DNA of 64,000 nt. Source: Shigella phage JK32. Numbering within the stretch: position 1 is the stretch's first letter; every line of letters starts with the position of its first letter. Positions 1 through 64,000 of this stretch are shown piece by piece. The stretch is from sequence record MK962753.1. The stretch is one strand, 5' to 3'. The notes below the pieces were generated by a model. That model made no database searches. It was not told the DNA's origin and saw only the letters and a list, made by a program, of their open reading frames with translations. The position numbers were made by a program, and so were the translations under genes.

Positions 1-1733
1 TTTGGAACAACCGTTACATCGTCGGAGATCAACACCCTAACCGCTTCTGACATTTTAGAAACTCGATGTTCACCGAATCCAGCCGATACACGGCATGTAT
101 AAACGCCAGTAGATGTTAATTGTGCATGATCTTCGCCATATACATTTCGTTGTTCAATTCCTGCTGGGAAAAGATCCTCACCATCTTTAAACCAACGGTA
201 ACGAACTGGCAAAGCATCATTAGACGTTGCCTTGATGGTAAGCGCCCATTGTCCACCGGAGCGAACTTTAACTGCTTTCGGTTGTACAGTGATCTCTAAC
301 GTTGCCTTTGAGTTATCAACTGTCACCTGAACTGCATTAGACTCAGCCGAAATTCTGTGATTCTGGATACCCATAGAAACTTTACATTTATATTGACCTT
401 CGTCTGCTTTAGTGATTGAGGAAAAATGCAAAGTTTTAGATGTTTTTCCAGGAATCAACTCATCATTTTTATACCACTGATAATCAAGTTTATAATGTTC
501 GTAGTCTGTCTCTGCTTCACAAATAAGAGTTTGTGAGGAACTAACTCGAACATTGGTTAACTGCTGTGGTTGTTGAGTGATTCGAATTGTTGGCGCAGCA
601 CCGACAAGAAGATCCGCTTCTTGTGATTCTGAAACCATATTATCACCGTAAGTCACTTTTGCTTTATATTTCGCCTGATTTAATTCCGCAGTTGCTGGTG
701 CAATGTGGAGATCTTTATTAGTTGCGCCAACAATTGGTTTAAATTCATCTTCACCATTTTTCTTGATGTACCATTGAACTTTTACTGGTTCATAGTTTGT
801 TGCATAATCAACACTGAACAAACCTAAAGCACCAGCACCCACATTTATTGTGAGTGGTTGTTTAGTGAATCGAAAGAACGATCGACCTTCGACTGTAACG
901 TGACAATCTTTTGAATAGATCGTTGTTTCTGCTTGACGAACTTCAAGACGCCATACACCCTCGTCTTTTTTCGTGACGTGGGTTATAGTTAATGCAGTGC
1001 CGTCTTGATCCAACACCATCCTATCGTTGTGAATCCACACATATGATAAAGGACGAGTTTTGTCATCGGTTGTCACCTGTGCTTGTAGTTCAAGTCTTCC
1101 ATCTTCTGGAACTGTAACCGCTGATGGGTAATGTTCCTGAATATGAACTTTAGGAGCATCTTTATTTTGTTCCACTACTACAGGACTGATCCAATAGTGA
1201 GAACGTGCATCATCGGTAACAAATACCTTACAAGTATAGTTGCCAAAATCCTCATAACCAACTCGATCTACATGCACGTTTTTTTGACGGATTTTATCTG
1301 GATTTAACTGAATGTGGTTTTTATACCAAATAGTATCAAATTGCTTGTTATCTTCGATGAACGGAGTAACAAAAATATCCAATTCTTCGCCTAAACGCTT
1401 ATAAATGTAGGTCGGAGATTGATCCTGTGGTGCAAGGAAGGTGCGACGTTCAACAAGAATAGGCTTAATATCAACCGATTCAAGCGGATTATCTTTCAGC
1501 TTAACTTTCGCTGTATACGTGCCGAATTGATCTTGAGTCATTTCAGCAATATACAGAGATTGATCTGGTTCTGCAACCTGATCTGATGGTACGCTTTGAC
1601 CGTTTAGCTTCCATTCTACGATATAGTCTTTAAAATCTGCGGTACTTACTACGAGCTTAAGAACAAGTTCATGTCCTACAGACGCGTAGACCGGACCCAT
1701 AGTTTGATGTAAAATATTGATTTTATCAGACAT
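1..1733 (-). CDS. hoc: Hoc-like capsid decoration protein with tandem Ig-like domains (partial; C-terminus runs off window start)
   Basis: Open frame from ATG at 1733 to the window edge, SD AGAGGA upstream; repeated ~90-aa units with W-Y/F-K-N ... Y-x-C-x-V pattern; absent from ORF track because no stop in window; sits beside uvsW as in T4. Confidence 0.5.
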   Translation of the reverse strand, partial: MSDKINILHQTMGPVYASVGHELVLKLVVSTADFKDYIVEWKLNGQSVPSDQVAEPDQSLYIAEMTQDQFGTYTAKVKLKDNPLESVDIKPILVERRTFLAPQDQSPTYIYKRLGEELDIFVTPFIEDNKQFDTIWYKNHIQLNPDKIRQKNVHVDRVGYEDFGNYTCKVFVTDDARSHYWISPVVVEQNKDAPKVHIQEHYPSAVTVPEDGRLELQAQVTTDDKTRPLSYVWIHNDRMVLDQDGTALTITHVTKKDEGVWRLEVRQAETTIYSKDCHVTVEGRSFFRFTKQPLTINVGAGALGLFSVDYATNYEPVKVQWYIKKNGEDEFKPIVGATNKDLHIAPATAELNQAKYKAKVTYGDNMVSESQEADLLVGAAPTIRITQQPQQLTNVRVSSSQTLICEAETDYEHYKLDYQWYKNDELIPGKTSKTLHFSSITKADEGQYKCKVSMGIQNHRISAESNAVQVTVDNSKATLEITVQPKAVKVRSGGQWALTIKATSNDALPVRYRWFKDGEDLFPAGIEQRNVYGEDHAQLTSTGVYTCRVSAGFGEHRVSKMSEAVRVLISDDVTVVP

Positions 1734-1811
1734 GTAATATCCTCTTTTTTAATTGCATAACGGAACTACAATTAAAAACATAACAAATATTTCACAACTT
1801 TTACACTCTTA

Positions 1812-2537
1812 TTATTTAAGCGTGTGGAATTGGCTGTGTTTAGTCTCTCGCACCTTGACAGACCCATCGCGTTTGATATAATAGATCAGTGACTTGAGGG
1901 TGTCGTGTACATACGCGTGCGGGAAACGTTCTGGATACTTCTTCCAATCTGGAGTATTAACGATCCAGTCGAAAATCCACCACGGGCAGGAGTAGTAACC
2001 ACGACCGCCACCGATCAAGCAAATGGTCGGACGGAAACCAGTAAGATCGCAAAATGAGTCAGTGTCATGTGCTGGGGAACGATGCTCTGCTTCGTCAGAG
2101 AAAATGTTTGCTACCGGAGATTCCGCTTTAACTTCCGATGCTTCTTCAAAATCTAACTTAACTTCTTCGACCACTGGTTCAACTGCTGGAGATTCTTCTT
2201 TTGTTTCTTCAATGACGATCTCAGGTTCTTTCATTGCTTCAACCAGAGACGGATCAACTTCGTCGAATACCACTTTATCATCTGCGGTGTCTGCTGCCAG
2301 AATAAGATCGTTAATACTGGTTCCCTCTTCTGGGGTTTCTTCTTCCATTTCGGACGCCAGTTTAGTTAATTCGGTTTCTACGAACTCGATCATATTCTCT
2401 AGCGAGAGCGTCTTTTTGACCTTGATATCAAATTGTTTTGCGTAGTCCGCTAATTCTGTTTTAGCGGTTTTCTGTGCTTCTTTGTCGTCGGACGCCGCAA
2501 TAGCGCGGAGTTCTTCGAAATATTCTTTATCAAACAT
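1812..2537 (-). CDS. hypothetical protein, acidic central region and Cys/Trp-rich C-terminus (positional counterpart of T4 inh, unverified)
   Basis: 241-aa ORF, SD AGGAGAA 6 nt upstream of ATG. Confidence 0.5.
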   Translation of the reverse strand: MFDKEYFEELRAIAASDDKEAQKTAKTELADYAKQFDIKVKKTLSLENMIEFVETELTKLASEMEEETPEEGTSINDLILAADTADDKVVFDEVDPSLVEAMKEPEIVIEETKEESPAVEPVVEEVKLDFEEASEVKAESPVANIFSDEAEHRSPAHDTDSFCDLTGFRPTICLIGGGRGYYSCPWWIFDWIVNTPDWKKYPERFPHAYVHDTLKSLIYYIKRDGSVKVRETKHSQFHTLK

Positions 2538-2563
2538 GTTATTCTCCTGATTGGGGGTGTTTG

Positions 2564-2571
2564 TATAAATA
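2564..2571 (+). promoter_or_regulatory. T4-type late promoter box TATAAATA upstream of uvsW
   Basis: Exact TATAAATA ~37 nt upstream of uvsW ATG. Confidence 0.5.
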
Positions 2572-2607
2572 TTTGTATACTGTATTTATTGAGTGAGGCT
2601 ATTCGCT

Positions 2608-4110
2608 ATGCAAGATATTAAAATTCACTTTCTGAACTACTCTCATGTTCAAATTGAATGTAGCGATTCAATTTTATTAGAAATGCGAGATTATTTTAGT
2701 TTTGAAGTCGAGGGAGCGCGGTTTCAAAAAAGATTTAAGTATGGTGGATGGGATGGGCGTATTCGTCTTTTAGATTACAATGGAAAGCTGCCAATCGGCC
2801 TAACTAAAACCGTGGGAATCTTCGCTAAAAATATGGGCTATAGCGTATGGGTAGACCCTCGCTTATTCGAAAAAGAACAAGTTACAGAAGAAGAAATTAC
2901 AAAATGGTGTAATGATCTGGAATTATATTCCGGTGCTAACAGGATCACCCCGCATTGGTATCAATCAAAGGCTGTCTTTGAAGGTATTCATCATAAACGC
3001 CGTATGTTAGTTTTGCCTACGTCCGCTGGTAAATCTGCGATTGCTTGTATGTTGTCTCGCTGGTACTTAGAGAACTACGAAGGGAAAGTGCTGATCATCG
3101 TTCCTACCACGTCGCTAGTGCTGCAAATGCGTGATGATTTTGTTGATTATCGCCAGTTTCCTTATGAAGCAATTCATACTATCATGAGCGGTACTAGTAA
3201 ACACGTAGGTGATCGCCTGATCGTTGTTAGTACATGGCAATCTGCATGTAAACAGCCTCGTGAGTGGTTCCAACAATTTGGGATGGTAATTGTTGATGAA
3301 TGTCACAAGGCCACTGCTAAAAACCTGCTAAACATCGTTACTGATATGGATCATTGCCAATTTAAGATCGGCATGACTGGTTCCCCTCGTGACGGGAAAG
3401 CTAACATGATGCAGTATGTCGGGCTTTTCGGTGATATTTCTAAGATCGTGAGTATTGACCGCCTGATGGAAGAAGGTCAAGTGACAAAACTGAAAATTAA
3501 CTGTCTTTTCCTTCGTTATACCGATGAGGAATGTAGCGCGGTTAAGGGGAGAGAATATGCGGAAGAGATCAAGTATATTACATCTAACCCACGACGAAAT
3601 AAGTTTGCTTGCAATTTGGCGCTAAAACTCGCTAAGAAGGGCGAAAACGTATTCCTTATGTTCCGCAATACTAAGCACGGAAAACTTATGTATGACGCGT
3701 TACAGAAGGTACACGACAAGGTTTATTATATTGACGGTGGAGTTAAGACAGAAGAACGTGATGAATTTAAGAAAATGGCGGAGGGTGACACCGGGATCAT
3801 TTGTGTTGCGTCTTATGGTGTGTTCTCTACTGGTGTTTCCATCAAGAACTTGCACCATGTTATTTTCGGGCATCCAGTTAAAGAATCAACCATTGTTAGA
3901 CAGAGTATCGGTCGTGCATTGCGTAAACATGGTTCTAAGGATATTGCTACCGTTTGGGATCTTATCGATCATTTGGCGGTTAAGACAAAGAGCAAGAATG
4001 CTAAGAAACAGTTTAGCCACCTTAATTATGCTCTTAAACATGCGCTTTTGAGGATACAGCTTTACAATACCGATAAATTTGAGTATGCTACCAAGACTAT
4101 AGAAATCTAA
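2608..4110 (+). CDS. uvsW: UvsW DNA/RNA helicase (SF2)
   Basis: Strong similarity to remembered T4 UvsW along whole length (LPTSAGKS Walker A, DECH box); first ATG at 2608, track start 2593 is GTG. Confidence 0.9.
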   Translation: MQDIKIHFLNYSHVQIECSDSILLEMRDYFSFEVEGARFQKRFKYGGWDGRIRLLDYNGKLPIGLTKTVGIFAKNMGYSVWVDPRLFEKEQVTEEEITKWCNDLELYSGANRITPHWYQSKAVFEGIHHKRRMLVLPTSAGKSAIACMLSRWYLENYEGKVLIIVPTTSLVLQMRDDFVDYRQFPYEAIHTIMSGTSKHVGDRLIVVSTWQSACKQPREWFQQFGMVIVDECHKATAKNLLNIVTDMDHCQFKIGMTGSPRDGKANMMQYVGLFGDISKIVSIDRLMEEGQVTKLKINCLFLRYTDEECSAVKGREYAEEIKYITSNPRRNKFACNLALKLAKKGENVFLMFRNTKHGKLMYDALQKVHDKVYYIDGGVKTEERDEFKKMAEGDTGIICVASYGVFSTGVSIKNLHHVIFGHPVKESTIVRQSIGRALRKHGSKDIATVWDLIDHLAVKTKSKNAKKQFSHLNYALKHALLRIQLYNTDKFEYATKTIEI

Positions 4111-4158
4111 TGATACAAAAATACCCCGCGCTATGCGGGGTATGGAGGAAAGAAAATC

Positions 4159-5244
4159 ATGGAACTTGTATTTGCTAAAGATATAGAATTTGTAAAGAAA
4201 ACAAACAATAAGTCCCCTCAATATTATGAAGACCTTATTATCAAACGCTGTGCTGATCTGAAACTTAACTTTGATGGATTTATTCTTCCGTGGACTGGTG
4301 CTAAGACTAAATTAATTATATCAAATCCAGAAAACGGTTTGACACAGACAATAAATGTTAACAGAATGATAACTTCTACAAATCCAGGTGACAAACTAAA
4401 ACGAGCAAATGAATTGCACTACAAGTCAGAAGCAACAAAATATCTGTTAAACGCTGGTCTTGAATTTATTGGTTGGAATGGGGAATATAATAAAAGTAAT
4501 TCTCTGTCTACATGGTGCGACGCTAAATGTTTGATTCATGGAACTACTCATCGATATTTATTGCGAACTATAGTTCAGCATAAAGATATGGTAAAGACAA
4601 AATGTGTTGAATGTTATCGGATCAATGAATTGACGGAAAAATACGGTAGTGTTGATGCAGCAATAGAAGACCAAGAAAAGCGAGTTTTCGATATTGTTTC
4701 TAAGTTGGGGTATGAAATAAAACATTTCACTGGAGACCGATTGAGAGACAGCGAAACTGATGTAGTTCTATATTGCCCTAAACATGATGTTGAGTTTAGT
4801 CGAAATGTTTGCGACCTGGTTTATAAGAAATTTGTATACTGTCCTACATGCATTTCTGTTAATAAAGGAATGAGAAGTGGAATAATCCATTCCTCCAATA
4901 TAGGGGCATCTAAACCGACTTCAATCTATTTGCAAAATTTGAGCGATAAGTTTTGTAAGTTTGGCGTTAGCGTTCGCCCAAAAGTTAGGATGTATGAGCA
5001 ACAAAAAGTTTCTCAATATAACCACTCTCTTGTGTATGTTCACACTTTCGAAAAAGGCTGGATGGCTGCCGATGTGGAATATGGGATAAAACTTAACTTT
5101 AAAGGGCGTGGTGCTAGCCCTACAGCCGTTCCTGATGGGTATACGGAAACGAGAGATATTAGTATGCTCGATAGTATAAAACAGTTTATAGAAAACTATA
5201 TAAGAGAGAATCCAGAAAATCCTCTATACCTAACAGAAATTTAA
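4159..5244 (+). CDS. zinc-ribbon repeat protein with GIY-YIG/T5orf172-like C-terminus (putative homing-endonuclease-like accessory gene)
   Basis: 361-aa ORF, SD GGAGGAAAG; several CxxC...CxxC pairs; C-terminal PDGYTET motif shared with ORF 39536..40774. Confidence 0.7.
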   Translation: MELVFAKDIEFVKKTNNKSPQYYEDLIIKRCADLKLNFDGFILPWTGAKTKLIISNPENGLTQTINVNRMITSTNPGDKLKRANELHYKSEATKYLLNAGLEFIGWNGEYNKSNSLSTWCDAKCLIHGTTHRYLLRTIVQHKDMVKTKCVECYRINELTEKYGSVDAAIEDQEKRVFDIVSKLGYEIKHFTGDRLRDSETDVVLYCPKHDVEFSRNVCDLVYKKFVYCPTCISVNKGMRSGIIHSSNIGASKPTSIYLQNLSDKFCKFGVSVRPKVRMYEQQKVSQYNHSLVYVHTFEKGWMAADVEYGIKLNFKGRGASPTAVPDGYTETRDISMLDSIKQFIENYIRENPENPLYLTEI

Positions 5245-5249
5245 TAAAT

Positions 5250-5275
5250 AGGGGCATATAGCCCCTATATTTTTA
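5250..5275 (+). terminator. rho-independent terminator
   Basis: Hairpin AGGGGCATATAGCCCCT followed by T-rich run. Confidence 0.6.
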
Positions 5276-5289
5276 CGGAGATTAAAATA

Positions 5290-5529
5290 ATGAGTATTAG
5301 CTTTAAAAGATTCCTTGTAGAAGCGGTTATTGATGGTTTCATGAATAAAATCTATTCTTGTAATACTATGGAAGGTTTGGACGAGCTTGAAAAATATTAT
5401 GAAAAGCGCAAGAAAGAGACCGATCTCAAACCGTCAGATGATATCTCTATTCGTGATGCAATAGCAGGTCGGAGAAAACAGTTAGAGAGTGAAAACGAGC
5501 CGGAGGAGGAGCCGGAAGAGGATTTTTAA
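5290..5529 (+). CDS. small acidic protein (uvsW.1-like by position)
   Basis: 79-aa ORF with SD GGAG; acidic C-terminal tail. Confidence 0.55.
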   Translation: MSISFKRFLVEAVIDGFMNKIYSCNTMEGLDELEKYYEKRKKETDLKPSDDISIRDAIAGRRKQLESENEPEEEPEEDF

Positions 5530-5544
5530 TAAATCATCGGATAC

Positions 5545-5571
5545 AAAAAAAAGCCCCATCAATGATGGGGC
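5545..5571 (-). terminator. rho-independent terminator (bidirectional hairpin)
   Basis: Hairpin GCCCCATCAATGATGGGGC flanked by A8 on plus, giving a U-run on minus. Confidence 0.6.
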
Positions 5572-5609
5572 AAACAAAACCAATTAAAATCGGTTATCAA
5601 CAAATTCCT

Positions 5610-5783
5610 TTAGAGAATCAAAGTAGTTTCTACCAGTTGTTCTTGTTCTTCTGCACTTGATTCGCTCAAATGATTCCGGTTTGCAAATTCTTCGCAATAT
5701 CCCGGATGAACAACATGATTTTCGATTTTAACAGCCAACGCCATTTCGACTGGCTGTTTACATACAGCACAAATACAAGTCAT
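5610..5783 (-). CDS. small Cys-containing protein (uvsY.-2-like by position)
   Basis: ORF with strong SD AGGAGGAAGG before the second ATG (5783); track ORF extends to 5801. Confidence 0.5.
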   Translation of the reverse strand: MTCICAVCKQPVEMALAVKIENHVVHPGYCEEFANRNHLSESSAEEQEQLVETTLIL

Positions 5784-5813
5784 AAATCCTTCCTCCTGCA
5801 TATATTTAGTGTC

Positions 5814-6221
5814 TTACTTTCCAGACTCAAGCATACGCAACTCTATAGCATTCTTGATCGCGAATCCTCGCGATTTGATTATATCAAGAGCCTTGCCAGC
5901 AAAATCCATAACCATTTGATAATAAGCAATTTTTGTGTCCAATGGTAGGATATCATCATCTGCCGCCATCACAACTTTCAATTCTGATGTGGCGTACTCA
6001 ACTCTACACCATTCATCACTACGATTAGTGTAAAAGTCAAGTTTATTTTTTGTGGCTTTCTTTTTCTTTGCTTCCAGCGCAATGATCTCGCGCTTTGCTT
6101 CACTATACACACGAAGCCATTTAGAGTAAACTACAGGGTTATTAAGTGCTTCCCATTGTAGCTTTGTTGCGTCGATCTTGACGTCAGCGTCAAGCTGGTC
6201 TTTGAGTTCATTCAGGTCCAT
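5814..6221 (-). CDS. uvsY: UvsY recombination mediator
   Basis: Matches remembered T4 UvsY (KSRGFAIK C-terminus); first ATG at 6221 with SD GAGGTG, track start is TTG. Confidence 0.9.
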   Translation of the reverse strand: MDLNELKDQLDADVKIDATKLQWEALNNPVVYSKWLRVYSEAKREIIALEAKKKKATKNKLDFYTNRSDEWCRVEYATSELKVVMAADDDILPLDTKIAYYQMVMDFAGKALDIIKSRGFAIKNAIELRMLESGK

Positions 6222-6236
6222 AGTAAAACACCTCAA

Positions 6237-6623
6237 TCATTTAGACAATCTAACTCTAAGTTGTTCTAACTCATCTGGATTGTCTATAACAGAAAAATAA
6301 ACCGTTACGATAATCGAGTTCTCATCATACTGCGGAGTTACGTCTACGTCAAGCCTTTTTACTCGTGGTTCGTAGTTTCTTATCGATTCTGTGATATTCT
6401 TAGACAAGGTATCCACAGTCAATGGGTTGATGTTTTCGAATAGTGCGCGGTTTAGATCACATCCAAAGTTAGGATCAAACGGGCGAGATCCCTTAGCCGT
6501 GGTTATGATCAGCAATATGGAATCTTTAACCGCTTTAATCCCTGTGTTCTTTTTAATATCGTTGTTCCATGCTCGCTTAAACTCTAGATTTAAGTCAGTG
6601 TACATCTGGTTAACTGTTGTCAT
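6237..6623 (-). CDS. 25: baseplate wedge subunit gp25
   Basis: Matches remembered T4 gp25 (KGSRPFDP-FGCDL motif); 128 aa. Confidence 0.9.
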   Translation of the reverse strand: MTTVNQMYTDLNLEFKRAWNNDIKKNTGIKAVKDSILLIITTAKGSRPFDPNFGCDLNRALFENINPLTVDTLSKNITESIRNYEPRVKRLDVDVTPQYDENSIIVTVYFSVIDNPDELEQLRVRLSK

Positions 6624-6630
6624 AACTACC

Positions 6631-7260
6631 TCAAAGGATCGTCAGAAATTCATTAAGACCCCTGATCGAATGAATACCGGACTCCCCGCACTCACACTTG
6701 ATCGGCACTGCCAGTGTGATTTGTGGTCCTGTCAACTCATCGATGATAGTCTCTACATGTTCTGTTGTCAACATGCTTAGTATGGTGTCGAAGTCTTGCT
6801 CGTTTAGGTCATTAATATCAAATTCCTGATTATCTATGACAATATAATCAATACAAGCAATTACCATCTGCATGATATCGTCATCTTCTGTAAAACGCGG
6901 AGGACGGAATTTAATTTTAACCCCTCCTAAATCTAACAGATATGGTTCTGTGTCTGGGATCTGTGTCCGTTCAACGTTAAGATTGTATTCTTTCTCTTTG
7001 TTACATACTCCACACACCCACGTAGATTTGAAATTTTCTTTTGCTAGGCTATGACACCATAGCATAAGGAATAGATATTCAGCCTCGCACTTCTCTAGCT
7101 CTAATGCGTTAATTCCTGTACATTCATTGATAATGTCTAATACCGCTTCCTTAAGACGTCCAGTGCTCTTATATTCTACTAATTTTTGAAATTCTTCATA
7201 GGTGAATGCTCTAGCGGTGATCGTCTTATCACCTAACTTGATCTTGAAAATATGTTGCAT
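6631..7260 (-). CDS. 26: baseplate hub subunit gp26
   Basis: Size and position equal to T4 gene 26; ATG at 7260 with SD AAGAGGTG. Confidence 0.7.
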   Translation of the reverse strand: MQHIFKIKLGDKTITARAFTYEEFQKLVEYKSTGRLKEAVLDIINECTGINALELEKCEAEYLFLMLWCHSLAKENFKSTWVCGVCNKEKEYNLNVERTQIPDTEPYLLDLGGVKIKFRPPRFTEDDDIMQMVIACIDYIVIDNQEFDINDLNEQDFDTILSMLTTEHVETIIDELTGPQITLAVPIKCECGESGIHSIRGLNEFLTIL

Positions 7261-7301
7261 AGTATACACCTCTTATGATACATAGAAATTATTTAGTATT
7301 T

Positions 7302-7309
7302 TATAAATA
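7302..7309 (+). promoter_or_regulatory. late promoter box TATAAATA upstream of gene 51
   Basis: Exact TATAAATA ~21 nt upstream of ATG 7330. Confidence 0.5.
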
Positions 7310-7329
7310 CCCGAAAGGGGGATTGTATT

Positions 7330-8103
7330 ATGAATGTTATACGAATTAAAATGCCAGATGGCGGGGCTAAACGTTTTAAGCCATTCACTGTAAAAGATTA
7401 TCGTGATTTTCTTTTAGTTTCGGCTGATATGAAAGGCAATCCATCGGAGGAACAACTGATTCTGGATGAATTGCTGGAGGAATTATACCCTGATGTGGAC
7501 CCGATATTCCGAGAATATATTTTCCTGAACGTTTTTACTAGCTCAATAGGCAAAACAAAATTACCACTTTCTTTTAAGTGTCCAACCTGTGGTAAGGAAA
7601 AACGAATACTGTTAAACCTTGCTGTTCCGGCACTGCAACCAATCGTCCTAGAAACGGCTGGGCTTAAAATTAAGTTTAAGTATGTGAAACCATCAAGCGA
7701 CTACGCAAAAACGTTTCTAGAAGCTATTGAGAGCGTTTCTGACGGTGATCATGAGTATGTATGGACCGAATTGCCGGAGGAAGTGCGCGATCAGGTTATA
7801 GATTCGATATCCTTCGCAGAATTTGAAACCATAGTAAAGAAAATGCACACCATTTTGATTGAGCAGAAGATCAAATGTTGTGATACACACGAATTAAGAT
7901 ATACTGATTTGTTGGGGTTATATAAACTAATCCTTAATCCAGATGAGCTTTTTACTTTTTATAGGATTAATCATTTGCTTGTAAAAAGTAGTTATACGTT
8001 TGGTGATCTAATGGATATGTTGCCAGTAGAAAGAAATATCGCCCTAACATTAGTAGAAAAAGACGTTAAAGAGGCAAATAATGCAAAGACCCGGATTTCC
8101 TAA
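7330..8103 (+). CDS. 51: baseplate hub assembly protein gp51
   Basis: 257 aa, divergent from 26 as in T4; synteny and size. Confidence 0.7.
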   Translation: MNVIRIKMPDGGAKRFKPFTVKDYRDFLLVSADMKGNPSEEQLILDELLEELYPDVDPIFREYIFLNVFTSSIGKTKLPLSFKCPTCGKEKRILLNLAVPALQPIVLETAGLKIKFKYVKPSSDYAKTFLEAIESVSDGDHEYVWTELPEEVRDQVIDSISFAEFETIVKKMHTILIEQKIKCCDTHELRYTDLLGLYKLILNPDELFTFYRINHLLVKSSYTFGDLMDMLPVERNIALTLVEKDVKEANNAKTRIS

Positions 8104-9190
8104 CGTCTCTATAAAGCTATATCAGGACTATGAAGCATTTTTGGAAAATAGATTTGTTGAATTGGGAGCAACCTTCATTACAATGACATTACGAGATTCT
8201 CTTCGTGGTGTCAATGAAGGTCTACTACAGATCTATGATTCTAAGGCGCTTCATACGAAATTAGCAGGAACAGAGATTATACAAATTTCATTATCAACGG
8301 CTAATACTGAACAAGTATTCAACCGGATATATGGTATCGCGCATAGTAATGTGACCGTTGACTCTAAGGCCGATAATATAATAACCTTCCAGTTAAAGAG
8401 CTACCATGAAACGCTGAATCTAAAGTTTTCTCGCGCTACCGACACTAACGCGATGAATAACATCACCAGTATGATAGACGCGATCTATAAGAATGTTCCC
8501 TTGTGGAAACCTACCATTACAGGAGTAAACGTATTCATTCCTAAGTGTCCGTGGGTTAGTACCGTCAATGACTATTTTGAATATGTGAGAACACATGGTC
8601 AGAGTGTAGACAACGAATCGTTCGTTTACTGTTGGGAAGACTTTGACGGGATCAAGATCACCGATCATAAACTACTAATGCAGGGTGATCCAATTCCTGC
8701 TATCGTCACCGAGCCTACCCTAACAGGACAATTCATGGATATGAGCGAATATTTGATGGTGTTTAACTTTGAGTGGGATACTAAGAGTAATGCGGTAACA
8801 AAAAACTCATTCGCTAATGTCACTTACACAACAATTGATTTCATCACGAAGCAGTATAACAAGATTGTAGTGGGTAATGGTGATAACATAGCTCATTTTG
8901 CACATGGTGGTGCCTATGGTAATTTGACATATAAAAACGCGTATCTTGAAGGTTCTAAACTGGCAACTTTTGGACAATTTGATTCCTATGCCAGCGCGGT
9001 GTGTCATGGTAATTTCTCTCTACGTCCGGCACAAAAGCTAAGATTCTTTGATGCTAAACAGCAAATTCGCACCGACTTTATTGTCGATGAAGTTGTTCAT
9101 GAAATTTGTCGAGAACAATCATTAACACATATTCACATGTTTAGTCATAGTGAGATTTTGAAAGATGTACAATTTGAAGGTAAAATGTGA
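8081..9190 (+). CDS. 27: baseplate hub subunit gp27
   Basis: 369 aa; synteny and size (T4 gp27 391 aa). Confidence 0.7.
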   Translation: MQRPGFPNVSIKLYQDYEAFLENRFVELGATFITMTLRDSLRGVNEGLLQIYDSKALHTKLAGTEIIQISLSTANTEQVFNRIYGIAHSNVTVDSKADNIITFQLKSYHETLNLKFSRATDTNAMNNITSMIDAIYKNVPLWKPTITGVNVFIPKCPWVSTVNDYFEYVRTHGQSVDNESFVYCWEDFDGIKITDHKLLMQGDPIPAIVTEPTLTGQFMDMSEYLMVFNFEWDTKSNAVTKNSFANVTYTTIDFITKQYNKIVVGNGDNIAHFAHGGAYGNLTYKNAYLEGSKLATFGQFDSYASAVCHGNFSLRPAQKLRFFDAKQQIRTDFIVDEVVHEICREQSLTHIHMFSHSEILKDVQFEGKM

Positions 9191-9708
9191 TGACTGATAC
9201 TAAACCATCTCTAAAATTTGTTGTTCCTGTTAAAAATATTACCGTTAACGGGAAACATATCAAGATCCCTAAAATGGGGATCAAACAGCACAGATTATTA
9301 AAAGATGTTCGTAGCTGTGAAGAGACTTTAAAAATTCTACTTGATTCCATTCACCCAGGACTAAATGCAGCCGAAGCAGAATATGTTATGCTTCACTTAT
9401 GCTCTTTTAATGGCAAATGCCTAGAAGAAAAAGATGGTTTGCGATTGGATGATGTTTATATCTGTACAGAATCGGAGTTTGAATTTAATGGCGAGAAATT
9501 CAAGTTCACGCCTCCTATGCTCTCTTCTGAATATACACATGATGATGCAAATTTCCTAAGCAATCACTATCACGATCCTAGTGTAGACTTTCATAAATTC
9601 CCAGCGTTTATTATGAATTGGGCTACAGGATTAAGAAAAACCGTTGCCTTAGATACTCCAGAAGGTACTATCTATGGTGGCATTAACATATTGGATCGCC
9701 TATCATGA
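9190..9708 (+). CDS. 28: baseplate hub distal subunit gp28
   Basis: ~172 aa; ATG overlaps gp27 stop (TGATG). Confidence 0.65.
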   Translation: MTDTKPSLKFVVPVKNITVNGKHIKIPKMGIKQHRLLKDVRSCEETLKILLDSIHPGLNAAEAEYVMLHLCSFNGKCLEEKDGLRLDDVYICTESEFEFNGEKFKFTPPMLSSEYTHDDANFLSNHYHDPSVDFHKFPAFIMNWATGLRKTVALDTPEGTIYGGINILDRLS

Positions 9709-11384
9709 ATGACACATTAACATCATTTCGCGGAATGCGTAAAGACGCAGAAAATGATCCGCTTGATAAATTAGAAAAATTGGACAAACTAGATTCTATT
9801 GATAATCTTCAAGCTGCAAGCGAATTGGTAGCAGAGACAGTAGAACAAAAATCTAATGAAGTTATTGGAGCGGTGGAGGATAACACCGCCGCCAACGAAT
9901 TAACGGCAGAAAACACACAATCAACTGCTGGTAATACTCAAAAAACCTATGAAGAATTGCAGAAGTTGAACAGCTTTTCTTCTCAGATGAATGAGAAATT
10001 ACGCGGTTTTGGTGTTATGATGGAACGTAGATTCAGCGTAGTTTCTAAGATCACCAGTGGTCTTGATGCAATTGAAAAGGCCATCAAGGATGAGAAACAG
10101 CCGGAACAAACTATGCCATCACCGCAACCAGTTTTGCCGAGTGTACCGGAACAACAAAATAACGATAACTACCCTACGTTACCTAAGAAGCCTAAAGACG
10201 ATAAGAAAAAGAAAGATAAGAACAGCGACCGTGACAATAATATGCAAATGCTAATAAAAGCGGTTCGCGGTGGATTTAAAGAGACTGTTGGTGTATCCAA
10301 CAAGATATTCTCTATGCTGTTTAAAATGACCGTAACTGCATTGCTGGAAGTTGCCAAATGGGGAGCTATTCTTCTGGGGATCGTTGTTGCTATTGATACT
10401 CTTATGATTCATTTTAGATACTGGAGCACGCAGTTTAACGAGAACTTTGGCGGGTTTATGAAGAAGGCCGGAGGATGGGGTACATCACTAACAAGTATTT
10501 TAGCTAGTGTTGACGCGATTAAAGATTTTTGGGCTAAAAAACAATATGGTGATCTAGTTTGGGAAATTGTTAAAGGCATCGGTAAATCATTAAAAGATGC
10601 ATTCTTCCAGTTAGATAAAATTGTCACTCAAGGCGTAGCGTCTGTATTGCGAACTATTCCTATGATGGGTGATGTTGCTGATACTATGGAATATAACGCG
10701 CTAAAACAAGCTAAAGAGCATGGTGGATATAAACTTACACCAGAAGAAAATAAACTTTATCTTCGTAAGAAAAAAGAAGAAGATATGGAAAAAGGTAAAC
10801 TTGCTAAAGCTAAATTAGCCGTTGAGAAATATAATCAGCCTTTGGGGATGCAAACAGAAATTTTGTTGTCGCCCGAAGAACAAAATGCTGTAGATAGATA
10901 TGAAGAATTGAAGTCTGTGAGTGAGGAAAAATATTTGCGTAGTGGTGCTATTACTAGCGATGCAGAATCTGACTTAAAAAGAAATATTTCTATGTTGGAT
11001 TCGCTTAAGCCAAACTTACATGACAAACAGATTGCCGAACTTGATGCTAATGTAAATGAATATCGATCTTTGGTTAATGATGACTCATTGCTTTCTACTG
11101 ATCGCAGAATGATTCAGGATCTGCTTAATCGTTATGACAAACTTCGTGCGGATAAAAACGCTAAGGTAACAGTAACCGCGCCTCCACCGGATGAAACCGA
11201 TACAGCAAAACAAGCAACGGCAATAGAACAGGGGCAATTACAGAATATCAGGAATGATAATTCTATTTCTAATACAGCCAACGTTGCAAACACGCAGATC
11301 TATAACAATAATAGAACGGTGCAGATAACACGGCCTCAAACTAGTACGCCTTCTCCCGGCCTATTACAGAAAGGAATAGTTTAA
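9705..11384 (+). CDS. 29: baseplate hub / tail length determinator gp29
   Basis: 559 aa; ATGA overlap with gp28; synteny and size. Confidence 0.7.
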   Translation: MNDTLTSFRGMRKDAENDPLDKLEKLDKLDSIDNLQAASELVAETVEQKSNEVIGAVEDNTAANELTAENTQSTAGNTQKTYEELQKLNSFSSQMNEKLRGFGVMMERRFSVVSKITSGLDAIEKAIKDEKQPEQTMPSPQPVLPSVPEQQNNDNYPTLPKKPKDDKKKKDKNSDRDNNMQMLIKAVRGGFKETVGVSNKIFSMLFKMTVTALLEVAKWGAILLGIVVAIDTLMIHFRYWSTQFNENFGGFMKKAGGWGTSLTSILASVDAIKDFWAKKQYGDLVWEIVKGIGKSLKDAFFQLDKIVTQGVASVLRTIPMMGDVADTMEYNALKQAKEHGGYKLTPEENKLYLRKKKEEDMEKGKLAKAKLAVEKYNQPLGMQTEILLSPEEQNAVDRYEELKSVSEEKYLRSGAITSDAESDLKRNISMLDSLKPNLHDKQIAELDANVNEYRSLVNDDSLLSTDRRMIQDLLNRYDKLRADKNAKVTVTAPPPDETDTAKQATAIEQGQLQNIRNDNSISNTANVANTQIYNNNRTVQITRPQTSTPSPGLLQKGIV

Positions 11385-11385
11385 T

Positions 11386-12432
11386 ATGAAAATTAAAATT
11401 TTGGATGATGCTAATGACGCCTTAAAAAAAGGCGTCAAAGCGTCTGCTGGGTTTACTCAAAAACAAGACAAGTCAACTTTAACCGCTCAATTTCCATCTG
11501 AACGAGCTAGCGGTAATGATTCGTCTGGTATATACATAAATGACCTTTATAGTAATGGCTTGTTGTTTACTGCCTATGATTATAGAGAACGTGTTACTAG
11601 TTCTCTTCGTGATTTTAGAAATGAGCACAGTACATTACGTGGATTTGGTGCGAATGGGAAAATAGGGTCAAAAGATTTTTATAAAACATCGTTTGACCGT
11701 GATGCTGTTGCTAATATCCTGCTTCCTCGTAGTCAATCAGATGTTGATGCGGTAAGTCACAAGTTTAATGATGTTGGTGAATCTCTCGTTACTCGTGGTG
11801 GTGGTACTATTTCTGGTGCATTATCTGCTATGGCATCGACCGCAGTATTTGGTGGTTTGGAAAGTTTGACAGGTGGTTATCTTGCGGATAAAAACGAGCA
11901 GATCTATAATACCGCTCGTAGTATGTATGCTGGGGCAGATCCTAGAACTAAAAACTACGTCTGGCACTTAACCCCACGTAGTATTGAAGACCTGCGAAAT
12001 ATCCTGATTATCTATGAAACGTTTGTAGAATTGTCTTATGGATCTAGTGGTATTTCCAGTACCGCAAAACAATTAAAAGCGGAAGTTGATGCATGGTATA
12101 AAAAGACAATTCTTTCTAAAACGGTTCCAGAAGGTGCTGATACAACGGGTACTGTATTTGAGGGAATAACTGACTTTTTGACAAACGTAACCACTGTGTC
12201 GAATCCTACTATATGGATGGTCTCAAATTTCGGTAAGAGATCTGCTTATGAGGGACGTAATGACTCTTTCGGACCAGCGCAGATCACTAACGTAAGACTT
12301 GATAAATCACCAGATGGTAAATTTGGTGGCCTGGCAATATCTCCTAACTTACCGAGTACCTTTGTTTTGGAAGTATCGTTTAGGGAGATTCTTACTCTTT
12401 CCCGTGGTACTGTATTTGGGAGTCAATTATAA
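11386..12432 (+). CDS. 48: baseplate-tail tube junction protein gp48
   Basis: 348 aa; synteny and size. Confidence 0.7.
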   Translation: MKIKILDDANDALKKGVKASAGFTQKQDKSTLTAQFPSERASGNDSSGIYINDLYSNGLLFTAYDYRERVTSSLRDFRNEHSTLRGFGANGKIGSKDFYKTSFDRDAVANILLPRSQSDVDAVSHKFNDVGESLVTRGGGTISGALSAMASTAVFGGLESLTGGYLADKNEQIYNTARSMYAGADPRTKNYVWHLTPRSIEDLRNILIIYETFVELSYGSSGISSTAKQLKAEVDAWYKKTILSKTVPEGADTTGTVFEGITDFLTNVTTVSNPTIWMVSNFGKRSAYEGRNDSFGPAQITNVRLDKSPDGKFGGLAISPNLPSTFVLEVSFREILTLSRGTVFGSQL

Positions 12433-13361
12433 TGTTTGATTTAAATGATTTCAACGAACAAGCCGCTAATCTAGACTTTCAGCGATCTAATCTATTTTCG
12501 GTGGCGTTTGCCACCGTTCCTAGTAGCAAGACACAGCAAATTCTAGAAAATTTTGGTGGTGCTATTCATGATATTATACCTGGTAAATTAAATGATTATT
12601 TTGGTATTACAGAGGGTGATTATACCGATGCCGTAACAAATTTGGCTATACATGGAGTGCGTAGAGCCGTTACATCGTCCGGTGTCAAAAAGTATCTTTT
12701 AGGTGCAATGTCATCCCGCGTAGTTCAATCTCTTCTGGGGCAATTTGAAGTTGGTACATATGTCATGGATTGGTTCAATATGGCATATAAGACAAGCGGT
12801 TTGATGGTATATGCTGTTAAAGTTCCAGAAAACCGATTGAGTTATGAAATGGACAGAAACCACAATGCGCCTAACATTAGAATTACTGGACGTGATTATG
12901 ACCCGTTGATTCTTAGCTTTAGAATGGACGCTAGCGCGTCTAATTACAGGGCGATGCAGGATTGGGTTAACTCAGTAGAAGACCCCGTTACAGGGCTTCG
13001 TGCGCTTCCTGTTGACGTTGAAGCAGATATTCAGGTCAACTTACATAACCGAATGGGAGTTCCTCACACGATCATGATGTTTAATGGTTGTGTTCCTGTT
13101 GGTGTGAGTTCCCCTGAATTAAGCTATGAAAATAACAACGAAATCACAACATTCGATGTTACTTTTGCGTATAGGACTATGCAAACTGGTGCTGTAGGAG
13201 AGCAAGCCGCGCGAGAATGGATTGAGGATAAGGCAATAAACCTGATTCAAAATACTATTGGTGATGGTACATCTGGATCGTTGACCGCTGCTGGTAGTGC
13301 GTTATCTCGCCTACAGGGTGTTGGTGGTAGGATAGTTAATTCTATTACTAGGTTGTTTTAA
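12432..13361 (+). CDS. 54: baseplate tail tube initiator gp54
   Basis: 309 aa; TAATG coupling to gp48; synteny and size. Confidence 0.7.
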   Translation: MFDLNDFNEQAANLDFQRSNLFSVAFATVPSSKTQQILENFGGAIHDIIPGKLNDYFGITEGDYTDAVTNLAIHGVRRAVTSSGVKKYLLGAMSSRVVQSLLGQFEVGTYVMDWFNMAYKTSGLMVYAVKVPENRLSYEMDRNHNAPNIRITGRDYDPLILSFRMDASASNYRAMQDWVNSVEDPVTGLRALPVDVEADIQVNLHNRMGVPHTIMMFNGCVPVGVSSPELSYENNNEITTFDVTFAYRTMQTGAVGEQAAREWIEDKAINLIQNTIGDGTSGSLTAAGSALSRLQGVGGRIVNSITRLF

Positions 13362-13365
13362 TGTT

Positions 13366-13388
13366 AAAAGGGGCATTGCGCCCCTTTT
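13366..13388. terminator. bidirectional rho-independent terminator between convergent genes
   Basis: AAAAGGGGCATTGCGCCCCTTTT hairpin with A/T runs on both sides. Confidence 0.65.
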
Positions 13389-13390
13389 AA

Positions 13391-13903
13391 TTAATTTAGT
13401 ATATCTTCACACTGTTTACGCAGTTTATACCGGTATTCTTTAGAACTCAGCAATTGAACTTTTTCATAATCTCCAGACTCATATGCACTTGACAGGTCGT
13501 CTTGATATGCTGCCTCTACCCCGATTCGACAAATGTCATATTTTCGTGCTTTCTTCAAGTCCAATTGTTCTCGCTCAAACTCTTTTCTTCTTTTCTCTAA
13601 ATCTTCCTGATAGCTCTTATTTCTGCGATCTATCTTATCTTGAATCTCTGCGATTCTTTGTTGTGCTTCTTGTGGTAGTCCTATACGCGCTGCTGCCTCA
13701 TCTTTTTTCTGTAGCATATCAATCACGCAATGTTCAGGGTCTTGATATACAAATTGCTTGACTTGCGAATGATTGTACCATTGAACACAATATTCTTCAA
13801 CTTGCTGTATTGATGCTGTTGCGACTCGATAATCTTTTAACCCAGCGCACCCATTAAGCATAGCCACTAAAGCCGCAAGACCAATCAGTTTAATAATTTT
13901 CAT
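13391..13903 (-). CDS. predicted lipoprotein with coiled-coil region
   Basis: 170 aa; signal peptide with lipobox LNGC; ATGA overlap with upstream ART paralog; SD GGTGAGGTGA. Confidence 0.7.
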   Translation of the reverse strand: MKIIKLIGLAALVAMLNGCAGLKDYRVATASIQQVEEYCVQWYNHSQVKQFVYQDPEHCVIDMLQKKDEAAARIGLPQEAQQRIAEIQDKIDRRNKSYQEDLEKRRKEFEREQLDLKKARKYDICRIGVEAAYQDDLSSAYESGDYEKVQLLSSKEYRYKLRKQCEDILN

Positions 13904-14733
13904 TTAGTCACCTCACCGAAAATTGTAAATTGTCTACGATTCTCATCGCCGAAGGATTCTACTACGTCGTTTACCTTTATGCAAGTCCCGCGCGGTAAAA
14001 TTACTTCACATTCGCAAGGATTCCACGCAATCGACCCAACAACAAAACCTTTATGATCTTTTACATCAATTACCCATGATACATTACAAGAATGTTGCAT
14101 CTTTCCGGTCATCGATTCATATCGATTCTCACAATAAAGGCTAGTGCTGTTTGAAAGCCATCCTCCAAAAATGATCGGTGTCATGCTGGTCGACACAAAG
14201 TTTTTAAAGGTAAATTCCTTATCTTCAATAATACGCTCTATTGTTTGAATGTCAAGATGTTGACCACGATAAAGAGTACCGTTTAACTTTTCGGTTTTAT
14301 CCATGACACAATCCATCAAATCGACAATCTCTGATATCTCGTCGGTCATGTCTTCCTCGCCTAAGAGAGCACCATTTACCCATTCGTATTGTTCAGACAC
14401 ATAATCACAGATTGCATTATATTCTGCTGGGGTTATGTTGTTATGTTTGTAATATTTGAATACATTATCTCCAAAATCTTCGGAGTGTACTTCATACATC
14501 ACATTAATGATTTTCTTGACAAATCCATAATCTTGTGTCTCTCGCTCAAGGAAGCGGATAATCTTCACATAATCATCAAAGTTAATCTGATCGCTGATCA
14601 TCTCAGTGATCATGTAACCATTAATCCCCTCAATGCCATATGTTTCGATGTAATTATCCATACGTTCCATCATTGATTCGCGTGAATCTTCTGAAAGACG
14701 AAAATCCTGTAATTGTTTGAACATTTTGAACAT
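13900..14733 (-). CDS. ADP-ribosyltransferase paralog (Alt/Mod-like ART domain)
   Basis: 277 aa; C-terminal region parallels Alt (FKNFVSTSM..IFGGW..ECEVILPRG) with R / S-T-S / E-x-E triad; SD GGGAGG. Confidence 0.7.
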   Translation of the reverse strand: MFKMFKQLQDFRLSEDSRESMMERMDNYIETYGIEGINGYMITEMISDQINFDDYVKIIRFLERETQDYGFVKKIINVMYEVHSEDFGDNVFKYYKHNNITPAEYNAICDYVSEQYEWVNGALLGEEDMTDEISEIVDLMDCVMDKTEKLNGTLYRGQHLDIQTIERIIEDKEFTFKNFVSTSMTPIIFGGWLSNSTSLYCENRYESMTGKMQHSCNVSWVIDVKDHKGFVVGSIAWNPCECEVILPRGTCIKVNDVVESFGDENRRQFTIFGEVTK

Positions 14734-14746
14734 TTTAAACCTCCCA

Positions 14747-14778
14747 TATAACAGAAAACGGGGCTAGTATAAAACTAG
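14747..14778 (-). terminator. rho-independent terminator after alt
   Basis: AAACGGGGCTAGTATAAAACTAGTCCCCGTTT hairpin with U-run on minus. Confidence 0.55.
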
Positions 14779-14811
14779 TCCCCGTTTGAGTCAACCATTA
14801 TTTCTTAAAAA

Positions 14812-16863
14812 TTACATTTTAAATTTATCTGGCATTGCGTCTACAGATACCAGATCAGCGATAAGCTGACGTAGAGTTGCCTTATCTGCTTTCTTACGTT
14901 CGGTTTTAGCTTCGGTAATAAAGCTGGAGAAAGACAGGTCAGAAGCAGGTTTAACAACACCTTCACGGATGAATGCATCACCGTCCGCGATCATCTCGCC
15001 AGATTCTTGTAATGCTGCCAGTTCATTTTTGTTCATAATATGTGCCTCAATGTAATAAGTTTCTTGTGAATCCGTCGATGCCGTAGCACGAGTTACCGTA
15101 TCAAAGGATAACACAACACCGCGAGGAAGTAAAATCTCGCATTCTTTGTAAGCAAATGCTTTGTTACCTACTGGCAATACGGGGATGTTTTCCGCGCCAG
15201 CAATGGAGAAAGCAACATTAGCGCCACCTTCACCGCGAGATCCAGCCATAGAATCTACACCAGCAACGGCACTAGCCACGTTTGCATTCCAGCCGCCAAA
15301 AATGTTAGGTGCAAGGGAAGTGCTCACATAGTTTTTAAAGTAAAACGCTTTTTGCTTACGTGCAGTTTCCCACATTTGCGACCGGAAGTCCATACCACGA
15401 TACAGAATAGTACCAGGATCAAGTTTAACGCCATAGTTGGAGAAGGCATTATCCAGTGCATCGCACATCTTGACCAATTCTTCTGGATCTGCGATGCCTT
15501 CAAACTCTTCCAGCTTACGGTCGGTTAGGAAGTTGTTCATATTGATGTATGCTGCATCGGCATATTCGCTCAACACAAAACCTTCCGCGCCCGGCAGATC
15601 AAGATCAATATCTGCCATCATTTCACCCATGTTGCTAGCAATTGCTTCAAACATACCGGAAGCAACATTACGTAGGGCATCGGTTTTAATCTGTGTGATG
15701 TGACTACGCAGCATTTCAGCTTTTACATCTGCTGGCATAGACTGGTCTACTCGATCCATTGCCAGGGCGGTGATCTTGTTTTCGAATACTTCCTCGCTCA
15801 TGATTTCTTTTAAGCGTTTGATTGATGCTGCGATAACTTCCGCAGACAACGGATCATATTGATCCTGAACTTTTACCAGTTCGCTTACTGCATATTTTGC
15901 ATCGGCTTCGCTTTCAAAAATAGTACGCATGAAACCATAGCGAGTGATAATATCACTTGTCCAGTCATTCAGAGAACGAGCGGTTGAACGTTCTAAGGCT
16001 TGACGATCAATCAGAGTATTAAACTGTTTCTTAGGTTCGGCTTCGGTGATATCTTCTTCTGGTTTAAGATTAATTTTTTCTGGATGATTCACGTAGTCGC
16101 TGTTATATGTCGCTTGAGTTTTCAGCATTTCTTCTTTAGTCAAACGAGATTTAGCCGCTACGCGTTGTTCCGCTTCCGCGTTTCGTTCTTCTTCTGACAC
16201 AAGACTAGCCGCATACGCCTCATCTTTAGTCAGAGATTCACCAGTAGCCTTAGATACCCAGCGATCACCTAAATCACTTTCTACTTTAGTGAACAAGGAT
16301 TCATCAAGTTTAATCCCTTTAATCTTATCAATCGCCATCCCGCGACGCTTGACAACAACTAAAGCGATCTTTTTGCTGGTCATTACTTCCTGCTGGAATA
16401 CTTCAAACTTCGGTGTACGACGCACCAAACGCTCTATAACGCGCTTAACCAGTTCGGTCTTACCTTTCATGCGGGATACGTTAAAACGGAACATAACAGC
16501 GTCTAATTGCGCTTTACGGGCTGTTTCCATAACCACATCAAAAGCACTTGCCATAACTGCAATCGGGTTATCGCCTAGACCATTTTTAAGCTGTACAATA
16601 CGACCGCTTTTGTTCATTTCGCACAGTACAACATGTGCGGTCTTGTCACCCATACGAATGATTTTAGGTGTTTTGTTGGTGAAGTTACAAAGACGGACAA
16701 TCACATCTTTATCGCGTGTCTGTACTGCAAAAAGCTGTTTAGGATTCTGCTTAGGCTTTAAGCACTGTACCGGAGCAATACTGCCAAAGTTTTCTTCCTC
16801 TTCCGTCAACAGCCATTTCTCGAAAGATTCAATCATTAGATCGTCGATTTCTAAGTTAAACAT
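14812..16863 (-). CDS. alt: Alt ADP-ribosyltransferase (injected RNA polymerase-modifying enzyme)
   Basis: 683 aa (T4 Alt 682 aa); ART motifs LYRG / STS / ECEILLPRG near C-terminus; position after gene 54. Confidence 0.8.
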   Translation of the reverse strand: MFNLEIDDLMIESFEKWLLTEEEENFGSIAPVQCLKPKQNPKQLFAVQTRDKDVIVRLCNFTNKTPKIIRMGDKTAHVVLCEMNKSGRIVQLKNGLGDNPIAVMASAFDVVMETARKAQLDAVMFRFNVSRMKGKTELVKRVIERLVRRTPKFEVFQQEVMTSKKIALVVVKRRGMAIDKIKGIKLDESLFTKVESDLGDRWVSKATGESLTKDEAYAASLVSEEERNAEAEQRVAAKSRLTKEEMLKTQATYNSDYVNHPEKINLKPEEDITEAEPKKQFNTLIDRQALERSTARSLNDWTSDIITRYGFMRTIFESEADAKYAVSELVKVQDQYDPLSAEVIAASIKRLKEIMSEEVFENKITALAMDRVDQSMPADVKAEMLRSHITQIKTDALRNVASGMFEAIASNMGEMMADIDLDLPGAEGFVLSEYADAAYINMNNFLTDRKLEEFEGIADPEELVKMCDALDNAFSNYGVKLDPGTILYRGMDFRSQMWETARKQKAFYFKNYVSTSLAPNIFGGWNANVASAVAGVDSMAGSRGEGGANVAFSIAGAENIPVLPVGNKAFAYKECEILLPRGVVLSFDTVTRATASTDSQETYYIEAHIMNKNELAALQESGEMIADGDAFIREGVVKPASDLSFSSFITEAKTERKKADKATLRQLIADLVSVDAMPDKFKM

Positions 16864-16904
16864 TTTATATCCTCTAGTTGATAACCTATAAACCTATATT
16901 TATG

Positions 16905-16930
16905 AAAAAGGGGCTTAACGCCCCCTTTTT
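16905..16930. terminator. bidirectional hairpin terminator
   Basis: AAAAAGGGGCTTAACGCCCCCTTTTT. Confidence 0.6.
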
Positions 16931-16931
16931 A

Positions 16932-17144
16932 TTATAATGCACCATCAAGCAATTGCTCTAAGGTGTATCCTGAATAGTCTTTTTCAATCAGGATATATTT
17001 TCCTACTCGTTTAATCCAACCGCGCATTTCAACGTATTCTGCGTAGTTGATGGTACGAGTTGTTCCATCTTCCAGTAATGCAGTACCGATTTCGTTGATG
17101 CGGTCATAAGTTACGTCGGTAATGATGATTTCGATGTTAGCCAT
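16932..17144 (-). CDS. hypothetical small protein (70 aa)
   Basis: ORF with SD AAGGAG; own early promoter upstream. Confidence 0.6.
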   Translation of the reverse strand: MANIEIIITDVTYDRINEIGTALLEDGTTRTINYAEYVEMRGWIKRVGKYILIEKDYSGYTLEQLLDGAL

Positions 17145-17180
17145 TTGATACTCCTTAGTAGTTCGTTTCGGTATGTGTGC

Positions 17181-17209
17181 ATTATAGGGGATCGATGATC
17201 CCCTGTCAA
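17181..17209 (-). promoter_or_regulatory. early promoter with palindromic spacer
   Basis: TTGACA, spacer GGGGATCATCGATCCCC (17 nt, perfect palindrome), TATAAT. Confidence 0.7.
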
Positions 17210-17216
17210 CAACTTT

Positions 17217-17735
17217 TTAGTTATTTTTTAATTGCTCATCTTGCAATAAAGCAATCACATGCTGGCGATGTTCTTCCGATTGAGGCACACCGAAAAAGTT
17301 TGTTTTGTAGAAATACTCTAATCGGTCTTCTCGTGTGCTCTCTTCCATCATGATCGCGGGTAGTCCGAGATTTCGGAAACGTCGCTTTTCTGCTGGCGTA
17401 AAATCGCTGTAATACAGCATAGAATCATCATTACCAGCAATGCTAAACTCATCCTTCATGAAGGAGAATATTGCGTTTAAACGCTGTTTACCGTCCACTA
17501 TTTCGATTTCATAGCGAGAGCCATCATCAATCTTAGCCATTGCGATAGCACCAACCGGAAAATCATTAATCAGGTTTTCGATAAACATACGTTTGTTTTC
17601 TGTGTCCCATACTAAAGGACGCTGATAATCTGGGTTCATGTTGATATAGCCATCTTCTAACCATGCATCATAAACAGAGATGACAAAGTTTTTAGTATTG
17701 GTATAGTAACGGCGTTTAGGCGTTAAACGGTTCAT
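17217..17735 (-). CDS. DUF262 / ParB-like nuclease-NTPase domain protein
   Basis: NPDYQRPLVWD ... IVDGKQRL motifs (DGQQR-type); ATG at 17735 with SD AGGAGA; last gene of a four-gene operon. Confidence 0.7.
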   Translation of the reverse strand: MNRLTPKRRYYTNTKNFVISVYDAWLEDGYINMNPDYQRPLVWDTENKRMFIENLINDFPVGAIAMAKIDDGSRYEIEIVDGKQRLNAIFSFMKDEFSIAGNDDSMLYYSDFTPAEKRRFRNLGLPAIMMEESTREDRLEYFYKTNFFGVPQSEEHRQHVIALLQDEQLKNN

Positions 17736-17736
17736 G

Positions 17737-18069
17737 TTATAGTCTCCTGAATGGATCATCACGTAAATCAATATCTTTTAAGAACTCATCCCATGAATGG
17801 CGGATATTGTTCTTAATTCTCCAGATAAGCGCAGGGATTGAACGCTCTCCCATCTGGAAGTAAGGATCATATGATCCGTATGCCCAATATGCTACTACAA
17901 TTCCACAATCAGCGCAATAGTATTCTATTTCACTTGCTGGCGACCAAAGTCCATCAATATGATCGGTGATCTTGCTTTCGATGTTATGGCTATGGCAATC
18001 AGGGCAACGGATGCAATGACCTTGTTTATCGTAATTTGACGTTAGCGAATACTTAAACAATCTCATCAT
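17737..18069 (-). CDS. small Cys/His-rich putative zinc-binding protein
   Basis: 110 aa with CxxC-x2-H and CxxC motifs; start overlaps stop of upstream gene. Confidence 0.6.
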   Translation of the reverse strand: MMRLFKYSLTSNYDKQGHCIRCPDCHSHNIESKITDHIDGLWSPASEIEYYCADCGIVVAYWAYGSYDPYFQMGERSIPALIWRIKNNIRHSWDEFLKDIDLRDDPFRRL

Positions 18070-18782
18070 AGATCCTTATTGGCTTCAAATACTGCCTTTG
18101 CGAATCCTCGCGGGGTAAGTGACCTGATAGTCTTTGTTCTGGTTCCTTTTCCGCCTAGCTTAGAATGCTGTTTGCTGTACCCTTTATTAATCGGCAACGG
18201 TTTCTTTTCTGGCATTATAAAGCCTTGTCCGGTCCATAAGCAAGTCTTTTTCGGGTACATATCACGGGAGGCAATATACTCAGGAAACGTAGGATGTATA
18301 TCATCTTCCGGCAAATAACCGCCATATTCCCACGGATGGAACATGTAATCAGGCTTACGCCACATACTAGAGATAACGCTTACAGGATTCTCTATCATGT
18401 AGGGAACTCCTAGCCATTCACCCAAATAAGCGGTTATTTTAGCTGCCCGTACATCATGAACTTGAATCAATGGTCCTTGCTCTCGTTTCTTTCGTTCAAA
18501 GTGTGCAGCGCCACTAACAGCTAAATTGGTGCACGGTGGGAATGCAAATATAATATCCGGTTTCCCCCATTCAAGGTCCATTGCTCTTTCCAGCCAGTTC
18601 AAATCAATCCATGTGTTTACATAGGTAATGTTTGGATGTTCAAATCGGGTATTATACTTTTTGTATGTGCCGTGGTCGCCATCGTCAGCATTAAAGCAGA
18701 TCACCTTATGACCTGCTTTAGCCCATTCTAGCCCCATTATCCCCGATCCGTCAAAGTTGCAGAATATTAATTTTTGTTTCAC
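18066..18782 (-). CDS. truncated C5-cytosine methyltransferase-like protein (SAM-dependent MTase core, no obvious target-recognition domain)
   Basis: 238 aa; motif I-like FDGSG, motif IV-like FPPCTNLAVSG, motif VI-like ENP in canonical order; GTG start overlapping upstream stop (GTGA). Confidence 0.55.
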   Translation of the reverse strand: MKQKLIFCNFDGSGIMGLEWAKAGHKVICFNADDGDHGTYKKYNTRFEHPNITYVNTWIDLNWLERAMDLEWGKPDIIFAFPPCTNLAVSGAAHFERKKREQGPLIQVHDVRAAKITAYLGEWLGVPYMIENPVSVISSMWRKPDYMFHPWEYGGYLPEDDIHPTFPEYIASRDMYPKKTCLWTGQGFIMPEKKPLPINKGYSKQHSKLGGKGTRTKTIRSLTPRGFAKAVFEANKDL

Positions 18783-19030
18783 GCTGCCCCCATTGGTTTG
18801 ATAGTAACAGAATCTAAAAGACCTTTGTTAGCCAGTTCGCGGCAAGTTTTCAGATCCGTAACTTCCCAGCCAGCCGCAATCAGGTTATCGATGAGGATGT
18901 TAGCAACTTCCTCGCTCATGAAAGAGCACTGTTTGCCGATGGTGTAGCGTACACGCTGTAATTTCAGTTTACGGAAGCCTTTAACGTTCAGGTCTTTAGC
19001 GATTTTCTTTGCGGTTTCGATGTTAGCCAT
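18779..19030 (-). CDS. hypothetical small protein (83 aa), first gene of operon
   Basis: SD GGAGAA; early promoter directly upstream. Confidence 0.6.
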   Translation of the reverse strand: MANIETAKKIAKDLNVKGFRKLKLQRVRYTIGKQCSFMSEEVANILIDNLIAAGWEVTDLKTCRELANKGLLDSVTIKPMGAA

Positions 19031-19070
19031 TGTTTGATTCTCCTAAGTAGTATCTCGTCTTGATGTGTGT

Positions 19071-19098
19071 AGTATAGGGGATCTCCCGATCCCCGTCA
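19071..19098 (-). promoter_or_regulatory. early promoter with palindromic spacer
   Basis: TTGACG, spacer GGGGATCGGGAGATCCCC-type palindrome, TATACT. Confidence 0.65.
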
Positions 19099-19114
19099 AC
19101 AACTTTTTTTAAAA

Positions 19115-19396
19115 TTATTCGTGATTAGTTTCGATGTTGTACATTTTGCACCAGTTCAGCCAATCGCCCAGATCTTGATAGTTGATGCTTTTATCTGCTG
19201 CCATCGTTTTTGTCTTGATACCCATATGTGCGTTATGAGTAAGCATTTTTACAGTGAACTCAATTTTATCGCCTTTAGCTTTAACATCAACCAGTTTGGT
19301 CCACTGGCTACCAGCGCCGCGAATGTTCATACCAACGATGTTTCCGATGTATGCTTCTTTGTTTTTCAGGATTTCGGTTGCTTTGATGAATTTCAT
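19115..19396 (-). CDS. hypothetical small protein (93 aa)
   Basis: ORF with SD GGAGAG; early promoter upstream. Confidence 0.6.
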   Translation of the reverse strand: MKFIKATEILKNKEAYIGNIVGMNIRGAGSQWTKLVDVKAKGDKIEFTVKMLTHNAHMGIKTKTMAADKSINYQDLGDWLNWCKMYNIETNHE

Positions 19397-19429
19397 TTTT
19401 GACTCTCCAGTTCGTTTCGGTATGGGTGT

Positions 19430-19458
19430 ATTATGCTATGTTCTTACTTTGGTGTCAA
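19430..19458 (-). promoter_or_regulatory. early promoter
   Basis: TTGACA, 17 nt, CATAAT; inverted repeat flanks -10; conserved ACACCCATCGAAACGA downstream. Confidence 0.65.
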
Positions 19459-19466
19459 CAACTTTT

Positions 19467-19736
19467 TTAGATATTTTCAGAAATAAATTTTAAAACTTGA
19501 CGTAAATGCTTCTCATCTTTGATAGTCGCCGGAAGTTCTTCTTTTACTTCCTGTGCAAGATAGATATTGCCGTTCCAAGTGAAAGATCCGTCTTCGTTTA
19601 CGCGATAGCTGAACATCCATTCGCAATCATTTTCGATTTCATATACACACAGAAGGGTGTAATCTTCAAAGCTATTGATTTCAAGGTCGAGGCCGTGACG
19701 TTTTGCAAAGTTGGTAGTGGTTTTAGTCAATGCCAT
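19467..19736 (-). CDS. hypothetical small protein (89 aa)
   Basis: ORF with SD AGGAGAA. Confidence 0.6.
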   Translation of the reverse strand: MALTKTTTNFAKRHGLDLEINSFEDYTLLCVYEIENDCEWMFSYRVNEDGSFTWNGNIYLAQEVKEELPATIKDEKHLRQVLKFISENI

Positions 19737-19776
19737 TGTTTGATTCTCCTAAGTAGTATCTCGTTTCGATGGGTGT

Positions 19777-19805
19777 ATTATGATATAGGCGTGATCTGGT
19801 GTCAA
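19777..19805 (-). promoter_or_regulatory. early promoter
   Basis: TTGACA, 17 nt, CATAAT. Confidence 0.65.
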
Positions 19806-19828
19806 CAACTTTTTTAAAATTTAGGCAA

Positions 19829-19852
19829 TAAAAAGCCGACACTAAGGTCGGC
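19829..19852 (-). terminator. rho-independent terminator
   Basis: GCCGACCTTAGTGTCGGC hairpin plus U-run on minus strand. Confidence 0.65.
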
Positions 19853-19857
19853 ACATT

Positions 19858-20112
19858 TTAAAAATTCTTGCTATATATGCAAGCCTCATAATCTAGAGGA
19901 TGACCGCCAATCCTACCAGGCTTAATATTCCAACCGCATCGATATTTGCTGACCATGCTAACCGTTTCGGTTCTTAGAGCATTTCTTTGCAAATCATACC
20001 CCCTAAATTCTTGTCTATAAGGACAGTCCGCTTTGCAAGTTGGCGGTTCTACGTCATTTAGCGGGTCAGAAGCAGTTGGCTTTATTATCAATTCTTTGTT
20101 TGCAATAATCAT
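19858..20112 (-). CDS. hypothetical Cys-rich ORF overlapping 3' end of upstream gene
   Basis: Open frame between 59-aa gene and terminator; start uncertain (ATG at 20112 or 20142); no clear SD. Confidence 0.35.
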   Translation of the reverse strand: MIIANKELIIKPTASDPLNDVEPPTCKADCPYRQEFRGYDLQRNALRTETVSMVSKYRCGWNIKPGRIGGHPLDYEACIYSKNF

Positions 20113-20245
20113 AAGCACATCCCATTGAAGGCAATTTAACATCTTCGCAATAAGTGTTGAATCCGTCAAATACAATCACTTCGTATTTGACTCCATCGGC
20201 GATAGCTTTTACTTTATACCATCCATGCTTGTATAAAATCTTCAT
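20066..20245 (-). CDS. hypothetical small Cys-rich protein (59 aa)
   Basis: ATG at 20245 with SD GAGGGAAAT; track start is TTG. Confidence 0.5.
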   Translation of the reverse strand: MKILYKHGWYKVKAIADGVKYEVIVFDGFNTYCEDVKLPSMGCAYDYCKQRIDNKANCF

Positions 20246-20276
20246 CTTTATTTCCCTCAATCTCGTTTCGATGGGT

Positions 20277-20305
20277 GTATTATGCTATACACAGGATCTA
20301 GTGTC
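20277..20305 (-). promoter_or_regulatory. early promoter
   Basis: TTGACA, 17 nt, CATAAT. Confidence 0.65.
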
Positions 20306-20329
20306 AACAACTTTTTAAAATTTTATGCA

Positions 20330-20353
20330 ATAAAAAAGCCGACACTAAGGTCG
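20330..20353 (-). terminator. rho-independent terminator
   Basis: Same hairpin as 19829..19852 followed by U6 on minus. Confidence 0.65.
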
Positions 20354-20363
20354 GCTAATAAAA

Positions 20364-20669
20364 TCATTTAGACAAATAATCATTCTGTGCAATCCGGTCG
20401 GCATGTTCCGGCGTTACGTCAATTGCAATCACTTTAACGCGCGCTTTCTTGACTGAATTTTCTCGTAGCCAGTGCGTGTGACCGTGCACATTTTTATATT
20501 TTGATGCGGTTTCGAAGGTACGGATCGGACCTGGGTAATCAGCGTAAAGGATCTCTAGGTCATCGGTGATGTAAAAATATACGTTGTAATTACTGTTCTC
20601 TAGCTTAAGCAGAGACTTTCGGAACATTGGGAGATTTTCGCGGGTAAATTCAAAGATATTATCTTTCAT
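20364..20669 (-). CDS. HxHW-family small protein, paralog A
   Basis: 101 aa; motifs YFYITDDL ... HGHTHW ... VIAIDV..ADR shared with five neighbouring ORFs. Confidence 0.65.
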   Translation of the reverse strand: MKDNIFEFTRENLPMFRKSLLKLENSNYNVYFYITDDLEILYADYPGPIRTFETASKYKNVHGHTHWLRENSVKKARVKVIAIDVTPEHADRIAQNDYLSK

Positions 20670-20692
20670 AGTATTATCCTCAATAGTTGGAT

Positions 20693-20713
20693 GAAAAGGG
20701 GGCTTAACGCCCC
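20693..20713 (-). terminator. hairpin terminator (likely partial)
   Basis: GGGGGCGTTAAGCCCCC followed by TTTTC on minus. Confidence 0.45.
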
Positions 20714-20719
20714 CATATA

Positions 20720-21007
20720 TTAAAACAGTCCTTCCTGTACACCGTAGTAGAGTTCGTCGCTGATAATTTCATTAATGCGACGGTGTGCATATTCCTGATT
20801 TGCGAAGTTGTCAGCAAGTTCTACTTTAGTTTCGCCGTCATGAGTCCATTTAGTGATAACTTTACCGTCTGCAAATTTGAAGTTGAACTCTTTAGCTACT
20901 GCATCGCGTACCAGACGTGCAAACTTATTGTTGCGGATTGCATTATCGGTTTCGTGTGCAGCGTGAGCAAATTTGTTAACTTTCAGCGTGATAGTGATGT
21001 ATGCCAT
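20720..21007 (-). CDS. hypothetical small protein (95 aa)
   Basis: SD GGAGAA; early promoter upstream. Confidence 0.6.
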   Translation of the reverse strand: MAYITITLKVNKFAHAAHETDNAIRNNKFARLVRDAVAKEFNFKFADGKVITKWTHDGETKVELADNFANQEYAHRRINEIISDELYYGVQEGLF

Positions 21008-21053
21008 AATTTGATTCTCCTAGTTAGAAAGTGTATCTCGTTTCGATGGGTGT

Positions 21054-21082
21054 ATTATGCAATACACCCGATCTTATGTCAA
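21054..21082 (-). promoter_or_regulatory. early promoter
   Basis: TTGACA, 17 nt, CATAAT; upstream gene stop abuts the -35. Confidence 0.65.
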
Positions 21083-21088
21083 CACTTT

Positions 21089-21367
21089 TTATAAAATAAT
21101 TTTTTGATATTTTTCTATGATGTTCGTGTAATCCACATCAACCGCTATCACCGTTGCTTCGAATCCACCGTTTAGCCAATGGCTATGGTCATGATCGTGA
21201 AAGAAACCAAGACCAGTACGAAGACCTTCTTTATATTCGGCGCGTACATTTAGATCATCATCGATAAACAGATAAAACCATGAATTTTTACTAGGATTGA
21301 TGATACAACCTTTCAGATTAGGGAGAATATCACGACTAAGAATAAACTTATCACCTACTTTGAACAT
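21089..21367 (-). CDS. HxHW-family small protein, paralog B
   Basis: ATG at 21367 with SD GTGAGGA; motifs WFYLFIDDDL ... HDHSHW ... VIAVDV. Confidence 0.65.
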   Translation of the reverse strand: MFKVGDKFILSRDILPNLKGCIINPSKNSWFYLFIDDDLNVRAEYKEGLRTGLGFFHDHDHSHWLNGGFEATVIAVDVDYTNIIEKYQKIIL

Positions 21368-21371
21368 AATA

Positions 21372-21692
21372 TTAGTCCTCACTTATAAGGTCAAACCAAT
21401 TGTTTTTCGCATAATGCTTAATGCGTGCTTGATCTGCTTCCGCTGGTGATAGATTCCATGCAACCACTACAACTTCTGACGCATCGTCATCCGTTTCTGA
21501 TACCCAATGATTATGATTCATACAATTGTTTGCTATCGCGTGAGCAAATGATTTCATCACTGGAGACGTATAATCATAGTAACGGATTTTCAGATTTTCA
21601 TCAACGTACAAATAGATCGTATAAGGTTTATATTCAGTAACCAGTAACAGACAGTTACGCAATTCTGGGAAAATATTTTTAGTTAATTTCAT
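21372..21692 (-). CDS. HxHW-family small protein, paralog C
   Basis: 106 aa; YLYVDENL ... HNHW ... VVVAWNL..AEADQ; SD GGAGAA. Confidence 0.65.
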   Translation of the reverse strand: MKLTKNIFPELRNCLLLVTEYKPYTIYLYVDENLKIRYYDYTSPVMKSFAHAIANNCMNHNHWVSETDDDASEVVVVAWNLSPAEADQARIKHYAKNNWFDLISED

Positions 21693-21894
21693 ATTCTAGT
21701 TCTCCGTAATACACGGTAATCCATTTTTCTTCATACTTTGTATCTTTCCAACACACAATCCCGTTTACTGTGCAATCTTTGGAATTGACGAATGATTCAT
21801 ATTGTTCTGCATCTTCCATCATTGCATGAGCGGTCTTTTCATCGAATATATCGCAGATCGCTTTATATGCTCGATAATCTTTAAATTTGCTCAT
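21679..21894 (-). CDS. hypothetical small protein (71 aa), tandem duplicate 1 (MSKFKDY family)
   Basis: N-terminus MSKFKDYRAY, paralogous to adjacent 21897..22106; ATG at 21894. Confidence 0.55.
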   Translation of the reverse strand: MSKFKDYRAYKAICDIFDEKTAHAMMEDAEQYESFVNSKDCTVNGIVCWKDTKYEEKWITVYYGELEYEIN

Positions 21895-21896
21895 AA

Positions 21897-22106
21897 TTAA
21901 GACCACTCAAGAGTTTTTGAAAACACATCTATCCATTGTTGAGTATATGCGGTTTCTTTCCATGATACAATACCAGTCGAATAATGGTTTTTGTTTCCAG
22001 AAAAGGACGGGCATTTTGAGGCATCTTCCATCATCTTTTCGGCGAACTCTGGTTCGTATACTCGCAAGATCTGTTGATATGCTTTATAATCTTTAAATTT
22101 GCTCAT
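21897..22106 (-). CDS. hypothetical small protein (69 aa), tandem duplicate 2 (MSKFKDY family)
   Basis: N-terminus MSKFKDYKAY; SD AAGGTAG. Confidence 0.55.
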   Translation of the reverse strand: MSKFKDYKAYQQILRVYEPEFAEKMMEDASKCPSFSGNKNHYSTGIVSWKETAYTQQWIDVFSKTLEWS

Positions 22107-22371
22107 AATTGTTAACTACCTTATCAGCTTCTTTTATTGTTTTTACATCAACTGCGATAATCCGTAAAGGTTCGTCGAAGGTCCACCAATGATCGTGAAT
22201 ATCGGCTTGTGATTTATCACCAAAGGAATCACGAATATCATTTTTACATTTATAGCTAATGTGACCTTCATAGTCAACATAAAGGTAATTATCGAAAATC
22301 GGCGTTTTTAAGATCATACCGAAAAATCTTTCTTTGTGTGTCTTATCCAGTGTTGCAGTAATTCTCATCAT
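22093..22371 (-). CDS. HxHW-family small protein, paralog D
   Basis: 92 aa; YLYVDYEG ... HDHWW ... IIAVDV..EADK; SD AAGAGGAA. Confidence 0.65.
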   Translation of the reverse strand: MMRITATLDKTHKERFFGMILKTPIFDNYLYVDYEGHISYKCKNDIRDSFGDKSQADIHDHWWTFDEPLRIIAVDVKTIKEADKVVNNYEQI

Positions 22372-22383
22372 AATATATTCCTC

Positions 22384-22563
22384 TTAGAAAGGGATGGTCA
22401 TTTCTTGAGCTTGTACATTCTCGTTAGGATTAAACTTCATCCAACCGATATTGTCTACCAGCATATGCACATTTTTATCATATCCTACGTGAGTAGTCAA
22501 TACTGTATGTGCTTTACCTTCAACGATGATTTCCATGTACTTCTGAACTTCGATAGCTTTCAT
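22384..22563 (-). CDS. hypothetical small protein (59 aa, below track cutoff)
   Basis: Hand-translated ORF starting MKAIEVQKYMEI; SD GGAGAATC; early promoter upstream. Confidence 0.45.
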   Translation of the reverse strand: MKAIEVQKYMEIIVEGKAHTVLTTHVGYDKNVHMLVDNIGWMKFNPNENVQAQEMTIPF

Positions 22564-22595
22564 TTTGATTCTCCGTTTGTTGTCTTGATGGGAGT

Positions 22596-22624
22596 ATCTT
22601 ACTACTCCCTTTAATCATTGTCAA
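22596..22624 (-). promoter_or_regulatory. early promoter with inverted repeat around -10
   Basis: TTGACA, 17 nt, TAAGAT; GGGAGTA ... TACTCCC inverted repeat flanks the -10. Confidence 0.6.
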
Positions 22625-22627
22625 CGA

Positions 22628-22795
22628 TTATTTGTTAATTTCCGGTGCGTTGCTTGGATAGTAACCTTCTTTAACACCCAGATATTTTGCAACCATTCCG
22701 GTGATCTTCTGTGCTACTACGATATCGAATTTCAGGTAGTCTTCACCGTGGTTTGCTACAATGTATGCTTCGCATTCTGCTTTAGTCTGGAACAT
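22628..22795 (-). CDS. hypothetical small protein (55 aa)
   Basis: ATG at 22795 with SD AGGAGAATC; track ORF starts further upstream. Confidence 0.5.
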   Translation of the reverse strand: MFQTKAECEAYIVANHGEDYLKFDIVVAQKITGMVAKYLGVKEGYYPSNAPEINK

Positions 22796-22829
22796 TTTTG
22801 ATTCTCCTATATCTCGTTGGTATGTGTGC

Positions 22830-22859
22830 ATTATAGGGGATCGGTGACCCCCCTGTCAA
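22830..22859 (-). promoter_or_regulatory. early promoter with palindromic spacer
   Basis: TTGACA, spacer GGGGGGTCACCGATCCCC, TATAAT. Confidence 0.65.
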
Positions 22860-22866
22860 CAACTTT

Positions 22867-23169
22867 TTATTCTTCGTCTTTATCTTTATATGCGTATTTC
22901 ATAAATTTGTCTGCCACTTCGTCCGCGTTTTCAGGTTCTACGTCTGACGCTAGGACAACAGCTAGTTCGGTTTTGTCGTTTCCATCATACCAATGATTAT
23001 GAGTGTCGTTTTCTTCGATATAAAACGAATCATTTGGAGATGGGCGACAATATACGTCTAAATTCCCATCGATATAAAAGATCCAATCCGAATACAAAAT
23101 GATTGTTTTAGCCAGATTTTTATTGTCTCTTACAAAAGGTTCCGCGACAAATAGCTTAGTTTGTTCCAT
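22867..23169 (-). CDS. HxHW-family small protein, paralog E
   Basis: ATG at 23169 with SD GAGGAGA; IFYIDGNL ... HNHW ... AVVLASDV..ENADE. Confidence 0.6.
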   Translation of the reverse strand: MEQTKLFVAEPFVRDNKNLAKTIILYSDWIFYIDGNLDVYCRPSPNDSFYIEENDTHNHWYDGNDKTELAVVLASDVEPENADEVADKFMKYAYKDKDEE

Positions 23170-23185
23170 AGTAATCTCCTCAAAA

Positions 23186-23377
23186 TTATACAACTTCGTA
23201 AACTTCCCAATGTCCAACACCGGAACGCTTAACGAAAAGGTTTTCTTTGATGTTATTCATAAACGTCTGGATGGATTTAATGCGGTTGGAAGGTTTCCAG
23301 TCTTCGTTGGCATTGCGGCGATACATAATAACATTACCAGTTCTCTTATATTCAGCAACCATTTTAAGACCACACAT
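23186..23377 (-). CDS. hypothetical small protein (63 aa)
   Basis: SD GAGGA. Confidence 0.5.
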   Translation of the reverse strand: MCGLKMVAEYKRTGNVIMYRRNANEDWKPSNRIKSIQTFMNNIKENLFVKRSGVGHWEVYEVV

Positions 23378-23434
23378 AATATTATCCTCAATTTATGGGA
23401 GAGTATTACCCCTCCCAATGATTGTTATATTACA

Positions 23435-23755
23435 TCACATAAAATGGCGTTTCAATGCTTCTTTTGCGGTTCCGCTAAGACTTTCGATCTCGCCTGGCAT
23501 AACATCAACTGCCAGAACTTCTACAACATCCTCTGACCCCAACCAGTGAGTATGACCTTTGTAGAACTTGATAACCAGACTACCTTCCTCATCCCATTTA
23601 ACGCTATCGCTAGCCCACCACACATCACCGTCGATAAAGTTGATGTAAAGCACACTACGCCACATTGAATTAATTACTTTCAATACTGCGCCTTTCATAT
23701 CTTCCACGGTGTGGTCTTCCATTTTGAAGACCTCGCCTACCTGAACTTTTGCCAT
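23435..23755 (-). CDS. HxHW-family small protein, paralog F
   Basis: 106 aa; YINFIDGDV ... HTHW ... VLAVDV; SD GAGAGGTGA. Confidence 0.65.
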   Translation of the reverse strand: MAKVQVGEVFKMEDHTVEDMKGAVLKVINSMWRSVLYINFIDGDVWWASDSVKWDEEGSLVIKFYKGHTHWLGSEDVVEVLAVDVMPGEIESLSGTAKEALKRHFM

Positions 23756-23772
23756 TTAGTCACCTCTCTTTA

Positions 23773-23952
23773 TTACATAACAATCACGCCAGCCGTTGAA
23801 AGTTGATGTTTCAACTGAGCATTTTCTGCTACTGTCAAATCAATGATTTCTTGTGACGCTGCAATCATATAACCATTGGTGATATTGTTTTGCATCAGTT
23901 CAATGGTTTCTTCGTTGTAGCGGATTTTAGCGATGATTTCGTTGAAGTTCAT
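23773..23952 (-). CDS. hypothetical small protein (59 aa, below track cutoff)
   Basis: Hand-translated ORF starting MNFNEIIAKIRY; SD AGGAGAATC; promoter upstream. Confidence 0.45.
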   Translation of the reverse strand: MNFNEIIAKIRYNEETIELMQNNITNGYMIAASQEIIDLTVAENAQLKHQLSTAGVIVM

Positions 23953-23986
23953 GTTTGATTCTCCTAGTTCGTTTCGGTATGTGTGT

Positions 23987-24015
23987 AGTATAGGGGATCA
24001 CCGATCCCCTGTCAA
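23987..24015 (-). promoter_or_regulatory. early promoter with palindromic spacer
   Basis: TTGACA, spacer GGGGATCGGTGATCCCC, TATACT. Confidence 0.65.
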
Positions 24016-24028
24016 CAACTTTTTTGAA

Positions 24029-24505
24029 TTATTTTTCTTGATGCTCGCGCTCGTACTTTTCGAAATAAAATTCTACTGGCTGGTCGTGGATTGACAGTAA
24101 GCCAAAGCGTTTAGCCGCTCGCAACCCCATATTGCGCTGAATGTACTTCTGGAAGTTCTCGCGTATACACTTACGCCAGTATTCTAAGCCCATACAGCTT
24201 TTATAAAGATTGCATTGCACACACGCCGGATTCATGTTATCAAGTATATCATGCTCCGGTTTATGCATTCCTACAACCTTATACTTCCACGATCCATCAT
24301 CATTACGGGCAATTCGTCCATTTTCATCATAGACTACTTTTGAGCGTCGTAATACTGGTTTGATGTGGTCTGCGTGCCAGCGATCCCCTAGTTCCTCGCC
24401 ACAATAGGCACAACGTCCACCATATTTCATTTTCAGGATCTGGCGTTGCTCTTTCTTTGACAATTTTTTAGGTTTAGGGGCTTTCGCCCCTTCATTATCA
24501 CACAT
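24029..24505 (-). CDS. HNH endonuclease
   Basis: 158 aa; CxxC ... HADH ... N ... CxxC HNH-type motifs; start overlaps ligase stop (ATGTGTGA). Confidence 0.75.
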   Translation of the reverse strand: MCDNEGAKAPKPKKLSKKEQRQILKMKYGGRCAYCGEELGDRWHADHIKPVLRRSKVVYDENGRIARNDDGSWKYKVVGMHKPEHDILDNMNPACVQCNLYKSCMGLEYWRKCIRENFQKYIQRNMGLRAAKRFGLLSIHDQPVEFYFEKYEREHQEK

Positions 24506-26000
24506 CGAATACCTCTTTTACTGTATTTGCAGTGGTCTTGTCGTAGCGAATACGTTTGATGATCGGGAGAAATAAAGAGAACTCCGGTTCATCTTCTTTA
24601 CGTGATTTGCTGCGGATATACCCGTTGCATGTCATCTCAATGACTTTTCCAATCAGGTTATGACGGTCAGCCCATAACATTTCTCGGTCAAGTTCATTTC
24701 GACGATCGAACGGAATTACACGTTCGATACCATCATCACCTTTTTCGGTTGTAGTGTCGGTTAATCCCGATCCGGTGTTAGTCATCATTCGTCCACACGC
24801 ACTACGGACAGTAAAACCGCCTACCTTATTGGGGTCTTTACTATGCGGATATACATCAACAATTTCCGCGTCGAAGTCAATCACTTCTTTAAATTTAACC
24901 TGATCTTTACTACGGCGATCTTCAAATACACCATGCAGATTTTTAAGGATAATACCTTCTAAGCCCATGTTTACATAGCGATGATATACTTCGCGAGCTT
25001 CATCGATATTGTTAACTACAGTATTTTCGATTATCTGAACACGAGGATCGTTAAGTTCTTCAACAATCTGTTTTAGTTCTTCGAATCGATCTTTATATTG
25101 CTTCGTTGCTTTCTCGTTTCCGTAATACACATCACGGTCGATAACATCCCAGACAGTGTAAACAATACATTGGGCTTCTTCTTTTGGAATAGTTCCTTTC
25201 AGTGATTTGTTGAGGATACCATTTCCGGTCTGACGATCTGCAACAACGGATTCTTTCACTGCTTCCGCTACTGGCGTTAATGGCATTTCCTCTTCTTCAA
25301 ATATCCATGACAGAGTACCATCATAAACGCTCTCAACGAAGTTCTGCGCTGGTGTTTGCGAAAGGGTAGGCATATATACCAATTCGCCATCTAGAACAAT
25401 TCCACGGCCTCGTAGACGCTCTAAAACCGCAAACAAATCATCAAGCCCCTGATAGGTATTACCTGAACGGGTATAGATTGCTAATGTTTCCCCGTCAATA
25501 TCAGCCATACCACGAGCGCCATCGCTTTTAAGTTGTGCATATGCAGGATATTTGATATTAGCAATGGCCTTATCAGAATATGACGATGCAAGGTGGCACG
25601 GCTGCTGGGGGATCAGTTTCTTCCATACCTTGTTTGCAGTGGTAGCGGAACAACCGCATTCCAGATCACGATTCAGGACCATCATTGCAACTTTAGCATC
25701 ATCTTCTGACAAGCAAGTCAGAGTATCGGTAACTAGCTGTAATGCTGCATTACCAGTTACTTGACGCGTGGCAAGTTTATTTTTAAAGACCTGTAATGCA
25801 CCGGATAAAGACAATACAGACGAATAACGCGATGGTTTATCGTATTTCTTTACGCCAAACGTAACCTGTTTGCAATATGCCAGATAAAAGCATTCTTTCA
25901 GCGTTTCATTGCTTGCAGATTCTTTCAGAATCTTTTCTTTCAGCGATGTTTTGTCTGTTGCTGCAAGCTGATTAATGATATTAAGAATTGACATTTTCAC
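24498..26000 (-). CDS. 30: ATP-dependent DNA ligase gp30
   Basis: 500 aa (T4 487 aa); adenylation motif KSDGAR; position after alt region as in T4. Confidence 0.9.
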   Translation of the reverse strand: MKMSILNIINQLAATDKTSLKEKILKESASNETLKECFYLAYCKQVTFGVKKYDKPSRYSSVLSLSGALQVFKNKLATRQVTGNAALQLVTDTLTCLSEDDAKVAMMVLNRDLECGCSATTANKVWKKLIPQQPCHLASSYSDKAIANIKYPAYAQLKSDGARGMADIDGETLAIYTRSGNTYQGLDDLFAVLERLRGRGIVLDGELVYMPTLSQTPAQNFVESVYDGTLSWIFEEEEMPLTPVAEAVKESVVADRQTGNGILNKSLKGTIPKEEAQCIVYTVWDVIDRDVYYGNEKATKQYKDRFEELKQIVEELNDPRVQIIENTVVNNIDEAREVYHRYVNMGLEGIILKNLHGVFEDRRSKDQVKFKEVIDFDAEIVDVYPHSKDPNKVGGFTVRSACGRMMTNTGSGLTDTTTEKGDDGIERVIPFDRRNELDREMLWADRHNLIGKVIEMTCNGYIRSKSRKEDEPEFSLFLPIIKRIRYDKTTANTVKEVFDV

Positions 26001-26460
26001 CTCGTTTTGTTAAACGTTCACGAATATCATTGAGGATACTACAAAATTCCGATTCGGTCAATATGGTCTTTAACGGATCTGATCCACCTATGCTATGACG
26101 TAATTTCTTATTTCCGGTAGCGAGTAATGCTTTACAAAATTCTGGGTTATTCCGTGCCATCGTAACAAATGCCAGATGTACCAGTCTGTAATAATGCTCA
26201 CTCATTCGATGAATCTGGCGACCCTGAAAATATAACATGTGATTCTCAACCTTTTCAGTCCTTCCGGTTCTTTTTGCTTTGCCACCGTGCATCAAAAAGA
26301 TTTCTCTTTGTCTCTGAGGGTTCTTAAATCTTAGACCCTGTAAAAATCCTTCTGTGCTGTTAATATCGCAACCAAATAGACGGAATGGTCTTTTATTGAA
26401 GTTGCTCAATTCACCCGATGGATAAGGTCCACCCGCATAGATATCAATTTCAGAAGTCAT
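25981..26460 (-). CDS. NADAR-domain (YbiA/DUF1768-like) protein, putative ADP-ribose-processing enzyme
   Basis: 159 aa; N-terminal GGPYPSGELSNF ... FRLFG ... STEGFLQGLRF resembles NADAR signature; 3' end overlaps ligase start by 20 nt. Confidence 0.65.
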   Translation of the reverse strand: MTSEIDIYAGGPYPSGELSNFNKRPFRLFGCDINSTEGFLQGLRFKNPQRQREIFLMHGGKAKRTGRTEKVENHMLYFQGRQIHRMSEHYYRLVHLAFVTMARNNPEFCKALLATGNKKLRHSIGGSDPLKTILTESEFCSILNDIRERLTKRGENVNS

Positions 26461-26614
26461 TGAAACTAATCTCGCTAATCAGAGAGAACGGATCATAATC
26501 GTCATTAGGAATATCGATAGTAATCGAGTGAGGATTTACCCATACACCAAACTGGTCTTCTTCGGTGAATACTTCGGTATGGATTTCGTGGATGTTTACA
26601 TTCATAGTTTTCAT
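26450..26614 (-). CDS. hypothetical small protein (54 aa, below track cutoff)
   Basis: Hand-translated ORF starting MKTMNVNIHEIH; SD AAGGAA; 3' end overlaps NADAR start. Confidence 0.35.
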   Translation of the reverse strand: MKTMNVNIHEIHTEVFTEEDQFGVWVNPHSITIDIPNDDYDPFSLISEISFNDF

Positions 26615-26656
26615 AATAAAATTCCTTAATAATCAATAACTTACAAAATCATATAG

Positions 26657-26685
26657 CCAAAATATAGGCGGGATTATTTCCCGCC
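26657..26685 (-). terminator. rho-independent terminator after gene 31
   Basis: GGCGGGAAATAATCCCGCC hairpin then T-rich run on minus. Confidence 0.55.
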
Positions 26686-26695
26686 GTTTAAATCA

Positions 26696-27019
26696 TTAAC
26701 CGTAAACTACCACAATATTCTGTTTGTGTGTTACAGTCCATTTCAGGTCGATCTCTTCTTCCTTCTTAACGCCGTTAATAACGTCTGGATGAGGAACTTT
26801 ATTAAGTTTCCCATGAGGAAGCAATACAGTCTTGCCCAGCAATTCTTTATCTACAGTTTCACCAATATCAATAATCTTACCTACCAGCGGAATCTCGCCC
26901 ATAGTGCGCTTTTGCTCAATAATGATCCCCATAGAGCTTTTTACTTCGGTCCCTGCGCTTTCTGCTTTAGCTTCGATAATTACATAATCACCAAGTGCTT
27001 TAGGAGTTTTAACGGTCAT
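26696..27019 (-). CDS. 31: co-chaperonin gp31 (GroES analogue)
   Basis: 107 aa; resembles remembered T4 gp31 including NKVPHP motif. Confidence 0.8.
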   Translation of the reverse strand: MTVKTPKALGDYVIIEAKAESAGTEVKSSMGIIIEQKRTMGEIPLVGKIIDIGETVDKELLGKTVLLPHGKLNKVPHPDVINGVKKEEEIDLKWTVTHKQNIVVVYG

Positions 27020-27060
27020 AATTTTATTACCTCTTCAAATCAATACAGTTTAATGATGAA

Positions 27061-27381
27061 TTATTTATAAATTTCGACGATCTGCGCTGGAGTCAGCCCG
27101 TCTACATTAATCAGACTATCAAGCCCAAAACTACGGAAACCTTCAACTGCAATTTCATATACTGGCAAAGATGTTTCTGATTCTTTACGCGGTTTTTCAA
27201 CATTCGGAACTAACCACTTTTCGTATGTTTCAAACGGCATCAGTGCCGGATCTCTCGTAGCGATCATCTCGCGGACAGTACCATCTTTCTTAGTAAACTG
27301 CAAAGAGTGAGTACCGACCGAAAACATTTTCTTTAGTGCTTCACGAAGTGCGATATTATCAATTTGTTCGGTCATTATCAA
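27061..27381 (-). CDS. hypothetical protein (106 aa)
   Basis: ORF between cd and 31. Confidence 0.55.
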   Translation of the reverse strand: MIMTEQIDNIALREALKKMFSVGTHSLQFTKKDGTVREMIATRDPALMPFETYEKWLVPNVEKPRKESETSLPVYEIAVEGFRSFGLDSLINVDGLTPAQIVEIYK

Positions 27382-27874
27382 TACCCTTCAAATCAGTCAA
27401 TAATGCTTTTGGAATACGCGTGATCGTAATATCTGCATTATTAAGAATATCAGCCCAATCACGCCCACCATTTCGATCATATGTGTCGCAATAGTATAGA
27501 TGTTTAATTCCACTGTTTGCAATTGCTTTAGCGCAATCTGGACACGGTGAAGCAGTACACCACATACTAGCACCTTCAATCGATACACCGCTACGGGCAG
27601 CAAACAAAATAGCATTTAATTCAGCATGGATCTCGTTTTTCTGTGACCATGCACTATGTTCTGGTCGTTTTTCTGGGATCATTTTGCCGTCATCATCCAG
27701 CCAACCGCTTTTATGTGCATGACAGCTACAATTTACTTGCCCTGCTGGAGTGCCGTTAAATCCAGTAGAAATGATTCGCCCGTCTTTTTCAATTAGTGCG
27801 CCTACCTTCCACGAAACGCATTTAGAGTTCTTTGCGATTAGATAGGCGATCTGCATGTAAGTTTGTGACAACAT
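27359..27874 (-). CDS. cd: dCMP deaminase
   Basis: 171 aa; zinc-binding deaminase motifs HAELNAI and PCPDCAK. Confidence 0.9.
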   Translation of the reverse strand: MLSQTYMQIAYLIAKNSKCVSWKVGALIEKDGRIISTGFNGTPAGQVNCSCHAHKSGWLDDDGKMIPEKRPEHSAWSQKNEIHAELNAILFAARSGVSIEGASMWCTASPCPDCAKAIANSGIKHLYYCDTYDRNGGRDWADILNNADITITRIPKALLTDLKGIDNDRTN

Positions 27875-27895
27875 AATATAATCCTCACATATTAA

Positions 27896-28099
27896 TTAAC
27901 CGTATACGCGAAAGTATTCTACTGATCCGTCGCTATACTGTTTTACATTGAATGTATTCACACCATGATCATTGCTCATAATGACATATACACTACGACG
28001 CTCATCACCAAACGGGTTAACTGGTGCGGGTTCAATTTCAACATTAAAACCACGTTTAGCAAGTGCTTCGCCTAATTGCTTGAGTTTATCGGTAAACAT
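27896..28099 (-). CDS. hypothetical small protein (67 aa)
   Basis: ORF abutting pseT stop. Confidence 0.5.
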   Translation of the reverse strand: MFTDKLKQLGEALAKRGFNVEIEPAPVNPFGDERRSVYVIMSNDHGVNTFNVKQYSDGSVEYFRVYG

Positions 28100-28998
28100 T
28101 AAAAGTCTCCGTAGTTAACCTGAAAACATTCTACACCAATTGATCGGTACATGTCAACCACTTGATCACGGTCATCTACTGCCAACACAACATGATAACG
28201 CGGTGCAATTTCAGAGAAGAAAATCTCTTTCTTCACTTCATGATCAGGACGACGATCATTAGTTTCACGTTGAAAGTGATCACTAGGTTCGATACCTTGT
28301 TCACGCAACCATTGCAGCGTATCTTCCTCGCAAACATCCTCACGTCCTGAGCACGTAATGATACGATAGCCATTATCACGATACAGTTTAAGCATTTCGA
28401 TCACTTGCGGACGCGGTTTATCTTCTTTGACCTTTGTCCAGTCAAACGGATGACGACCGCCCTTATCCGCTAATGTTCCATCAATATCAAAGATCACTGC
28501 CTTCGGCAGCATGGTATTCGGTTTGTATACTTCTTGACCCATATATTCCTGCATCAGATAAAATTGGTTACGCAAATGAGAAAGTGGAATTGCTTTCTCG
28601 CCGCGATAGAAATTACGTTTCTTTAGTGTCTCAAATGATTCATTGAACACCTGTTCAGTATACACCGCGTTAAATTCTTTTGCAAGTTCTTTGTAGAATA
28701 CACGATGTTTTTCTTTCAGGTTAGTATCAGAGACAATGATACTCAATCCGCGTGATAGAGTCTCACGAGCAATCATTCTCTGAATAGACTCTACCAGCTT
28801 TTCTTTTTCCTTAGTATACTTGTATTTCAAAAGTGAGTCAACACCAAACAACATAAGACGAAGATCATCGCGATTCACATTACGATAATTACTAAACCGT
28901 TTACATGTTTCCATAGCCCATGTAGTTTTACCAGACCCAGAACAACCAACGGTTAAAATCACTTCACATTTCGGCATTATTTCTCCTTCGGTTTGCAC
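28099..28998 (-). CDS. pseT: polynucleotide 5'-kinase / 3'-phosphatase
   Basis: 299 aa; P-loop GCSGSGKT at N-terminus and HAD-type DIDGT phosphatase motif; matches T4 PseT architecture. Confidence 0.9.
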   Translation of the reverse strand: MQTEGEIMPKCEVILTVGCSGSGKTTWAMETCKRFSNYRNVNRDDLRLMLFGVDSLLKYKYTKEKEKLVESIQRMIARETLSRGLSIIVSDTNLKEKHRVFYKELAKEFNAVYTEQVFNESFETLKKRNFYRGEKAIPLSHLRNQFYLMQEYMGQEVYKPNTMLPKAVIFDIDGTLADKGGRHPFDWTKVKEDKPRPQVIEMLKLYRDNGYRIITCSGREDVCEEDTLQWLREQGIEPSDHFQRETNDRRPDHEVKKEIFFSEIAPRYHVVLAVDDRDQVVDMYRSIGVECFQVNYGDF

Positions 28999-29429
28999 CG
29001 TTCCTCATTAAGTTCTTTGCGATAATAACACATGATCAACTTACTTTCAAGTGTATATCTCTTGATATCCGCAAGCCAGACTCTGAATTTTTGGGAGTCC
29101 TCCCACGACATAGAAACTCTAGGTTTACCGTCTATTGTATCCACTTTCAGGTCAATGTCAACTTTTTCTATTGGTGCTGGTAGTGGAGGATGTAATTTCG
29201 GTTCCTGTGAATAATGGTCCATTGTACACGAAGAAAGAGCAAATACAATAGGTACAGCGAAGACATGGATTATGGCGGTCTGAAAATTCTTATGTGCTTT
29301 CTTAAACATCCAGTGTATCACGAAAATTGAAAACACCATCAGGATAATAATGCTTGCACCTATCCCCAGATAATCAACCAGATTAAAATTGCTTATCTGC
29401 TCTTGCGTAGGCAATATTTCTATGCTCAT
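28977..29429 (-). CDS. hypothetical membrane protein (two predicted TM segments)
   Basis: 150 aa with hydrophobic stretches; ATGA coupling to upstream gene. Confidence 0.55.
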   Translation of the reverse strand: MSIEILPTQEQISNFNLVDYLGIGASIIILMVFSIFVIHWMFKKAHKNFQTAIIHVFAVPIVFALSSCTMDHYSQEPKLHPPLPAPIEKVDIDLKVDTIDGKPRVSMSWEDSQKFRVWLADIKRYTLESKLIMCYYRKELNEERCKPKEK

Positions 29430-29749
29430 TTAGTAGCCTCCTTTAATTCTTCGGTAAACTCCTTAAATGAATCATTAAGCTGTTTCTCTACCAACTTGGG
29501 TTTTTGTGCTACTACATAGCCTCGTGTAGCGTCTTTCATTGCTTTGTTTTGTTCTTCGGCAAACTTAGTTCTTATTCCGTACATCTCCTTTTGTAGCGAG
29601 TCTACAATCTTCATCTTCTCATCTGTCTTTTTCTTATACTCTGTAAATTCCTGATTCAGTCGATCTACCTCCTTTTTATTTTCCCACCACATATTGCCAC
29701 CTATCCCCAACAACACAGATATGATAACAATGTATATCAGCTTTGACAT
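29426..29749 (-). CDS. hypothetical membrane-anchored coiled-coil protein
   Basis: ATG at 29749 (MSKLIYIVIISVLLGIGG, N-terminal TM) followed by Lys/Glu-rich helix. Confidence 0.55.
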   Translation of the reverse strand: MSKLIYIVIISVLLGIGGNMWWENKKEVDRLNQEFTEYKKKTDEKMKIVDSLQKEMYGIRTKFAEEQNKAMKDATRGYVVAQKPKLVEKQLNDSFKEFTEELKEATK

Positions 29750-29764
29750 ATTACCCCCAACGAC

Positions 29765-29789
29765 AAAAGGCGGGGAACTAGCCCCGCTT
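29765..29789 (-). terminator. rho-independent terminator
   Basis: GCGGGGCTAGTTCCCCGCC hairpin then TTTTG on minus. Confidence 0.55.
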
Positions 29790-29793
29790 ATTA

Positions 29794-30963
29794 TTACCAA
29801 TCAATCTTATCAGCCGGAATTAGTTTCTTATAATTCCGTAGATAGTAAGTTTTCATTGAAGCCAGAATACGGTCATAATCAAGACCATCAAATGCAATCA
29901 TCAGACACATGAAAATATATGCTTGTGCATCACCATGTTTACGTGATTCGATAGTCGCATTGGATGCATATGTCTTTCTGTCTTCTCCCGCGTGTGCGTT
30001 ATAAAATTCTGTTGCTGTCGTGAAGGCATTGCGAAGAATAGACCTGAATGCTTCCTCGAATAGCTCGATTCGTTCCAGTGCTTCCGGTTCGCCTTCATAT
30101 GCAGCACGCAAATCATCGGTTTCACTTTCTACGACATAGTAGATCAGGTTATTAGGAAACATCGATGTGTTTTTAATGTTATGCACACCAATATACCATT
30201 CACTCTTCACCTTGAACATTTGACCGTCTTTAGTGCGTGCAACAATTCCTTCGATACCTTCTGCGGTCCGAACTTCATCAAGAATATTGCTAAAACGCGC
30301 TGAATCAACCTGTAACGCATTTACCAGATGAGGACGTAGGATTGCATCAGCAAATAGCATTTGATGCGGTACATACTCTCCTGTGACGTTATGGCGTACA
30401 TTCAGAAGTGTTAGCGACGGTTCAGAATATTCTACAACAATTCGGTTGCTGGGTGCTGTATATTCAAAGTTGAAAGTATAATCAGACCCGATATCGGCGA
30501 TCTTAGCGCGTAGATCCGCATACTTCTCTGAATACAGAAGACCGTTTGCTCTCTCCGCTTGGCTTGAGTACAAGGCCGCTTTAGACTTCAACTGAACATA
30601 GCCGTTATCAATGTATGTGCTTACTAGACTACCGTCCATTTTGTCCATGACCATTTCCACATCTTCCGGCTTAAAGCGAGAGCGTTCATTCTCACCTAAA
30701 TTAAAAAACTTCTCCATAGGACGAGATGCAATGCGGACAGGTCGGTCTTTATCATCGATTTCAAACATGATCCCGCGACACTCTAACGCATCTGGTTTAT
30801 TCCACATTTCCGGTTTGCTCAAGTACAAATAACTAAAAATGCGCATACGGGTTTGCATCGCCGTAATTTCATCTTTGTAATAGAACGTATCAGATCCGTC
30901 ACATAGTGTCATCAGATTTTTGAACAATGCTAAAACTTTTTTGTTGTTTTCTTTTGTTGACAT
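29794..30963 (-). CDS. rnlA: RNA ligase 1
   Basis: 389 aa; ligase motif KMDGSL and LECRGIMFE block as in T4 RnlA. Confidence 0.85.
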   Translation of the reverse strand: MSTKENNKKVLALFKNLMTLCDGSDTFYYKDEITAMQTRMRIFSYLYLSKPEMWNKPDALECRGIMFEIDDKDRPVRIASRPMEKFFNLGENERSRFKPEDVEMVMDKMDGSLVSTYIDNGYVQLKSKAALYSSQAERANGLLYSEKYADLRAKIADIGSDYTFNFEYTAPSNRIVVEYSEPSLTLLNVRHNVTGEYVPHQMLFADAILRPHLVNALQVDSARFSNILDEVRTAEGIEGIVARTKDGQMFKVKSEWYIGVHNIKNTSMFPNNLIYYVVESETDDLRAAYEGEPEALERIELFEEAFRSILRNAFTTATEFYNAHAGEDRKTYASNATIESRKHGDAQAYIFMCLMIAFDGLDYDRILASMKTYYLRNYKKLIPADKIDW

Positions 30964-31360
30964 AATTTGTGTTCCATTCTGGTTTAAATTTGGTGATCAA
31001 AACAGGTTCTTCGATATCGGCAGTGCTTATAATATCTTTACCCGTTGGATTCTCTATGTACAACTCAAAGCACTGGCGGTAATAGAATGTTACTGTCTTC
31101 CCTTCCTCTAGCGCCTTATGAATATTCTTACTCTTGCGAGTATCCGCCGTTGGTGTCTGTCTGTTAATGCTAGTCCGGTAATAGTTGATCCGCTTTCTGA
31201 GATTAACAGTCTGACCAATGTATACCAGTTCATCATCAACCGCAATAGCGTAAAGAACATTTAAACGGTTCTTCTGAGGCGGTAGAATCACATCACCATC
31301 TTTACACTCTAAACATGAATATTTAACGAATCCATAGTTTTCTATTAGCTCATTAATCAT
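30899..31360 (-). CDS. denA: endonuclease II (GIY-YIG family)
   Basis: Strong match to remembered T4 DenA (NVLYAIAVDDELVYIGQTVNLRKRINYYRT); SD GAGGAAAGGA. Confidence 0.85.
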   Translation of the reverse strand: MINELIENYGFVKYSCLECKDGDVILPPQKNRLNVLYAIAVDDELVYIGQTVNLRKRINYYRTSINRQTPTADTRKSKNIHKALEEGKTVTFYYRQCFELYIENPTGKDIISTADIEEPVLITKFKPEWNTNYVNKRKQQKSFSIVQKSDDTM

Positions 31361-31380
31361 TATCCTTTCCTCACGTCACA

Positions 31381-31403
31381 ACAAAGGCGGGATTTCTCCC
31401 GCC
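31381..31403 (-). terminator. rho-independent terminator
   Basis: GGCGGGAGAAATCCCGCC hairpin then TTTGTTG on minus. Confidence 0.55.
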
Positions 31404-31410
31404 CACCTTA

Positions 31411-31809
31411 TTAACTTTCCAGAATATCGCGAGCTTCGTTACGCTCCTTGATGATTTTCAGGACAAATTCCAGTTTTTCTTTGTTCAGTGTTCCGTTTTC
31501 CATTGCTTCTTTGACGGTAAGCACTCCGCCACCTTGCCCGTATACAGTGACAGTGATTTCACCTAACATCGTGGTATGAAAACCGCCAATTTTCGGTGAT
31601 TCGAAAGAAACAATCACCTCACGGATAGTATTGCCATCGTTGATTTCTTCCAGCGTAATATCGCTTTTGTAAGCGGTTGCTTTAACCATACGGATCAGCA
31701 TAGTCTGATCTGGGGAGATGGTCATTTTGTCCATTGCATGTTGCAATGCAGCGTAACCGAAAACTTTAACGAAGTCCAGAACGTCTTTGCGAGTTTGAAA
31801 TTTAATCAT
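31411..31809 (-). CDS. hypothetical protein (132 aa)
   Basis: SD AAGGAG; early promoter upstream. Confidence 0.6.
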   Translation of the reverse strand: MIKFQTRKDVLDFVKVFGYAALQHAMDKMTISPDQTMLIRMVKATAYKSDITLEEINDGNTIREVIVSFESPKIGGFHTTMLGEITVTVYGQGGGVLTVKEAMENGTLNKEKLEFVLKIIKERNEARDILES

Positions 31810-31850
31810 CTTGATACTCCTTAGTAAGTTAGTTTCGTTTCGATGGGGGT

Positions 31851-31879
31851 ATATTACTACCCCCGTTTCAGGCTGTCAA
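31851..31879 (-). promoter_or_regulatory. early promoter with inverted repeat around -10
   Basis: TTGACA, 17 nt, TAATAT; GGGGGTA ... TACCCCC inverted repeat. Confidence 0.6.
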
Positions 31880-32101
31880 CTACTTTTTAATGACAAGTTC
31901 GAATTTTGCTACCTTACGTCCTCGTTTATTGAAAGCAACCCACGGACGGTTTTCAATGTAGAACAATTCTTCACCAATAATGAATACTGGCTGATTGTAA
32001 AGGCGACCCATCAGGTCACGCTGGCGAATGGTAGTAGATTCGTATACTTCGCCTACTACAAAGTGTTTGCTGATAGAGTCGGTGCAGATAAATTTCATTT
32101 T
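31880..32101 (-). CDS. hypothetical small protein (73 aa), MK-x2-C family
   Basis: ATG at 32101 with SD GGAGAATC; paralogous to 34471..34638 and 59493..59699. Confidence 0.55.
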   Translation of the reverse strand, partial: KMKFICTDSISKHFVVGEVYESTTIRQRDLMGRLYNQPVFIIGEELFYIENRPWVAFNKRGRKVAKFELVIKK

Positions 32102-32126
32102 GATTCTCCTTTGTTTCGATGGGGGT

Positions 32127-32155
32127 ATATTACTACCCCCGCTATTCAGTGTCAA
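32127..32155 (-). promoter_or_regulatory. early promoter with inverted repeat around -10
   Basis: TTGACA, 17 nt, TAATAT; near-duplicate of promoter at 31851..31879. Confidence 0.6.
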
Positions 32156-32162
32156 CTACTTT

Positions 32163-32381
32163 TTACTTGTTGTATTCATTCCACCATTGGGTTAGCTTAT
32201 CAATTATTTTTGTGTTTCTATCCAACTTCTCCCACCGTTTTCGAGGGTTTATCAACCGGAATAGGTAAGGTGTACTTGTTAAGTGAACTCGGTCAATGTA
32301 GTGATTGATGTACTGCTTTTCAATTCTAAGTTTCATCTTTTTACGATGAAAATATGCAATGACTTGTTCTTCTGTTTCCAT
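32163..32381 (-). CDS. hypothetical small basic protein (72 aa)
   Basis: SD GGAGGA. Confidence 0.55.
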   Translation of the reverse strand: METEEQVIAYFHRKKMKLRIEKQYINHYIDRVHLTSTPYLFRLINPRKRWEKLDRNTKIIDKLTQWWNEYNK

Positions 32382-32405
32382 ATGTTCCTCCGTTTCGATG
32401 TGCGT

Positions 32406-32434
32406 ATTATGCTATGGTAAGATCCGATTGTCAA
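32406..32434 (-). promoter_or_regulatory. early promoter
   Basis: TTGACA, 17 nt, CATAAT. Confidence 0.65.
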
Positions 32435-32444
32435 CACCCAATAA

Positions 32445-32470
32445 CAAAAAAGTCGCCACTATGGGCGACT
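32445..32470 (-). terminator. rho-independent terminator
   Basis: AGTCGCCCATAGTGGCGACT hairpin then U6 on minus. Confidence 0.65.
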
Positions 32471-32481
32471 TTGAACAAACA

Positions 32482-32958
32482 TTAATCATGACCGTGATTT
32501 GCAATATCCGCTCGCGTCTTGTCTTTGTGATTTCCTACGTCAAAGACACGATAGCCGTTTTCTCTAAGAACTTTAATCACTTCTGGGTTATCCTCAAAGA
32601 CTCCGACAACTTCATCTTTATCAAAGGATTTAATTACCTCTAATTTGATGTGATAGTCTTTACGGGAATCGGTACGGCCTCTCATAAAGATTTTATCAAA
32701 ACACACTCCGTTAGAAATTAACCAATCAATTGTTTCCATGTAAGCATGTGAACTTCGTCCGGTGAGGATGTAAATCAAATGACCGTTGTCAGAAAGAGCA
32801 TTGATAACACGAATTACATCGTAAATGGGGGAATCTCCCCCACATGCCTTGTTATATTCGATCCATGACTCGACTTTATCAAGATTTTCGGTTGGCATCT
32901 TTGCTAGTCGATGCGTTGGATCTGTGATCGTAAAATCTAAATCGACAAAATATATCAT
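32482..32958 (-). CDS. HAD-superfamily phosphatase-like protein
   Basis: 158 aa; DLDFT motif I, LTGR motif II, Lys and FEDNPE motifs; ATGA coupling to nrdB. Confidence 0.55.
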   Translation of the reverse strand: MIYFVDLDFTITDPTHRLAKMPTENLDKVESWIEYNKACGGDSPIYDVIRVINALSDNGHLIYILTGRSSHAYMETIDWLISNGVCFDKIFMRGRTDSRKDYHIKLEVIKSFDKDEVVGVFEDNPEVIKVLRENGYRVFDVGNHKDKTRADIANHGHD

Positions 32959-34115
32959 AGATATTTCCCGAATCGGTTGTAGTCGTCGTCTGTTAAATCG
33001 GTATTAACCTGAGATACCAGATACATAATCTCTACTTCTTGCGCCGCGTTTTGAACTTCGTCAGAGTTCAACCATTTACGCATCCACGGTAAAGGATGAC
33101 GACGAACACTAAACGGGCTTTTCAGTCCGGCAGCACGCATACGGGAATCTGCCAGGTATTCTACATAGGTTTTCAGAATTTCCGGTGACAGGTTAGGAAT
33201 TGCCCCCATTGCGAATAGGTGGTCTACCCATTCTTTTTCTTGCTCGACAACATCCAGAAAGATTTTCGTTGCTTCGTCTTCAAGTTCTTCCGCAATCTGT
33301 TTCCACTCATCACCGTCAGCCCCCGTTTGCCATTGACGAATAATGTATTGTGTGCCTTTTAAGTGAAGTTGTTCATCACGCGCAATAAATTTCATGATCT
33401 TCGCGTTACCTTCCAGTAAACCACGTTCGGCAAAGCTGAAAGTACATGCAAAGGACACATAAAAACGGATTGCTTCCAAAGCATTAACGCAGTGTGCACA
33501 CAGATAAATCGACGCCATCAGATCTCGTTTTGTATCTTCAAAAAATCTTCTTGCATCATCTAATGCTGTCTGGTCTTCTCGGTCTTCCCAATAGCGGAGA
33601 TCTTCTTTTGCATTCTCATACTTACGAATCCAATAAAGAACATCATCATAATATTGCCCGATAGATTCCGCTCGCTTCATGATAGCAGGGTTATCGATGA
33701 TCTGGTCAAACTCACTAGCCGGATCAATGAAACAGTTACGCATAATGTGAGTATAACTGCGGCTATGAATTGTCTCGCTGAATGTCCATGTTTGCAACCA
33801 TGTATCGAGAGTCGGATCAGATACAATTGGACCAAATGCTGCGGACGGTGCGCGACCTTGAATAGAATCAAGTAATGTCTGATACTTCAAGTTTTCTGTA
33901 AAGAAACGTTTTTCAACATCGCCCATATTAAGATATTGAATACGGTCGGTTGCAAGTGAAATCTCTTCTGGACGCCAGAAAAATGACAGAGATTTTTCAA
34001 TTAATTCTTCAAATACTTGATGACGCTGAATATCATAGCGAGCGATACCCAACCCACTACCCAGAAACATTGGTTCGTTCATAATATCAACATGTTCGCG
34101 GTTAAATACGCTCAT
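32955..34115 (-). CDS. nrdB: ribonucleotide reductase small subunit
   Basis: 386 aa; diiron/tyrosyl-radical R2 fold features; SD GAGGTGA. Confidence 0.9.
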   Translation of the reverse strand: MSVFNREHVDIMNEPMFLGSGLGIARYDIQRHQVFEELIEKSLSFFWRPEEISLATDRIQYLNMGDVEKRFFTENLKYQTLLDSIQGRAPSAAFGPIVSDPTLDTWLQTWTFSETIHSRSYTHIMRNCFIDPASEFDQIIDNPAIMKRAESIGQYYDDVLYWIRKYENAKEDLRYWEDREDQTALDDARRFFEDTKRDLMASIYLCAHCVNALEAIRFYVSFACTFSFAERGLLEGNAKIMKFIARDEQLHLKGTQYIIRQWQTGADGDEWKQIAEELEDEATKIFLDVVEQEKEWVDHLFAMGAIPNLSPEILKTYVEYLADSRMRAAGLKSPFSVRRHPLPWMRKWLNSDEVQNAAQEVEIMYLVSQVNTDLTDDDYNRFGKYL

Positions 34116-34130
34116 TAATTCACCTCACTA

Positions 34131-34298
34131 TCACTTTTTAACACAAAAGAACTTAGTATTTCTGTTTATTTCTCTATCCTGTTGCAATTCCTGCATGGCT
34201 TCAAAACAACTTTGATGTGATGAAAACTCTACGCTGGTAACAGTTCCTTTATTATATACCCCGACACTAACGGAAAGCAATAACCATAATGTAGCCAT
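34131..34298 (-). CDS. hypothetical small protein (55 aa, below track cutoff), tandem paralog 1
   Basis: Hand-translated, starts MATLWLLLSVSVGVYNKG; start overlaps stop of upstream paralog (TAATGGCTAC junction). Confidence 0.4.
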   Translation of the reverse strand: MATLWLLLSVSVGVYNKGTVTSVEFSSHQSCFEAMQELQQDREINRNTKFFCVKK

Positions 34299-34471
34299 TA
34301 GTTCACCTTCTGCTTTTCAATGCAATACAGATTCATAAAGCGTTTATTGTCTTCGCGGATAATCTCGCGAGCTTTAACGCAATCCTGCTTTGTTGCAAAT
34401 TCAATGCTTGACATGTTTCCGTAATTATACATTGAATTGCTTATTGCAATCAATAACCATACAGTAGCCAT
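34298..34471 (-). CDS. hypothetical small protein (57 aa, below track cutoff), tandem paralog 2
   Basis: Hand-translated, starts MATVWLLIAISNSMYNYG; same TAATGGCTAC junction. Confidence 0.4.
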   Translation of the reverse strand: MATVWLLIAISNSMYNYGNMSSIEFATKQDCVKAREIIREDNKRFMNLYCIEKQKVN

Positions 34472-34638
34472 TATCCGACAACCTCAAAACATTTATCATC
34501 AGGAAGAATAGCCCATTCTACGCCGTATTCATCCTCAACGTAGTAGCAAGTCCCATCATGTCGAGCATCATATACATCACCGACAACAAAGCTATCAGCT
34601 AGCTCAAAATCTACAGCAACACATTTTAATTTTGCCAT
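34471..34638 (-). CDS. hypothetical small protein (55 aa), MK-x2-C family
   Basis: ATG at 34638 with SD GAGGA. Confidence 0.5.
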   Translation of the reverse strand: MAKLKCVAVDFELADSFVVGDVYDARHDGTCYYVEDEYGVEWAILPDDKCFEVVG

Positions 34639-34669
34639 AATAAAATCCTCATTTGTTTTTGATGGTTGT

Positions 34670-34698
34670 ATTATAGCGGGGATTTCTCCCCGCGTCAA
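34670..34698 (-). promoter_or_regulatory. early promoter with palindromic spacer
   Basis: TTGACG, spacer CGGGGAGAAATCCCCGC, TATAAT. Confidence 0.65.
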
Positions 34699-34706
34699 CA
34701 CTTATT

Positions 34707-36950
34707 TTACAGTTTGCAAGATGAACATTCGCTAGCGTCTTCCGTACCATCAGCACCATCACGCACGTTAGCGTAATACAGTGTCTTGAGACCGTAATAT
34801 TGAGCAAACAACATATCATCTAATACATCAGCAATATCGACTTTACCAGTCTTATAAGTGCTTGGATCGTAGGATGTATTGGAACTAATCGCCTGATCTA
34901 CAAACTTCTGCATGATCGCTGCCAGTGTCAGATAAGGCTTGTTACCTTTCTTGATCAGTGTCCAAAGCAGGTCAATAACATCAGCATTATTCTCTACGTT
35001 CGGAATAACCTGATTAAATTGCCCTTCTTTCGATCCTTTAACCGATACAATCCCGCGAGGCGGTTCAATACCGTTTGTGCTGTTAGACACCTGAGAAGAC
35101 GACTCACAAGGCATCAGAGCCGAAAGCGTACTGTTACGAATGCCATATTTTTTCAGGTCTTCGCGCAGTTCTTCCCAATCCATCTCATACACCGGATCAA
35201 CCAGTTCATCTACTGTCTTTTTGTACCAGTCGATAGGCAGTTCACCGCGACCATAACGTGTTTCGTGCATCAGTTCGCAAGCACCCTTCTCTTTAGCCAG
35301 TTGCACACTAGCCTTAATCAGAGCATATTGCAAGCGTTCAAACGTTTTATGCGTAAACTCGTTAGCGTCTTCATATGTGAAGAAATTATCCGCCAGATAC
35401 GATGCAAAGTTAGTCACGCCAACACCCAGAGAGCGACGTTTTTTGGCTGTCAGAGCTTGTTCTACAGGATAATCCTGATAATCTAACAGGTTGTCAAGTG
35501 CACGCACCATAACCATAGCAATGCGTTCTACTTCTTCCATGTTTTCGATATCGAAATTACCTAAAACATATGCTGCCAAAGTACATAGGCTGATCTCTGA
35601 ATCATCACGCCCCATTGGTTTAGTAGGCAGTGCAATTTCGCAACACAGGTTAGATTGTTTAATCGGTGCTACATTGCGAATAAACGCCCCGTGATTGTTC
35701 ATGTTGTCTGTGAATGCTGGATAGATTCGACCAGTGTTAAAACGTTCAATCGCCACCGCTAAAAATAGGTCTTCGGCTTTAACACGAGTTTTACGAACAC
35801 TCGGATCTTTTTCCAGTTTTTCGTAAAGCTGGCGGAAACCTTCCTCATCTCGGAAGTACAGATCCCACAACAAGCCACCCGCAACATCTGGACTAAACAG
35901 AGTAATGTAATCCCGTTTAAGGAATCGCTCTACCATCAGGTTATTAATCTGTACGCCGTAATCAAGATGACGAATGCGGTTATCTTCTACCCCTTTGTTA
36001 TTCTTCAACACAATAAGACTTTCAAATTCTAAATGCCACATTGGGTAATAGAGAGTCGCTGCCCCGCCACGAATACCGCCTTGTGAGCATGACTTAACGG
36101 CAGTCTGAAAATGTTTCCAGAATGGGATAACGCCAGTATGACGAACTTCACCATGCCCGATCTTAGATCCTTCCGCGCGAATCATGCCAGCGTTGATACC
36201 GATACCAGCACGCTTGCTAATATACTTGATGATTGCATTTGCGGTTTCATTAATACCCTGCAATGAATCATCAGATTCGATCACCACACACGAACTAAAT
36301 TGTCGTGTTGGAGTACGCACACCCGCCATAATCGGAGTAGGCAGAGAGATTTGCTTATTCGCAACAGCATTATAAAAATCAATCACATGTTCAAGTCGAT
36401 TTTCTGTCTCTTCTTGATGTAAGCACATACCGATCAACATATACGCAAATTGCGGTGTTTCAATGATTTTCTTAGTGCTGCGATCCTGAACAAGATATTT
36501 CTCTTTTAACTGCATCGCACCCGCATAGGTCATTTTAAAATCAAGTTTATGGTCGATAAATTTCTCCAAATATTCCACTTCTTCACGGGAATACTTTTGC
36601 AGAATTTCACGATCATATTTTCCGGTTGCAATATTACGCTCAATATGGCTGTAAAAATCACTCGGTTGGAATTGACCGTATACTGATTTACGAAGCGCGA
36701 ACATTGCAAGGTTACTTGCTACATATTGATAATCAGGAGTTTCTACAGTGATGTTATCTGCGGCGACCTTAATCAATACTTTCTGGATATCATTGGTAGA
36801 CATACCTTCTGTCAGAAGTGGTTCAACCATATCAAACAATTCATATGGATCAACGTTATGACCTTCGGCTGCCGCTTCCAAAATTTTCATTACTTTTTCT
36901 TTTTCAAACGGAACAGTCAGACCGGAAGACTTAACAACATTTTTAATCAT
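34707..36950 (-). CDS. nrdA: ribonucleotide reductase large subunit
   Basis: 747 aa; N-terminal ATP-cone and catalytic Cys-containing blocks (NLCCEI, PCESS) typical of class Ia R1. Confidence 0.9.
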   Translation of the reverse strand: MIKNVVKSSGLTVPFEKEKVMKILEAAAEGHNVDPYELFDMVEPLLTEGMSTNDIQKVLIKVAADNITVETPDYQYVASNLAMFALRKSVYGQFQPSDFYSHIERNIATGKYDREILQKYSREEVEYLEKFIDHKLDFKMTYAGAMQLKEKYLVQDRSTKKIIETPQFAYMLIGMCLHQEETENRLEHVIDFYNAVANKQISLPTPIMAGVRTPTRQFSSCVVIESDDSLQGINETANAIIKYISKRAGIGINAGMIRAEGSKIGHGEVRHTGVIPFWKHFQTAVKSCSQGGIRGGAATLYYPMWHLEFESLIVLKNNKGVEDNRIRHLDYGVQINNLMVERFLKRDYITLFSPDVAGGLLWDLYFRDEEGFRQLYEKLEKDPSVRKTRVKAEDLFLAVAIERFNTGRIYPAFTDNMNNHGAFIRNVAPIKQSNLCCEIALPTKPMGRDDSEISLCTLAAYVLGNFDIENMEEVERIAMVMVRALDNLLDYQDYPVEQALTAKKRRSLGVGVTNFASYLADNFFTYEDANEFTHKTFERLQYALIKASVQLAKEKGACELMHETRYGRGELPIDWYKKTVDELVDPVYEMDWEELREDLKKYGIRNSTLSALMPCESSSQVSNSTNGIEPPRGIVSVKGSKEGQFNQVIPNVENNADVIDLLWTLIKKGNKPYLTLAAIMQKFVDQAISSNTSYDPSTYKTGKVDIADVLDDMLFAQYYGLKTLYYANVRDGADGTEDASECSSCKL

Positions 36951-37018
36951 ATTACCTCACTTCATATTTTAGCAGGAACAAGTTTATCCTCCATATTGGG
37001 GGCTTTCGCCCCCTTTGT

Positions 37019-38239
37019 TTATACTGCCATTTGAGCGGTGATCGCTGGATGGCTTTGATAGTTGTGAATTTTAAAGTCTTTCGGAGTCTTTGTCAATACC
37101 TCATCTAAAGACTTAAATTCCGGCAACTCAATTGTTGGTTTATCAAACGGAACACGGTTTAATTGTTCCATAACTTGATCAAAGTGGTTTTTGTAAATGT
37201 GAGTATCTCCACCAGAGAAAATCAGTTCTCCTACCTCAAGATCACACATTTTCGCTATGATGTGGGTTAAAAGTGCATAGCTGGCAACATTAAAGGGCAA
37301 GCCCAAAAAGCTGTCTACGCTTCTCTGAAACCACATACAAGACAGTTTACCTTCATTGACGTAGAATTGCACGAAAGGATGACATACACCTAACACAGCA
37401 TTATGTGTTCCTTGTACGTTCCATGAGTCAATAATGATCCGGCGATCCGTTGGATTGTTTTTAATTTGTTCAATCACGTTTTGTAACTGGTCTTCCCAAA
37501 TCTTCGGTCGATAGATATATTCTTCATCGTCTTTAGGGCTTGATGTGTCTACGTCCATATTAACAAAGATCGTGGTATCCGGTGCGAACATATCCCCACC
37601 CAGATAATCACTATCAAGCAGATAACCGAAATAACCATCATCTACCCATTCCTGGAATCCCCACAAGCAATATGCATCATTAACAAAATTAGATTGAGTC
37701 TTCCAGTGGTCTGCTACCAGAATATAATCAAACTCTTCATAACGCATACCACGCCAGATAGCACATAAACGGTCTTCTGTGTCATTGGTTGGCGTAAAGT
37801 CTTCTACCCACGGGTGCTTAAATGTATGTGTATATTTGCTCTTAACGCGCTTAATTTTGATTTCACCGTGTGGATGAATCGGTTTGCGTCGCCAAGCCAT
37901 ACCATACATATTGCCGACATTATAACCATTGAATCGCAAAGGATTCTTTTCTTTCATATCAAGACAGTTGCCGCGCCAAATGTCGAAGGCTTCTTCGTCA
38001 AACTTACCGCGTGTAATTTCCTGTAAGCGACGGCGGTCAAGTGATCCCTCCATAAACCATAGCAACTCGCCAATTACAGAGGCTGTAGCCATCTTTTTAG
38101 TGGTCAGTAAGGGGAAACCCTTGCTTAAATCGATTCGCATCTCTGCGCCGAATTTAGAGAGCGTACCTACCCCCGTGCGGTCTTCACGAGGCCAGCCATT
38201 ATCAAGAACATCACGCAACAGTTTCAAATATTCTTTCAT
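37019..38239 (-). CDS. td: thymidylate synthase with ~120-aa internal insertion
   Basis: N-terminal RTGTGT and C-terminal catalytic blocks conserved; 406 aa versus 286 aa in T4; insertion after the YG-x-WR block. Confidence 0.85.
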   Translation of the reverse strand: MKEYLKLLRDVLDNGWPREDRTGVGTLSKFGAEMRIDLSKGFPLLTTKKMATASVIGELLWFMEGSLDRRRLQEITRGKFDEEAFDIWRGNCLDMKEKNPLRFNGYNVGNMYGMAWRRKPIHPHGEIKIKRVKSKYTHTFKHPWVEDFTPTNDTEDRLCAIWRGMRYEEFDYILVADHWKTQSNFVNDAYCLWGFQEWVDDGYFGYLLDSDYLGGDMFAPDTTIFVNMDVDTSSPKDDEEYIYRPKIWEDQLQNVIEQIKNNPTDRRIIIDSWNVQGTHNAVLGVCHPFVQFYVNEGKLSCMWFQRSVDSFLGLPFNVASYALLTHIIAKMCDLEVGELIFSGGDTHIYKNHFDQVMEQLNRVPFDKPTIELPEFKSLDEVLTKTPKDFKIHNYQSHPAITAQMAV

Positions 38240-38480
38240 CCCACTTCACCTTTTTCTTATTGATTGCTTTCTTACGCAGTTTTGCTACTGTCTCGTCAAT
38301 ATCGATAAAGACAACGCCCGGATCGAATACAGTAACAGGTCTTGAAATGTCGCTATTTTCCTGTACTGGAAGCCATGACGCTTTAGCTTCATCATAGAGA
38401 TATTGTAAACCGTAATAATCTACGGCTACTGCGTAGTTTTCACTGGTAGCTGACCATAATTGAATAATGGTTATTTTCAT
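38211..38480 (-). CDS. hypothetical small protein (89 aa)
   Basis: First ATG at 38480 (track start is GTG); overlaps td start. Confidence 0.45.
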   Translation of the reverse strand: MKITIIQLWSATSENYAVAVDYYGLQYLYDEAKASWLPVQENSDISRPVTVFDPGVVFIDIDETVAKLRKKAINKKKVKWDERIFETVA

Positions 38481-38572
38481 TATTGTTCCCGTCCGCAATG
38501 TAAACACCGACTACCAGCAAACATCAAAGATTCACCACAATGTTTGCACTCATAATCTGTCAGAATTTTCAT
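38480..38572 (-). CDS. putative 30-aa zinc-ribbon micro-protein
   Basis: Hand-translated MKILTDYECKHCGESLMFAGSRCLHCGREQ; SD AAGGTG 5 nt upstream; TAATG coupling to next gene. Confidence 0.3.
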   Translation of the reverse strand: MKILTDYECKHCGESLMFAGSRCLHCGREQ

Positions 38573-38573
38573 G

Positions 38574-39143
38574 TTACACCTTCTTACGTTCTAAAATTTG
38601 TTCGCTGATCAGGTAATCATCAAGGAAGTAATTATGTTCTTCTTTTGTTGCAAAGTCAAAATATAATTCCTGAATCATTTCCTTAGAGATACCAACATCA
38701 TATTCAAATGGATCGTTGATTCCTGAACGTTGAACATACGTTAACACAATACGATCCGCAAAGTCAACCGCTTTTTCAATCAGGGAAGGTCCACCGATAA
38801 CACTTACCAAACCTTGCGTTTTCTCTAGGGCTTTTAACAGATCCTTCAATTCAATTCCAGTGTACACATCAGGTTGGTCGCCGTTTTTGGCTTTAGGTGT
38901 CGGTTTGCTGGCATCGGTACTAATAACCACATTAAGACGACCTTCCAGTGCTTTAGGCAGACTTTCAAAGGTATTACGTCCCATTACTACCGCCGCAAGA
39001 TCAACATCTCCCATAGTGCGCATTTTAAAGTTTTCCATGTCCTTTTTGATTGGACGACCCCACGGTAAACCGCCTTTAAAACCAAAAGCCCAGTTTTCAT
39101 CTGACATTTTAGTGTCACCAATCGCAAATACACATTGAATCAT
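38574..39143 (-). CDS. frd: dihydrofolate reductase
   Basis: 189 aa; DHFR-like GLPWGRP motif; adjacent to td as in T4. Confidence 0.85.
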   Translation of the reverse strand: MIQCVFAIGDTKMSDENWAFGFKGGLPWGRPIKKDMENFKMRTMGDVDLAAVVMGRNTFESLPKALEGRLNVVISTDASKPTPKAKNGDQPDVYTGIELKDLLKALEKTQGLVSVIGGPSLIEKAVDFADRIVLTYVQRSGINDPFEYDVGISKEMIQELYFDFATKEEHNYFLDDYLISEQILERKKV

Positions 39144-39158
39144 AATATAAATCTCCCA

Positions 39159-39488
39159 TCAAATCAGTTTGAAATAGTTTTCGTTTACATTTTCTTCTGT
39201 GATTGCTGTCTTAAATTCTTGACCGTTATCCGGTGTGATGAAATAACGGTCAGAATAATCACGAAAACGTTTTAAGTGAGATACCCCAACATTAACACCA
39301 TTTTCCCAGAAACGAAAGGTAATCATTTTTGGTTCATATCGATAGTCGCTGGTTAACACAGTACCATCCCCGCGACGGGCTTCATAAACCGTAATACATT
39401 CACGATTGGCGGCTTTTAGGCATTCTTCAATAGTGCCACATGAGATAATACTTACTTTTTCATCTACGATTTGTTCTACAGTCCACAT
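39159..39488 (-). CDS. hypothetical protein (109 aa)
   Basis: ATG at 39488 with SD AGAGAGGA. Confidence 0.55.
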   Translation of the reverse strand: MWTVEQIVDEKVSIISCGTIEECLKAANRECITVYEARRGDGTVLTSDYRYEPKMITFRFWENGVNVGVSHLKRFRDYSDRYFITPDNGQEFKTAITEENVNENYFKLI

Positions 39489-39519
39489 AATATAATCCTC
39501 TCTTTGTTTCGATATGTAC

Positions 39520-39548
39520 ATTATACACTATTGCGTTACGCTGTCAAC
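39520..39548 (-). promoter_or_regulatory. early promoter
   Basis: TTGACA, 17 nt, TATAAT. Confidence 0.6.
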
Positions 39549-40774
39549 TCTTTTTCAAAAGTTTTTACGATATACATGATAGTGCTCAATTCTGACGGCG
39601 CTACTGTTTCTGTGTAGCCATCCGGCATATCTTCTTTTGAGATATAGGAAGTTTTACCTTTCATCGCTTCCTTGATCTTGTTCTCTAATTCTAAGATCTT
39701 TTGACCATCTTGTAAAGTCAATTCATAAAAGATCTCGTGATCGAATTTAGATTTTGCTGATTGGTTTCTCATACGTTCTCTTGTTGTCAAATTGGTTATT
39801 CCAAATTTAACACCTTCAAAAACGTCTCGTCTTAACAATTTTTGAATATATAATGTTCCTTGTTTTAAACGTTTGTAACCAGATTTCGTACACGAAGGAC
39901 ATCTCTTATGCGTTCTTGTTATGCTATGTATAGTTGGTGTCCAGACGCTACCACATCCACATAACATTGATATTCTTGTTGATGACCCGTTATACTCATC
40001 GATAATTCCATTATATTTGATGTTTTCGGATTTACATATAGAGTATATTATTTTTTCATAGTGCTCTAATGGTTTAATTCTAAGACTTGAATTATTTTTA
40101 TATGCACATATTCTGCAATTATAACCTCTAAGAAAACTAGTTACATCAGTTGTATATGCGTGACCTCCGGTGCATTGTATAGTAAGTTTGGTATCATGTG
40201 TGATATCGTTATCAAGTAAAGTTATTATTTTGTAATTAATTGCTGAACATCTTTTCAAGATTTCTGATTTGTAATACGTTGATTTTTTATTCGTCTCTTG
40301 TATATTTTTTGTGTGACATTGTGGACATCTAGTTCCTTTCTTGGTGAAATGTGTTACTGTTGGTGTATATATGTGTCCATCTAAACATTCAATCATTATT
40401 TTTGTTTTTAATTTATTCGAAGTCCATTCACCAACAACGCCACGATATTTCAACTTTTCGGATTTACATATTTCTATAATTTGTTTCTCTTGTTGTTCTT
40501 TTGTTATATATTCTCGCTTCTTGCTTTTTTGTTTTGCACATTTTGGGCATCTACTGCCTTGTTTTATACTAGATACGATAGGTTCCCAATAATGACCGCA
40601 CTTACAAAGTAAGGCCGTGCGAGTTCTATTCCCGATACATTCACCAATAAACCCCAAAAAGTTTATATCATCGGAAGAACACACATCGTGCATAAATTTT
40701 TCATGTTCTAACATCTTTTTAATTTTGCTGGTGGATAGCATATTGACTATATCTTTAACGAAATATGTTTTCAT
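39536..40774 (-). CDS. zinc-ribbon repeat protein with GIY-YIG/T5orf172-like C-terminus (putative homing-endonuclease-like accessory gene)
   Basis: ATG at 40774 with SD GGAGGA; four ~60-aa repeats C-x-C-G-H ... CPxC; C-terminal KFGITN ... R ... PDGYTET; paralog of 4159..5244. Confidence 0.7.
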   Translation of the reverse strand: MKTYFVKDIVNMLSTSKIKKMLEHEKFMHDVCSSDDINFLGFIGECIGNRTRTALLCKCGHYWEPIVSSIKQGSRCPKCAKQKSKKREYITKEQQEKQIIEICKSEKLKYRGVVGEWTSNKLKTKIMIECLDGHIYTPTVTHFTKKGTRCPQCHTKNIQETNKKSTYYKSEILKRCSAINYKIITLLDNDITHDTKLTIQCTGGHAYTTDVTSFLRGYNCRICAYKNNSSLRIKPLEHYEKIIYSICKSENIKYNGIIDEYNGSSTRISMLCGCGSVWTPTIHSITRTHKRCPSCTKSGYKRLKQGTLYIQKLLRRDVFEGVKFGITNLTTRERMRNQSAKSKFDHEIFYELTLQDGQKILELENKIKEAMKGKTSYISKEDMPDGYTETVAPSELSTIMYIVKTFEKELTA

Positions 40775-40802
40775 TTTTATCCTCCGTTGTTTCGATGAGT
40801 GC

Positions 40803-40830
40803 ATTATACATTATCTCGGATCGGTGTCAA
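40803..40830 (-). promoter_or_regulatory. early promoter
   Basis: TTGACA, 16 nt, TATAAT. Confidence 0.6.
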
Positions 40831-40855
40831 TACCTTTTCATAAAATTTTAGGCAA

Positions 40856-40881
40856 TAAAAAGCCTTCCCGAAGGAAGGCTT
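40856..40881 (-). terminator. rho-independent terminator after gene 32
   Basis: AAGCCTTCCTTCGGGAAGGCTT hairpin then T-run on minus. Confidence 0.65.
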
Positions 40882-40900
40882 AAAATTACTTATAAATCAA

Positions 40901-41848
40901 TCACATAGCCAACAAGCTATCAAGGTCATCCAGATCAGAAGCGGAGGAACTACCGCCACCCAGATCCAGAGATGTCATCAGATCATCAGCGGAAGAACTC
41001 GACGCGGTGCTCATTGCGCTAGTTCCTGCATCGAATGCATTCATCTGAGCATCAAAATCATCAAGCTGGCTGTTAATCGCTGCCGCAGCACCAGAAGCCG
41101 AAGCACCAGCTACCAGACTTACACCTTTAACTTTCTTAAATTTAGCATCCAGTTCCTCGAAAGATTTAAACTGGTCTTTTGCTACGATAACATCAATATC
41201 TACCATGTTTTCGAACAGATATTTCTGGAATGCTTCATCTTCGATGTTCGGAATCGCTGATTGCTGCATGAAACGTGAATCATCGTAGTTCAGGAATTTA
41301 TCTACTTTCTTAGCTTTCAGAAGGAAGTTAGCGCCTTCGAACGGACATACGATGTTTACAGGTTTTTCGCCCAATTCCGTGTTTACGTTGCTCATTGCCA
41401 GAATCTTGTCATAAATTTTCTTACCGAAGCGGAATTTAAATACTTTACCTTCGTTTTCCGGCGCTTTCGGATCTTTCATGACCAGAATGTTTGCGAAGTA
41501 AGAAGATTTACGCTTAACATCTTGATATTCTTTATTGTTGGTGTTGTACAGGTCATTTTCGCTAATGTATTTGCACACAGGGCAAGAATCAAAATCACCG
41601 TGGGTGCTAGGGCAGTTTTCCCAATAATACTTACCATTTACTTTGAAAGAATGGTTTACAAGGTTGATGATCGGTAAACCGTCTTCGGTGCGTGCTGGAA
41701 GAAAACGAATCACCGCTTCACCGTTACCCGCCGCGTCAGTTTTAATCTTCCACTCTTTCGGATCTTCTTTGGAGAAACCGTTGCTACCTTTCAGTGCTGC
41801 CAGTTGAGCTTGCAGTTTGGAAGAATCTTGACGACGAAAAATGTTCAT
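40901..41848 (-). CDS. 32: single-stranded DNA-binding protein gp32
   Basis: Matches remembered T4 gp32 (GNG-AVIRFLP, acidic Ser/Asp-rich C-terminus); ATG at 41848 with SD AAGAGGT. Confidence 0.9.
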
Positions 41849-41890
41849 AATTATACCTCTTTTATACATTAACTATTAATTTGCTAGACT

Positions 41891-41918
41891 ATTATACAGA
41901 TTTAAATTTACTTGTCAA
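41891..41918 (-). promoter_or_regulatory. sigma70-type promoter upstream of gene 32
   Basis: TTGACA, 16 nt, TATAAT. Confidence 0.55.
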
Positions 41919-42595
41919 CTATTTGTTTCGGCTTTTAATTGAGATATTTCTTTACACTCTTTAACTACTTTAACAAATAATGCTCTTGCTTTTGCGGCGT
42001 CAATAACAAGTAGTTTCTTGTACGCCTTCATTTTAACACTATAAGTTTGCCAAATCAAGTCTTTGGCTACCTTGTCGTGTTCGTCGATTATATTTAGAAA
42101 GCTATCTAACAACATAAACGACTCAAACGATATAATCCGATTTTGCAGTAGTTTAAAGATACCGCTAGTTTCGGTTGCGGGATTGTATGTAATTAGCTCT
42201 TTAAGAGTAACCCCGCGTTTCTCGGAGAAGTATACCAGACTTTTAATGTCATCGTCAAATCTTGTTGCTGCATCGGTTATCTTTCCTATGTATTCCATAT
42301 AAAAGCCGTATGCGTCAACATCAGTGATTTCACCTACCCATGCATCGGTATTGGCTACCAGATTGCTTAGGAATAGAAAGTATAATTCTCTTAGATTGTA
42401 CTTTTCCGCTAATTTTGCGAAATAATACTTATCTCTGCGTTTATTGAATGCGGCATCAGACAACCGCATCCTCCAATTGTATTTTACGCAATCATAACGC
42501 CCGTTCATATGAGCTTTCATCATGCAATATAACATATACACAGATTTAGCATTAATTCGCATATCTGGATCTGGAGGAAGACGGTTTCTGATCAT
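41915..42595 (-). CDS. 59: helicase loader gp59
   Basis: Strong match to remembered T4 gp59 (KSVYMLY..HMNG..KYNW..RRDKYYF). Confidence 0.9.
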   Translation of the reverse strand: MIRNRLPPDPDMRINAKSVYMLYCMMKAHMNGRYDCVKYNWRMRLSDAAFNKRRDKYYFAKLAEKYNLRELYFLFLSNLVANTDAWVGEITDVDAYGFYMEYIGKITDAATRFDDDIKSLVYFSEKRGVTLKELITYNPATETSGIFKLLQNRIISFESFMLLDSFLNIIDEHDKVAKDLIWQTYSVKMKAYKKLLVIDAAKARALFVKVVKECKEISQLKAETNS

Positions 42596-42604
42596 ACATA
42601 CCCC

Positions 42605-42874
42605 TTAAATATCGAGAGTGTTGGTCGGTTCGTCGATCACTCCCTTCCTGAGCGTTCTATTTACTATACATTCTTGTGTGATCTTGTCAATAATGGACAC
42701 CGGAATATACTTCTGATAGTGACCATATTCGATAGAGTTTTCCTCTACAAACTGAGTTGTCGCTTCAAGATAAGTCAATCCCTCTTCAACAACCAGTTTT
42801 TCGATTGCAAGACCGTTTGCTGTTTTGTTCGCGGCTTTTACCGCATGTTCATTAAGCATTGAACACCCGATCAT
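42605..42874 (-). CDS. 33: late transcription accessory protein gp33
   Basis: Resembles T4 gp33 core (LEATTQFVEENSI, C-terminal TNTLD); start ambiguous (42874 or 42859). Confidence 0.65.
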   Translation of the reverse strand: MIGCSMLNEHAVKAANKTANGLAIEKLVVEEGLTYLEATTQFVEENSIEYGHYQKYIPVSIIDKITQECIVNRTLRKGVIDEPTNTLDI

Positions 42875-43127
42875 AGAGTTCTACTGCTTCGTCGCGTTCT
42901 GCTTCGAAGGTTTCGCGCTGTTGTTGGTGATACAGTTTAAACAGAATGCCCCACATTTTACCGTCTACGCCTAATTCTTCTTTAGCACGCTGCTTGATCT
43001 CTTTGATCTTATCGCCGTATGCTTCTTGAATGGTTTTCTGATCGCTGGCTTCTTTAATCAGTTGTGCCAGGGTATTTCCGTGCACTGCTTCATCAAATAC
43101 TACTTTTTCTTTTTTCTGTTCAGTCAT
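42852..43127 (-). CDS. dsbA: double-stranded DNA-binding protein DsbA
   Basis: 91 aa, size and position as T4 dsbA; SD AAGAGGG. Confidence 0.75.
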   Translation of the reverse strand: MTEQKKEKVVFDEAVHGNTLAQLIKEASDQKTIQEAYGDKIKEIKQRAKEELGVDGKMWGILFKLYHQQQRETFEAERDEAVELYDRVFNA

Positions 43128-43131
43128 AATA

Positions 43132-43728
43132 TTAACCCTCTTTAATCATTAATTGAAAACCACGTTCAGCTTTTGAGATTTCGCTAGGACTTAAATCATC
43201 GCTGACATATTCTAGCATCATTTCTCTGATAATGTCAAGTGCTTTTTCATCACCTGATTTTAACTCGAACTCAAGTTCATAGTGGGCATCGCCCATTCCT
43301 TCGTCTAAACGTCGATAATAGAAAGTGTCTTTGCACATTTCCACTATACCACAACCCATATCTAGAGTCAATGACTTGCGATGTGTCATTATCTGCATTA
43401 GAGGAATGACATGTTCTGAGTTCACCCCTAGACTATCAACAAAATGGGCGAACTCATCCCATTTTGAAAACGTCACTTCCTCACGGTTGAACAGTCCAGA
43501 TTCACTATCTCCAATTTTGACCATGACTAATGTTCTGTAAACGTCAAGTCGTGCATAAATTCCTTTTCGACGTAGTGCATGGTCTTCGGTGTCATAATAA
43601 AACTCGTGTTTTAATATGTTATCTCTGTCTACGAGATTGTACCCGTCATACATTGCTACCCACACATCATGGATTGTTTCTACACCTTCCTGTGAGTGTG
43701 CATAGTATTTTAATTCAAGTTCTTTCAT
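43132..43728 (-). CDS. CYTH-like (triphosphate tunnel metalloenzyme-like) protein
   Basis: 198 aa; N-terminal ELELKYY (ExExK-type) and further acidic beta-strand motifs (YELEFEL). Confidence 0.5.
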   Translation of the reverse strand: MKELELKYYAHSQEGVETIHDVWVAMYDGYNLVDRDNILKHEFYYDTEDHALRRKGIYARLDVYRTLVMVKIGDSESGLFNREEVTFSKWDEFAHFVDSLGVNSEHVIPLMQIMTHRKSLTLDMGCGIVEMCKDTFYYRRLDEGMGDAHYELEFELKSGDEKALDIIREMMLEYVSDDLSPSEISKAERGFQLMIKEG

Positions 43729-43738
43729 GTGTCAACCC

Positions 43739-44686
43739 TTAGAACTCACCAATTTTCTGCAACATTTTAACTAACGCATTTGTTACAAAATAGTTATAAA
43801 TCTTACCGCGTGGTGCTGGTTTAGATTTTTCCCATTCTAACAAAATTTCATATTCGATGTTATCGGGAATAAATTCAAAATCAATAAGTTCGCGGTTTTC
43901 GTCAAAACGTCGTGCTTCTTCCTCTGTCATCAAAGACTTTGGATCTTCGGCATTGAAAATTTGCTCTAACCATTTGGTTGCAATTGGTTTAGCTCGTTCC
44001 CCTTCCAGTCGTGAGATAATGAAATCACTACGGCACTTGATAGAAGCTACACCGTCTTTTGCGTCACCCTTAACACATTTTACCATAAGGTCTTTGTAAG
44101 GGCTACCATATTTGCATTTCTTCCATGCTTTCTGTACTGGCGCCCACTGTTTCACGTTTTTGTATTTGTGCAACTGTGTGTAGTCACCATCGCCGGAGTT
44201 GATTAGCACCTGGCGACCTTCTACAGAAAACTTTTTAGTTAACACAGCGATTATATCATCCGCTTCAACTTTGTCAACCTTAATAACGTGATAAGGCATG
44301 TTCTCTTTAAACTCTTCGGTGATCTTATTGATCGCAGCAAAGATCATCTCCCAATCACGCGGATCTGCGTCTCGTTTTTCCTTACGGTTACGCTTGTAAT
44401 AAGGTGCGATATCACGTCGCCAGTAACCTTTGCTTGAATCAAAAGCAAGTACCGTGATTGGGTATTGCTCTTTGAATTTTGTCATATTATAACGCATGGT
44501 GTCAAGAATAAGATGACGGATCATGCCTTCACTAATAGGATCTTCCGGTTTAAAGGTATGCGAGATAGTAGCAATCATAAGCTGCGACATATCAATCAAA
44601 TGCACACCTTCCGGTAGTTTATCTTCTGGATCATCGAAGAAATCATTAAGTGTAGCGGTAGTTTTTGTAAACGGGTTATACGTCAT
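43739..44686 (-). CDS. rnh: RNase H / FEN-family 5'-3' exonuclease
   Basis: 315 aa; matches T4 RNase H blocks (SGYWRRD..YYKKNR, KYEADD). Confidence 0.85.
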   Translation of the reverse strand: MTYNPFTKTTATLNDFFDDPEDKLPEGVHLIDMSQLMIATISHTFKPEDPISEGMIRHLILDTMRYNMTKFKEQYPITVLAFDSSKGYWRRDIAPYYKRNRKEKRDADPRDWEMIFAAINKITEEFKENMPYHVIKVDKVEADDIIAVLTKKFSVEGRQVLINSGDGDYTQLHKYKNVKQWAPVQKAWKKCKYGSPYKDLMVKCVKGDAKDGVASIKCRSDFIISRLEGERAKPIATKWLEQIFNAEDPKSLMTEEEARRFDENRELIDFEFIPDNIEYEILLEWEKSKPAPRGKIYNYFVTNALVKMLQKIGEF

Positions 44687-44688
44687 AA

Positions 44689-44874
44689 TTAAGTTCTCTC
44701 CACTCTCACAACAACATATTCGCCAAACGAGTTAGATACTTCACGATCATACCCGTATTTCTCCATAACTCGCAGAATTGCATTGTTTAATTCGGCACGG
44801 AAATAATTGTAATCCTTATCAGGGATTCTGTCAACTATCCATTTTGCACCGTCTGACAAATCAACTTTAACCAT
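44689..44874 (-). CDS. hypothetical small protein (61 aa)
   Basis: SD AAGAGGA. Confidence 0.5.
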   Translation of the reverse strand: MVKVDLSDGAKWIVDRIPDKDYNYFRAELNNAILRVMEKYGYDREVSNSFGEYVVVRVERT

Positions 44875-44912
44875 AATATATCATCCTCTTTTGTTTCTAT
44901 CAAGCCTCATTT

Positions 44913-44920
44913 TATAAATA
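44913..44920 (+). promoter_or_regulatory. late promoter box TATAAATA upstream of gene 34
   Basis: Exact TATAAATA ~29 nt upstream of ATG 44949. Confidence 0.55.
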
Positions 44921-44948
44921 TGAACATACTATAAAAGGAGACCCAATA

Positions 44949-47900
44949 ATGGCAGATTTTTCTCAACATTTCAAGGCCACATTTGGCTTTGACGCTGGTA
45001 ATGAAAAGGTCGTCAATGTAGCATTGGCTGATAAGAATGTCAACACCGATGCGGTCAACGTTGAATTTTTCAATTACCATAATGGTATTACTCAGTATGA
45101 CACAACTCGCGGTTATGATCAATACGGAACTACAATCTATCAAAACCGTCCGTATTATGCAAAAGAAGATATCACAAAGCCAGCAGGTGATTTTGACCCG
45201 ACTAAATGGCAAGCACTGCGCACGGACCCACGTTGGGATTATATTGCAGCAACTTCCGGTGATACTCCTTTAAAGTCTGGTGATTATATCGCAGCAGATG
45301 GTCAATTTGCAAACTTGACTTTCTCTATGCCAAATAAACCAGCCGAGGGAGACACTATAACAGTAAAAGATATCGGTGGCAAGTGTGGTGTTAACGAATT
45401 ATCGTTCTTGAGTTCAGGACATGAGTTTTACCATAACGGTAATGTGTATAACCGAAAATGGTATTGCACTACCCCGTATGCAATGAACTATTTCATCTTT
45501 GTTCGTAATCGTTGGCATGTTTATCAGACAGGAACAGAGCCACGCGGTGTGTACGCACAACCAGCGATTGATGCTATTCAAATGCAGAATGGTGATCAGG
45601 TATTTCGTCGTAGTTCATTGGGTAATATTACCTTAGTGCTTCCTAAGTTTGCCAACAATGGCGACATGATCCAGACTACAGATCTTGACGGGTTAACCGC
45701 AACCAACCACGTTACGGTTAAAGTTCATGAGCACGCAGAAGAACAATCAATTGGCACGTTCGGTCTAAAAGAGATTATCGGTAAGCGTAGCGGTCATGGT
45801 GTATTCATCTTTGATAAGCCTGAAAACTTATGGCGTGTGTGGGATGGTGATCAGTCTGTTCGTCTTAAACCGATCATCGATGACACTCGCTTGCAACCTA
45901 ATAGTTATGTTGCTGTATTTGGTGATCATGATGTTACTCTGACGCTACCGACCAATGTCGAGCCGGGTGATCGTATTCAAGTTTCTATGCAGTATATGCA
46001 CGGAAACCAGAATTGCCGTATTATCACCGCCGCAGAGGATACAAAAATCCTTATGCAGAAAAACATGGTTCAGTTTCCTAAGCGTAGCGAGTACCCATTC
46101 AACGGGACCGAGACGTGGAAGGAAGTGTCTGAATTGTCGTTCAATGCAGCTAGTGATTATGTTCCTTATCTGGAGTTCTCTTATTCAGAAGGTGATGATG
46201 GTAAGAAACATTGGTTGGTAGCACATGCTCACCCAATCGTAGAACGGGTAGATCCGACTCGTAAAGCGCGTGTTGGTGTAATTGCACTGGCTACCCAGAA
46301 TGAAACGAATAAAAACCATGAAGAGAATCCTAGCGACGAAGTTGCAGTAACGCCAAAAATGCTGGCTAATAAAACAGCCAACGAAACTCGACGCGGTATT
46401 GCTCGTATTGCTACTCAGGCGGAAACGCATCAAGATACTGGTTCCAGCTTCCTGGATGATGTTATCGTTACACCTAAAAAGTTAAATGACTGTGTTGCTA
46501 CCGAAGCCCGTCGTGGTGTGATGGAAATTGCAACCCAGCACGAAACCAATGAAGGTTTAGATGATACCCGCGCTATTACTCCTAAGAAATTAGAAGAACG
46601 TCGCGCATCCGAGGATCTCGCTGGTATTGCTGAAATTGTTCAGGCTGGCGGTAGTGCTGCCGATCGACGTGGCGAAGCTGGTACAGGAATCTATAACATC
46701 AATGACCATGCTAAAATTGTTACGCCACAAAACATCAACGAAGTCAAGGCGACCGAAACTTCCCGTGGTGTTGGCTATCTGGCAACTGACGCGGAAGTGC
46801 AAGGTGCTACAGAATCAACCCCGCAAGATGCTTTACTAATCACGACTCGCACGCTAACGAAACGTACTGCTACCGAATCGCGTACTGGTATCGCTGAAAT
46901 TGCAACTCAGGAAGAAACAAACTTAGGTCAAAGTGATAACCATATCATCACGCCTAAAAAGCTGCATACTCGCCGCGCAACGGAAACTTTACACGGTTTA
47001 GCAGAAATTGCAACTCAGCCGGAATTTGACGCAGGTCGTGACGACGCTCGCATTTCTACCCCGTTGAAGATTAAAACCTTCTTTGAGAATGCACAGCGTT
47101 TGAAAGTAGATCCGACTCAGGGGCTTAACCTTACTGGTGATTTGTGGCAAGGTATCATGATCAGCGGTCTGGATGCAACCGAAGACACAAAAGGTGTCGC
47201 GAAAGTTGCAACTACTCAGCTTACGGACGCTGGTCAAGATGATACTACAATCATTACTCCTAAAAAGCTGCAAGGCAAAAAGGCCACCGAAGGTAAAGAA
47301 GGTATTATCCGAGTTGGTACTCAAGCCGAAACCGTGGCTGGTGCACTGGCTAATGTAGCAATTTCTCCGAAGAACTTCAAATATGTTGTTCAGACAGAGG
47401 ATACATGGAAAGCAACCGAAGCGCGTCGTGGTTTCTTGAAAGTTGCTACTCAGGAAAACTGTTTTGTTGGTGATAATCTACAAGGTTCTACTCAAGAGCT
47501 AGGAAACTACCAGCATGACGGAATTGCTGTTACCCCGAAAGGATTAAACTACGCACTTGCTAATTTCTTGCCTAAGATGGCAACCGCTCAGAATAGTTTG
47601 AAATTGGGTAACGTAGAGGCCGCTAAATGGGCGCGTAGAGACATTGACCAGACCATTGAGAGCAATTACACGTTTAATAAAAACGTTAACGTGAAGGGCG
47701 ATTTAGAGTGCTTAAAATCTGGTTCCTTTGAAACGCTGTTTGTGACTAAGAACTCAACCGACGATCCGAGTAATGGTCATCTGGTGTTGGGTGAGCGTGG
47801 AGTTGATGGTCACACCGGAATTACTCTGCATGGCACAACCGCATCGGAAGGCATGGAAAACTCATGGTCTATTATCGTTGGTGGTACTGGAACAGCGCAA

Positions 47901-48689
47901 GTTGTTGATAGTGATGCTATCGCTTTCGGTAAGATTAACGATTCTGGATTCGTCGAGCATTACGCCTTTGCTATGGAACACAATGGCGACGCGGCAGCAT
48001 ATAGAGACTTTATTGCAGGTCGTAACCTGTATGCGAAACAAGGCGGTTTATACATTGTTGACCAGTCTAATCCGGCAATGACTCGTTCCCCAGATGGTAT
48101 GCTGAATATCGGTCACGGTGGAAGTGTTAACATCAAGGCAGGTTATCAAACGTTAACTACAGAGATCGCCGGACAGAAATATCAGATCGTACACGCAGGA
48201 AACGCTGACGAAGTTCTTAACCGTCAGTTTGTTAAAAATGCTGGCGATACAATGGTTGGTAAGCTGATTATGGATAATGCGCCTATTGTTTCTGTTAAGC
48301 ATGAAGCTAGCGCGGCAACCGCTCCGGCAATCGGTAATATCGGCTTCTGGAACATGCGCGTTACTACCCAGAACATCAAAGAAACTTATCCAGAGAAGAA
48401 AAACGGTACTCTGATGCAATGGGGTACTGACGAGGACGGGCTTACCCAGCTTTGGTCCCCTGATGGTACTCATAAACATTATATCCGTTCCGGTACTGGT
48501 GGTCAATGGACCGCATGGGGTGAAATTTACACCAAACAGAATAAGCCTACCGCTCAGGAAATCGGGGCAGTAGTTGCAGAAGGTGGTTTAATGAACTCTA
48601 TGACGGTTCGTGATTGGATCAAAGTTGGTAATGTTAAAATCATCGCCAATAATCTGACTCGTACCGTAGACTTTATCTGGGAAGACTAA
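44949..48689 (+). CDS. 34: long tail fibre proximal subunit gp34
   Basis: 1246 aa; N-terminus and repeated ...ATE.RRG.AEIATQ.E.. units match remembered T4 gp34. Confidence 0.9.
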   Translation: MADFSQHFKATFGFDAGNEKVVNVALADKNVNTDAVNVEFFNYHNGITQYDTTRGYDQYGTTIYQNRPYYAKEDITKPAGDFDPTKWQALRTDPRWDYIAATSGDTPLKSGDYIAADGQFANLTFSMPNKPAEGDTITVKDIGGKCGVNELSFLSSGHEFYHNGNVYNRKWYCTTPYAMNYFIFVRNRWHVYQTGTEPRGVYAQPAIDAIQMQNGDQVFRRSSLGNITLVLPKFANNGDMIQTTDLDGLTATNHVTVKVHEHAEEQSIGTFGLKEIIGKRSGHGVFIFDKPENLWRVWDGDQSVRLKPIIDDTRLQPNSYVAVFGDHDVTLTLPTNVEPGDRIQVSMQYMHGNQNCRIITAAEDTKILMQKNMVQFPKRSEYPFNGTETWKEVSELSFNAASDYVPYLEFSYSEGDDGKKHWLVAHAHPIVERVDPTRKARVGVIALATQNETNKNHEENPSDEVAVTPKMLANKTANETRRGIARIATQAETHQDTGSSFLDDVIVTPKKLNDCVATEARRGVMEIATQHETNEGLDDTRAITPKKLEERRASEDLAGIAEIVQAGGSAADRRGEAGTGIYNINDHAKIVTPQNINEVKATETSRGVGYLATDAEVQGATESTPQDALLITTRTLTKRTATESRTGIAEIATQEETNLGQSDNHIITPKKLHTRRATETLHGLAEIATQPEFDAGRDDARISTPLKIKTFFENAQRLKVDPTQGLNLTGDLWQGIMISGLDATEDTKGVAKVATTQLTDAGQDDTTIITPKKLQGKKATEGKEGIIRVGTQAETVAGALANVAISPKNFKYVVQTEDTWKATEARRGFLKVATQENCFVGDNLQGSTQELGNYQHDGIAVTPKGLNYALANFLPKMATAQNSLKLGNVEAAKWARRDIDQTIESNYTFNKNVNVKGDLECLKSGSFETLFVTKNSTDDPSNGHLVLGERGVDGHTGITLHGTTASEGMENSWSIIVGGTGTAQVVDSDAIAFGKINDSGFVEHYAFAMEHNGDAAAYRDFIAGRNLYAKQGGLYIVDQSNPAMTRSPDGMLNIGHGGSVNIKAGYQTLTTEIAGQKYQIVHAGNADEVLNRQFVKNAGDTMVGKLIMDNAPIVSVKHEASAATAPAIGNIGFWNMRVTTQNIKETYPEKKNGTLMQWGTDEDGLTQLWSPDGTHKHYIRSGTGGQWTAWGEIYTKQNKPTAQEIGAVVAEGGLMNSMTVRDWIKVGNVKIIANNLTRTVDFIWED

Positions 48690-48722
48690 TTAAAGGGGGC
48701 GAAAGCCCCCTATGGGGTTATT

Positions 48723-49862
48723 ATGACACAAGAGATAGAATTACGCAACACTGGAATTAAGTTTGCGCATTTCGACGAAGACTCCGCGACATTTACCAGC
48801 ATTTCAGAAAACAACTCTGTGATGTATAAACTTGAGGTTAGAGGATCTAATGCGGATTCTACCAAACCAGCAAGAATTAGATTTAATGGAGTGGAGATCG
48901 TTGGCACTGGCTATGAAAATGGCCTAAATTTTAAAGTTCTTACTCCAACTGGACGACTACACGAAGAAAAGGTATTCTATGGTCGCGGTGCTGTTTTGGC
49001 AATGCGTGATTATCTTTCTTTACTGAAAGGTGATTATATCATTGCGATGGCAACGCATGGAGAATTGTTTGCAGATCCGGTAAGTGATGATGTATTCTCT
49101 AAGCTGGGATCTGTATCATTCCCGAATCACATTTTGTTACAGCAAATGCCTCGTGTATCCTATGCAGCGATTTATTCTACTAAAATGGGTAAAATTGTGT
49201 GCGAAGGGATGCAAGCAACTCACGGGGAAGGACAAGATTCATCTATACAAATTGAGAAAGTCTATGATACTATAGATGATCTTGCTATAACAGGAACACC
49301 ACAACGATTTTTAGATTATCCGGTTGAGTATGTTAGCGAAGATGCCGAACATTTCGAGCTAATACAATGGCCTCATGATGAGATCAGCGCACCACTTGAA
49401 GATTTTAACATAAAGGCAGGTGACAAACTATCAATATCTTTTGAATTGTTCCGTGATAGTGCCGCAGCCGCAGCCAACGTAACAGCGCGTTTCTATCACA
49501 ACTATTTTACTGACGGACAATATAAAACTGGTGTTCGATACAATGCCAGCAAAAAAGATCAATGGGAAAAGTTTGAAGCAGTCTATACCGTACCGGAAGG
49601 AGTTGATAGTGTGGTAACTGGTTGCGTTAGATATCCAACCAACTCCAATGAAGGTATTGTTAAAGTTAGAAACATATTAATAACACCGATCAGTGGAGTT
49701 GTCAAAACGACTGGTCCTACTTCCTTTGGTGTTAACGGTGTTAGAACAACTCATATTCAAGATAACGGTGATTTTACTAACCCTGTAATGAGTCTTCTTA
49801 AGCTGCCTAGAGACAATAAACATATCACATCCAACAACTTTAAAGAGTTCGATGTTGATTAA
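48723..49862 (+). CDS. 35: long tail fibre hinge protein gp35
   Basis: 379 aa (T4 372 aa), between 34 and 36. Confidence 0.7.
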   Translation: MTQEIELRNTGIKFAHFDEDSATFTSISENNSVMYKLEVRGSNADSTKPARIRFNGVEIVGTGYENGLNFKVLTPTGRLHEEKVFYGRGAVLAMRDYLSLLKGDYIIAMATHGELFADPVSDDVFSKLGSVSFPNHILLQQMPRVSYAAIYSTKMGKIVCEGMQATHGEGQDSSIQIEKVYDTIDDLAITGTPQRFLDYPVEYVSEDAEHFELIQWPHDEISAPLEDFNIKAGDKLSISFELFRDSAAAAANVTARFYHNYFTDGQYKTGVRYNASKKDQWEKFEAVYTVPEGVDSVVTGCVRYPTNSNEGIVKVRNILITPISGVVKTTGPTSFGVNGVRTTHIQDNGDFTNPVMSLLKLPRDNKHITSNNFKEFDVD

Positions 49863-49873
49863 CATTTTTAACA

Positions 49874-49903
49874 AGCCGATCCATGTGGTCGGCTTTATTT
49901 TTA
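49874..49903 (+). terminator. rho-independent terminator after gene 35
   Basis: AGCCGATCCATGTGGTCGGCT hairpin followed by TTTATTTTTAT. Confidence 0.65.
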
Positions 49904-50023
49904 TACAGTTGGTTAAAATGTAACCAAAACGAAGAAAGATCTTTAGAATATAGAAAAGTTTGTTTCGGTTAAAAATTAGTCAGTGCCTACGGCACGTCGC
50001 GAAGCGATATTTTGTTAACATTC

Positions 50024-50031
50024 TATAAATA
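50024..50031 (+). promoter_or_regulatory. late promoter box TATAAATA upstream of gene 36
   Basis: Exact TATAAATA ~34 nt upstream of ATG 50065. Confidence 0.55.
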
Positions 50032-50064
50032 CTCGGAACTATAACTAATTTTTGAGGTTACTTT

Positions 50065-51555
50065 ATGGCAGATTTGAAACATGGATCTACTGTAGGCGGA
50101 TCTCCCATTTGGACGCAAGGAAACTTGACGATCCAGCCAGCGGGGGACCAGCTTTTCTACAAAGGTCATAAAATCTATACCGCTTTTGATAGACCTTCGG
50201 CTACCGATTTTGATGCTGTTAGTGCATCCGAAGGTGGCACATTTCAAAAGCAAGTTCATTTCGAGGAAGGTTTAAGCGTAGGTAGCGCATCGGCTGGAGA
50301 AACCAAAAAGAATGGTATCTTTAAAGGTCAGAGTGACGCTGCTAATTTTGACGGTGTAAGCTGGGGTTTGCATTCATGGAAATCAATCGGCTTTGTTAAT
50401 GCCCGTGATGGCGTTATCATGGCGTATATTGACACCACAACGGGCGAATTTAAGTCTAAAGGGACTATCGAAGGGACAACCATTAAAGACACAGGTCAAC
50501 GCGTCTATAGCCCTGTTAATAAACCAACGAATAATGATTTAGATTTGGTGTCTCGTCGCGGTGATACTCTCACAGGAACATATAATTTAAACACTGTCAC
50601 TGTTAAACTATCGGTTGATTCGAAATTAATTGCAAGGGAACGTGATTTAATTAATTTTGATGCGACTAAGATCTATTATGGTAACGTTCTTGACACGTTG
50701 GTCTTCCGAAGTAAAGATGAGCCTACCATTTTTGTTAATGGCAAAGAAGGTCGTTTTTATCACACCAACAATAAACCAACTAAAGCCGATGTTGGACTAG
50801 GCAATGTCACCAATGATGCACAGGTTAAACGTGCTGGTGATATTATGGAAGGTAACTTACAAGCGCCTAGAATGTTGGCGACAAACGATCCTGCTGGTCC
50901 TAATGAATTGGTTCGTTTGAGCTACTTTGAGAAAAAATCAATGGTAGCAAATCCAACCATCATTGGAAATGTTGATTGGAACACTCTTATTAATCGCGGT
51001 ATCTATCGTGTGGAAAATGCTGGATCAGGTACTAATAAACCGTCTGATAGCTATTATAACGGCGTTTTGATGGTATATCGCCCAGAAGATGCGGTCGGTA
51101 CTCGTCGAATTGTTCAGGTGTATTATCCTGAATCTATTGACCATCCGATGTGCTGGCGTTCGTGTTCTAATGAATCATGGACTGCATGGAACTATGTAGA
51201 TCACCGTAAATTGGCTGATATTCGCTATGTTAACGTCACTGGCGATACCATGACAGGACCGTTAACTGTTCCGGCTGCAAACGGTGTTAGAACAGCTAAA
51301 ACTAACTATAACGGGGATAACTGTTATGCGGCGTTAAGCGGTGCTGATGGCACTGCTATGATTCACCGCATTAGTGATATTAAAGGGACCGAAAAGCTGG
51401 GGATCACCCACGACTCAAAGGTCGTGTTTTTCCGTTCTAGAAACAATACTCAAACCGTGGACCGCTATCAGCTTTATCATGAAGGTAATAAACCTACTCC
51501 GGCTGATGTTGGCGCGGTTCCACTTAATGCGGTGATTGATTTCGGTACTTTCTAA
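50065..51555 (+). CDS. 36: long tail fibre distal connector gp36 (expanded, 496 aa)
   Basis: N-terminus MADLKHGSTVGGSPIWTQGN parallels T4 gp36 MADLKVGSTTGGSVIWHQGN. Confidence 0.75.
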   Translation: MADLKHGSTVGGSPIWTQGNLTIQPAGDQLFYKGHKIYTAFDRPSATDFDAVSASEGGTFQKQVHFEEGLSVGSASAGETKKNGIFKGQSDAANFDGVSWGLHSWKSIGFVNARDGVIMAYIDTTTGEFKSKGTIEGTTIKDTGQRVYSPVNKPTNNDLDLVSRRGDTLTGTYNLNTVTVKLSVDSKLIARERDLINFDATKIYYGNVLDTLVFRSKDEPTIFVNGKEGRFYHTNNKPTKADVGLGNVTNDAQVKRAGDIMEGNLQAPRMLATNDPAGPNELVRLSYFEKKSMVANPTIIGNVDWNTLINRGIYRVENAGSGTNKPSDSYYNGVLMVYRPEDAVGTRRIVQVYYPESIDHPMCWRSCSNESWTAWNYVDHRKLADIRYVNVTGDTMTGPLTVPAANGVRTAKTNYNGDNCYAALSGADGTAMIHRISDIKGTEKLGITHDSKVVFFRSRNNTQTVDRYQLYHEGNKPTPADVGAVPLNAVIDFGTF

Positions 51556-51559
51556 TTTT

Positions 51560-51585
51560 AGCGGGGATTATCTCCCCGCTTTTCT
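51560..51585 (+). terminator. rho-independent terminator (probably partial) after gene 36
   Basis: AGCGGGGATTATCTCCCCGCT hairpin then TTTTCT. Confidence 0.5.
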
Positions 51586-51625
51586 AAATAATATTATTCT
51601 AATAACCGTTTAAGGATTTTATAAA

Positions 51626-54394
51626 ATGGCAGATTTAAACAGAATCCAATTTAAACGCACTAGCACTAAAGGTCGTCGACCTGATGCTAGTACGATGAAT
51701 CCGGGGGAATTGGCAATCAACCTTGCGGATCAATACATGCTCACTAAAAATGATTCCGGTGCTATTATCAATTTAAGTTGTCCTCCGGTTTATGACCGCG
51801 ATGTTACAATGGCTGGTAAAGTTAAAGGTAATAATTATATCTTAAGTAAAACCGCTAACTATCTGGAAGATCAGACAGCGCGAGATCTTAACTACTTTGG
51901 TGCTTTCCGTACCAATGGTCTTGATGGTTTTCTTGAACTCACGCTAAACGTTCCTCATTCTTCTGGTGTTCAGCATGGTCGAGGATTTACTTTCCAGTAT
52001 GGACACACTGGATCGCGTGTAGAAACTTATGGATATAATAGAGAAGGTCAAAAAGCATTTAGCTATAAAATGTATCACGAAGGTGATAAACCAACTCCAG
52101 GAGAATTGAACGTTTATAGCAAACAAGAAATTGACCGTATGTTTGTTAAAAACGTTAAACTTGCTACAGTTCCTGGTGATACAGTTGAAGGCTATTTTAA
52201 ATTAGCAACTGCAATGATTCCACAAAACGGTCGTAGTGTATTTTTCCGTATTCATGGTGGTAACGGATATAACGTTACTGCATACGATCAAGTTGATATT
52301 GTAGAAATTGTTATTCGCAGTGGAAATAATCGCCCTAAAGGTGTTAACGTTATTGCATATCGCCGAAATACAAACAAATCATTTGATGTTTTGGCTGTTA
52401 ATACTTCTGGTGATAACTATGATATCTATGTTAAATATCAGCGTTACACTGATAACGTTATTGTTGAATTTGGTAAAAGTGTTGATGTTAATCTGGTAGT
52501 TCATGACGTTCCAGATTTTGTTGCTGAACGTCCTGCTGGCGATAATGTTATTGGCGGTCGTGCTGTAACTCTTTTTAACACAGAAAATAAGCGTGGTGTG
52601 TTGAGTTTTGACGATAACACACAAAACAGCTATGATATTGTTCATATGAGTAATGATAAAGGTACTGGTCGGAAATATATTCGTAAATTCCGTAGTAACT
52701 ATAATGAAATGATCTGGCATGAGACGGTTCAAGGTTCCAGTTATCGTCTGGCTACTGGTAGCACTGATGCTCAGGAAATTATAACTATTGAATCTAGTAG
52801 CTCAATTGCTGGAACTCATAAAGGTAATATTATTTCTGGTCGTATGCTGTTAAATGGCGGATCTAATGCCATTACACTACGCCGACCTGCTGGTCAGTCT
52901 AATCATATTGCGTTTCAAGATAATCGTACTGGAGATATTACCCGTCAAGGATGGATCGGTTATGCAAACGCCGATACTGACGTTTTTGAATGGTATAGTG
53001 ATGTAGGTGGCAGTTCTATTCGTCAACATATCGACGGACAGATCGAATTTCAGACAGGTAACATGAAGCGAGTCTATACCAACGGTCAATTCATTTCTTT
53101 ATATGCTGATGGCTTCCGTACTGTATATGGTAACTATGGTTCATGGTGGCGAAATGACGGTAGTAACGTTTATCTGATGAGCACAAAATCAGGCGACACT
53201 ATGGGTCCGTGGAATACCTTTAGGCCGTTCATCTATAGCCTAGCCAATGGTAACGTTACATTGGGGGGTAGTGATGCTGGCAACCATTTAATGCGTCTCA
53301 ATAATGAAAATCGTCAAGTAGAAATAAATGCAACAACACATTTAGGGTCTCGATTATATTGGGAACGTAGCGAAGGATCGGCATCTAGATTTTTTATTAA
53401 GAATTGGGGTAATGGAACTTCTCGCGCTCAAGTGTGGGAACTTGCTGACGAGACAGGTTATCATGTATATTCTCAGCGAAACGACGCGGGTGTTCTTCAA
53501 TTCCGTACTGCTGGTAATTTTGAGACTGGTGGTGATGCTCAAGTAAACGGGACTTTACTTGTCACCAATGTTCTTCGTACAAATAACCAAATACAGATTT
53601 ATCGCGATAACAACAAAGAACTCTGGTTTAAGGATGCTAATGGTACTAACCGTGGTGTTATCTGGGGTGATAGCACAGGTCAAATGCGCATTCGAAACTA
53701 TAACAGCGGAGAATTTGACCATGTTTTCCAGACTGGTATGATTCGCTTAGAACGTGGGTCTGCAAACGGTAGCGACCGTGGTTTGATTCGCGGAGAAGTA
53801 CAAGGTGGTGCATGGTCAGACTGGAAAATTCGTGCGGCTGGATTGTTGGTTGATTGTCCTAATGCTCAAACTTCCGCATATAACGTATGGAAAGCGACCA
53901 AATGGGGTTTAGACCACATCGCGGCAATGGGCGTTCATGTTCCTAGTGGTGTTATTACTAATGCTATGGCACGTCTTCATATTCATACCACAAACTTTGA
54001 CTTTAACGCCTCCGGTGATTTCCAAGCAGGTCGTAATGGTAATTTTAACGATGTGTACATTCGTTCTGATGCTCGCCTTAAAATCAATAAGGAAGAGTAT
54101 AAAGAGAATGCCACTGATAAAGTTAATCGCTTGACGGTATACACCTATGACAAGGTTAAATCTTTAACCGACCGTACTGTCATTGCTCATGAAGTTGGTA
54201 TTATTGCACAGGATCTTGAGAAAGAATTGCCGGAAGCCGTAACAACTTCTAAGATCGGCGATCCAGATAAACCAGAAGAGATCTTAACAATTTCTAACTC
54301 TGCTGTCAACGCTCTTTTAATTAAGGCGTTTCAGGAAATGAGCGAAGAATTGAAAGCCGTTAAAGCTGAACTAGCGGAACTTAAAAAGAATTAA
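51626..54394 (+). CDS. 37: long tail fibre distal subunit gp37 with C-terminal intramolecular chaperone-like domain
   Basis: N-terminus MADLNRIQFKRT..RRPDAS..GELAINL matches T4 gp37 start; C-terminal ~120 aa carries IRSDARLKINKEEY and a terminal coiled coil. Confidence 0.85.
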   Translation: MADLNRIQFKRTSTKGRRPDASTMNPGELAINLADQYMLTKNDSGAIINLSCPPVYDRDVTMAGKVKGNNYILSKTANYLEDQTARDLNYFGAFRTNGLDGFLELTLNVPHSSGVQHGRGFTFQYGHTGSRVETYGYNREGQKAFSYKMYHEGDKPTPGELNVYSKQEIDRMFVKNVKLATVPGDTVEGYFKLATAMIPQNGRSVFFRIHGGNGYNVTAYDQVDIVEIVIRSGNNRPKGVNVIAYRRNTNKSFDVLAVNTSGDNYDIYVKYQRYTDNVIVEFGKSVDVNLVVHDVPDFVAERPAGDNVIGGRAVTLFNTENKRGVLSFDDNTQNSYDIVHMSNDKGTGRKYIRKFRSNYNEMIWHETVQGSSYRLATGSTDAQEIITIESSSSIAGTHKGNIISGRMLLNGGSNAITLRRPAGQSNHIAFQDNRTGDITRQGWIGYANADTDVFEWYSDVGGSSIRQHIDGQIEFQTGNMKRVYTNGQFISLYADGFRTVYGNYGSWWRNDGSNVYLMSTKSGDTMGPWNTFRPFIYSLANGNVTLGGSDAGNHLMRLNNENRQVEINATTHLGSRLYWERSEGSASRFFIKNWGNGTSRAQVWELADETGYHVYSQRNDAGVLQFRTAGNFETGGDAQVNGTLLVTNVLRTNNQIQIYRDNNKELWFKDANGTNRGVIWGDSTGQMRIRNYNSGEFDHVFQTGMIRLERGSANGSDRGLIRGEVQGGAWSDWKIRAAGLLVDCPNAQTSAYNVWKATKWGLDHIAAMGVHVPSGVITNAMARLHIHTTNFDFNASGDFQAGRNGNFNDVYIRSDARLKINKEEYKENATDKVNRLTVYTYDKVKSLTDRTVIAHEVGIIAQDLEKELPEAVTTSKIGDPDKPEEILTISNSAVNALLIKAFQEMSEELKAVKAELAELKKN

Positions 54395-54435
54395 GGAAAA
54401 ATCCCAGGGAAGGGAACTACTAAGGAGAAACGGCT

Positions 54436-54675
54436 ATGGTCTATAATATCGTCATTGGTGCTTTGTCTAGTTTCGGAATGAAATTATTGTCAAAGTTAAT
54501 TAGTGAAAAGATGCTCACTAAAATTTTCTTCTACTGCGCTCGTCGTCTTGCGGCGTATACCAATACGCCAATTGATGATCGTTTTGTGGAAGAACTTTAT
54601 AAGGAGTTTAATAAAGATCAATCAGAAGATAGCAACGAGCAAGATAAACCTAGTGATAGTCAACTACCTAAATAA
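54436..54675 (+). CDS. hypothetical small protein (79 aa) in the position of gene 38
   Basis: SD AAGGAGA; hydrophobic N-terminal segment, acidic C-terminus. Confidence 0.5.
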   Translation: MVYNIVIGALSSFGMKLLSKLISEKMLTKIFFYCARRLAAYTNTPIDDRFVEELYKEFNKDQSEDSNEQDKPSDSQLPK

Positions 54676-54708
54676 GAGTACACTGTCATAGTTATCTTAG
54701 GGCATTAT

Positions 54709-55365
54709 ATGCAAGTTTCTGAAAAAGAGAAAGACTTTGCTATCTCAAATGTCCTGCGCGCTATTTTCACAACTAAAAGCACGGAGTTGCTCGTACTTCG
54801 TGTTTTTGCTGCCGTCGTGTTGTCCATATTAGCATTTGTCGTTTATAGCAAAAACGAGTTATTTGCCTTGTATAAAGAGACTCGTTATGAGACTTATGCT
54901 CACGTTCTCCAGGTAGAGAAAGACCGCAATTTTGATAATGCAGCACAGGAGCAGTTACAGATAGTTCATGTGTCGGCTGATGCCGATTTTTCTGCTGTTT
55001 TTAGTTTTCGTCCGAAAAACCTAAACTATTTTGTTGATTTGGTGGCATATGAAGGAAAGCTGCCGCATACAATCGATGAAAAGAATTTAGGCGGATTCCC
55101 TATCAATAAAACGAGTGAAGAATATCGTAGGCATCTTTTAGGTAAATCATATTTTACCGATAAAGATTTCCAGTATATTCCATCGAGGGAGAAAAAATTA
55201 GAGACTATCGATATAGGGTTTATGTATTCTTGTCCTATATTCAATCTCGATAATGTCTATTCTGGTAGTATCGCCATTGCATGGAAGAATAAACCGGATA
55301 TTGACATTGAGAATTTAGATACTCTTTGCAATCAATCTGCCAGAATCCTCGGAAGGATTAGATAA
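54709..55365 (+). CDS. t: holin
   Basis: 218 aa; strong match to remembered T4 holin T (LQIVH.S.ADFSAV.SFRPKNLNYFVD..AYEGKLP, C-terminal ARILGR). Confidence 0.85.
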   Translation: MQVSEKEKDFAISNVLRAIFTTKSTELLVLRVFAAVVLSILAFVVYSKNELFALYKETRYETYAHVLQVEKDRNFDNAAQEQLQIVHVSADADFSAVFSFRPKNLNYFVDLVAYEGKLPHTIDEKNLGGFPINKTSEEYRRHLLGKSYFTDKDFQYIPSREKKLETIDIGFMYSCPIFNLDNVYSGSIAIAWKNKPDIDIENLDTLCNQSARILGRIR

Positions 55366-55370
55366 CTTAA

Positions 55371-55404
55371 AGGGGAAGCCTTTCGGCCTCCCCTTCTTTT
55401 TTAT
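55371..55404 (+). terminator. rho-independent terminator after t
   Basis: AGGGGAAGCCTTTCGGCCTCCCCT hairpin then TTCTTTTTTATT. Confidence 0.7.
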
Positions 55405-55649
55405 TGGCGCATAGAAGCCCCTGAATCACATTTTGACGCTGTATGATGAAAACAGGTAGCGTACCAGTCATCTGCTTGTTTGTCTTCGTCAGAAAACGCG
55501 TAATTTCGTTGTACGCCGTTTTCTACTTTGACCAGCGCAATAGCTGTTTCTGGAAGATCAATCAATCGGACAAAATCGCCATCTTCCCACTCTACACGAG
55601 CAATATCATAGCCCATCTCAAAGTATACAATCGCTTGTTCTAATTTCAT
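55401..55649 (-). CDS. hypothetical small protein (82 aa)
   Basis: ATGA coupling to upstream gene. Confidence 0.5.
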   Translation of the reverse strand: MKLEQAIVYFEMGYDIARVEWEDGDFVRLIDLPETAIALVKVENGVQRNYAFSDEDKQADDWYATCFHHTASKCDSGASMRQ

Positions 55650-55969
55650 TCTGGAAACTTCCCGTAAACATTCTCTGCCAGCTTACGTGCATCTTTTACA
55701 ATATCTTTCATGTAATGACTATAATTTTTAGCTAGATCAATGATGCAATCAACAAAGAAGTAATAGCGTCGCAGTGCTACCAGCTCAACATCTTCGAGAT
55801 GACCATTTTCTCCAATCGCTGAAATATGTTTAAATTCCTTTCGGATCGCGTCCATCGCTACATTAACTTCTTTTATAATATCTTTCGTATTATATGCACC
55901 TCGACTAATCAAAATTTTGGTTAGGTCTTCTGCTTTTTCGTGAAAGTTGTCAATTTCAAACTCGATCAT
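55646..55969 (-). CDS. hypothetical protein (107 aa), tandem paralog pair member 1
   Basis: ATG at 55969; C-terminus ARKLAENVYGKF parallels ARIMTENIFGRF of 56084..56416. Confidence 0.55.
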   Translation of the reverse strand: MIEFEIDNFHEKAEDLTKILISRGAYNTKDIIKEVNVAMDAIRKEFKHISAIGENGHLEDVELVALRRYYFFVDCIIDLAKNYSHYMKDIVKDARKLAENVYGKFPE

Positions 55970-56081
55970 AATCACCTCTCATAATTTCACGCTGTTGTGT
56001 CAACATTTTTTCGTGGTTTGCTAATTCTATACATTGTAATAGCATAACCAGTGCAATTTTCAATGATTCATCATCTTTCAT
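55956..56081 (-). CDS. possible 41-aa micro-ORF
   Basis: Hand-translated MKDDESLKIALVMLLQCIELANHEK...; starts 2 nt after stop of upstream gene; weak SD. Confidence 0.25.
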   Translation of the reverse strand: MKDDESLKIALVMLLQCIELANHEKMLTQQREIMRGDYDRV

Positions 56082-56083
56082 AA

Positions 56084-56416
56084 TCAAAATCTACCGAAAA
56101 TATTCTCTGTCATAATTCTTGCTTCGTCGATTATTTTCGTCATGTTCATGGTGTAGTTATGATCATTTAGTGCCTTAATGACAACGAGCAAGGAATCTAA
56201 AAACACTCGATAACGGGTATATTCTACGCTATTTGTGAATACCGATGTTTTCTCTACTTTATCGATCAGATAGCCTAAAACCGATAGCGCCTCGTTTACT
56301 TCCCTTGTTACTTTATCGGCGCTAAACAGCACCGGATAAAGACGCGGTGTGATTAACCGCGCTGCCTCTTTCAATTCGGTCGCTTTCCATGATTCATATT
56401 TGTCATAGTTAAACAT
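56084..56416 (-). CDS. hypothetical protein (110 aa), tandem paralog pair member 2
   Basis: SD AAGGA; see pair member 1. Confidence 0.55.
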   Translation of the reverse strand: MFNYDKYESWKATELKEAARLITPRLYPVLFSADKVTREVNEALSVLGYLIDKVEKTSVFTNSVEYTRYRVFLDSLLVVIKALNDHNYTMNMTKIIDEARIMTENIFGRF

Positions 56417-56428
56417 TGTATAATGTCC

Positions 56429-56761
56429 TTACAGATGAAAACCTGTTACAATTACCGCATCGATTGTACCGCTAGGAATAAACGGTTCGCCCTCTTTTAT
56501 TTCAACTTTGAATTGATGCCATTTTGCTAATACTTCTTCCGGTACACCCAGCGATTCGGCGTCTGCTTTAGTTTCATCCATAATCCAACTAGGCTGCATG
56601 AGAGCATAGTTTACATAGTCCATTTCTGGGGTCATGTCATCAATGTTAATATATTTGCAGTTGACTCGTTTCAGAATTTCAAATTCTTTATTGTCAACCT
56701 GTACCATGTATAATTCAGTAGTTTCTGGAATCAGTTCCCACACAATCAGTACATTTTTCAT
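56429..56761 (-). CDS. hypothetical protein (110 aa)
   Basis: SD GAGGTGA. Confidence 0.55.
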   Translation of the reverse strand: MKNVLIVWELIPETTELYMVQVDNKEFEILKRVNCKYINIDDMTPEMDYVNYALMQPSWIMDETKADAESLGVPEEVLAKWHQFKVEIKEGEPFIPSGTIDAVIVTGFHL

Positions 56762-56769
56762 AGTTCACC

Positions 56770-57138
56770 TCACTTAACAAAGATTTTCTTTAATGCTTTC
56801 AGGATCGTTGCCTCCGGCGCTTCTTCCGGTGGAGGAAGCAATTCTACCACTTCATCCTCCAACTCGATATAGTCTACCAGATATTCTACATAGAATGCAA
56901 GTGCTTCCATGAAATTAAATGCTACATCCGATTCACCACAAGCGCCTACATGCATTGTATAAACATCACTGCGATCAAGTTTGTGGATACTTCCTAGATA
57001 GTTTCTGTTATACCAGACTTCCCACACTTTCAGCTTTCCGGTTTTGGTTGCTGTTTTATAATCGGTTTCGTAGTTGTGCAATTGACGTTGCAGATCATTG
57101 ATAATAACACATTTTTCGTAATTGTTTTGAATTTCCAT
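56770..57138 (-). CDS. hypothetical protein (122 aa)
   Basis: SD GAGGA. Confidence 0.55.
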   Translation of the reverse strand: MEIQNNYEKCVIINDLQRQLHNYETDYKTATKTGKLKVWEVWYNRNYLGSIHKLDRSDVYTMHVGACGESDVAFNFMEALAFYVEYLVDYIELEDEVVELLPPPEEAPEATILKALKKIFVK

Positions 57139-57148
57139 GATGTAATCC

Positions 57149-57340
57149 TCACTTATCGTTAAGAAGTTCTAAAACTTTCTGTCGTACTTTGTCAATATTA
57201 GTTGATTCAAAAACTGTACGGTATCCCCAGCTTTGACCGTATGATCGCGAGCAATCCCCATATCCCCATTGTTCAACCTGATAGTATTCAAGGAATGGGT
57301 GTTGCCGAACTATGATACCATCACGATTAAAAATTACCAT
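57149..57340 (-). CDS. hypothetical small protein (63 aa)
   Basis: SD GAGGA. Confidence 0.5.
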   Translation of the reverse strand: MVIFNRDGIIVRQHPFLEYYQVEQWGYGDCSRSYGQSWGYRTVFESTNIDKVRQKVLELLNDK

Positions 57341-57363
57341 AATATAATCCTCAAGTCAACAAC

Positions 57364-57645
57364 TTATTTTCGGTTGTACTTCTGCCACTTTCGGTAATAC
57401 TGCTTGTAAACCTGTTTTGCGTTTTCACCATCTTTACTATACATGTTATCTACCATCAAGTCAATAAGACCTTCCGGTGTCTGGTAGTTCCCCGCTCGAA
57501 TAAGTTCTTTAATTAAAGTGTCCTGATGATCTTTGTATACTACGTTAATGATGGTCTTTTCTGCTTTCTTCGTCCCGATCATCCGGTGATTAGCTTTCAT
57601 CGCATCCCACCAATCTTTTGTGATCTTCATGTTATTGAATTGCAT
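57364..57645 (-). CDS. hypothetical basic protein (93 aa)
   Basis: SD AAGAGG. Confidence 0.55.
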   Translation of the reverse strand: MQFNNMKITKDWWDAMKANHRMIGTKKAEKTIINVVYKDHQDTLIKELIRAGNYQTPEGLIDLMVDNMYSKDGENAKQVYKQYYRKWQKYNRK

Positions 57646-57656
57646 AATTTAACCTC

Positions 57657-58415
57657 TTACTTGCACACGTATTGATCTACATCAATTGCGCCACCGAATG
57701 TAGGATGACGTTTTTCAAATCGAATAGTTCCGTCGTTTGGTTCGAAAACGGAGTATTCATATAGATCTTTCTTGCCAACATTCTTATAAAACCCGCCTTT
57801 AGTCATAACGGTTTCTTGTACGTTTGCTTTGTGTACGTTGTATTCGTCAATGTATACAAAATCAACCATCTTCCCATTTTTAATGGTTACTTTAAGATCT
57901 CCTGGTTGGTTTCCATATTTTGCATACAGTGGAGCTTCTTTAATTTTGGTGGAAATTCCATCTTTCATACTCCACTCATAACGAACGGTGCATTGATAGG
58001 TAAAAGTTTCGACCTTCGGTTCTTCCACCACTTTTTCTTCCTGTTTCGGTTGTTCTTCGTCAACCTTCACGGAAGTCTCTGAATCGCTTTCTGACGCGGT
58101 TTCTTCTTTAGGTAATACATTCATCAAGTTTTGGATTTGAGCGTTGTATACAGCCTCCAGTGGCTGAATCTGCCCGATATTGATCATTGTATCACGAACA
58201 GTTTTATTCCAGTTGCGTTGCTCTTGTTTCAGAGACGGATCAATCTTAACAGCCTTAACATATACTTCATGAAGTTTCGAATCCAGTGCGGAGATTGACT
58301 CATTAGCACAAATAAACTTCTCTGATTTGGTAGTGGCTTTAGCGCAATCAAAGGACGCAGCATTAGCACCGAAAGCAGTAGCGGAAAGAACGATAGCAGC
58401 GATAATGTTTTTCAT
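57657..58415 (-). CDS. secreted DUF1311-like (LprI/YecT N-terminal domain-like) protein
   Basis: 252 aa; signal peptide with AxA site; SFDCAKA ... FICANESISALD ... QRNW matches DUF1311 signature; SD GAGGAA. Confidence 0.65.
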   Translation of the reverse strand: MKNIIAAIVLSATAFGANAASFDCAKATTKSEKFICANESISALDSKLHEVYVKAVKIDPSLKQEQRNWNKTVRDTMINIGQIQPLEAVYNAQIQNLMNVLPKEETASESDSETSVKVDEEQPKQEEKVVEEPKVETFTYQCTVRYEWSMKDGISTKIKEAPLYAKYGNQPGDLKVTIKNGKMVDFVYIDEYNVHKANVQETVMTKGGFYKNVGKKDLYEYSVFEPNDGTIRFEKRHPTFGGAIDVDQYVCK

Positions 58416-58449
58416 AATATATTCCTCAGTGTTTTGTCTTGATTGGAGT

Positions 58450-58478
58450 ATCTTACTACTCCATTAATCTGGTGTCAA
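58450..58478 (-). promoter_or_regulatory. early promoter with inverted repeat around -10
   Basis: TTGACA, 17 nt, TAAGAT; GGAGTA ... TACTCC inverted repeat. Confidence 0.6.
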
Positions 58479-58485
58479 CTATTTT

Positions 58486-58641
58486 TTAAATTTCTTCTAC
58501 ACTAAAGTCTTCAATGTTGTTGTGCTCGGAGAACGTTGCCAGACCAGCATTCCATGCATCATCCTCAGAGAAGAATACACCGTAACGTTCATATCCTTTA
58601 GCGCCTTCAAATTTAATCATTAATTTGTGAGTATGTTTCAT
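58486..58641 (-). CDS. hypothetical small protein (51 aa)
   Basis: ATG at 58641 with SD GGAGAATC; track ORF extends upstream into the promoter. Confidence 0.45.
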   Translation of the reverse strand: MKHTHKLMIKFEGAKGYERYGVFFSEDDAWNAGLATFSEHNNIEDFSVEEI

Positions 58642-58672
58642 TTTGATTCTCCTTCGTTGTCTTGATGGGTTT

Positions 58673-58701
58673 AGTATAGGGGATCGCCGATCCCCTGTCA
58701 A
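58673..58701 (-). promoter_or_regulatory. early promoter with palindromic spacer
   Basis: TTGACA, spacer GGGGATCGGCGATCCCC, TATACT. Confidence 0.65.
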
Positions 58702-58712
58702 CAACTATTTTT

Positions 58713-58925
58713 TTAATTTTTACCCGCTCGTGCATTAATACGCATTTTCTGCATAGCCATGATCTGGCTTACTGCTTCTTCTTTACGTTCTTGCGTGATA
58801 ACGTGACCAGATTCCGCAAACTCTCCCGCAACTTCTTCTACGATCTCGCGAACTTGAGAACGTCCAAAGATGCGGTTTCCTTCGTAGCTCATAAACTCGG
58901 TTACTACTTGCTCGATAGATTTCAT
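58713..58925 (-). CDS. hypothetical small protein (70 aa)
   Basis: SD GGAGAATC. Confidence 0.55.
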   Translation of the reverse strand: MKSIEQVVTEFMSYEGNRIFGRSQVREIVEEVAGEFAESGHVITQERKEEAVSQIMAMQKMRINARAGKN

Positions 58926-58955
58926 GTGATTCTCCTTTCGTTTCGGTGTGGGAGT

Positions 58956-58984
58956 ATGTTAATACTCCCATTTCTTTACGTCAA
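58956..58984 (-). promoter_or_regulatory. early promoter with inverted repeat around -10
   Basis: TTGACG, 17 nt, TAACAT; GGGAGTAT ... ATACTCCC inverted repeat. Confidence 0.55.
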
Positions 58985-58987
58985 CAA

Positions 58988-59149
58988 CTATTTTAAATTA
59001 TTTTCGACCTTCATCCATTCCGCGTATTCTTGCGCGGCTACTTTCGGATTTAGTCCGTCTTCGTACATTGCTTCAAGTAATTCTTCGTCGGTGGGCTTAT
59101 ACCCTAGATAAGCCTCCACCTGATTTTTCCAAATTTTATACCAGTTCAT
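58988..59149 (-). CDS. hypothetical small protein (53 aa)
   Basis: ATG at 59149; SD GGTGA; coupled to upstream gene stop. Confidence 0.45.
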   Translation of the reverse strand: MNWYKIWKNQVEAYLGYKPTDEELLEAMYEDGLNPKVAAQEYAEWMKVENNLK

Positions 59150-59153
59150 ATTA

Positions 59154-59426
59154 TCACCAGTCAAGAGCGCGTGTCTCTGCGTCTTCCCATGCTTGGTCCA
59201 TAACAGCCTTGAAAACATATTCTAAAGTATCATCTTTAGAGAATCCGAAGACCTTAGACGGAATATCTTCAATTGCTACTCCAGCAACTTCTGCATTACG
59301 CGCTTGGCAATAATGCAACTCTAAGTTATCGAGATAGCGACCGCCTAATTTCTCCATATCATCCCAGCATTTCCAGTAACCTACTTTATCTGCAATTGCC
59401 AACACTTTGCTGTTTTTGTTGCTCAT
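59154..59426 (-). CDS. hypothetical protein (90 aa)
   Basis: ATG at ~59426 with SD GGAGAATC; track start is TTG. Confidence 0.55.
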   Translation of the reverse strand: MSNKNSKVLAIADKVGYWKCWDDMEKLGGRYLDNLELHYCQARNAEVAGVAIEDIPSKVFGFSKDDTLEYVFKAVMDQAWEDAETRALDW

Positions 59427-59455
59427 CTTTGATTCTCCTTTTGTTTGATATGGGA

Positions 59456-59484
59456 GTATATTACTACTCCCATTATTCACTGTC
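59456..59484 (-). promoter_or_regulatory. early promoter with inverted repeat around -10 (approximate coordinates)
   Basis: TTGACA, ~17 nt, TAATAT; GGGAGTA ... TACTCCC inverted repeat. Confidence 0.55.
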
Positions 59485-59492
59485 AATAGATT

Positions 59493-59699
59493 TTATTCGA
59501 TTATTTCAAATTTTGCTACCGGATCACCGTTTCGTTTGGTTGCAGTAAGTTTCTGTTTGTCAAAGTAAAACCAAATATAGTCACCATGAACTACATCAAA
59601 TGTGTTTCCGCTATTGTCCGTGAATACATCAACATCATAATCACACCCAACACTAAAGCTATAATTGATGTGATCGGTTTCAATGCAACGTACTTTCAT
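59493..59699 (-). CDS. hypothetical small protein (68 aa), MK-x2-C family
   Basis: ATG at 59699 with SD AGGAGATTC; resembles 31880..32101 (MKVRCIETD... versus MKFICTDS..., C-terminal VAKFE). Confidence 0.5.
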   Translation of the reverse strand: MKVRCIETDHINYSFSVGCDYDVDVFTDNSGNTFDVVHGDYIWFYFDKQKLTATKRNGDPVAKFEIIE

Positions 59700-59730
59700 T
59701 TTTGAATCTCCTTTTTGTTTCACTGTGTGT

Positions 59731-59759
59731 ATTATGCAATGCTGGATTATGGAAGTCAA
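59731..59759 (-). promoter_or_regulatory. early promoter
   Basis: TTGACT, 17 nt, CATAAT. Confidence 0.6.
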
Positions 59760-59772
59760 ACAACTTTTCAAA

Positions 59773-59799
59773 TAAAAAAGCCGACCACAAGGATCGGCT
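59773..59799 (-). terminator. rho-independent terminator
   Basis: AGCCGATCCTTGTGGTCGGCT hairpin then U6 on minus. Confidence 0.65.
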
Positions 59800-59809
59800 T
59801 AATAGTCAG

Positions 59810-60205
59810 TTACTTACTAAATTTCTTTTTGGCTTCGTCTACTGCATGAGATGCCAGCACCGCTGCCGCATGTGCACTTTTATCTGTGTTGCATAGAACA
59901 CCCAGATAAACATCACGCCAAAGTTTAATCATCTCGTAGATCATATCAATATCATTTTCTTGTTTGTTGGCGATGCTATTCGTCGTTATCTGGTAAGGCA
60001 ACGGCTTGATCTGTACTGGTTCCGCCATCGGGCTAATCGGTTTCGGATCGGTCATAATAGGTGCTGTTGTTGGTGATGTTTTCCATACGTCATTATTCCA
60101 CGGTTTAACGGTTGTACCGTATATTTTATAAGGATTTTTGTCTGGATTAACCATCCAGGCATGATGAGTACCCAAACCATTTGAAGTAATGCGTCGTTCA
60201 GTCAT
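59810..60205 (-). CDS. hypothetical protein (131 aa), Pro-rich
   Basis: SD GGAGGG; overlaps stop of upstream gene. Confidence 0.55.
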   Translation of the reverse strand: MTERRITSNGLGTHHAWMVNPDKNPYKIYGTTVKPWNNDVWKTSPTTAPIMTDPKPISPMAEPVQIKPLPYQITTNSIANKQENDIDMIYEMIKLWRDVYLGVLCNTDKSAHAAAVLASHAVDEAKKKFSK

Positions 60206-60401
60206 ACTTTCCCTCCAAAAATTCTTTCATCAAATAATCTATCGTTGCTCTGTGTTCTGGTGTGTTTGTTATCTCTGCTAACTTGTTCAGAGATTCAATA
60301 GTGATCCGGTTGGCTTCTTCCATAGTCTCAACGACCATTGGTACAATCTTTTCATTGTTGTACACGAAAGCCATATAACCACCTACGGGATATTCTTTCA
60401 T
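60198..60401 (-). CDS. hypothetical small protein (67 aa)
   Basis: ATG at 60401, 2 nt after gp52 stop. Confidence 0.5.
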   Translation of the reverse strand: MKEYPVGGYMAFVYNNEKIVPMVVETMEEANRITIESLNKLAEITNTPEHRATIDYLMKEFLEGKYD

Positions 60402-60403
60402 AA

Positions 60404-61750
60404 TCAACCCTTCTTAAGTTCTTTAAGATCTTTCTTATATTCCTTCATTGCGGTCGTCTTTGTCCAATACTCATATTCACTATGATGTTTATCGGCATCT
60501 TTGACCAGTCGATCATACTCTTCTTGGGTAACGCTGTACAATGGCATAGAAACGAGCTTATCGGCGTATGGACGCAGTTTTTCATGTCCATTGATGGATT
60601 GCATTACCTCGACCTTTTTCTTGCCCTGTAGCTCGATTTCGCCCTTAATTACGCGATCGATAAATTCAGCTTTAGCCATTGCATAATTGTATGCTTCCAG
60701 TGTTTCCGCTTGCATCAATTCAATGCGTTTATCGACATACCCTAATCGGATTTCGACGAATCGACGGATCAGATCGCTCGCTTTCTCGAATACTTCTACT
60801 AAACCACGTTCATTAACCACTACGATATTCTGGGCTACTAACTGCGTTAGTTTAAAATCCTTCATGATTTGCTCATGTCGAGCGGATTCATCTTCGCTTT
60901 TGAAATAATCGCGTTTCAGTGTTACTTCAAATCTGAATCCGTCCTTAGAGCAACGGTCATTATATGAGACAATCAGATCTTTTTCTTCCAGTGCATCCAG
61001 TACCGCTACATATTCTTCACGGTCGAACTTATAAGGAACTTCTGATATTGTCAGTTTAGTCTTGCCGTTTAGTTCATATGTACCCTCAAGAATCACACCA
61101 TCGCGATCATCTCGCGGGATAACTTTACCAGTGAATTTCGGGAATTGAACATTAGGTTCTTTATCCAGTTTTCCGGCAAGTGCTAGCTCTGTGCATTCAA
61201 TGAGGCTTTCCAGTGAATGCGGTAAAATGTCAGTTTTATACCCTGTAGCAATACCACTAATACCATTAGCCAATACCATTGGCACAACTGGCAAGTAGAA
61301 CGCTGGCGGGATGTGTTCCAGGTCTTCGTGCTTAGGTGCGCAATTCATATCTTTATAGATTTTAAAGAAGTTTTCATGCACACGAGCAAAGATATAACGT
61401 GCCGCACCTGCTTTCTGGACTAAACGCGATCCGAAGTTACCTTGACCGTCAAGCAGTGGAGTATTATTGCTCCATGTATTCGCCATGAGTGATCCAGCTT
61501 CTACGGCATTGGTTTCCCCGTGGTGATACCCCAACTCAGCAACACCAGATCCAATATCTGCCATCTTACGGAATTTCTTACGGTCGCCTTTACTCTTTTG
61601 AAGTGCGCACTCCATAACAAAGCGTTGTACTGGTTTAAGACCATCGACTAATTGAGGAATCCCGCGTTCCTCGGCAGAATAGATCGCATATTCCTTAGCT
61701 TCATTATGTACAATGCTTTCAAGGCTGCGGTAAGTAACTGATTTATTCAT
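60404..61750 (-). CDS. 52: DNA topoisomerase II medium subunit gp52
   Basis: Strong match to remembered T4 gp52 (KPVQRFV, LLDGQGNFGSR, AARYIFARV, EHIPPAFYLP); ATG at 61750 with SD GAGGTGA. Confidence 0.9.
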   Translation of the reverse strand: MNKSVTYRSLESIVHNEAKEYAIYSAEERGIPQLVDGLKPVQRFVMECALQKSKGDRKKFRKMADIGSGVAELGYHHGETNAVEAGSLMANTWSNNTPLLDGQGNFGSRLVQKAGAARYIFARVHENFFKIYKDMNCAPKHEDLEHIPPAFYLPVVPMVLANGISGIATGYKTDILPHSLESLIECTELALAGKLDKEPNVQFPKFTGKVIPRDDRDGVILEGTYELNGKTKLTISEVPYKFDREEYVAVLDALEEKDLIVSYNDRCSKDGFRFEVTLKRDYFKSEDESARHEQIMKDFKLTQLVAQNIVVVNERGLVEVFEKASDLIRRFVEIRLGYVDKRIELMQAETLEAYNYAMAKAEFIDRVIKGEIELQGKKKVEVMQSINGHEKLRPYADKLVSMPLYSVTQEEYDRLVKDADKHHSEYEYWTKTTAMKEYKKDLKELKKG

Positions 61751-61757
61751 CTTCACC

Positions 61758-62120
61758 TCATACACGCTTACAAATCACATTCTTTACTTTATCAGATTTA
61801 TCAGCCCAATCCAATAGCCATTTTAACGGAAGGATTGAAACAATAAACGGGGCAGCAATCAAAGCAAACATCATACACCGGATAATCAAGAAAACGCAAG
61901 TAACAAAGCTAGCGATAGTGATCCCGACAAAACAAAATACCATAGAAAACAGAGTAATGATATAGAAAGGCCAGAATACCCACTCCCGCATCTTAACACC
62001 TTTGTATTCCCTGAATTGCTTAAAATCTACAAACAACTCTCGGATAGACGCATACAGGACCGAAAAATCATCTTTCATTGCTCGAAATGAGCAATCTTCT
62101 ATTTTAGAATGACCTAGCAT
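61758..62120 (-). CDS. hypothetical membrane protein (120 aa)
   Basis: Two long hydrophobic segments. Confidence 0.55.
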   Translation of the reverse strand: MLGHSKIEDCSFRAMKDDFSVLYASIRELFVDFKQFREYKGVKMREWVFWPFYIITLFSMVFCFVGITIASFVTCVFLIIRCMMFALIAAPFIVSILPLKWLLDWADKSDKVKNVICKRV

Positions 62121-62122
62121 TA

Positions 62123-62416
62123 TTAACCGCCTTTAACCATTGATACCGGAATTGTTTTCTGATTTGTGTATAAGTGGCCTACTTCAAATTTTTCCTGAAT
62201 CACCACAACGTTACAATATCCACTGTCTTTAAGTTTTCTGATAATGTCTCGCTTTTGTTCGTCGGTGATAGGATTGACGGTTCTCACCAATTCACCGCAA
62301 ATAATAGCACCATCTTTACAATTACCAGTAACTTTCATGCTACGACCGTGAACAACAACCACATCACCGTAAATCACATTTTCGTCGTCGTATTTGGTAA
62401 TAATCGTGACCGTCAT
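62123..62416 (-). CDS. hypothetical protein (97 aa)
   Basis: SD AGAGGGAA. Confidence 0.55.
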   Translation of the reverse strand: MTVTIITKYDDENVIYGDVVVVHGRSMKVTGNCKDGAIICGELVRTVNPITDEQKRDIIRKLKDSGYCNVVVIQEKFEVGHLYTNQKTIPVSMVKGG

Positions 62417-62430
62417 AATGTATTCCCTCT

Positions 62431-62454
62431 AAGAAAGGCCGCGCAAAGCGGCCT
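62431..62454 (-). terminator. possible weak terminator hairpin
   Basis: AGGCCGCTTTGCGCGGCCT hairpin, poor U-run. Confidence 0.3.
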
Positions 62455-62461
62455 ATGTTTA

Positions 62462-62788
62462 TTATTGTTCTACAGTATAGCCGTTGTTTTCAAGCCATGC
62501 AATAACAATCTTTTCACCAATTTCATCGAGCATTTCATCAGCGCCATATTCTTTAATGAAAGTCGATGGATCATTATTGCTTACTACGTGCTGGATCACA
62601 ACATGTTCAGGGATTGCATCTAACAGTTCGCTATGATCATACTCATTAACGATATCTTCAACACTAACATTATTAACCAAATCAACATCATCCATAGTCA
62701 CAGTAACGCGACCGGACGGACGAAGTGAATATTGGCTACTTTCAACTTCAACATGTGCACTTTCGCAAGTAACTTTCATATCAACCAT
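62462..62788 (-). CDS. hypothetical acidic protein (108 aa)
   Basis: SD GAGGAA. Confidence 0.55.
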   Translation of the reverse strand: MVDMKVTCESAHVEVESSQYSLRPSGRVTVTMDDVDLVNNVSVEDIVNEYDHSELLDAIPEHVVIQHVVSNNDPSTFIKEYGADEMLDEIGEKIVIAWLENNGYTVEQ

Positions 62789-62802
62789 AATTAATTCCTC
62801 TG

Positions 62803-63795
62803 TTAGTAATGGCTAAACCCTTCGGTTACATCTTCAACCACATAGTAACGATGACAGCGCATTTTGGCATTCGCATAATCTTTCGGGATACTTACAACGT
62901 GACGCGGATCAACTTTGCATTTAATGATTCGTCCTCGTCCACCGCCATAGTGCGGAATATAGTGTTTCGCTGCAACATGGAGGCCATTAGAGCAAGTGCG
63001 ATCATCATCTGGGTCCACGTCTTTACGCTTCATTTTAACCGTGCGCCCTGGGCTATTATCAAACGTATGCGTAAAGAAATCTTTATAATCAACATCAACA
63101 CGTTTCCATGCATAGAAACAACCATCTTCCCCGATCTCAATGTCGTTGTGCTCTAAGAAGTCAAACAGACGATCTACCGCCTTACGGCTAGGGTTTTTCT
63201 TGCACTTCTCAAAGAAGTTCAGATAGTGCGTATATGGCTTATTCTCTTTAATCGACTCCACAACTCGACGAGTCAGATTATTATCAAGAACAATATTATG
63301 ATAATACACAATACCATTTTCGATACGGAAAGCACCGTGATAATATACTTCAACCGCTTTCTTAATGTCAATCAGCGTAATTGCTTTAATGAAATCATTC
63401 TGCTTAACCGCTTCCAGTGCTTCATTAAAGTTAACATGTGATGGATCAGCAGTATAAACAATGTCACCGCATGTAATAGTAATAAATTTAGATGAGGCTA
63501 TTGCTACGATTTTTGAGGAAGTAGTCACGGGCTTTTTTGCGCGTTCACCGCCTTTTCCTTTACTGGTTTTACGGCGTGCTTTACGTTTTTCTAGTGCCTT
63601 GCGGCCTTCCGCTACTGCGTCTTTCTGAATCAGTAATACACGGGAAGCAGTACGACGAGATACACCAAATGCTGCCGCAAGTGCTTCGCGGGTAGTAAAC
63701 TTACCTTCGCCCCACTGTTTAGCCAGTTTGATTTGTTTCGCAGAATCCAGGCATTGAACGTTACGGTCAGAGATGGTGATTTTTGCTTTAGTCAT
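62803..63795 (-). CDS. rIIB: rIIB lysis-inhibition / membrane integrity protein
   Basis: C-terminal two-thirds matches remembered T4 rIIB (SRKAVDRLFDFL, FYAWK, FDNSPG, CSNGLHV, VVEDVTE); N-terminal HTH; ATG at 63795 preferred (SD AGAGGAA), track start 63804. Confidence 0.8.
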   Translation of the reverse strand: MTKAKITISDRNVQCLDSAKQIKLAKQWGEGKFTTREALAAAFGVSRRTASRVLLIQKDAVAEGRKALEKRKARRKTSKGKGGERAKKPVTTSSKIVAIASSKFITITCGDIVYTADPSHVNFNEALEAVKQNDFIKAITLIDIKKAVEVYYHGAFRIENGIVYYHNIVLDNNLTRRVVESIKENKPYTHYLNFFEKCKKNPSRKAVDRLFDFLEHNDIEIGEDGCFYAWKRVDVDYKDFFTHTFDNSPGRTVKMKRKDVDPDDDRTCSNGLHVAAKHYIPHYGGGRGRIIKCKVDPRHVVSIPKDYANAKMRCHRYYVVEDVTEGFSHY

Positions 63796-63845
63796 AGTAT
63801 TCATTCCTCTATTAGTTGGGCGACTATCGCCGCCCGATTCACATC

Positions 63846-63874
63846 ATTATACCAGAATTATTTTTCTTCGACAA
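63846..63874 (-). promoter_or_regulatory. candidate sigma70 promoter with extended -10 upstream of rIIB
   Basis: TGGTATAAT extended -10 with TTGTCG 17 nt upstream; hairpin GGGCGGCGATAGTCGCCC in the leader. Confidence 0.4.
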
Positions 63875-63989
63875 CCTTGCGGATTGTGCGGTCTGATACA
63901 TTATAGATTCGTGCCAGTTCGCCTTTAGTCAAGCCGCGAGCGTATTGTTTACGGATGGTTTCTTTCTGGATAGCGGTCAGTTTAGTCAT
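63858..63989 (-). CDS. 43-aa helix-turn-helix mini-protein upstream of rIIB
   Basis: Hand-translated MTKLTAIQKETIRKQYARGLTKGELARIYNVSDRTIRKVVEEK; strong SD GAGGTGA; frame is open upstream so could be part of a longer ORF beyond the window. Confidence 0.4.
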   Translation of the reverse strand: MTKLTAIQKETIRKQYARGLTKGELARIYNVSDRTIRKVVEEK

Positions 63990-64000
63990 AATATCACCTC

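What the first reader, a model, noticed from the sequence alone, without database searches (positions are those of the whole stretch)
4159..5244. Zinc-ribbon repeat plus GIY-YIG/T5orf172-like protein inserted after uvsW (paralog 1 of 2)
A 361-aa ORF with multiple CxxC...CxxC modules and a C-terminal segment ending in PDGYTET, bounded by stem-loop terminators on both sides, sits where T4 has only small uvsW-proximal ORFs. A larger paralog occurs at 39536..40774. Two copies of a nuclease-like, zinc-finger-rich gene at unrelated loci between conserved genes is the classic footprint of free-standing homing endonuclease genes.
Basis: partly seen in the sequence, partly recalled or inferred. Interest (0 to 1): 0.55.

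Follow-up and report, generated by a model that had tools for sequence, protein, structure and literature searches.

The report
Homing endonuclease gene inserted after uvsW
This is a selfish "homing endonuclease" gene (zinc-finger DNA-binding modules plus a GIY-YIG-type nuclease) that has inserted itself between two conserved repair genes of an RB49-like coliphage, exactly where the genome switches from one parental lineage to another; it is a clear new example of a recently described class, not a new kind of element.

The parts
2564..2571 (+). T4-type late-promoter consensus TATAAATA upstream of uvsW. It is the nearest such motif upstream of the inserted ORF and the likely source of its transcription by read-through.
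   Evidence: 5 exact matches in 64 kb, none between 2571 and 7302. Function is inferred from the T4 late-promoter consensus (established knowledge).
2608..4110 (+). uvsW helicase gene (500 aa from the ATG used in RB49), RB49/Makalu-type allele. This is the left flank of the insert.
   Evidence: 94-96% nt identity to RB49, JSE and Makalu_002; 74% to AV108 and PTE-Eco09.
4087..4110 (+). Last 7 sense codons plus the stop of uvsW (A-T-K-T-I-E-I-*). They are synonymously recoded at every third position (4089, 4092, ... 4107) in the two insert-bearing genomes only. Candidate immunised half of the homing target, or a short donor-derived co-conversion tract.
   Evidence: 7 of 7 codons differ from Makalu_002 with the same peptide. 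The rate elsewhere in the gene is 8.7%; P ~2e-5 after correction for position.
4102..4110 (+). Left copy of the 9-nt direct repeat GAAATCTAA (end of uvsW).
   Evidence: sequence read directly. Its partner is at 5236-5244.
4111..4158 (+). Leader of the inserted cassette: hairpin 4121-4143 (9-bp G+C-rich stem) followed by Shine-Dalgarno GGAGG at 4144-4148.
   Evidence: Absent from all empty-site relatives.
4159..5244 (+). Free-standing homing endonuclease gene, 361 aa.
4216..4386 (+). Module 1 (aa ~20-76): CapR-like fold without cysteines. Conserved in the subfamily (G40, F41, P44).
   Evidence: (CapR PF21817, E 1.2e-4 / 7e-4, below the Pfam cutoff).
4387..4638 (+). Module 2 (aa ~77-160): CapR-type zinc module, C124xxH127...C149xxC152.
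   Evidence: CapR E 0.18; ligands conserved in the subfamily members that have this module.
4651..4863 (+). Module 3 (aa ~165-235): zinc module, C206xxH209...C228xxC231. C206, H209 and C228 are invariant; C231 is conserved in at least 90% of members.
4906..5208 (+). GIY-YIG-fold (T5orf172/MUG113-like) nuclease domain, aa ~250-350. Invariant residues: Y257, K267, G269, R277, E307, G327, E330, T331.
5236..5244 (+). Right copy of the 9-nt repeat, GAAATTTAA. These are the last E-I-stop codons of the ORF and are identical to the end of AV108-type uvsW. The junction truncates the ancestral ORF.
   Evidence: 12 of 12 subfamily relatives continue for roughly 30-55 more residues, most ending in an ELDLSPLEAL-like motif.
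5248..5268 (+). Ancestral uvsW terminator-like hairpin with a T-run. It now lies downstream of the inserted ORF.
   Evidence: Present in RB49, JSE, AV108 and PTE-Eco09 directly after uvsW.
5290..5529 (+). uvsW.1 (79 aa). First gene of the right flank.
5236..13400 (.). AV108/PTE-Eco09-type block (uvsW.1, uvsY, gp25, gp26, gp51, gp27-29, gp48, gp54). Its left edge is the insert. It is 92-97% identical to AV108/PTE-Eco09 as far as the fetched loci reach (to ~11600), and 73-79% identical to RB49.
   Evidence: The right edge lies somewhere in ~13350-13845 and is approximate.
39536..40804 (-). Second family member (422 aa) between the frd-side ORF and gene 32. It has three Pfam CapR stretches (four CxxC motifs) and the same nuclease domain.

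Best explanation
The ORF is a free-standing homing endonuclease gene (HEG) of the CapR-zinc-finger + T5orf172-like GIY-YIG class. It entered a Krischvirus genome between the uvsW stop codon and the uvsW terminator.

Proposed mechanism (inferred). The gene is co-transcribed late with uvsW. Its three tandem CapR-type modules bind a specific sequence in co-infecting Krischvirus genomes that lack the insert. That sequence is most likely the conserved 3' end of uvsW plus the uvsW/uvsW.1 spacer. The flexibly tethered GIY-YIG domain then cuts nearby, possibly ~21-23 bp upstream of the insertion point. Phage recombination repairs the break from the insert-bearing genome, copying in the gene together with flanking markers.

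The carrier genome would be protected for two reasons: the insertion splits the site, and the last seven uvsW codons are synonymously recoded. The same process, or recombination focused at this break point, explains why the insert sits exactly at the switch between an RB49/Makalu-type uvsW and an ~8 kb AV108-type baseplate-hub block.

Shown here: gene structure, fold, conserved catalytic-type residues, sporadic distribution, junction anatomy, mosaic boundary, purifying selection. Inferred: DNA cleavage, identity of the target, and ongoing mobility.
For: Distribution. Only Whisky among 58 Krischvirus records with this uvsW has the insert. RB49, JSE, AV108, PTE-Eco09, Makalu_002 and LF73P4 have a 42-43 bp spacer with the same hairpin.

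Foreign origin. GC3 is 28%, against 40% for uvsW. No close relative was found in IMG/VR. The nearest full-length relatives are 36-40% identical metagenomic proteins.

DNA-binding modules. CapR-type repeats with conserved CxxH...CxxC. The CapR cysteines are required for DNA binding (PMC8096241). A T5orf172 nuclease, Odn, cleaves DNA in vitro and is inactivated by E180A (PMC8263062).

Function maintained. Window versus Whisky: 16 synonymous and 3 non-synonymous changes, dN/dS 0.047, P 6e-9.

Junction footprints. A 9-nt repeat flanks the insert. The right junction truncates a tail that is conserved in the subfamily. All 7 terminal uvsW codons are recoded. The empty site is an island of 83-93% identity between haplotypes that are 57-77% identical nearby.

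Mosaic boundary. Identity to RB49 is 93.7% up to 4111 and 73% from 5236. The reverse holds for AV108 (74.5%, then 92.5%).

Precedent. T5orf172/CapR HEGs at boundaries of genetic exchange (PMC10448857). T4 segE lies at inh/uvsW and cuts uvsW (PMC2988022). AV108 and PTE-Eco09 carry a SegE-type gene there, at the other edge of the same block.
Against: No cleavage, target or inheritance data exist for this protein or for any close relative.

The helix-1 His/Tyr typical of GIY-YIG enzymes appears to be Gln in this family. This rests on the profile alignment and has not been verified structurally.

The copy lacks the conserved C-terminal tail of its subfamily, so its regulation or activity may be altered.

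The right junction retains the hairpin and 9 nt of the empty-site sequence. If recognition lies only there, the carrier genome would not be immune.

The 7-codon recoding could simply be a piece of a distant donor: P is 0.005 at AV108-level divergence.

Only two insert-bearing genomes are known, and they are close relatives, so the mosaic boundary counts as one evolutionary event.
Confidence: 0.75

Rival explanations
1. Domesticated or re-purposed derivative of a homing endonuclease. The protein no longer homes. It serves the phage as a sequence-specific DNA-binding regulator (as PLE CapR does), or as a weapon against competitors or satellites (as ICP1 Odn does).
For: Strong purifying selection (dN/dS 0.047) shows the protein is useful to something. 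The copy has lost the subfamily's conserved C-terminal tail. CapR and Odn are documented precedents for both kinds of re-use (PMC8096241, PMC8263062). I-TevI doubles as a repressor (PMC2988022).
Against: All invariant nuclease-core residues are intact, which argues against a binding-only role. The gene is very rare at this locus (2 genomes), lies at a recombination junction, and has a recoded flank. Those features are expected of a selfish element, not of a host-beneficial gene. Purifying selection is also expected for an actively homing gene. No satellite or target is known.
Confidence: 0.13
2. An ordinary accessory (moron-like) gene, or an ancestral gene lost from most relatives. Its position at the mosaic boundary would be coincidental, with general homologous recombination producing the chimera.
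For: T-even genomes are mosaics with many variable small genes. Only one independent occurrence of the boundary is documented (the window and Whisky share it).
Against: The ancestral terminator hairpin and spacer are intact downstream of the insert. The ORF's last codons are those of uvsW. The 9-nt repeat and the truncated tail indicate insertion, not repeated precise loss. GC3 differs from the flanks. The protein has the two-part architecture of a known HEG class. Across ~48 kb compared with RB49 there is only one large divergent block, and its edge coincides with the insert to the nucleotide. In AV108 and PTE-Eco09 the other edge of the same block carries a SegE-type HEG.
Confidence: 0.07
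3. Transposon-like insertion, with the 9-nt direct repeat GAAATYTAA as a target-site duplication.
For: A 9-nt imperfect direct repeat flanks the 1134-bp insert.
Against: There is no transposase or integrase. There are no terminal inverted repeats, only short chance-level matches. The repeat equals the last three codons of uvsW and closes the ORF's reading frame, which fits a micro-homology junction better.
Confidence: 0.03

Closest known systems
T5orf172-domain homing endonuclease genes with CapR/DUF723/DUF4379 zinc-finger arrays (ICP1 gp53/121/130/165/174, T5-like and Plateaulakevirus phages; Barth, Dunham & Seed 2023, PMC10448857; Netter et al. 2021, PMC8096241)
   Same: N-terminal tandem CapR-type zinc modules plus a C-terminal GIY-YIG-superfamily domain. 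Free-standing gene between conserved or essential genes. Sits at a boundary of genetic exchange. Several diverged copies per genome. DNA-binding arrays shuffle while the nuclease domain is kept (paralog 2 versus RB49p240).
   Different: The C-terminal domain belongs to a PDGYTET clade that Pfam T5orf172 and MUG113 do not detect on this protein. The first module has no zinc ligands. The host is a T4-related Krischvirus, a group not discussed in that work, which notes that T4 itself has no T5orf172 genes. This copy lacks its subfamily's C-terminal tail.
ICP1 Odn (gp88), the one T5orf172 nuclease with shown activity (Barth et al. 2021, PMC8263062)
   Same: GIY-YIG-like core with conserved Arg and Glu. 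If the alignment is right, it also shares the absence of the helix-1 His/Tyr. Modular design: a DNA-binding domain plus a nuclease.
   Different: Odn uses a RepA_N DNA-binding domain and targets a satellite origin. Here the binding domain is a CapR array, and the context points to homing rather than defence.
T4 Seg endonucleases, especially SegE (inh/uvsW, cuts uvsW) and SegG (32/59, cuts gene 32) (Edgell, Gibb & Belfort 2010, PMC2988022)
   Same: Free-standing GIY-YIG-superfamily genes in intergenic spacers of T-even-type genomes. They cause localised marker exclusion and co-conversion. The same neighbourhoods (uvsW, gene 32) are used. The inferred distance between the cut and the insertion site is of the I-TevI/Seg kind.
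   Different: Seg proteins have an N-terminal canonical GIY-YIG domain and a C-terminal DNA-binding region. Here the order is reversed (binding modules N-terminal, nuclease C-terminal) and the nuclease is from the T5orf172-like branch. There is no detectable sequence similarity to Seg proteins.
Krischvirus paralogues annotated only as 'endonuclease' or 'hypothetical' (RB49p240; ECD7 gp128 between gp2 and gp3; T5.141)
   Same: Same PHROG (681). Same PDGYTET nuclease domain and CapR modules.
   Different: 23-32% identity. They occupy different loci. None is at uvsW/uvsW.1.

Membership tests
GIY-YIG nuclease superfamily | Alpha/beta fold with a three-stranded antiparallel sheet (beta-beta-alpha-beta-alpha...) | tested here: met
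GIY-YIG nuclease superfamily | 'GIY' and 'YIG' motifs 10-11 residues apart on strands 1 and 2 | tested here: met
   S-I-Y257 ... K267-F268-G269. Y257, K267 and G269 are invariant in 41 diverse homologues. The spacing Y257 to F268 is 11 residues. The second Tyr is Phe or Tyr across the family.
GIY-YIG nuclease superfamily | Conserved Arg in helix 1 and a metal-binding Glu | tested here: met
   R277 and E307 are invariant. They align with the Arg and Glu of UPF0213 1ZG2 in the profile alignment. The equivalence to I-TevI R27/E75 is inferred, not superposed residue by residue.
GIY-YIG nuclease superfamily | His/Tyr four residues after the Arg in helix 1 | tested here: not met
   The position is Q281 (family consensus Q), aligned to His of 1ZG2. 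The active T5orf172 nuclease Odn is reported to deviate in the same way (PMC8263062).
GIY-YIG nuclease superfamily | Mg2+-dependent DNA cleavage | not testable with these tools
   Requires purified protein.
Pfam T5orf172 (PF10544) / MUG113 (PF13455) | Score above the Pfam gathering threshold | tested here: not met
   No T5orf172 hit at E<=10. MUG113 scores 13.6 bits against a cutoff of 22.3 on the isolated domain. However, 26 of 41 (MUG113) and 18 of 41 (T5orf172) homologous domains hit at E<=0.1, best 6.6e-8 and 1.3e-7. I read this as a sister clade within the same superfamily branch, not a model-defined member.
Pfam CapR homology domain (PF21817) | Score above the gathering threshold; CxxC/H...CxxC zinc site | tested here: inconclusive
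   22.6 bits against a cutoff of 24.2 on the whole protein. Module 1 gives E 7e-4, module 2 gives 0.18, and module 3 gives no hit. Paralog 2, T5.141, P0003 and RB49p240 pass clearly and align module for module. Zinc ligands are present in modules 2 and 3 only.
PHROG 681 ('endonuclease') | Profile match | tested here: met
   E 1.6e-36 over aa 14-353. Paralog 2 scores 1.7e-82.
Free-standing homing endonuclease genes (functional class) | Sporadic presence at a fixed site between conserved genes, with intact empty sites in relatives | tested here: met
   1 of 58 Krischvirus records. Empty sites are 42-43 bp.
Free-standing homing endonuclease genes (functional class) | Flanking co-conversion or a mosaic boundary at the insert | tested here: met
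   Identity switches at 4111/5236. A 21-nt recoded tract abuts the insert.
Free-standing homing endonuclease genes (functional class) | Cleaves the insert-free allele; the carrier allele is resistant | not testable with these tools
   Only indirect evidence: the insertion splits the conserved empty-site sequence, and the uvsW end is recoded.
Free-standing homing endonuclease genes (functional class) | Super-Mendelian inheritance in mixed infection | not testable with these tools
   Requires phage crosses.

The most novel reading that the evidence does not exclude
The locus may preserve a natural record of a T5orf172-class homing reaction, something not yet mapped for any member of the class. 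On this reading, the enzyme binds the conserved uvsW-end/terminator sequence and cuts ~21-23 bp upstream of its insertion point, an I-TevI-like offset. The seven-codon synonymous recoding would be the immunity allele. The exact 55-nt tandem duplication in insert-free phage KMB43, whose joint lies 23 nt upstream of the insertion point, would be a mis-repaired cut. The homing event would also have carried an ~8 kb baseplate-hub module between Krischvirus lineages, making it a 'HEG island' bounded in other phages by a SegE-type gene. In addition, the conserved ELDLSPLEAL-type tail lost from this copy could be a regulatory or partner-binding peptide.
Probability: 0.3. Interest if true: 0.55.

Novelty: new member of a known kind. 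Interest (0 to 1): 0.36.

Why it matters
Homing endonucleases shape which alleles survive when related phages co-infect a cell, and they are sources of programmable nucleases. The T5orf172/CapR class was recognised only recently, and no homing site has been mapped for it.

This locus offers a tractable E. coli system for mapping one. It has a rare insert, many sequenced insert-free relatives, and a sharply defined junction. It also has a candidate immunity patch of seven synonymous changes and a candidate repair scar in KMB43.

It also illustrates that, in T4-related phages, exchange of an essential baseplate-hub module is bounded by nuclease genes. That is relevant to phage taxonomy and to the engineering of therapeutic coliphages. 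It does not reveal a new kind of system.

Tried and rejected
- **Direct Pfam and NCBIfam scans** of the ORF, of its isolated C-terminal domain, and of the T5 and RB49 homologues. No T5orf172 or GIY-YIG hit; NCBIfam gave only noise. I therefore relied on family-wide scans, a domain profile and a structure model.
- **Word-indexed homology search with the single protein.** It returned only 4 hits. The exhaustive HMMER search was needed.
- **IMG/VR scan for close relatives.** None found.
- **Genomic context of the nearest look-up-able relative, P0002.** It lies next to a serine recombinase in a non-T4 contig, which says nothing about uvsW.
- **jackhmmer from one CapR module** to delimit the repeats in this ORF. 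It did not converge to useful domain calls. Modules were delimited from the AF2 model and the alignments instead.
- **Idea: the cluster of changes at the 5' end of uvsW.1 in the window is an immunity signature.** Rejected, because Whisky, which also carries the insert, has the AV108-type sequence there.
- **Idea: the whole 63-nt low-identity end of uvsW is specific to insert-bearing genomes.** Rejected. Its first ~40 nt are shared with four insert-free phages. Only the last 21 nt are specific.
- **Transposon reading of the 9-nt repeat.** Rejected: no terminal inverted repeats and no transposase.
- **A HEG at the right edge of the divergent block (~13.4-13.8 kb).** None is present in the window.
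Full report
**1. The observation**

The ORF listing shows a 361-aa ATG-initiated ORF at 4159..5244 on the + strand, ending ...AVPDGYTETRD...PLYLTEI. A second ORF at 39536..40804 on the - strand (422 aa; 412 aa from the ATG at 40774) also contains PDGYTET. BLASTP between the two finds one significant segment, the C-terminal ~100 residues (32% identity, E 2e-10). They are therefore paralogous in that domain only.

The ORF has ten cysteines. The only CxxC motifs are CVEC (149) and CPTC (228). Each lies about 20 residues after a CxxH (C124..H127, C206..H209).

Both flanking hairpins are real and more stable than shuffled sequence. Only the downstream one (5248-5268) is terminator-like on the coding strand.

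**2. Where we are**

Megablast places the window in the genus Krischvirus (RB49-like T-even relatives). The nearest record is Enterobacteria phage Whisky, at 97%.

The ORF lies between uvsW (2608..4110) and uvsW.1 (5290..5529). In RB49, JSE, AV108, PTE-Eco09, Makalu_002 and LF73P4 these two genes are separated by 42-43 bp containing one hairpin. Of 58 records that match this uvsW, only Whisky contains the ORF. tblastn finds no other copy above 60% identity in 50,697 phage records.

The protein collection holds one 99%-identical cluster on short contigs, and IMG/VR holds no close relative. The gene is therefore rare and sporadic at this site.

**3. Junction anatomy**

uvsW ends ...ATA GAA ATC TAA (4099-4110). 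The insert follows: a 48-nt leader with hairpin 4121-4143 and GGAGG at 4144-4148, then the ORF. The ORF ends ...CTA ACA GAA ATT TAA (to 5244). Directly after it comes TAAATAGGGGC...GCCCC...TTTTTACGGAGATTAAAA, the same hairpin and ribosome-binding region that follow uvsW in every empty-site phage.

The insert is thus 1134 bp, flanked by an imperfect 9-nt repeat (GAAATCTAA / GAAATTTAA). The ORF's final Glu-Ile-stop are in fact the last codons of an AV108-type uvsW.

The twelve closest relatives of the protein (27-39% identity) all continue past ...P(L/V)Y(L/I) for roughly another 30-55 acidic residues, most ending in a conserved ELDLSPLEAL-like motif. This ORF lacks that tail. The right junction therefore truncated an ancestral gene and borrowed the uvsW stop codon.

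There are no terminal inverted repeats and there is no transposase. GC3 of the ORF is 28%, against 40% for uvsW. All of this indicates insertion of foreign DNA, not loss from the relatives.

**4. The protein**

*Sequence searches.* Pfam gives only a sub-threshold CapR homology domain (22.6 bits against a cutoff of 24.2). Paralog 2, T5.141, RB49p240 and metagenomic relatives hit CapR, DUF723 and DUF4379 strongly. PHROG 681 'endonuclease' matches at 1.6e-36.

*Full-length model.* An AlphaFold model has mean pLDDT 81.8, with domains at 85-93 and linkers below 50. It shows three similar helix + three-strand + helix modules (aa ~20-76, 77-160, 165-235), a disordered linker (233-249), and a compact C-terminal domain.

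*Zinc sites.* In the subfamily alignment the CxxH...CxxC ligands of modules 2 and 3 are conserved. Module 1 has no ligand-position cysteines in any member, yet keeps conserved G40, F41 and P44.

*C-terminal domain.* It was modelled separately with 41 diverse homologues drawn from an exhaustive HMMER search (175 representatives at E<=1e-3). The model has pLDDT 94.3 and pTM 0.86, with the order beta-beta-alpha-beta-alpha...beta-alpha.
- The domain profile's only PDB sequence hit is UPF0213 protein 1ZG2 (E 0.038), aligning the Tyr, Gly, Arg and Glu positions.
- Scanning the 41 domains individually, 26 hit MUG113, 18 hit T5orf172 and 6 hit GIY-YIG (best E 6.6e-8, 1.3e-7 and 1.1e-5).
- Invariant residues are Y257, K267, G269, R277, E307, G327, E330 and T331. 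The spacings Y257-F268 (11) and F268-R277 (9) resemble the Y6, Y17, R27 spacing of I-TevI. The I-TevI numbers are from my own knowledge.
- The helix-1 His/Tyr is Gln here. The active T5orf172 nuclease Odn is reported to deviate in the same way (PMC8263062).

*Conclusion.* The domain is a GIY-YIG-superfamily nuclease fold from a clade next to T5orf172/MUG113, with the core residues intact. It is not a model-defined Pfam T5orf172 member.

**5. Is the gene alive?**

The window and Whisky copies differ at 19 nucleotides: 16 synonymous and 3 non-synonymous. dN/dS is 0.047, and the probability of 3 or fewer non-synonymous changes under neutrality is 6e-9. The truncated protein is therefore under purifying selection.

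The nearest late-promoter consensus (TATAAATA) is at 2564-2571, just upstream of uvsW, with no other before 7302. The upstream hairpin has no T-tail on the + strand. The ORF is therefore probably read through from uvsW and terminated at the old uvsW terminator. This is inferred.

**6. Footprints in the flanks**

*(a) Mosaic boundary.* Identity to RB49 and JSE is 93.7-95.1% from 1702 to 4111, then 72-73% from 5236 onwards. Identity to AV108 and PTE-Eco09 is 74% across uvsW, then 92-97% from 5236 to at least 11,600. Over the ~48 kb comparable with RB49, this is the only large divergent block (5236 to ~13,400; uvsW.1 through gp54). Its left edge is the insert.

In AV108 and PTE-Eco09 the divergent block starts one gene earlier, at uvsW. 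A different nuclease gene sits exactly at that edge, between inh and uvsW. It is SegE-type (PF19835, 2.5e-8). T4 segE occupies the same position and cuts uvsW (PMC2988022).

*(b) Recoded uvsW end.* Along uvsW, identity to RB49 is mostly 92-100% per 60-nt window, with dips to 88%. In the last 63 nt it drops to 68%. The first ~40 nt of that stretch are a variant also found in four insert-free phages: Makalu_001, Makalu_002, LF73P4 and KMB43. The last seven sense codons (4087-4107, peptide ATKTIEI) are different. They encode the same peptide as in Makalu_002, yet every third position differs (4089, 4092... 4107), and this occurs only in the two insert-bearing genomes. Elsewhere in the gene, 8.7% of same-amino-acid codons differ. 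That gives P ~4e-8 for seven in a row and ~2e-5 after allowing for position. At AV108-level divergence the figure is 0.005.

*(c) Conserved empty site.* The empty-site sequence (the last ~20 nt of uvsW plus the hairpin and ribosome-binding region) is 83-93% identical between the RB49-type and AV108-type haplotypes. Those haplotypes are 57-77% identical just upstream. Conserved sequence of this kind is what homing endonucleases typically target.

*(d) Possible repair scar.* Insert-free phage KMB43 has an exact 55-nt tandem duplication, equivalent to window 4033-4087. Its joint lies 23 nt upstream of the insertion point, and it truncates UvsW to 494 aa. This may be a mis-repaired break at that position. 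That is speculation.

**7. Mechanism**

The best-supported reading is a free-standing homing endonuclease gene. The CapR-type modules would bind a site at the uvsW end and spacer of insert-free genomes. The tethered GIY-YIG domain would cut nearby. Recombinational repair from the carrier genome would then copy in the gene and flanking markers. The carrier would be protected by the split site and the recoded codons.

Two literature results support the parts. The CapR cysteines are needed for DNA binding (PMC8096241). A T5orf172 domain cleaves DNA and is inactivated by a Glu-to-Ala change (PMC8263062). The overall picture, T5orf172/CapR genes at boundaries of genetic exchange, next to essential genes and with shuffled binding arrays, was described by Barth, Dunham & Seed (PMC10448857). 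That paper notes that T4 itself has no T5orf172 genes.

Paralog 2 shows the array shuffling directly. Its nuclease-domain DNA is 96% identical to RB49p240, while the zinc-finger part (39810-40768) has no nucleotide match. A third family member lies between gp2 and gp3 in ECD7-type phages.

**8. Rivals**

- *Domesticated regulator or defence nuclease.* Not excluded, since purifying selection fits it too. However, the intact catalytic core, the rarity of the gene, and the junction and mosaic footprints favour a selfish element.
- *Ancestral gene lost elsewhere, or a coincidental boundary.* Disfavoured by the junction anatomy and the composition.
- *Transposon.* No support.

**9. Novelty and score**

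This is a new, well-documented member of a recently described class, in a phage group where the class had only been annotated as 'endonuclease' or 'hypothetical'. Specialists would not be surprised by the class.

The useful extras are a precise candidate target, the immunity patch, and a tractable E. coli system for the first mapping of a T5orf172-type homing site. The truncated tail motif is a further lead. Interest 0.36.

Noticed in passing
L008 (phage vB-Eco-KMB43, OR525698) 1946-2055; equivalent to window 4033-4087: An exact 55-nt tandem duplication in the 3' end of uvsW of an insert-free relative. Its joint lies 23 nt upstream of the point where the endonuclease gene is inserted in the window. 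It creates a premature stop (UvsW 494 aa, ...KFEYA*). It may be a scar of a mis-repaired double-strand break.
   Followed up: partly
L006 1262-1993 (AV108) and L005 1262-1993 (PTE-Eco09), between inh and uvsW: These two phages have an empty uvsW/uvsW.1 site but carry a 243-aa SegE-type GIY-YIG endonuclease (PF19835, 2.5e-8). It sits exactly at the left edge of the same divergent uvsW-to-gp54 block, in the same position as T4 segE.
   Followed up: partly
window 39536-40804 (-), compared with L004 41400-42857 (RB49p240): The second family member has a nuclease-domain DNA 96% identical to RB49p240, but a zinc-finger array (39810-40768) with no nucleotide match to RB49. Lengths differ: 422 aa here, 485 aa in RB49, 486 aa in Whisky. 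The DNA-binding array has been swapped while the nuclease was kept.
   Followed up: partly
alignment A4 (relatives P0020-P0030, P0002); missing after aa 358 of the ORF (window ~5232): All 12 closest relatives have an acidic C-terminal extension of roughly 30-55 aa, most ending in a conserved ELDLSPLEAL-like peptide of unknown role (possibly a partner-binding motif). The window, Whisky and P0001 copies lack it.
   Followed up: no
window 4159-4215 (aa 1-19): A conserved N-terminal peptide, M-x-L-A-F-A-K-D-I-x-F ... S-P, is shared by the subfamily. A weaker form (MKTYF(V/A)KD(I/V)) occurs in paralog 2 and other Krischvirus members. Its function is unknown.
   Followed up: no
window 5290-5330: The first ~35 nt of uvsW.1 in the window differ from Whisky, AV108 and PTE-Eco09. 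There is an extra codon (MSIS... instead of MIS...) and several substitutions, some of them RB49-like. The rest of the gene is nearly identical. This is a small secondary mosaic patch next to the insert.
   Followed up: partly
window 37019-38239 (-): The thymidylate synthase (td) ORF is 406 aa (410 aa in RB49), about 120 aa longer than typical ThyA. The extra length is an internal segment with no obvious intein or intron signature. It appears to be a lineage feature.
   Followed up: no
window 17124-24036 and 58425-58724: Short (~70-115 nt) repeats recur between small early genes; each matches several RB49 intergenic regions at 75-91%. They are probably the promoter/stem-loop cassettes described for RB49-type phages. 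That attribution is from memory and was not checked.
   Followed up: no
L013 2438-3472 (ECD7 gp128); also Phi1, Cognac, G2248, FL37/38: A third locus for this endonuclease family in Krischviruses, between gp2 (DNA end protector) and gp3. These proteins are 26-28% identical to the ORF over its full length.
   Followed up: partly
window 4897-4912 versus 5248-5271: The linker-coding region of the ORF contains AATATAGGGGCAT. This repeats the left arm of the downstream terminator hairpin (13 nt, 1 mismatch) and is 11-nt complementary to its right arm. By my estimate this is about chance level.
   Followed up: no

Follow-up and report, generated by a model that had tools for sequence, protein, structure and literature searches.

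The stretch of DNA considered here, referred to below as the window, comprises 64,000 nt of Shigella phage JK32 (MK962753.1), whose genome is that of a Krischvirus, i.e. an RB49-like phage of the T4 type. Three open reading frames proposed by an earlier sequence-only reading, namely alt, a gene for a 277-aa ADP-ribosyltransferase (ART) and a gene for a 170-aa lipoprotein, are indeed present on the minus strand (Table 1), and the short ART is located between alt and gene 54. The reported ATGA junction was likewise found in the sequence: the stop codon of the ART gene (TGA, 13902-13900) overlaps the start codon of the lipoprotein gene (ATG, 13903-13901).

Table 1. Coordinates of genes and sequence features in the alt-gene 54 interval of the window
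Feature	Position	Strand	Description
bidirectional terminator hairpin	13367..13388	.	separates gene 54 from the lipoprotein gene; RNA fold -16.2 kcal/mol (z -4.4)
lipoprotein ORF	13391..13903	-	170 aa
mature lipoprotein	13391..13849	-	152 aa from Cys19, plus stop; swapped cassette; all-helical model
lipoprotein signal peptide	13850..13903	-	residues 1-18, MKIIKLIGLAALVAMLNG, conserved across alleles; lipobox L-N-G-C
short Alt-like ART, RB49p183 ortholog	13900..14733	-	277 aa; R156, S181-T182-S183, E241-x-E243
Shine-Dalgarno-like GAGGTG	13909..13914	-	sequence; in the terminal part of the ART coding sequence, 5 nt ahead of the lipoprotein start codon
9-bp tandem duplication (ATGTTCAAA x2)	14716..14733	-	adds MFK to the ART N-terminus
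Shine-Dalgarno GGGAGG	14740..14745	-	sequence; 6 nt before the ART start codon
terminator-type hairpin after alt	14756..14787	-	13 pairs and one bulge, then UUUUCUGUU
sigma-70-type promoter TTGACT-17-TATACT	14766..14794	-	-35 at 14794-14789, -10 at 14771-14766; predicted, 10/12 of consensus
alt	14812..16863	-	full-length Alt-like ADP-ribosyltransferase, 683 aa, parent paralog; phrog_802 over full length, E 8.5e-180
CATAAATA late-type box	16897..16904	-	read from sequence; 7/8 match to the T4 late-promoter box TATAAATA

The 78-nt gap between alt and the ART gene contains TTGACT-17-TATACT as its sole site of this kind, which carries a promoter annotation in GEC-3S. Its spacer and -10 box lie inside the terminator-type hairpin that follows alt (RNA fold -20.9 kcal/mol, z -2.84). 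The stem of this hairpin is kept through compensatory changes in 7 lineages, while TTGAC is invariant and a -10-like box is retained in divergent relatives. Across the region, promoter-like matches as such show no enrichment, with 12 found as compared to 10.3 expected from shuffled sequence. Transcription of the ART-lipoprotein pair from its own sigma-70-type promoter within the alt terminator hairpin is hence a prediction from sequence, and this candidate arrangement, conserved with compensatory stem changes, is described here for the first time. In GEC-3S, the hairpin on the far side of the lipoprotein gene carries a terminator annotation for either strand, and terminators are thus found on both sides of the two genes. 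The CATAAATA box, which closely follows a terminator hairpin (16910-16924), precedes the alt ATG by 33 nt and may serve alt as a late promoter; near the short ART, no TATAAATA late box was found. The two genes would accordingly form a transcription unit of their own behind an early-type promoter, comparable to a 'moron' and carried as a cassette by Krischvirus, from which the lipoprotein is presumably co-transcribed with the ART and translated by means of its own Shine-Dalgarno sequence.

Nolan et al. (2006, PMC1524935) have already described the RB49p183-type ART as a paralog that arose by duplication of alt, and no paper characterising either the short ART or the lipoprotein was found in the literature. 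The ortholog is annotated in 58 phage genomes with its ORF intact. The ART of the window measures 277 aa because ATGTTCAAA is duplicated at the start of its gene; this element is present as a single copy in Whisky and RB49, and the ART of relatives comprises 274 aa. The short ART matches phrog_15144 (E 4.5e-195) as well as PF03496 (ADPrib_exo_Tox; 59 bits with a cutoff of 23.4, residues 85-269), and is also related to phrog_802, the T4 Alt family (E 4e-44). The Alt of the window, which is 99-100% identical in amino acid sequence to the Alt of RB49 and of E26, matches PF03496 at residues 425-610. A profile-profile alignment (hhalign, probability 100%, E 1.1e-41) places ART residues 43-277 colinear with Alt residues 365-611, and residues 101-260 are 31% identical to T4 Alt 413-593 (E 2e-23). 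The likeness to Alt, previously put at the C-terminal ~120 aa, thus extends over ~235 residues, and this colinearity leaves no room for the different N-terminal, or targeting, domain that had been proposed along with it. By these alignments the short ART is a truncated Alt, consisting of the catalytic module without the first ~364 and the last ~72 residues of Alt, and not a new domain fusion; it is an ordinary member of a known family. In precomputed annotations, PF26846 (Tevenvirinae_ADPRT), which stands for the Alt-specific N-terminal ~360 aa, is assigned only to the full-length neighbours. An internal Alt fragment carried over by an assembly error is excluded, since the ART and the neighbouring Alt share 37% identity over 109 residues and the gene recurs in the 58 genomes. 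Two candidates for more distant relatives were rejected: P0006 turned out to be the C-terminal half of a split Alt, and in LQ5, which gave the longest tblastn alignment to the short ART outside Krischvirus, the match falls inside an Alt paralog of the full-length type (631 aa).

The catalytic motifs of the short ART, LYRGQ (R156), STS (181-183) and ECEVILPRG (E241/E243), are in register with those of Tre1, SpvB and Alt, and eight lineages, at identities down to 27%, show no variation in R156, S181-T-S183 and E241-x-E243. All elements of the R-S-E triad therefore align with Alt and with the toxin ARTs. The predicted structure (AF2; pLDDT 77, pTM 0.76) retrieves C3bot2, Vis, iota Ia and Certhrax in Foldseek at E 1e-9 to 6e-11 over ~210-220 aligned columns, while Tre1 is the closest solved structure by sequence, at a marginal E of 0.06. 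The short ART accordingly shares its predicted fold and catalytic triad with the C3/Vis/iota/Certhrax/Tre1 toxins of PF03496 but differs from them in being phage-encoded and presumably intracellular, at 12-20% identity and devoid of a secretion or translocation domain. Together with the strong purifying selection acting on the gene (dN/dS 0.02-0.14), these features bear out the earlier proposal of a second, distinct ART beside alt. They also weigh against the notion that the 277-aa ORF has lost its function and is left over from a tandem duplication of alt, comparable to T4 alt.-1/alt.-2. Tandem duplications of alt are common (T2 has two copies, QL01 has three), and T4 does carry fragments of one; nevertheless, an ORF that is intact in 58 genomes, keeps its triad at identities as low as 27% under the mentioned dN/dS, and comes with a conserved Shine-Dalgarno sequence and promoter-like site of its own renders decay hardly credible. 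Judged from its sequence, the short ART is probably an active enzyme, and would most likely be an arginine-specific mono-ADP-ribosyltransferase of the E-x-E type acting on cytoplasmic host proteins.

Host takeover via ADP-ribosylation has its model in Alt, ModA and ModB of T4, of which Alt is a capsid-packaged, arginine-specific mono-ADP-ribosyltransferase with tandem paralogs in T2, Dhakavirus and others. The short ART contains a homologous catalytic module, as evident from R, S-T-S and E-x-E, from the IFGGW and EVILPRG signatures and from the shared alt-gene 54 locus. Apart from the missing N- and C-terminal portions, it differs from Alt in the loop following S-T-S (188-213), for which the model is of low confidence, and in its sigma-70-type promoter as opposed to the late-type box of alt, which suggests that the short ART is probably made early and not injected. 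Having lost ~364 N-terminal residues of the Alt that is packaged into virions, and having apparently gained a sigma-70-type promoter, this paralog would most likely be produced inside the host cell shortly after infection and not be delivered from the capsid. In this respect it resembles ModA and ModB, being a compact ART (200-277 aa) with a probable early promoter that complements the injected Alt, with three ARTs per phage. Nonetheless, it occupies a different locus and exhibits no detectable homology to ModA or ModB (BLASTP E >= 0.25; family-profile scores below 4 bits), and Krischvirus features a separate ModB-like gene, the one such gene that RB49 keeps, adjoining srd. In tblastn searches of the window and of RB49 (~155 kb, outside 100-108 kb) with Imm, Sp, ModA and ModB, only ModB matched, while Imm, Sp and ModA found no counterpart. 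The short ART would hence be the third ART of the phage, next to Alt and one ModB-like enzyme.

The second gene of the pair encodes a protein whose N-terminus, MKIIKLIGLAALVAMLNG followed by Cys19, displays the features of a lipoprotein precursor, with K2, K5 and the h-region LIGLAALVAML. The lipobox LNGC recognised in the earlier reading is present; its Asn at -2 lies outside the usual set [LVI][ASTVI][GAS]C, whereas most homologs, including the nearest relative from Whisky, carry the canonical LTGC. Cys19 is invariant, and lipidation is predicted. According to the Lol rule of E. coli, the residue at +2 governs lipoprotein sorting. As this residue is Ala and not Asp, the mature protein is predicted to be sorted to the outer membrane, where its anchor would leave it facing the periplasm. 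Besides Cys19, four further cysteines (39, 59, 125 and 165) are invariant, and the mature part is predicted to be all-helical, probably with two disulfides. Its AF2 model (pLDDT 84) consists of helices throughout, including a continuous helix of 63 residues (81-143), and 53% of residues 76-124 are charged; the charged coiled coil described previously stands as far as a long, charged predicted helix is concerned.

An exhaustive profile search of 1.84 billion proteins yielded 9 true representatives of this lipoprotein family; the tenth match, a 489-aa repeat protein, was spurious. Profile searches against PDB, Pfam, NCBIfam and PADLOC gave no match above threshold, and a BFVD fold search returned only the lipoprotein's own orthologs. 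T4 alt.-3, tried as a counterpart, has neither a signal peptide nor similarity. A spanin was rejected as well: RB49 has pseT.2/pseT.3 elsewhere, and the lipoprotein gene follows the ART with an early-type promoter. The long helix raises the possibility of an Lpp-like helical strut, or of a modulator of lysis or lysis inhibition, which alters periplasmic geometry or the tethering of the outer membrane. This idea gains from a weak full-length match to the Lpp/OprI alanine-zipper family NF040598 (E 2.5e-4) and from the C-terminal Lys of most alleles, as in Lpp. The match, however, amounts to 21.5 bits and stays below the family cutoff of 43, and the allele of the window, like several others, terminates in Asn. 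Moreover, RB49 is already equipped with Rz/Rz1-type spanins (pseT.2, pseT.3), a holin and rI, and a housekeeping structural role leaves unexplained the exchange of alleles described below. An architectural function of this sort is thus quite improbable.

Wherever genomic context was read, the lipoprotein gene follows a short ART. This holds for Krischvirus as well as for four divergent lineages from metagenomes, and the junctions range from overlaps of 8, 4 or 1 nt to a gap of 1 nt. The succession of the two genes noticed in the window is therefore conserved in divergent lineages, and a tiny lipoprotein family with this constant neighbour is a new observation. The adjacency could simply reflect the conserved synteny of the alt-gene 54 interval. 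Alternatively, the lipoprotein might physically work together with the ART, as a partner in its immunity, export or targeting. All five lineages examined have strictly retained the gene pair, its two members almost invariably overlap or abut, and ART effectors such as Tre1, the closest solved match, adjoin their cognate immunity gene. The overlap itself had been taken as a sign of partnership, but it carries little weight, as overlaps are commonplace in RB49, where they occur in 31 of 90 adjacent gene pairs and measure exactly 4 nt in 12 of these. Furthermore, the predicted compartments differ: the lipoprotein combines a Sec/Lsp signal with conserved cysteines typical of periplasmic disulfides, whereas the ART, with seven cysteines and no signal peptide, requires cytoplasmic NAD. 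No ARH, macro or Tri1-like domain was found in the lipoprotein, and the earlier suggestion of an immunity or export partner is not supported. It is also hard to square with a specific interface that lipoprotein alleles of 33% identity sit beside an ART of 100% identity. In consequence, a toxin with its dedicated partner is very unlikely.

Within the lipoprotein gene, it is the mature part that differs between alleles. Between RB49 and E26, gp48, gp54, ART and Alt are 99-100% identical, while the lipoproteins share 33% of their amino acids; the lipobox and the stop codon mark sharp breaks in the identity profile, and megablast identity with other Krischvirus resumes at the lipoprotein signal peptide. 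In the same phage pairs, dS of the lipoprotein gene (0.7-1.7) exceeds that of the adjoining ART gene (0.15-0.32) by 3.5-5.5 times. Related phages exchange the mature lipoprotein in the form of a cassette, a finding likewise reported here for the first time, and the versions of this lipoprotein would represent old, diverged alleles inserted between a constant signal peptide and constant flanking genes. A comparable layout is known from the polymorphic internal proteins of T4-type phages, in which a conserved capsid-targeting sequence precedes a variable body. The lipoprotein similarly joins a short conserved targeting signal to an exchanged body; its signal, however, addresses the envelope via the Sec/lipoprotein pathway instead of the capsid. 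Pairwise dN/dS values of 0.1-0.25 within an allele group and at most 0.68 between groups provide no sign of positive selection (Nei-Gojobori dN/dS < 1 everywhere, with dS so near saturation that the values say nothing about diversifying selection), and an arms race is therefore not demonstrated.

Phage envelope proteins that act against other phages include T5 Llp, Cor, T4 Spackle (Sp) and Ltp of S. thermophilus, of which Llp, Cor and Ltp are lipidated and Sp is helical and contains cysteines. By analogy, the lipoprotein resembles these proteins in being small, probably early, signal-peptide-bearing, helical, cysteine-containing and, by prediction, lipidated, but it shares neither sequence nor fold with them, and its alleles do not track the receptor. 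The latter point bears on the idea that the lipoprotein blocks the phage's own receptor in the manner of T5 Llp or Cor, so that its alleles would follow receptor specificity. An early-type, outer-membrane-directed and polymorphic lipoprotein of a virulent phage would suit such a function, and the outer membrane protein used as receptor varies among Krischvirus (Tsx, OmpA) through the variable gp38 (PMC12032242). Yet the lipoproteins of FL04 and FL15 (Tsx) and of FL20 (OmpA) are 98-100% identical, and gp38 alleles assort independently of lipoprotein alleles: the gp38 allele of E26 also occurs in phages of the RB49-type lipoprotein group, whereas AV108 combines an E26-type lipoprotein with a different gp38 allele. 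Neither gp38 nor p261/262 partitions like the lipoprotein alleles. In addition, the protein resembles no characterised phage lipoprotein in sequence or fold, the BFVD matches being orthologs. Masking of the receptor is consequently disfavoured and quite unlikely.

With somewhat better than even confidence, the locus is interpreted as an early-type two-gene unit that combines a truncated, cytoplasmic Alt-type ART with an exchangeable envelope lipoprotein, and not as a toxin-immunity pair. The two proteins would be co-regulated but act in different compartments. As to the lipoprotein, its role is a guess from context, because no informative sequence or fold relative is at hand; most likely it would exert an early function at the level of the envelope, for instance in excluding or warding off other phages or factors that act on the envelope, and superinfection exclusion is possible. 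A bolder version appears rather doubtful. In it, the unit would form a previously undescribed early module for two compartments, and the lipoprotein, highly exchangeable, disulfide-bonded, helical and anchored in the outer membrane, would represent a novel type of periplasmic protein for exclusion or anti-defence that could replace Imm and Spackle; its alleles would record competition between co-infecting T4-type phages or with envelope-based host defences, and the ART would modify substrates unlike those of injected Alt.

At present, the value of the ART-lipoprotein pair is that of a lead, comprising one member of a known family and one orphan. Krischvirus seems to have arrived at three ARTs by a different route than T4, adding to Alt and a single ModB-like enzyme a truncated copy of Alt under an early-type promoter, and the substrates of the short ART as compared to those of injected Alt could reveal how far the catalytic module by itself sets the choice of target. 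If exclusion or protection by the lipoprotein holds true, the compatibility of phages in cocktails would be affected, and the apparent Imm/Sp gap in Krischvirus would be filled. The lipoprotein moreover offers a clean natural experiment, as it is narrowly distributed and its cassette is swapped between near-identical phages from therapy collections; elsewhere, RB49 and E26 differ in gp37, gp38, several homing-endonuclease insertions and small ORFs.

The best-supported reading of the region is that the 277-aa Alt-like ADP-ribosyltransferase (short ART) and the adjoining lipoprotein are encoded in an autonomous unit of two genes that has its own early-type promoter. The Alt-derived enzyme would be made inside the cell and not injected, while the co-expressed lipoprotein would be an outer-membrane-anchored, periplasmic, helical protein that is exchanged as a cassette among phages. 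The finding made by the sequence-only reading is real, though its interpretation was right only in part, and the unit is mainly of value as a lead for experiments.

The window's genus is Krischvirus, the RB49-like 'pseudo-T-even' coliphages, and the nearest record is phage Whisky with 96.6% identity over 13300-14900 (both by megablast). The genes for Alt, short ART and lipoprotein are three successive minus-strand ORFs, and the ATGA overlap described previously is present, the TGA stop of short ART (13902-13900) lying on the lipoprotein ATG (13903-13901). In RB49 the short ART corresponds to RB49p183 (annotation 'ADP-ribosyltransferase; similar to C-terminal part of T4 Alt protein') and the lipoprotein to RB49p182, which is listed as a hypothetical protein. 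The window's gp48 and gp54 (11386-13361, plus strand) show only 75% and 86-87% identity to those of RB49 and phage E26, unlike the adjoining Alt and short ART with their 98-100% identity, and the 3' end of gene 54 contains a mosaic boundary near 13220.

Features of the alt-short ART-lipoprotein region (window positions)
Feature	Position	Strand	Remarks
alt	14812-16863	-	683 aa ORF
Short ART ORF	13900-14733	-	277 aa
Lipoprotein ORF	13391-13903	-	170 aa
Gene 54	12432-13361	+	convergent toward lipoprotein gene
Bidirectional hairpin terminator	13367-13388		parts gene 54 from lipoprotein ORF
9-bp tandem duplication of ATGTTCAAA	14716-14733	-	start of short ART gene
Sigma-70-type promoter TTGACT-17-TATACT	14794-14766	-	in 78-nt alt-short ART gap
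13-pair hairpin	14756-14787	-	followed by UUUUCUGUU; encloses spacer and -10 box
Shine-Dalgarno GGGAGG			6 nt upstream of short ART ATG
Terminator hairpin	16910-16924	-	upstream of alt
CATAAATA	16904-16897	-	7/8 match to T4 late box; directly after terminator hairpin

The short ART is matched over its whole length by phrog_15144 (E 4.5e-195) and at residues 85-269 by Pfam PF03496 (59 bits vs a cutoff of 23.4). By BLASTP, residues 154-260 correspond to 487-593 of the adjacent Alt (37% identity, E 1e-16) and residues 101-260 to 413-593 of T4 Alt (31% identity, E 2e-23). When a profile of eight short ARTs was compared with one of nine Alt proteins, residues 43-277 proved colinear with Alt 365-611 (probability 100%, E 1.1e-41); hence the enzyme is the catalytic module of Alt devoid of roughly the first 364 and last 72 residues. 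Since only the approximately 42 residues at the N-terminus lack a counterpart in Alt, the 'different N-terminal domain' formerly ascribed to it does not hold. The proposed R-S-E triad, on the other hand, is borne out: R156 (LYRGQ), S181-T-S183 and E241-C-E243 are in register with the catalytic motifs of Tre1 and SpvB and remain unchanged in eight lineages with identity down to 27%. Arginine-specific enzymes in the R-S-E class of ARTs, Alt included, are marked by an E-x-E turn, and the short ART is probably arginine-specific as well. Its AlphaFold model (pLDDT 77, pTM 0.76), which is poor only at loop 188-213, matches C3bot2, Vis, iota Ia, CDTa and Certhrax with E values from 1e-9 to 6e-11. A dN/dS of 0.02-0.14 among Krischvirus alleles places the gene under purifying selection; it is neither a decaying fragment nor the Alt fragment carried over by assembly error that the sequence-only reading had considered. 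The length of 277 aa, compared to 274 aa in Whisky and RB49 with their single copy, results from the tandem duplication of ATGTTCAAA, which yields the N-terminus MFKMFK...

The promoter scores 10/12 and is the sole such site in the gap behind alt. Promoter-like matches are not enriched across the region (12 vs 10.3 expected from shuffled sequence); the record of phage GEC-3S features an annotated promoter at this site, and TTGAC plus a -10-like box is retained in seven lineages, including metagenomic relatives with a 25-45%-identical ART. The hairpin enclosing the -10 box is, together with UUUUCUGUU, evidently the alt terminator, its stem displaying compensatory substitutions across the seven lineages while TTGAC is invariant. 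This overlap of hairpin and promoter is present in the window (14756-14794, minus strand) and in the records L001, L003, L005, L012, L014 and L015. The element CATAAATA, located 33 nt upstream of the alt start codon, would fit late alt expression; the late box TATAAATA was not found near the short ART. From the late box at alt and the sigma-70-type promoter at the short ART we infer that alt, like its T4 counterpart, probably encodes an enzyme that is made late and packaged, and that short ART and lipoprotein form a predicted independent early unit.

The lipoprotein precursor starts with MKIIKLIGLAALVAMLNG/CAG and has a basic n-region followed by a hydrophobic core and Cys19. The window's lipobox carries an unusual Asn at -2; Whisky and most homologs have LTGC. 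Because Ala occupies +2, the E. coli sorting rule predicts anchoring in the outer membrane. Besides Cys19, Cys 39, 59, 125 and 165 are invariant family-wide, which would fit two disulfide bonds in the periplasm. The predicted structure consists of helices only (pLDDT 84), one of them 63 residues long, and 53% of residues 76-124 are charged. The lipoprotein is an orphan. Among 1.84 billion representative proteins, searched exhaustively with a profile, there were ten matches, of which nine are family lipoproteins (103-174 aa) and the tenth was rejected as spurious, and within the phage collection the family is confined to 58 Krischvirus records. Representative P0021, a 103-aa variant of the RB49 type that diverges past residue 64, resembles a copy from an assembly with a frameshift. 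The last residue (codon 13394-13396) is Lys in most alleles and Asn in the window, Whisky and representatives P0010 and P0019; terminal Lys and a sub-threshold Lpp/OprI match (21.5 bits vs a cutoff of 43) raise the possibility of Lpp-like peptidoglycan attachment.

The ATGA overlap is no sign of partnership, as overlaps are common in RB49 (within its first 50 kb, 90 adjacent pairs of genes include 31 that overlap, 12 by exactly 4 nt). The order alt, short ART, lipoprotein and convergent gene 54 occurs in every context read, contig extent permitting, and is shared by Krischvirus with four divergent lineages from metagenomes (L005, L012, L014, L015), the lipoprotein identity being as low as 21%. 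At the junction, short ART and lipoprotein genes overlap by 8, 4 or 1 nt or lie 1 nt apart. A lipoprotein-type gene was not found after the full-length alt paralogs of T2, QL01 and LQ5; with the conserved adjacency, both genes therefore travel as one unit. Such pairing is compatible with a shared role and also with plain inheritance of a two-gene cassette.

RB49 and E26 are 99% identical in gp48 and 100% in gp54, short ART and Alt, vs 33% in the lipoprotein, nucleotide identity dropping from >90% to approximately 50% precisely from lipobox to stop codon. The two phages otherwise differ mainly in gp38 and distal gp37, several endonuclease insertions/deletions, small ORFs at RB49 116.6-119.2 kb and RB49p261-262. 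The 58 genomes contain at least three groups of alleles. One comprises the window and Whisky; relative to the window allele, the E26 type is about 48% identical and the RB49 type about 29%. The window gene itself looks recombinant with a breakpoint at the lipobox, combining an E26-type signal peptide and lipobox LALVAMLNGC (13847-13903) with a Whisky-type mature part. Lipoprotein dS reaches 0.7-1.7 in phage pairs with a short ART dS of 0.15-0.32, while dN/dS is 0.1-0.25 within and <=0.68 between groups; the alleles are thus old, functional and shuffled by recombination, with no fast evolution in place.

The earlier proposal that the lipoprotein serves as immunity or export partner of the short ART is opposed by their different predicted compartments and by the highly different alleles adjoining an identical enzyme; a search for an ARH, macro or immunity domain supporting this partnership found none. 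Masking of the phage's own receptor would require alleles to follow receptor use, yet phages FL04 and FL15, which use Tsx, and FL20, which uses OmpA (PMC12032242), carry 98-100% identical lipoproteins. Likewise, the E26 gp38 allele is common to phages of the RB49-type lipoprotein group, whereas phage AV108 combines an E26-type lipoprotein with a different gp38. At a further variable locus, too, the alleles do not follow those of the lipoprotein. A spanin was rejected, pseT.2 and pseT.3 being present in RB49. By tblastn, neither T4 Imm nor Sp was found in approximately 155 kb of RB49, so that their niche may be open and, on this circumstantial ground, filled by the lipoprotein. Envelope-level exclusion or protection is tentatively considered its likeliest role.

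The short ART is a known, annotated Alt-family member, truncated and equipped with its own early-type promoter; a literature search found no published characterisation of it. Nolan et al. 2006 (PMC1524935) count RB49ORF183c, 44RRORF188c and T4 alt.-1/alt.-2 among the paralogs that arose by duplication of alt. The T4 annotation treats alt.-1 and alt.-2 as remnants of its first part. Two or three alt-matching places occur in many T4-type genomes, and full-length tandem paralogs are common (two in T2, three in Dhakavirus QL01). No similarity of the short ART to ModA or ModB was found. RB49 harbours a single ModB-like gene adjoining srd (33% identity to T4 ModB); with Alt and short ART, Krischvirus therefore encodes three ARTs, the same number as T4 in a different composition. 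In a metagenomic T4-type phage (contig L010, 2366-4386), Alt is split into abutting ORFs of 356 and 316 aa, with the catalytic domain in the second, together with the C-terminal tail of Alt.

Follow-up and report, generated by a model that had tools for sequence, protein, structure and literature searches.

Early promoter cassettes in the window

What are the near-consensus promoters, many of them built around inverted repeats, that recur ahead of small minus-strand genes of Shigella phage JK32, and what would their hairpins do? The window, i.e., the whole 64,000-nucleotide stretch analyzed here (record MK962753.1), belongs to a Krischvirus (an RB49/phi1-like T4-type coliphage) and is 93 to 97% identical to published genomes. 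The cassettes are very probably promoter-early stem-loops (PeSLs), composite regulatory units known from phi1 and RB49, in which they were first defined by Arbiol et al. 2010 (PMC2839356) and in which promoter activity, terminator activity, and mini-circle formation were demonstrated (PMC2839356). The initial annotation had compared them to such cassettes of T4-type phages, which take part in modular gene shuffling, a comparison that was correct and applies literally: genus (phi1/RB49) and anatomy are the same, the cassettes are orthologous to published PeSLs on sequence comparison, and the breakpoint test described below was positive. The system is an already published one, correctly rediscovered, and not a new one. 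What is new here is minor (complementarity between hairpins and terminators, and GATC recurring within spacers); that complementarity, a sense-strand G·T bias, and the mapping of crossovers go beyond PMC2839356. Orthologous sites carry annotated promoters in the GEC-3S record and, at one site, the label "early RB49 promoter" in NC_005066, and the G2248 record places a predicted terminator inside the cassette at an orthologous site.

In total, homologous cassettes number 22 in the window; every one is on the minus strand (to which every feature described below belongs), and the plus strand contains none of this family. In order, each has an AT-rich tract, TTGACA, a 16- to 18-nucleotide (nt) spacer, a TATAAT-like box, and the conserved start region ACNCNCAT, after which an unstructured leader leads to GGAG and ATG. 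Both the promoters and the conserved leader proposed earlier were recovered: a minus-strand sigma70-type promoter is present at all 16 coordinates listed initially, exact TTGACA-N15-19-TATAAT was found 7 times (0.17 expected), and the leader 16-mer ACACCCATCGAAACGA was matched 10 times with ≤3 mismatches, on the minus strand only (0.41 expected). A profile built from the 16 listed sites recovered those sites (E values of 4e-12 to 7e-18) and additionally detected 32434, 40830, 39547, and, weakly, 59759; two consensus promoters (14794 and 41918), added by eye and pattern scan, brought the total to 22. The statement that cassettes precede most small minus-strand genes was too strong, as only 9 of the 23 genes in the 16.9- to 24.5-kb region have a cassette of their own, the remaining small genes there being arranged in short operons. 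The RB49 early consensus, which agrees with 5'-end mapping and has C at -3 to -1 (PMC1524935), places +1 at the invariant A36, directly past the 3' arm of the hairpin. A literature search found no 5'- or 3'-end mapping for Krischvirus.

Hairpins within the promoters

A strong hairpin lies between -35 and -1 in 14 of the 22 cassettes. Published PeSLs fall into the same positional subclasses, in which the stem-loop separates -35 from -10, overlaps the -10, or is upstream (PMC2839356). The two principal classes described initially, palindromic spacers (class a) and repeats bracketing the -10 (class b), stood at six of six sites each, with MFE values of -10 to -15 kcal/mol. Class a includes cassettes 17145..17229 (promoter 17181-17209; spacer hairpin 17186-17204, AGGGGATC-ATC-GATCCCCT), which precedes a 70-aa gene (16932-17144); 19031..19119 (promoter 19071-19099; hairpin 19077-19094); 22796..22879, whose spacer is 18 nt long (promoter 22830-22859; hairpin 22836-22853, containing one G·T pair); 23953..24035 (promoter 23987-24015; hairpin 23992-24010); 58642..58721 (promoter 58673-58701; hairpin 58678-58696); and, as class a', 34639..34718 between nrdA and ORF233 (promoter 34670-34698; spacer hairpin 34676-34693, GCGGGGA-GAAA-TCCCCGC; MFE -15.1, z -6.7). 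The cassette with its promoter at 22859 is the ortholog of RB49 PeSL206/205, an experimentally tested promoter whose lacZ fusion yielded ~13,000 Miller units (PMC2839356), and hairpins of class a match the stem-loop tested as a terminator in PeSL211/210, a close class relative. Class b consists of cassettes 22564..22644 (promoter 22596-22624; hairpin 22590-22609, GGGAGTA-N6-TACTCCC, around the -10 and ending at -1), 31810..31899 (promoter 31851-31879; hairpin 31845-31864, GGGGGTA..TACCCCC), 32099..32175 (promoter 32127-32155; hairpin 32121-32140), 58416..58498 (promoter 58450-58478; hairpin 58444-58463, TGGAGTA..TACTCCA), 58926..59004 (promoter 58956-58984; hairpin 58949-58970), and 59427..59506 (promoter 59458-59486; hairpin 59450-59473).

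The proposed third class (c), with GTGTAT..ATACAC around CATAAT, survived only in part. Cassette 21008..21102 (promoter 21054-21082) does have a 9-bp hairpin around its -10 (21048-21069, GGGTGTATT-GCAT-AATACACCC; MFE -14.3), and cassette 20246..20356 (promoter 20279-20307) has a weak, nonsignificant GTGTAT..ATACAC repeat (20275-20292; z -1.1). No repeat was found in cassettes 19397..19478 (promoter 19430-19458, CATAAT; MFE 0) and 19737..19852 (promoter 19777-19805; no internal hairpin). At 19777 and 20277, a canonical terminator directly upstream of the -35 (19835-19852, with T-run, and 20337-20356, respectively) is present instead.

Among the cassettes beyond the initial list, 14734..14814, outside the range covered initially and flanked by alt and the Alt-like ORF183 homologue, has a promoter (TTGACT-17-TATACT, 14766-14794) that is also annotated at the orthologous position in the GEC-3S record, and a hairpin around the -10 (14759-14784; MFE -18.9, z -5.3) that is followed by TTTTCTGT, making it a full intrinsic terminator. 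Internal hairpins are lacking in 32382..32472 (promoter 32406-32434, CATAAT; profile E value of 9e-6) and 59700..59800 (promoter 59731-59759, TTGACT..CATAAT; E value of 0.03), which have canonical terminators upstream (32449-32472 and 59778-59800), as does 40775..40881 (promoter 40803-40830; terminator 40860-40881; E value of 3e-7). Cassette 39489..39567, with a 16-nt spacer (promoter 39520-39547; E value of 1e-3), has no significant hairpin, and the end of the upstream gene falls inside it. The consensus early promoter upstream of gene 32 (41891-41918, within 41849..41938), whose ortholog is the one labeled in NC_005066, lacks a hairpin, and its leader is not related to that of the family. 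Finally, a relic at 23397..23416, between two genes and also conserved in Phi1, retains a hairpin (GGGAG..CTCCC) and a -10-like TAATAC without a -35, comparable to the "half" or degraded PeSLs described by Comeau et al. 2014 (PMC4122927).

Hairpins and terminators

The distribution of ordinary terminators suggests what the hairpins are for. None of the 14 hairpin-bearing cassettes has an upstream terminator, versus five of the eight others (Fisher P = 0.002), where an ordinary stem and T-run lie directly upstream of the cassette; the upstream stop codon is 0 to 17 nt from the -35 in hairpin-bearing cassettes versus 47 to 70 nt where the terminator is separate. Three cassettes (19458, 39547, and 41918) have neither.

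A cassette fills the entire 65- to 110-nt intergenic gap, and the gene upstream of it has its stop codon within the AT-rich tract. By analogy with orthologs in the literature, the cassette's near-consensus sigma70 promoter would be read by unmodified host RNA polymerase directly after infection; the conserved ACNCNCAT region would set +1 at the invariant A, and the unstructured A-rich leader has GGAGAATCAAA as the ribosome-binding site ahead of the ATG. Every hairpin is located ahead of +1 and is therefore absent from RNA started at the same cassette; it would form only in read-through RNA from promoters further upstream, where it may terminate or attenuate transcription, so that the small genes would be insulated from their neighbors. 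Embedding the hairpin in the promoter would spare ~45 nt of separate terminator. Terminator function was demonstrated for one class a stem-loop, PeSL211/210 (Arbiol et al. 2010, PMC2839356), which lowered downstream lacZ as strongly as rrnB T1.

Rho-independent terminators share with these elements a short GC-rich hairpin at a gene end, and textbook examples in the window are 14794, whose hairpin has a full T-run, 19835-19852, 20337-20356, 32449-32472, 40860-40881, and 59778-59800. In contrast, the class a and class b hairpins lack a T-run and are interleaved with the -35 and -10 hexamers of the next promoter. Class a hairpins are followed only by UAUAAU or UAUACU, and those of class b and most of class c are followed by AUCAAGAC or AUCGAAAC, without a U-tract; a stem-plus-T-run scan flagged none of class a, class b, or most of class c. 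Because the U-tract is missing, efficient intrinsic termination is putative for most in-promoter hairpins, the published support coming from a single class a stem-loop.

Pairing is well preserved: in class b, 96% of the stem cells form pairs, with one pair appearing as AU (14), GC (7), or GU (4) and another, the outer pair of 58444-58463, as U-A in the window and G-C in orthologs. The GGGTGTAT/ATACACCC arms of cassette 21008..21102 correspond to GGGGATAT..ATATCCCC in relatives, so that two pairs have changed in a compensatory way. Where a single position departs from Watson-Crick pairing, the sense strand has G·T (five distinct sites) and never A·C. Independent events behind the covariation are few, and both arms could be copied at once by gene conversion from one cassette to another.

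These observations bear on three other readings of the inverted repeats. That they are by-products of chance or of base composition, the spacers of a repeated promoter being GC-rich, has next to no probability: cassette copies are homologous and so are not independent observations, and the class c repeat is missing at two of its four listed sites, but z scores at the 14 sites are -2.7 to -6.7 against shuffles in which the hexamers were kept, 11 of the 43 perfect, GC-rich hairpins found across the 64 kb fall within the 1.1 kb (1.7%) of cassette cores (P = 1.3e-10), and differing stem sequences all pair; the shuffle and enrichment tests refute this origin. It is also highly improbable, in our estimation, that the palindromes are operators to which a dimeric regulator of phage or host origin binds, switching the early promoters off or on, as the initial annotation had offered as an alternative. 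A perfect GGGGATC-N3-GATCCCC palindrome does occupy the spacers of five promoters, class a is highly similar across copies and genomes, and Arbiol et al. speculated on protein binding to GGGG...CCCC (PMC2839356). However, there are at least five distinct stem sequences (GGGGATC, GGGGAGG, CGGGGAG, GGGAGTA/GGGGGTA, and GGGTGTAT/GGGGATAT) in three different registers with respect to the promoter, with loops differing in length and sequence; a sequence-specific site would not tolerate the compensatory and G·T changes that keep the pairing, the confinement of G·T to the sense strand points to a single-stranded form, and palindrome-less cassettes carry a terminator instead (five of eight). Unlikely, yet deserving more credit than either of these, is a post-transcriptional role, in which nonterminating hairpins would act on read-through RNA as 3' exonuclease barriers or processing sites that set upstream message stability. 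Such a role would fit the lack of a U-tract in most hairpins, the G·T bias (structure at the level of RNA or the sense strand), the retention of the promoterless relic hairpin at 23397-23416, and the RegB-like GGAG site in the leaders, which suggests that early mRNA decay is probably under active control. Against it stand the rrnB T1-like effect of the one class a stem-loop on lacZ (PMC2839356) and the complementary distribution with true terminators, which suggests equivalent function. This reading overlaps that of the hairpins as insulators, and the two are not mutually exclusive.

Gene gain and loss at cassettes

A comparison of cassette positions with gene-content breakpoints, as had been suggested initially, was positive: of 14 indels or replacements between the window and eight related genomes, 9 are at cassettes (P = 5e-3 with 22 of 78 gene junctions as the null; P = 8e-9 for uniform placement) and 5 lie away from them. 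The window lacks ORF186, 189.1, 191, 210, and 226 and has ORF195/196 and a private 412-aa gene. At 17145..17229, five relatives have ORF186 between two cassettes; at 19031..19119, relatives have ORF191 (RB49 also ORF192), with two alignments overlapping by 90 nt across the cassette; at 23953..24035, where PeSL mini-circles were demonstrated (PMC2839356), they have ORF210 (and ORF211); and at 31810..31899, ORF226 is additional in Phi1, RB49, RB49-OZ, and G2248. Segment 19853-20259, missing from Phi1, G2248, ECD7, and GEC-3S, is bordered by cassettes 19737..19852 (downstream, low-coordinate edge) and 20246..20356 (upstream, high-coordinate edge). In the same orientation, cassettes 39489..39567 and 40775..40881 flank the 39556-40771 replacement, and 59427..59506 and 59700..59800 flank the 59460-59695 gene, missing from RB49, kvi, and MIZ4. 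MIZ4 also lacks the gene between 58416..58498 and 58642..58721, and both Brandy and MIZ4 have ~0.5 kb extra at 58926..59004.

Alignments at cassette junctions overlap by 36 to 106 nt, and crossovers fall inside conserved blocks (-10/+1/leader or AT-rich/-35). With ~100 nt of near-identical sequence in some 20 copies of one orientation in the window, general recombination of the phage may cross over between copies and delete, insert, or swap the intervening gene; the comparative signature of such recombination is seen here, from which we infer the mechanism. That the hairpins are instead attC-like signals, folded DNA recognized by a dedicated recombinase that moves genes as mini-circles, seems very unlikely, even though ORF192 and ORF210 were detected as mini-circles carrying a single chimeric PeSL (PMC2839356), most indels are at cassettes, and a cassette-plus-gene unit is paralogous at two sites (window 22628-22868 shares ~83 to 85% identity with the ORF191 unit found in relatives). 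Crossovers are scattered over the AT-rich/-35 region, spacer, -10/+1, and leader, with no fixed point relative to the hairpin; hairpin-less cassettes are breakpoints too (19805/20307, 39547/40830, and 59759); those who described RB49 and phi1 identified no integrase (PMC2839356); and T4-type recombination requires <50 bp of homology (PMC2839356, citing Singer et al. 1982).

Relation to known systems

All parts of the phi1/RB49 PeSLs (Arbiol, Comeau, Kutateladze, Adamia, and Krisch 2010, PMC2839356) match the window cassettes: the stop codon in an AT-rich tract, near-consensus sigma70 promoter, G-run/C-run stem-loop, SD, and ATG, as well as hyperplastic regions upstream of ORFans, orthologous copies, and association with indels. 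There is no essential difference, the window having its own set of occupied sites. The PeSLs/PmSLs of T4/PST and KVP40/nt-1 (Comeau, Arbiol, and Krisch 2014, PMC4122927) share the concept and the indel association but differ in promoter consensus (TTTACW, TTGYVH) and in having AT-richer stems upstream of the promoter (PMC4122927), and they have no sequence homology with the window cassettes. Integron gene cassettes (attC) and phage "morons" likewise comprise small, self-expressed accessory genes bounded by a repeated element, with circular intermediates reported. Unlike integron cassettes, those of the window involve no integrase, have variable crossover points within homology, and include the promoter itself in the repeat; morons, for their part, are not believed to move via regulatory flanks (PMC2839356).

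Early promoter cassettes and their relation to published PeSLs

The region from 17000 to 24500 is 93 to 97% identical to Krischvirus genomes (RB49, Phi1, GEC-3S, and JSE-like phages), with phage Brandy as the top match (97.3%), and the regions at 14 to 38 kb and 56.5 to 61.5 kb are likewise Krischvirus-like. Since no identical record was found among the matches, JK32 represents a further member of this genus. The window is colinear with phi1 and RB49 (92 to 98%) and shares their gene order: baseplate genes, alt, an ORFan-rich stretch, DNA ligase, gp31, cd, pseT, rnlA, denA, nrdB, nrdA, td, frd, gene 32, and gene 59 to rnh, with a second ORFan stretch ahead of gene 52. The baseplate hub and tail-tube module (gp51 to gp54 region; 6073-13350) is only 73 to 79% identical to all seven relatives, compared to 96 to 98% for the adjoining early region, which suggests that this structural module may have been swapped in whole from a more distant lineage.

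A minus-strand sigma70-type promoter is present at all 16 coordinates at which the initial annotation had placed one. Exact matches to TTGACA-N15-19-TATAAT occur seven times in the window (0.17 expected), and near-matches to the leader 16-mer occur 10 times (0.41 expected), all on the minus strand. A profile HMM, trained on these 16 sites and searched in the window and its relatives, added cassettes 32434, 40830, 39547, and, weakly, 59759 (named here by their high-coordinate promoter ends); counting cassette 14794, between alt and the Alt-like ORF183 homologue, and the gene 32 promoter at 41918, the total comes to 22, of which 18 were recovered by the profile. Their hexamers match the consensus at 9 to 12 of 12 positions, mostly at 10 to 12, with spacers of 16 to 18 nt. 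All 22 cassettes lie on the early-gene strand, as do 151 of 151 profile hits obtained from the window together with eleven stretches of relatives, and the profile search found no cassette in the late-gene blocks at 1 to 13 kb and 46 to 55 kb. The neighboring genes are annotated as hypothetical. That most small genes are preceded by such an element was an overstatement, with only 9 of the 23 genes in 16.9 to 24.5 kb having a cassette of their own.

Each cassette makes up the whole intergenic region. The tract before the -35 element is AT rich (AAAAAGTTG), the stop codon of the upstream gene lies 0 to 17 nt from the -35 element in hairpin-bearing cassettes, and GGAG or GAGG followed by ATG is found 24 to 46 nt past the -10 element at 22 of 22 sites. 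Structure prediction leaves the leaders, from +1 to ATG, unfolded (minimum free energy [MFE], 0 to -1.7); positions A30, C31, C33, C35, A36, and T37 of the -10/start block are 86 to 97% conserved across all classes. The mapping of early 5' ends in RB49 (Desplats et al. 2002), to the extent that it is cited in PMC1524935, would place +1 at the invariant A36; hairpins in the spacer between -35 and -10 (class a) would then span about -30 to -14 and those bracketing the -10 element (class b), together with class c, about -20 to -1. Whatever the class, the cassette's own transcript never includes the hairpin.

The likeness to the promoter-early stem-loops (PeSLs) of T4-type phages, noted in the initial annotation, is correct, down to the genus, the constituent parts, and orthologous copies. 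PeSLs were named in phi1 and RB49 by Arbiol et al. 2010 (PMC2839356), who found 52 and 51 copies per genome, respectively, mostly in hyperplastic regions ahead of ORFans, and defined five subclasses by stem-loop position, the commonest being "between -35 and -10" and "overlapping -10". In the same study (PMC2839356), a lacZ fusion of PeSL206/205 yielded about 13,000 Miller units, and lacZ downstream of the PeSL211/210 stem-loop was reduced to about the same extent as by rrnB T1. Gene differences between phi1 and RB49 fell mostly at PeSLs there, and ORF192 and ORF210 were detected as mini-circles. The concept was later widened to T4/PST and KVP40/nt-1 (Comeau et al. 2014; PMC4122927). Like those of phi1 and RB49, the window cassettes combine a promoter, an AT-rich tract with a stop codon, a stem-loop, and a Shine-Dalgarno sequence with a start codon, and they share early-region strand and location, sequence homology, and coincidence with indels. 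Side-by-side comparison with PeSL206/205, PeSL211/210, and PeSL192/191 identified cassette 22859 as the ortholog of PeSL206/205 and the class a hairpins as being of the PeSL211/210 type; promoter and terminator activity in vivo and the formation of mini-circles have been published for orthologs only. A search with one 96-nt cassette returned 468 places in 58 records, all Krischvirus, and further homologs were present in two Krischvirus-like IMG/VR contigs. As judged from sequence matches, the family appears confined to Krischvirus.

The observation is real and statistically robust, and the element is already known from the same genus. Few concrete mechanisms have been put forward for how large lytic phages gain or lose accessory genes without regulatory damage, and PeSLs are among them; the window repeats the pattern in a genome outside the original study, against eight relatives instead of one. 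The small additions made here leave the general picture unchanged; mutual exclusivity of hairpin and terminator, a wobble bias consisting of sense-strand G·T only, and crossovers in conserved blocks rather than at the hairpin sharpen the published model, and a recurrent spacer GATC and a RegB-like leader come on top of these.

Hairpins within the promoters

When each segment from -35 to +15 was folded and compared with shuffles preserving both hexamers, 14 of the 22 cassettes showed a strong hairpin (MFE, -10 to -18.9 kcal/mol; z, -2.7 to -6.7). These include six of six in class a and six of six in class b, upholding both classes as first described; the remaining two are 21082 (class c) and 14794. 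By placement, the stem-loop is internal (in the spacer or enclosing the -10 element) in 14 cassettes, upstream in 5, and absent in 3. Enrichment of inverted repeats was likewise borne out: cassette cores, which add up to 1.1 kb, hold 11 of the 43 perfect GC-rich hairpins of the 64 kb (P = 1.3e-10).

The third proposed class, defined by GTGTAT..ATACAC at 19430, 19777, 20277, and 21054, held only in part: a strong hairpin was found at 21054 (cassette 21082), the repeat at 20277 was weak and failed to reach significance, and no repeat is present at 19430 or 19777. With only 68% of cells paired, we rejected this heterogeneous set as a single hairpin class. The sequence common to the four sites, CATAATACACCC, corresponds to the conserved block of -10 element and start, as does their shared ATACACCC; this block is found in all classes. 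The conserved block past the -10 element, ACNCNCAT, also serves as the 3' arm of class b and c hairpins; hairpins are restricted to cassettes whose spacer has evolved or acquired a complementary 5' arm. Rfam gave zero matches at gathering score across the whole window.

Between two genes at 23397-23416 (minus strand), we observed a relic-like hairpin (GGGAG..CTCCC), kept in Phi1, with a -10-like TAATAC and without a -35 element, which looks like a decayed cassette that has retained its stem-loop.

Termination, operator function, and conservation of pairing

Of the eight cassettes that lack an internal hairpin, five have a textbook stem plus T-run terminator directly upstream of the AT-rich tract (19835-19852, 20337-20356, 32449-32472, 40860-40881, and 59778-59800, all on the minus strand), and in these five the upstream stop codon is 47 to 70 nt away; the other three have neither element. 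A stem plus T-run scan detected no separate upstream terminator in any of the 14 hairpin-bearing cassettes (Fisher P = 0.002). Most simply, the hairpin within the promoter would stand in for a separate terminator by acting on read-through RNA, at a saving of about 45 nt. The same scan flagged none of the class a or class b hairpins as an intrinsic terminator with a U-tract, their tails being TATAAT/TATACT or ATCAAGAC/ATCGAAAC; a GC-rich hairpin with an immediate U-tract is found only in the five upstream elements and in 14794, whose hairpin encloses the -10 element and has a T-run as well. Class b hairpins may terminate transcription, pause the polymerase, or merely protect 3' ends. The termination assay so far concerns a single class a stem-loop (PMC2839356), and a literature search for transcript-end mapping in Krischvirus found nothing relevant.

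The palindromic spacers had also been proposed as operators for a dimeric regulator, a possibility on which 101 distinct cassette variants from nine genomes have a direct bearing. These variants comprise at least five different stem sequences, set in three registers, and thus no one palindrome at a fixed position; it is pairing rather than sequence that is conserved, and on these grounds we consider an operator very unlikely. In class b, 96% of cells are paired, with one pair being AU in 14, GC in 7, and GU in 4. The stem of 58478 has U-A in the window versus G-C in orthologs, and that of 21082 reads GGGTGTAT/ATACACCC in the window versus GGGGATAT/ATATCCCC in orthologs, with ECD7 carrying a G·T intermediate. 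Such covariation is supportive but not decisive, as the events are few and gene conversion between copies could carry both arms together. Among stems with a single non-Watson-Crick position, sense-strand G·T occurs at five distinct cassette sites (e.g., 22836-22853 in the window) and A·C at zero (sign test, 0.03). This bias would fit a structure formed in the sense RNA or the sense single strand; it does not fit a symmetric cruciform or a palindrome recognized by a protein as duplex DNA.

Gene-content differences at cassettes

We compared 13.8 to 46.9 kb with Brandy, Phi1, RB49 (two records), G2248, ECD7, and GEC-3S and 54.5 to 63 kb with RB49, Brandy, kvi, and MIZ4, counting each distinct indel or replacement of at least 130 bp as an event. 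Across the eight relatives, 9 of 14 events fall at cassettes, in keeping with the gene shuffling invoked in the initial annotation (P = 5e-3 under a null of equal chance at about 78 gene junctions, 22 of them with a cassette; P = 8e-9 for uniform placement). Relatives carry ORF186 at 17142-17185 (cassette 17209), ORF191/192 at 19033-19122 (19099), ORF210/211 at 23937-24042 (24015), and ORF226 at 31798-31892 (31879), while the window carries ORF195/196 at 19853-20259 (19805 and 20307). A replacement spans 39556-40771 (39547 and 40830), the gene at 58494-58689 (58478 and 58701) is missing from MIZ4, Brandy and MIZ4 have about 0.5 kb more at 58985-58992 (58984), and the gene at 59460-59695 (59486 and 59759) is missing from RB49, kvi, and MIZ4. 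The five events away from cassettes are the absence from the window of ORF189.1 at 18.77 kb (18766-18781; 16-nt junction overlap), an extra 266 bp in G2248 at 23.755 kb (position 23755), an HNH homing endonuclease inserted beside gene 31 in ECD7 at 27.05 kb (27042-27068), a replacement of 0.3 to 0.65 kb past the holin gene at 55.77 to 56.4 kb (55771-56426), and an inner edge at 39.81 kb.

At cassette junctions, the two alignments overlap by 36 to 106 nt, indicating that the extra gene of the longer genome is bordered by a copy on either side, where the shorter genome has one chimeric copy. Alignment of chimeric copies to their two parents placed the switch point in the -10/+1/leader block in five cases and in the spacer and the AT-rich/-35 block in one case each. 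To judge from these alignments, the spread fits exchange driven by homology and speaks against site-specific crossover at a fixed point. An integron attC-type site is very unlikely, given that crossovers lie in differing cassette blocks and that hairpin-less cassettes also serve as junctions. The describers of RB49 and phi1 reported no integrase (PMC2839356).

A small gene plus cassette at 22627-22868, compared with Phi1 L003 13597-13836, is about 83 to 85% identical to the ORF191 unit, which relatives carry at the 19099 site, and paralogous copies of this gene-plus-cassette unit are thus found at two positions. Between cassettes 40830 and 39547 (39536-40774, minus strand) lies a 412-aa gene private to the window among the eight genomes compared; its product combines a CapR homology domain (E = 1e-15) with repeated zinc-finger motifs of the treble-clef type, and its locus holds the ORF240 endonuclease in RB49 and Phi1 and about 316 bp in others.

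Recurrent GATC in spacers and RegB-like leaders

GATC is present in 10 of 22 promoter spacers (cassettes 17209, 19099, 19805, 20307, 21082, 22859, 24015, 32434, 40830, and 58701) against about 0.1 expected per spacer, a comparison whose P value is inflated by the homology of the copies. It mostly sits at a fixed place, about 10 nt from the start of the -35 element, in hairpin-bearing and hairpin-less cassettes alike, with a second copy in class a, and recurs in 48 of the 101 cassette variants of relatives. Window-wide, there was no signal of GATC avoidance or excess (351 observed, 339 expected). A link between the spacer GATC and Dam methylation is possible, and in class b the -10 hexamer lies within the hairpin loop; taken together, these features mean that fully Dam-methylated, supercoiled injected DNA might fire the promoters differently from newly replicated DNA. 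That the in-promoter elements go beyond space-saving termination and render early promoters responsive to DNA state we consider very improbable; if true, it would amount to methylation- or structure-based early shut-off in a phage without MotA or a middle mode. Annotations of relatives call the ORF at 18066-18782 (minus strand) a DNA (C-5 cytosine) methyltransferase or Dcm; checked for a link to the GATC sites, this methyltransferase-like ORF gave no Pfam match at an E value below 0.01.

The ribosome-binding region GGAGAATCAAA, found in at least 10 cassette leaders, matches 10 or 11 of the 11 positions of GGAGRAYARAA, the cleavage consensus of T4 RegB/S1 (PMC1702504). Examples, all on the minus strand, are at 19043, 19749, 21020, 22574, 22807, 23964, 32109, 40785 (reading GGAGGATAAAA in place of GGAGAATCAAA), 58652, and 59438. 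On the strength of this match, early messages with such leaders are probably RegB targets; in the window, the minus strand carries 14 occurrences of the pattern and the plus strand 2.
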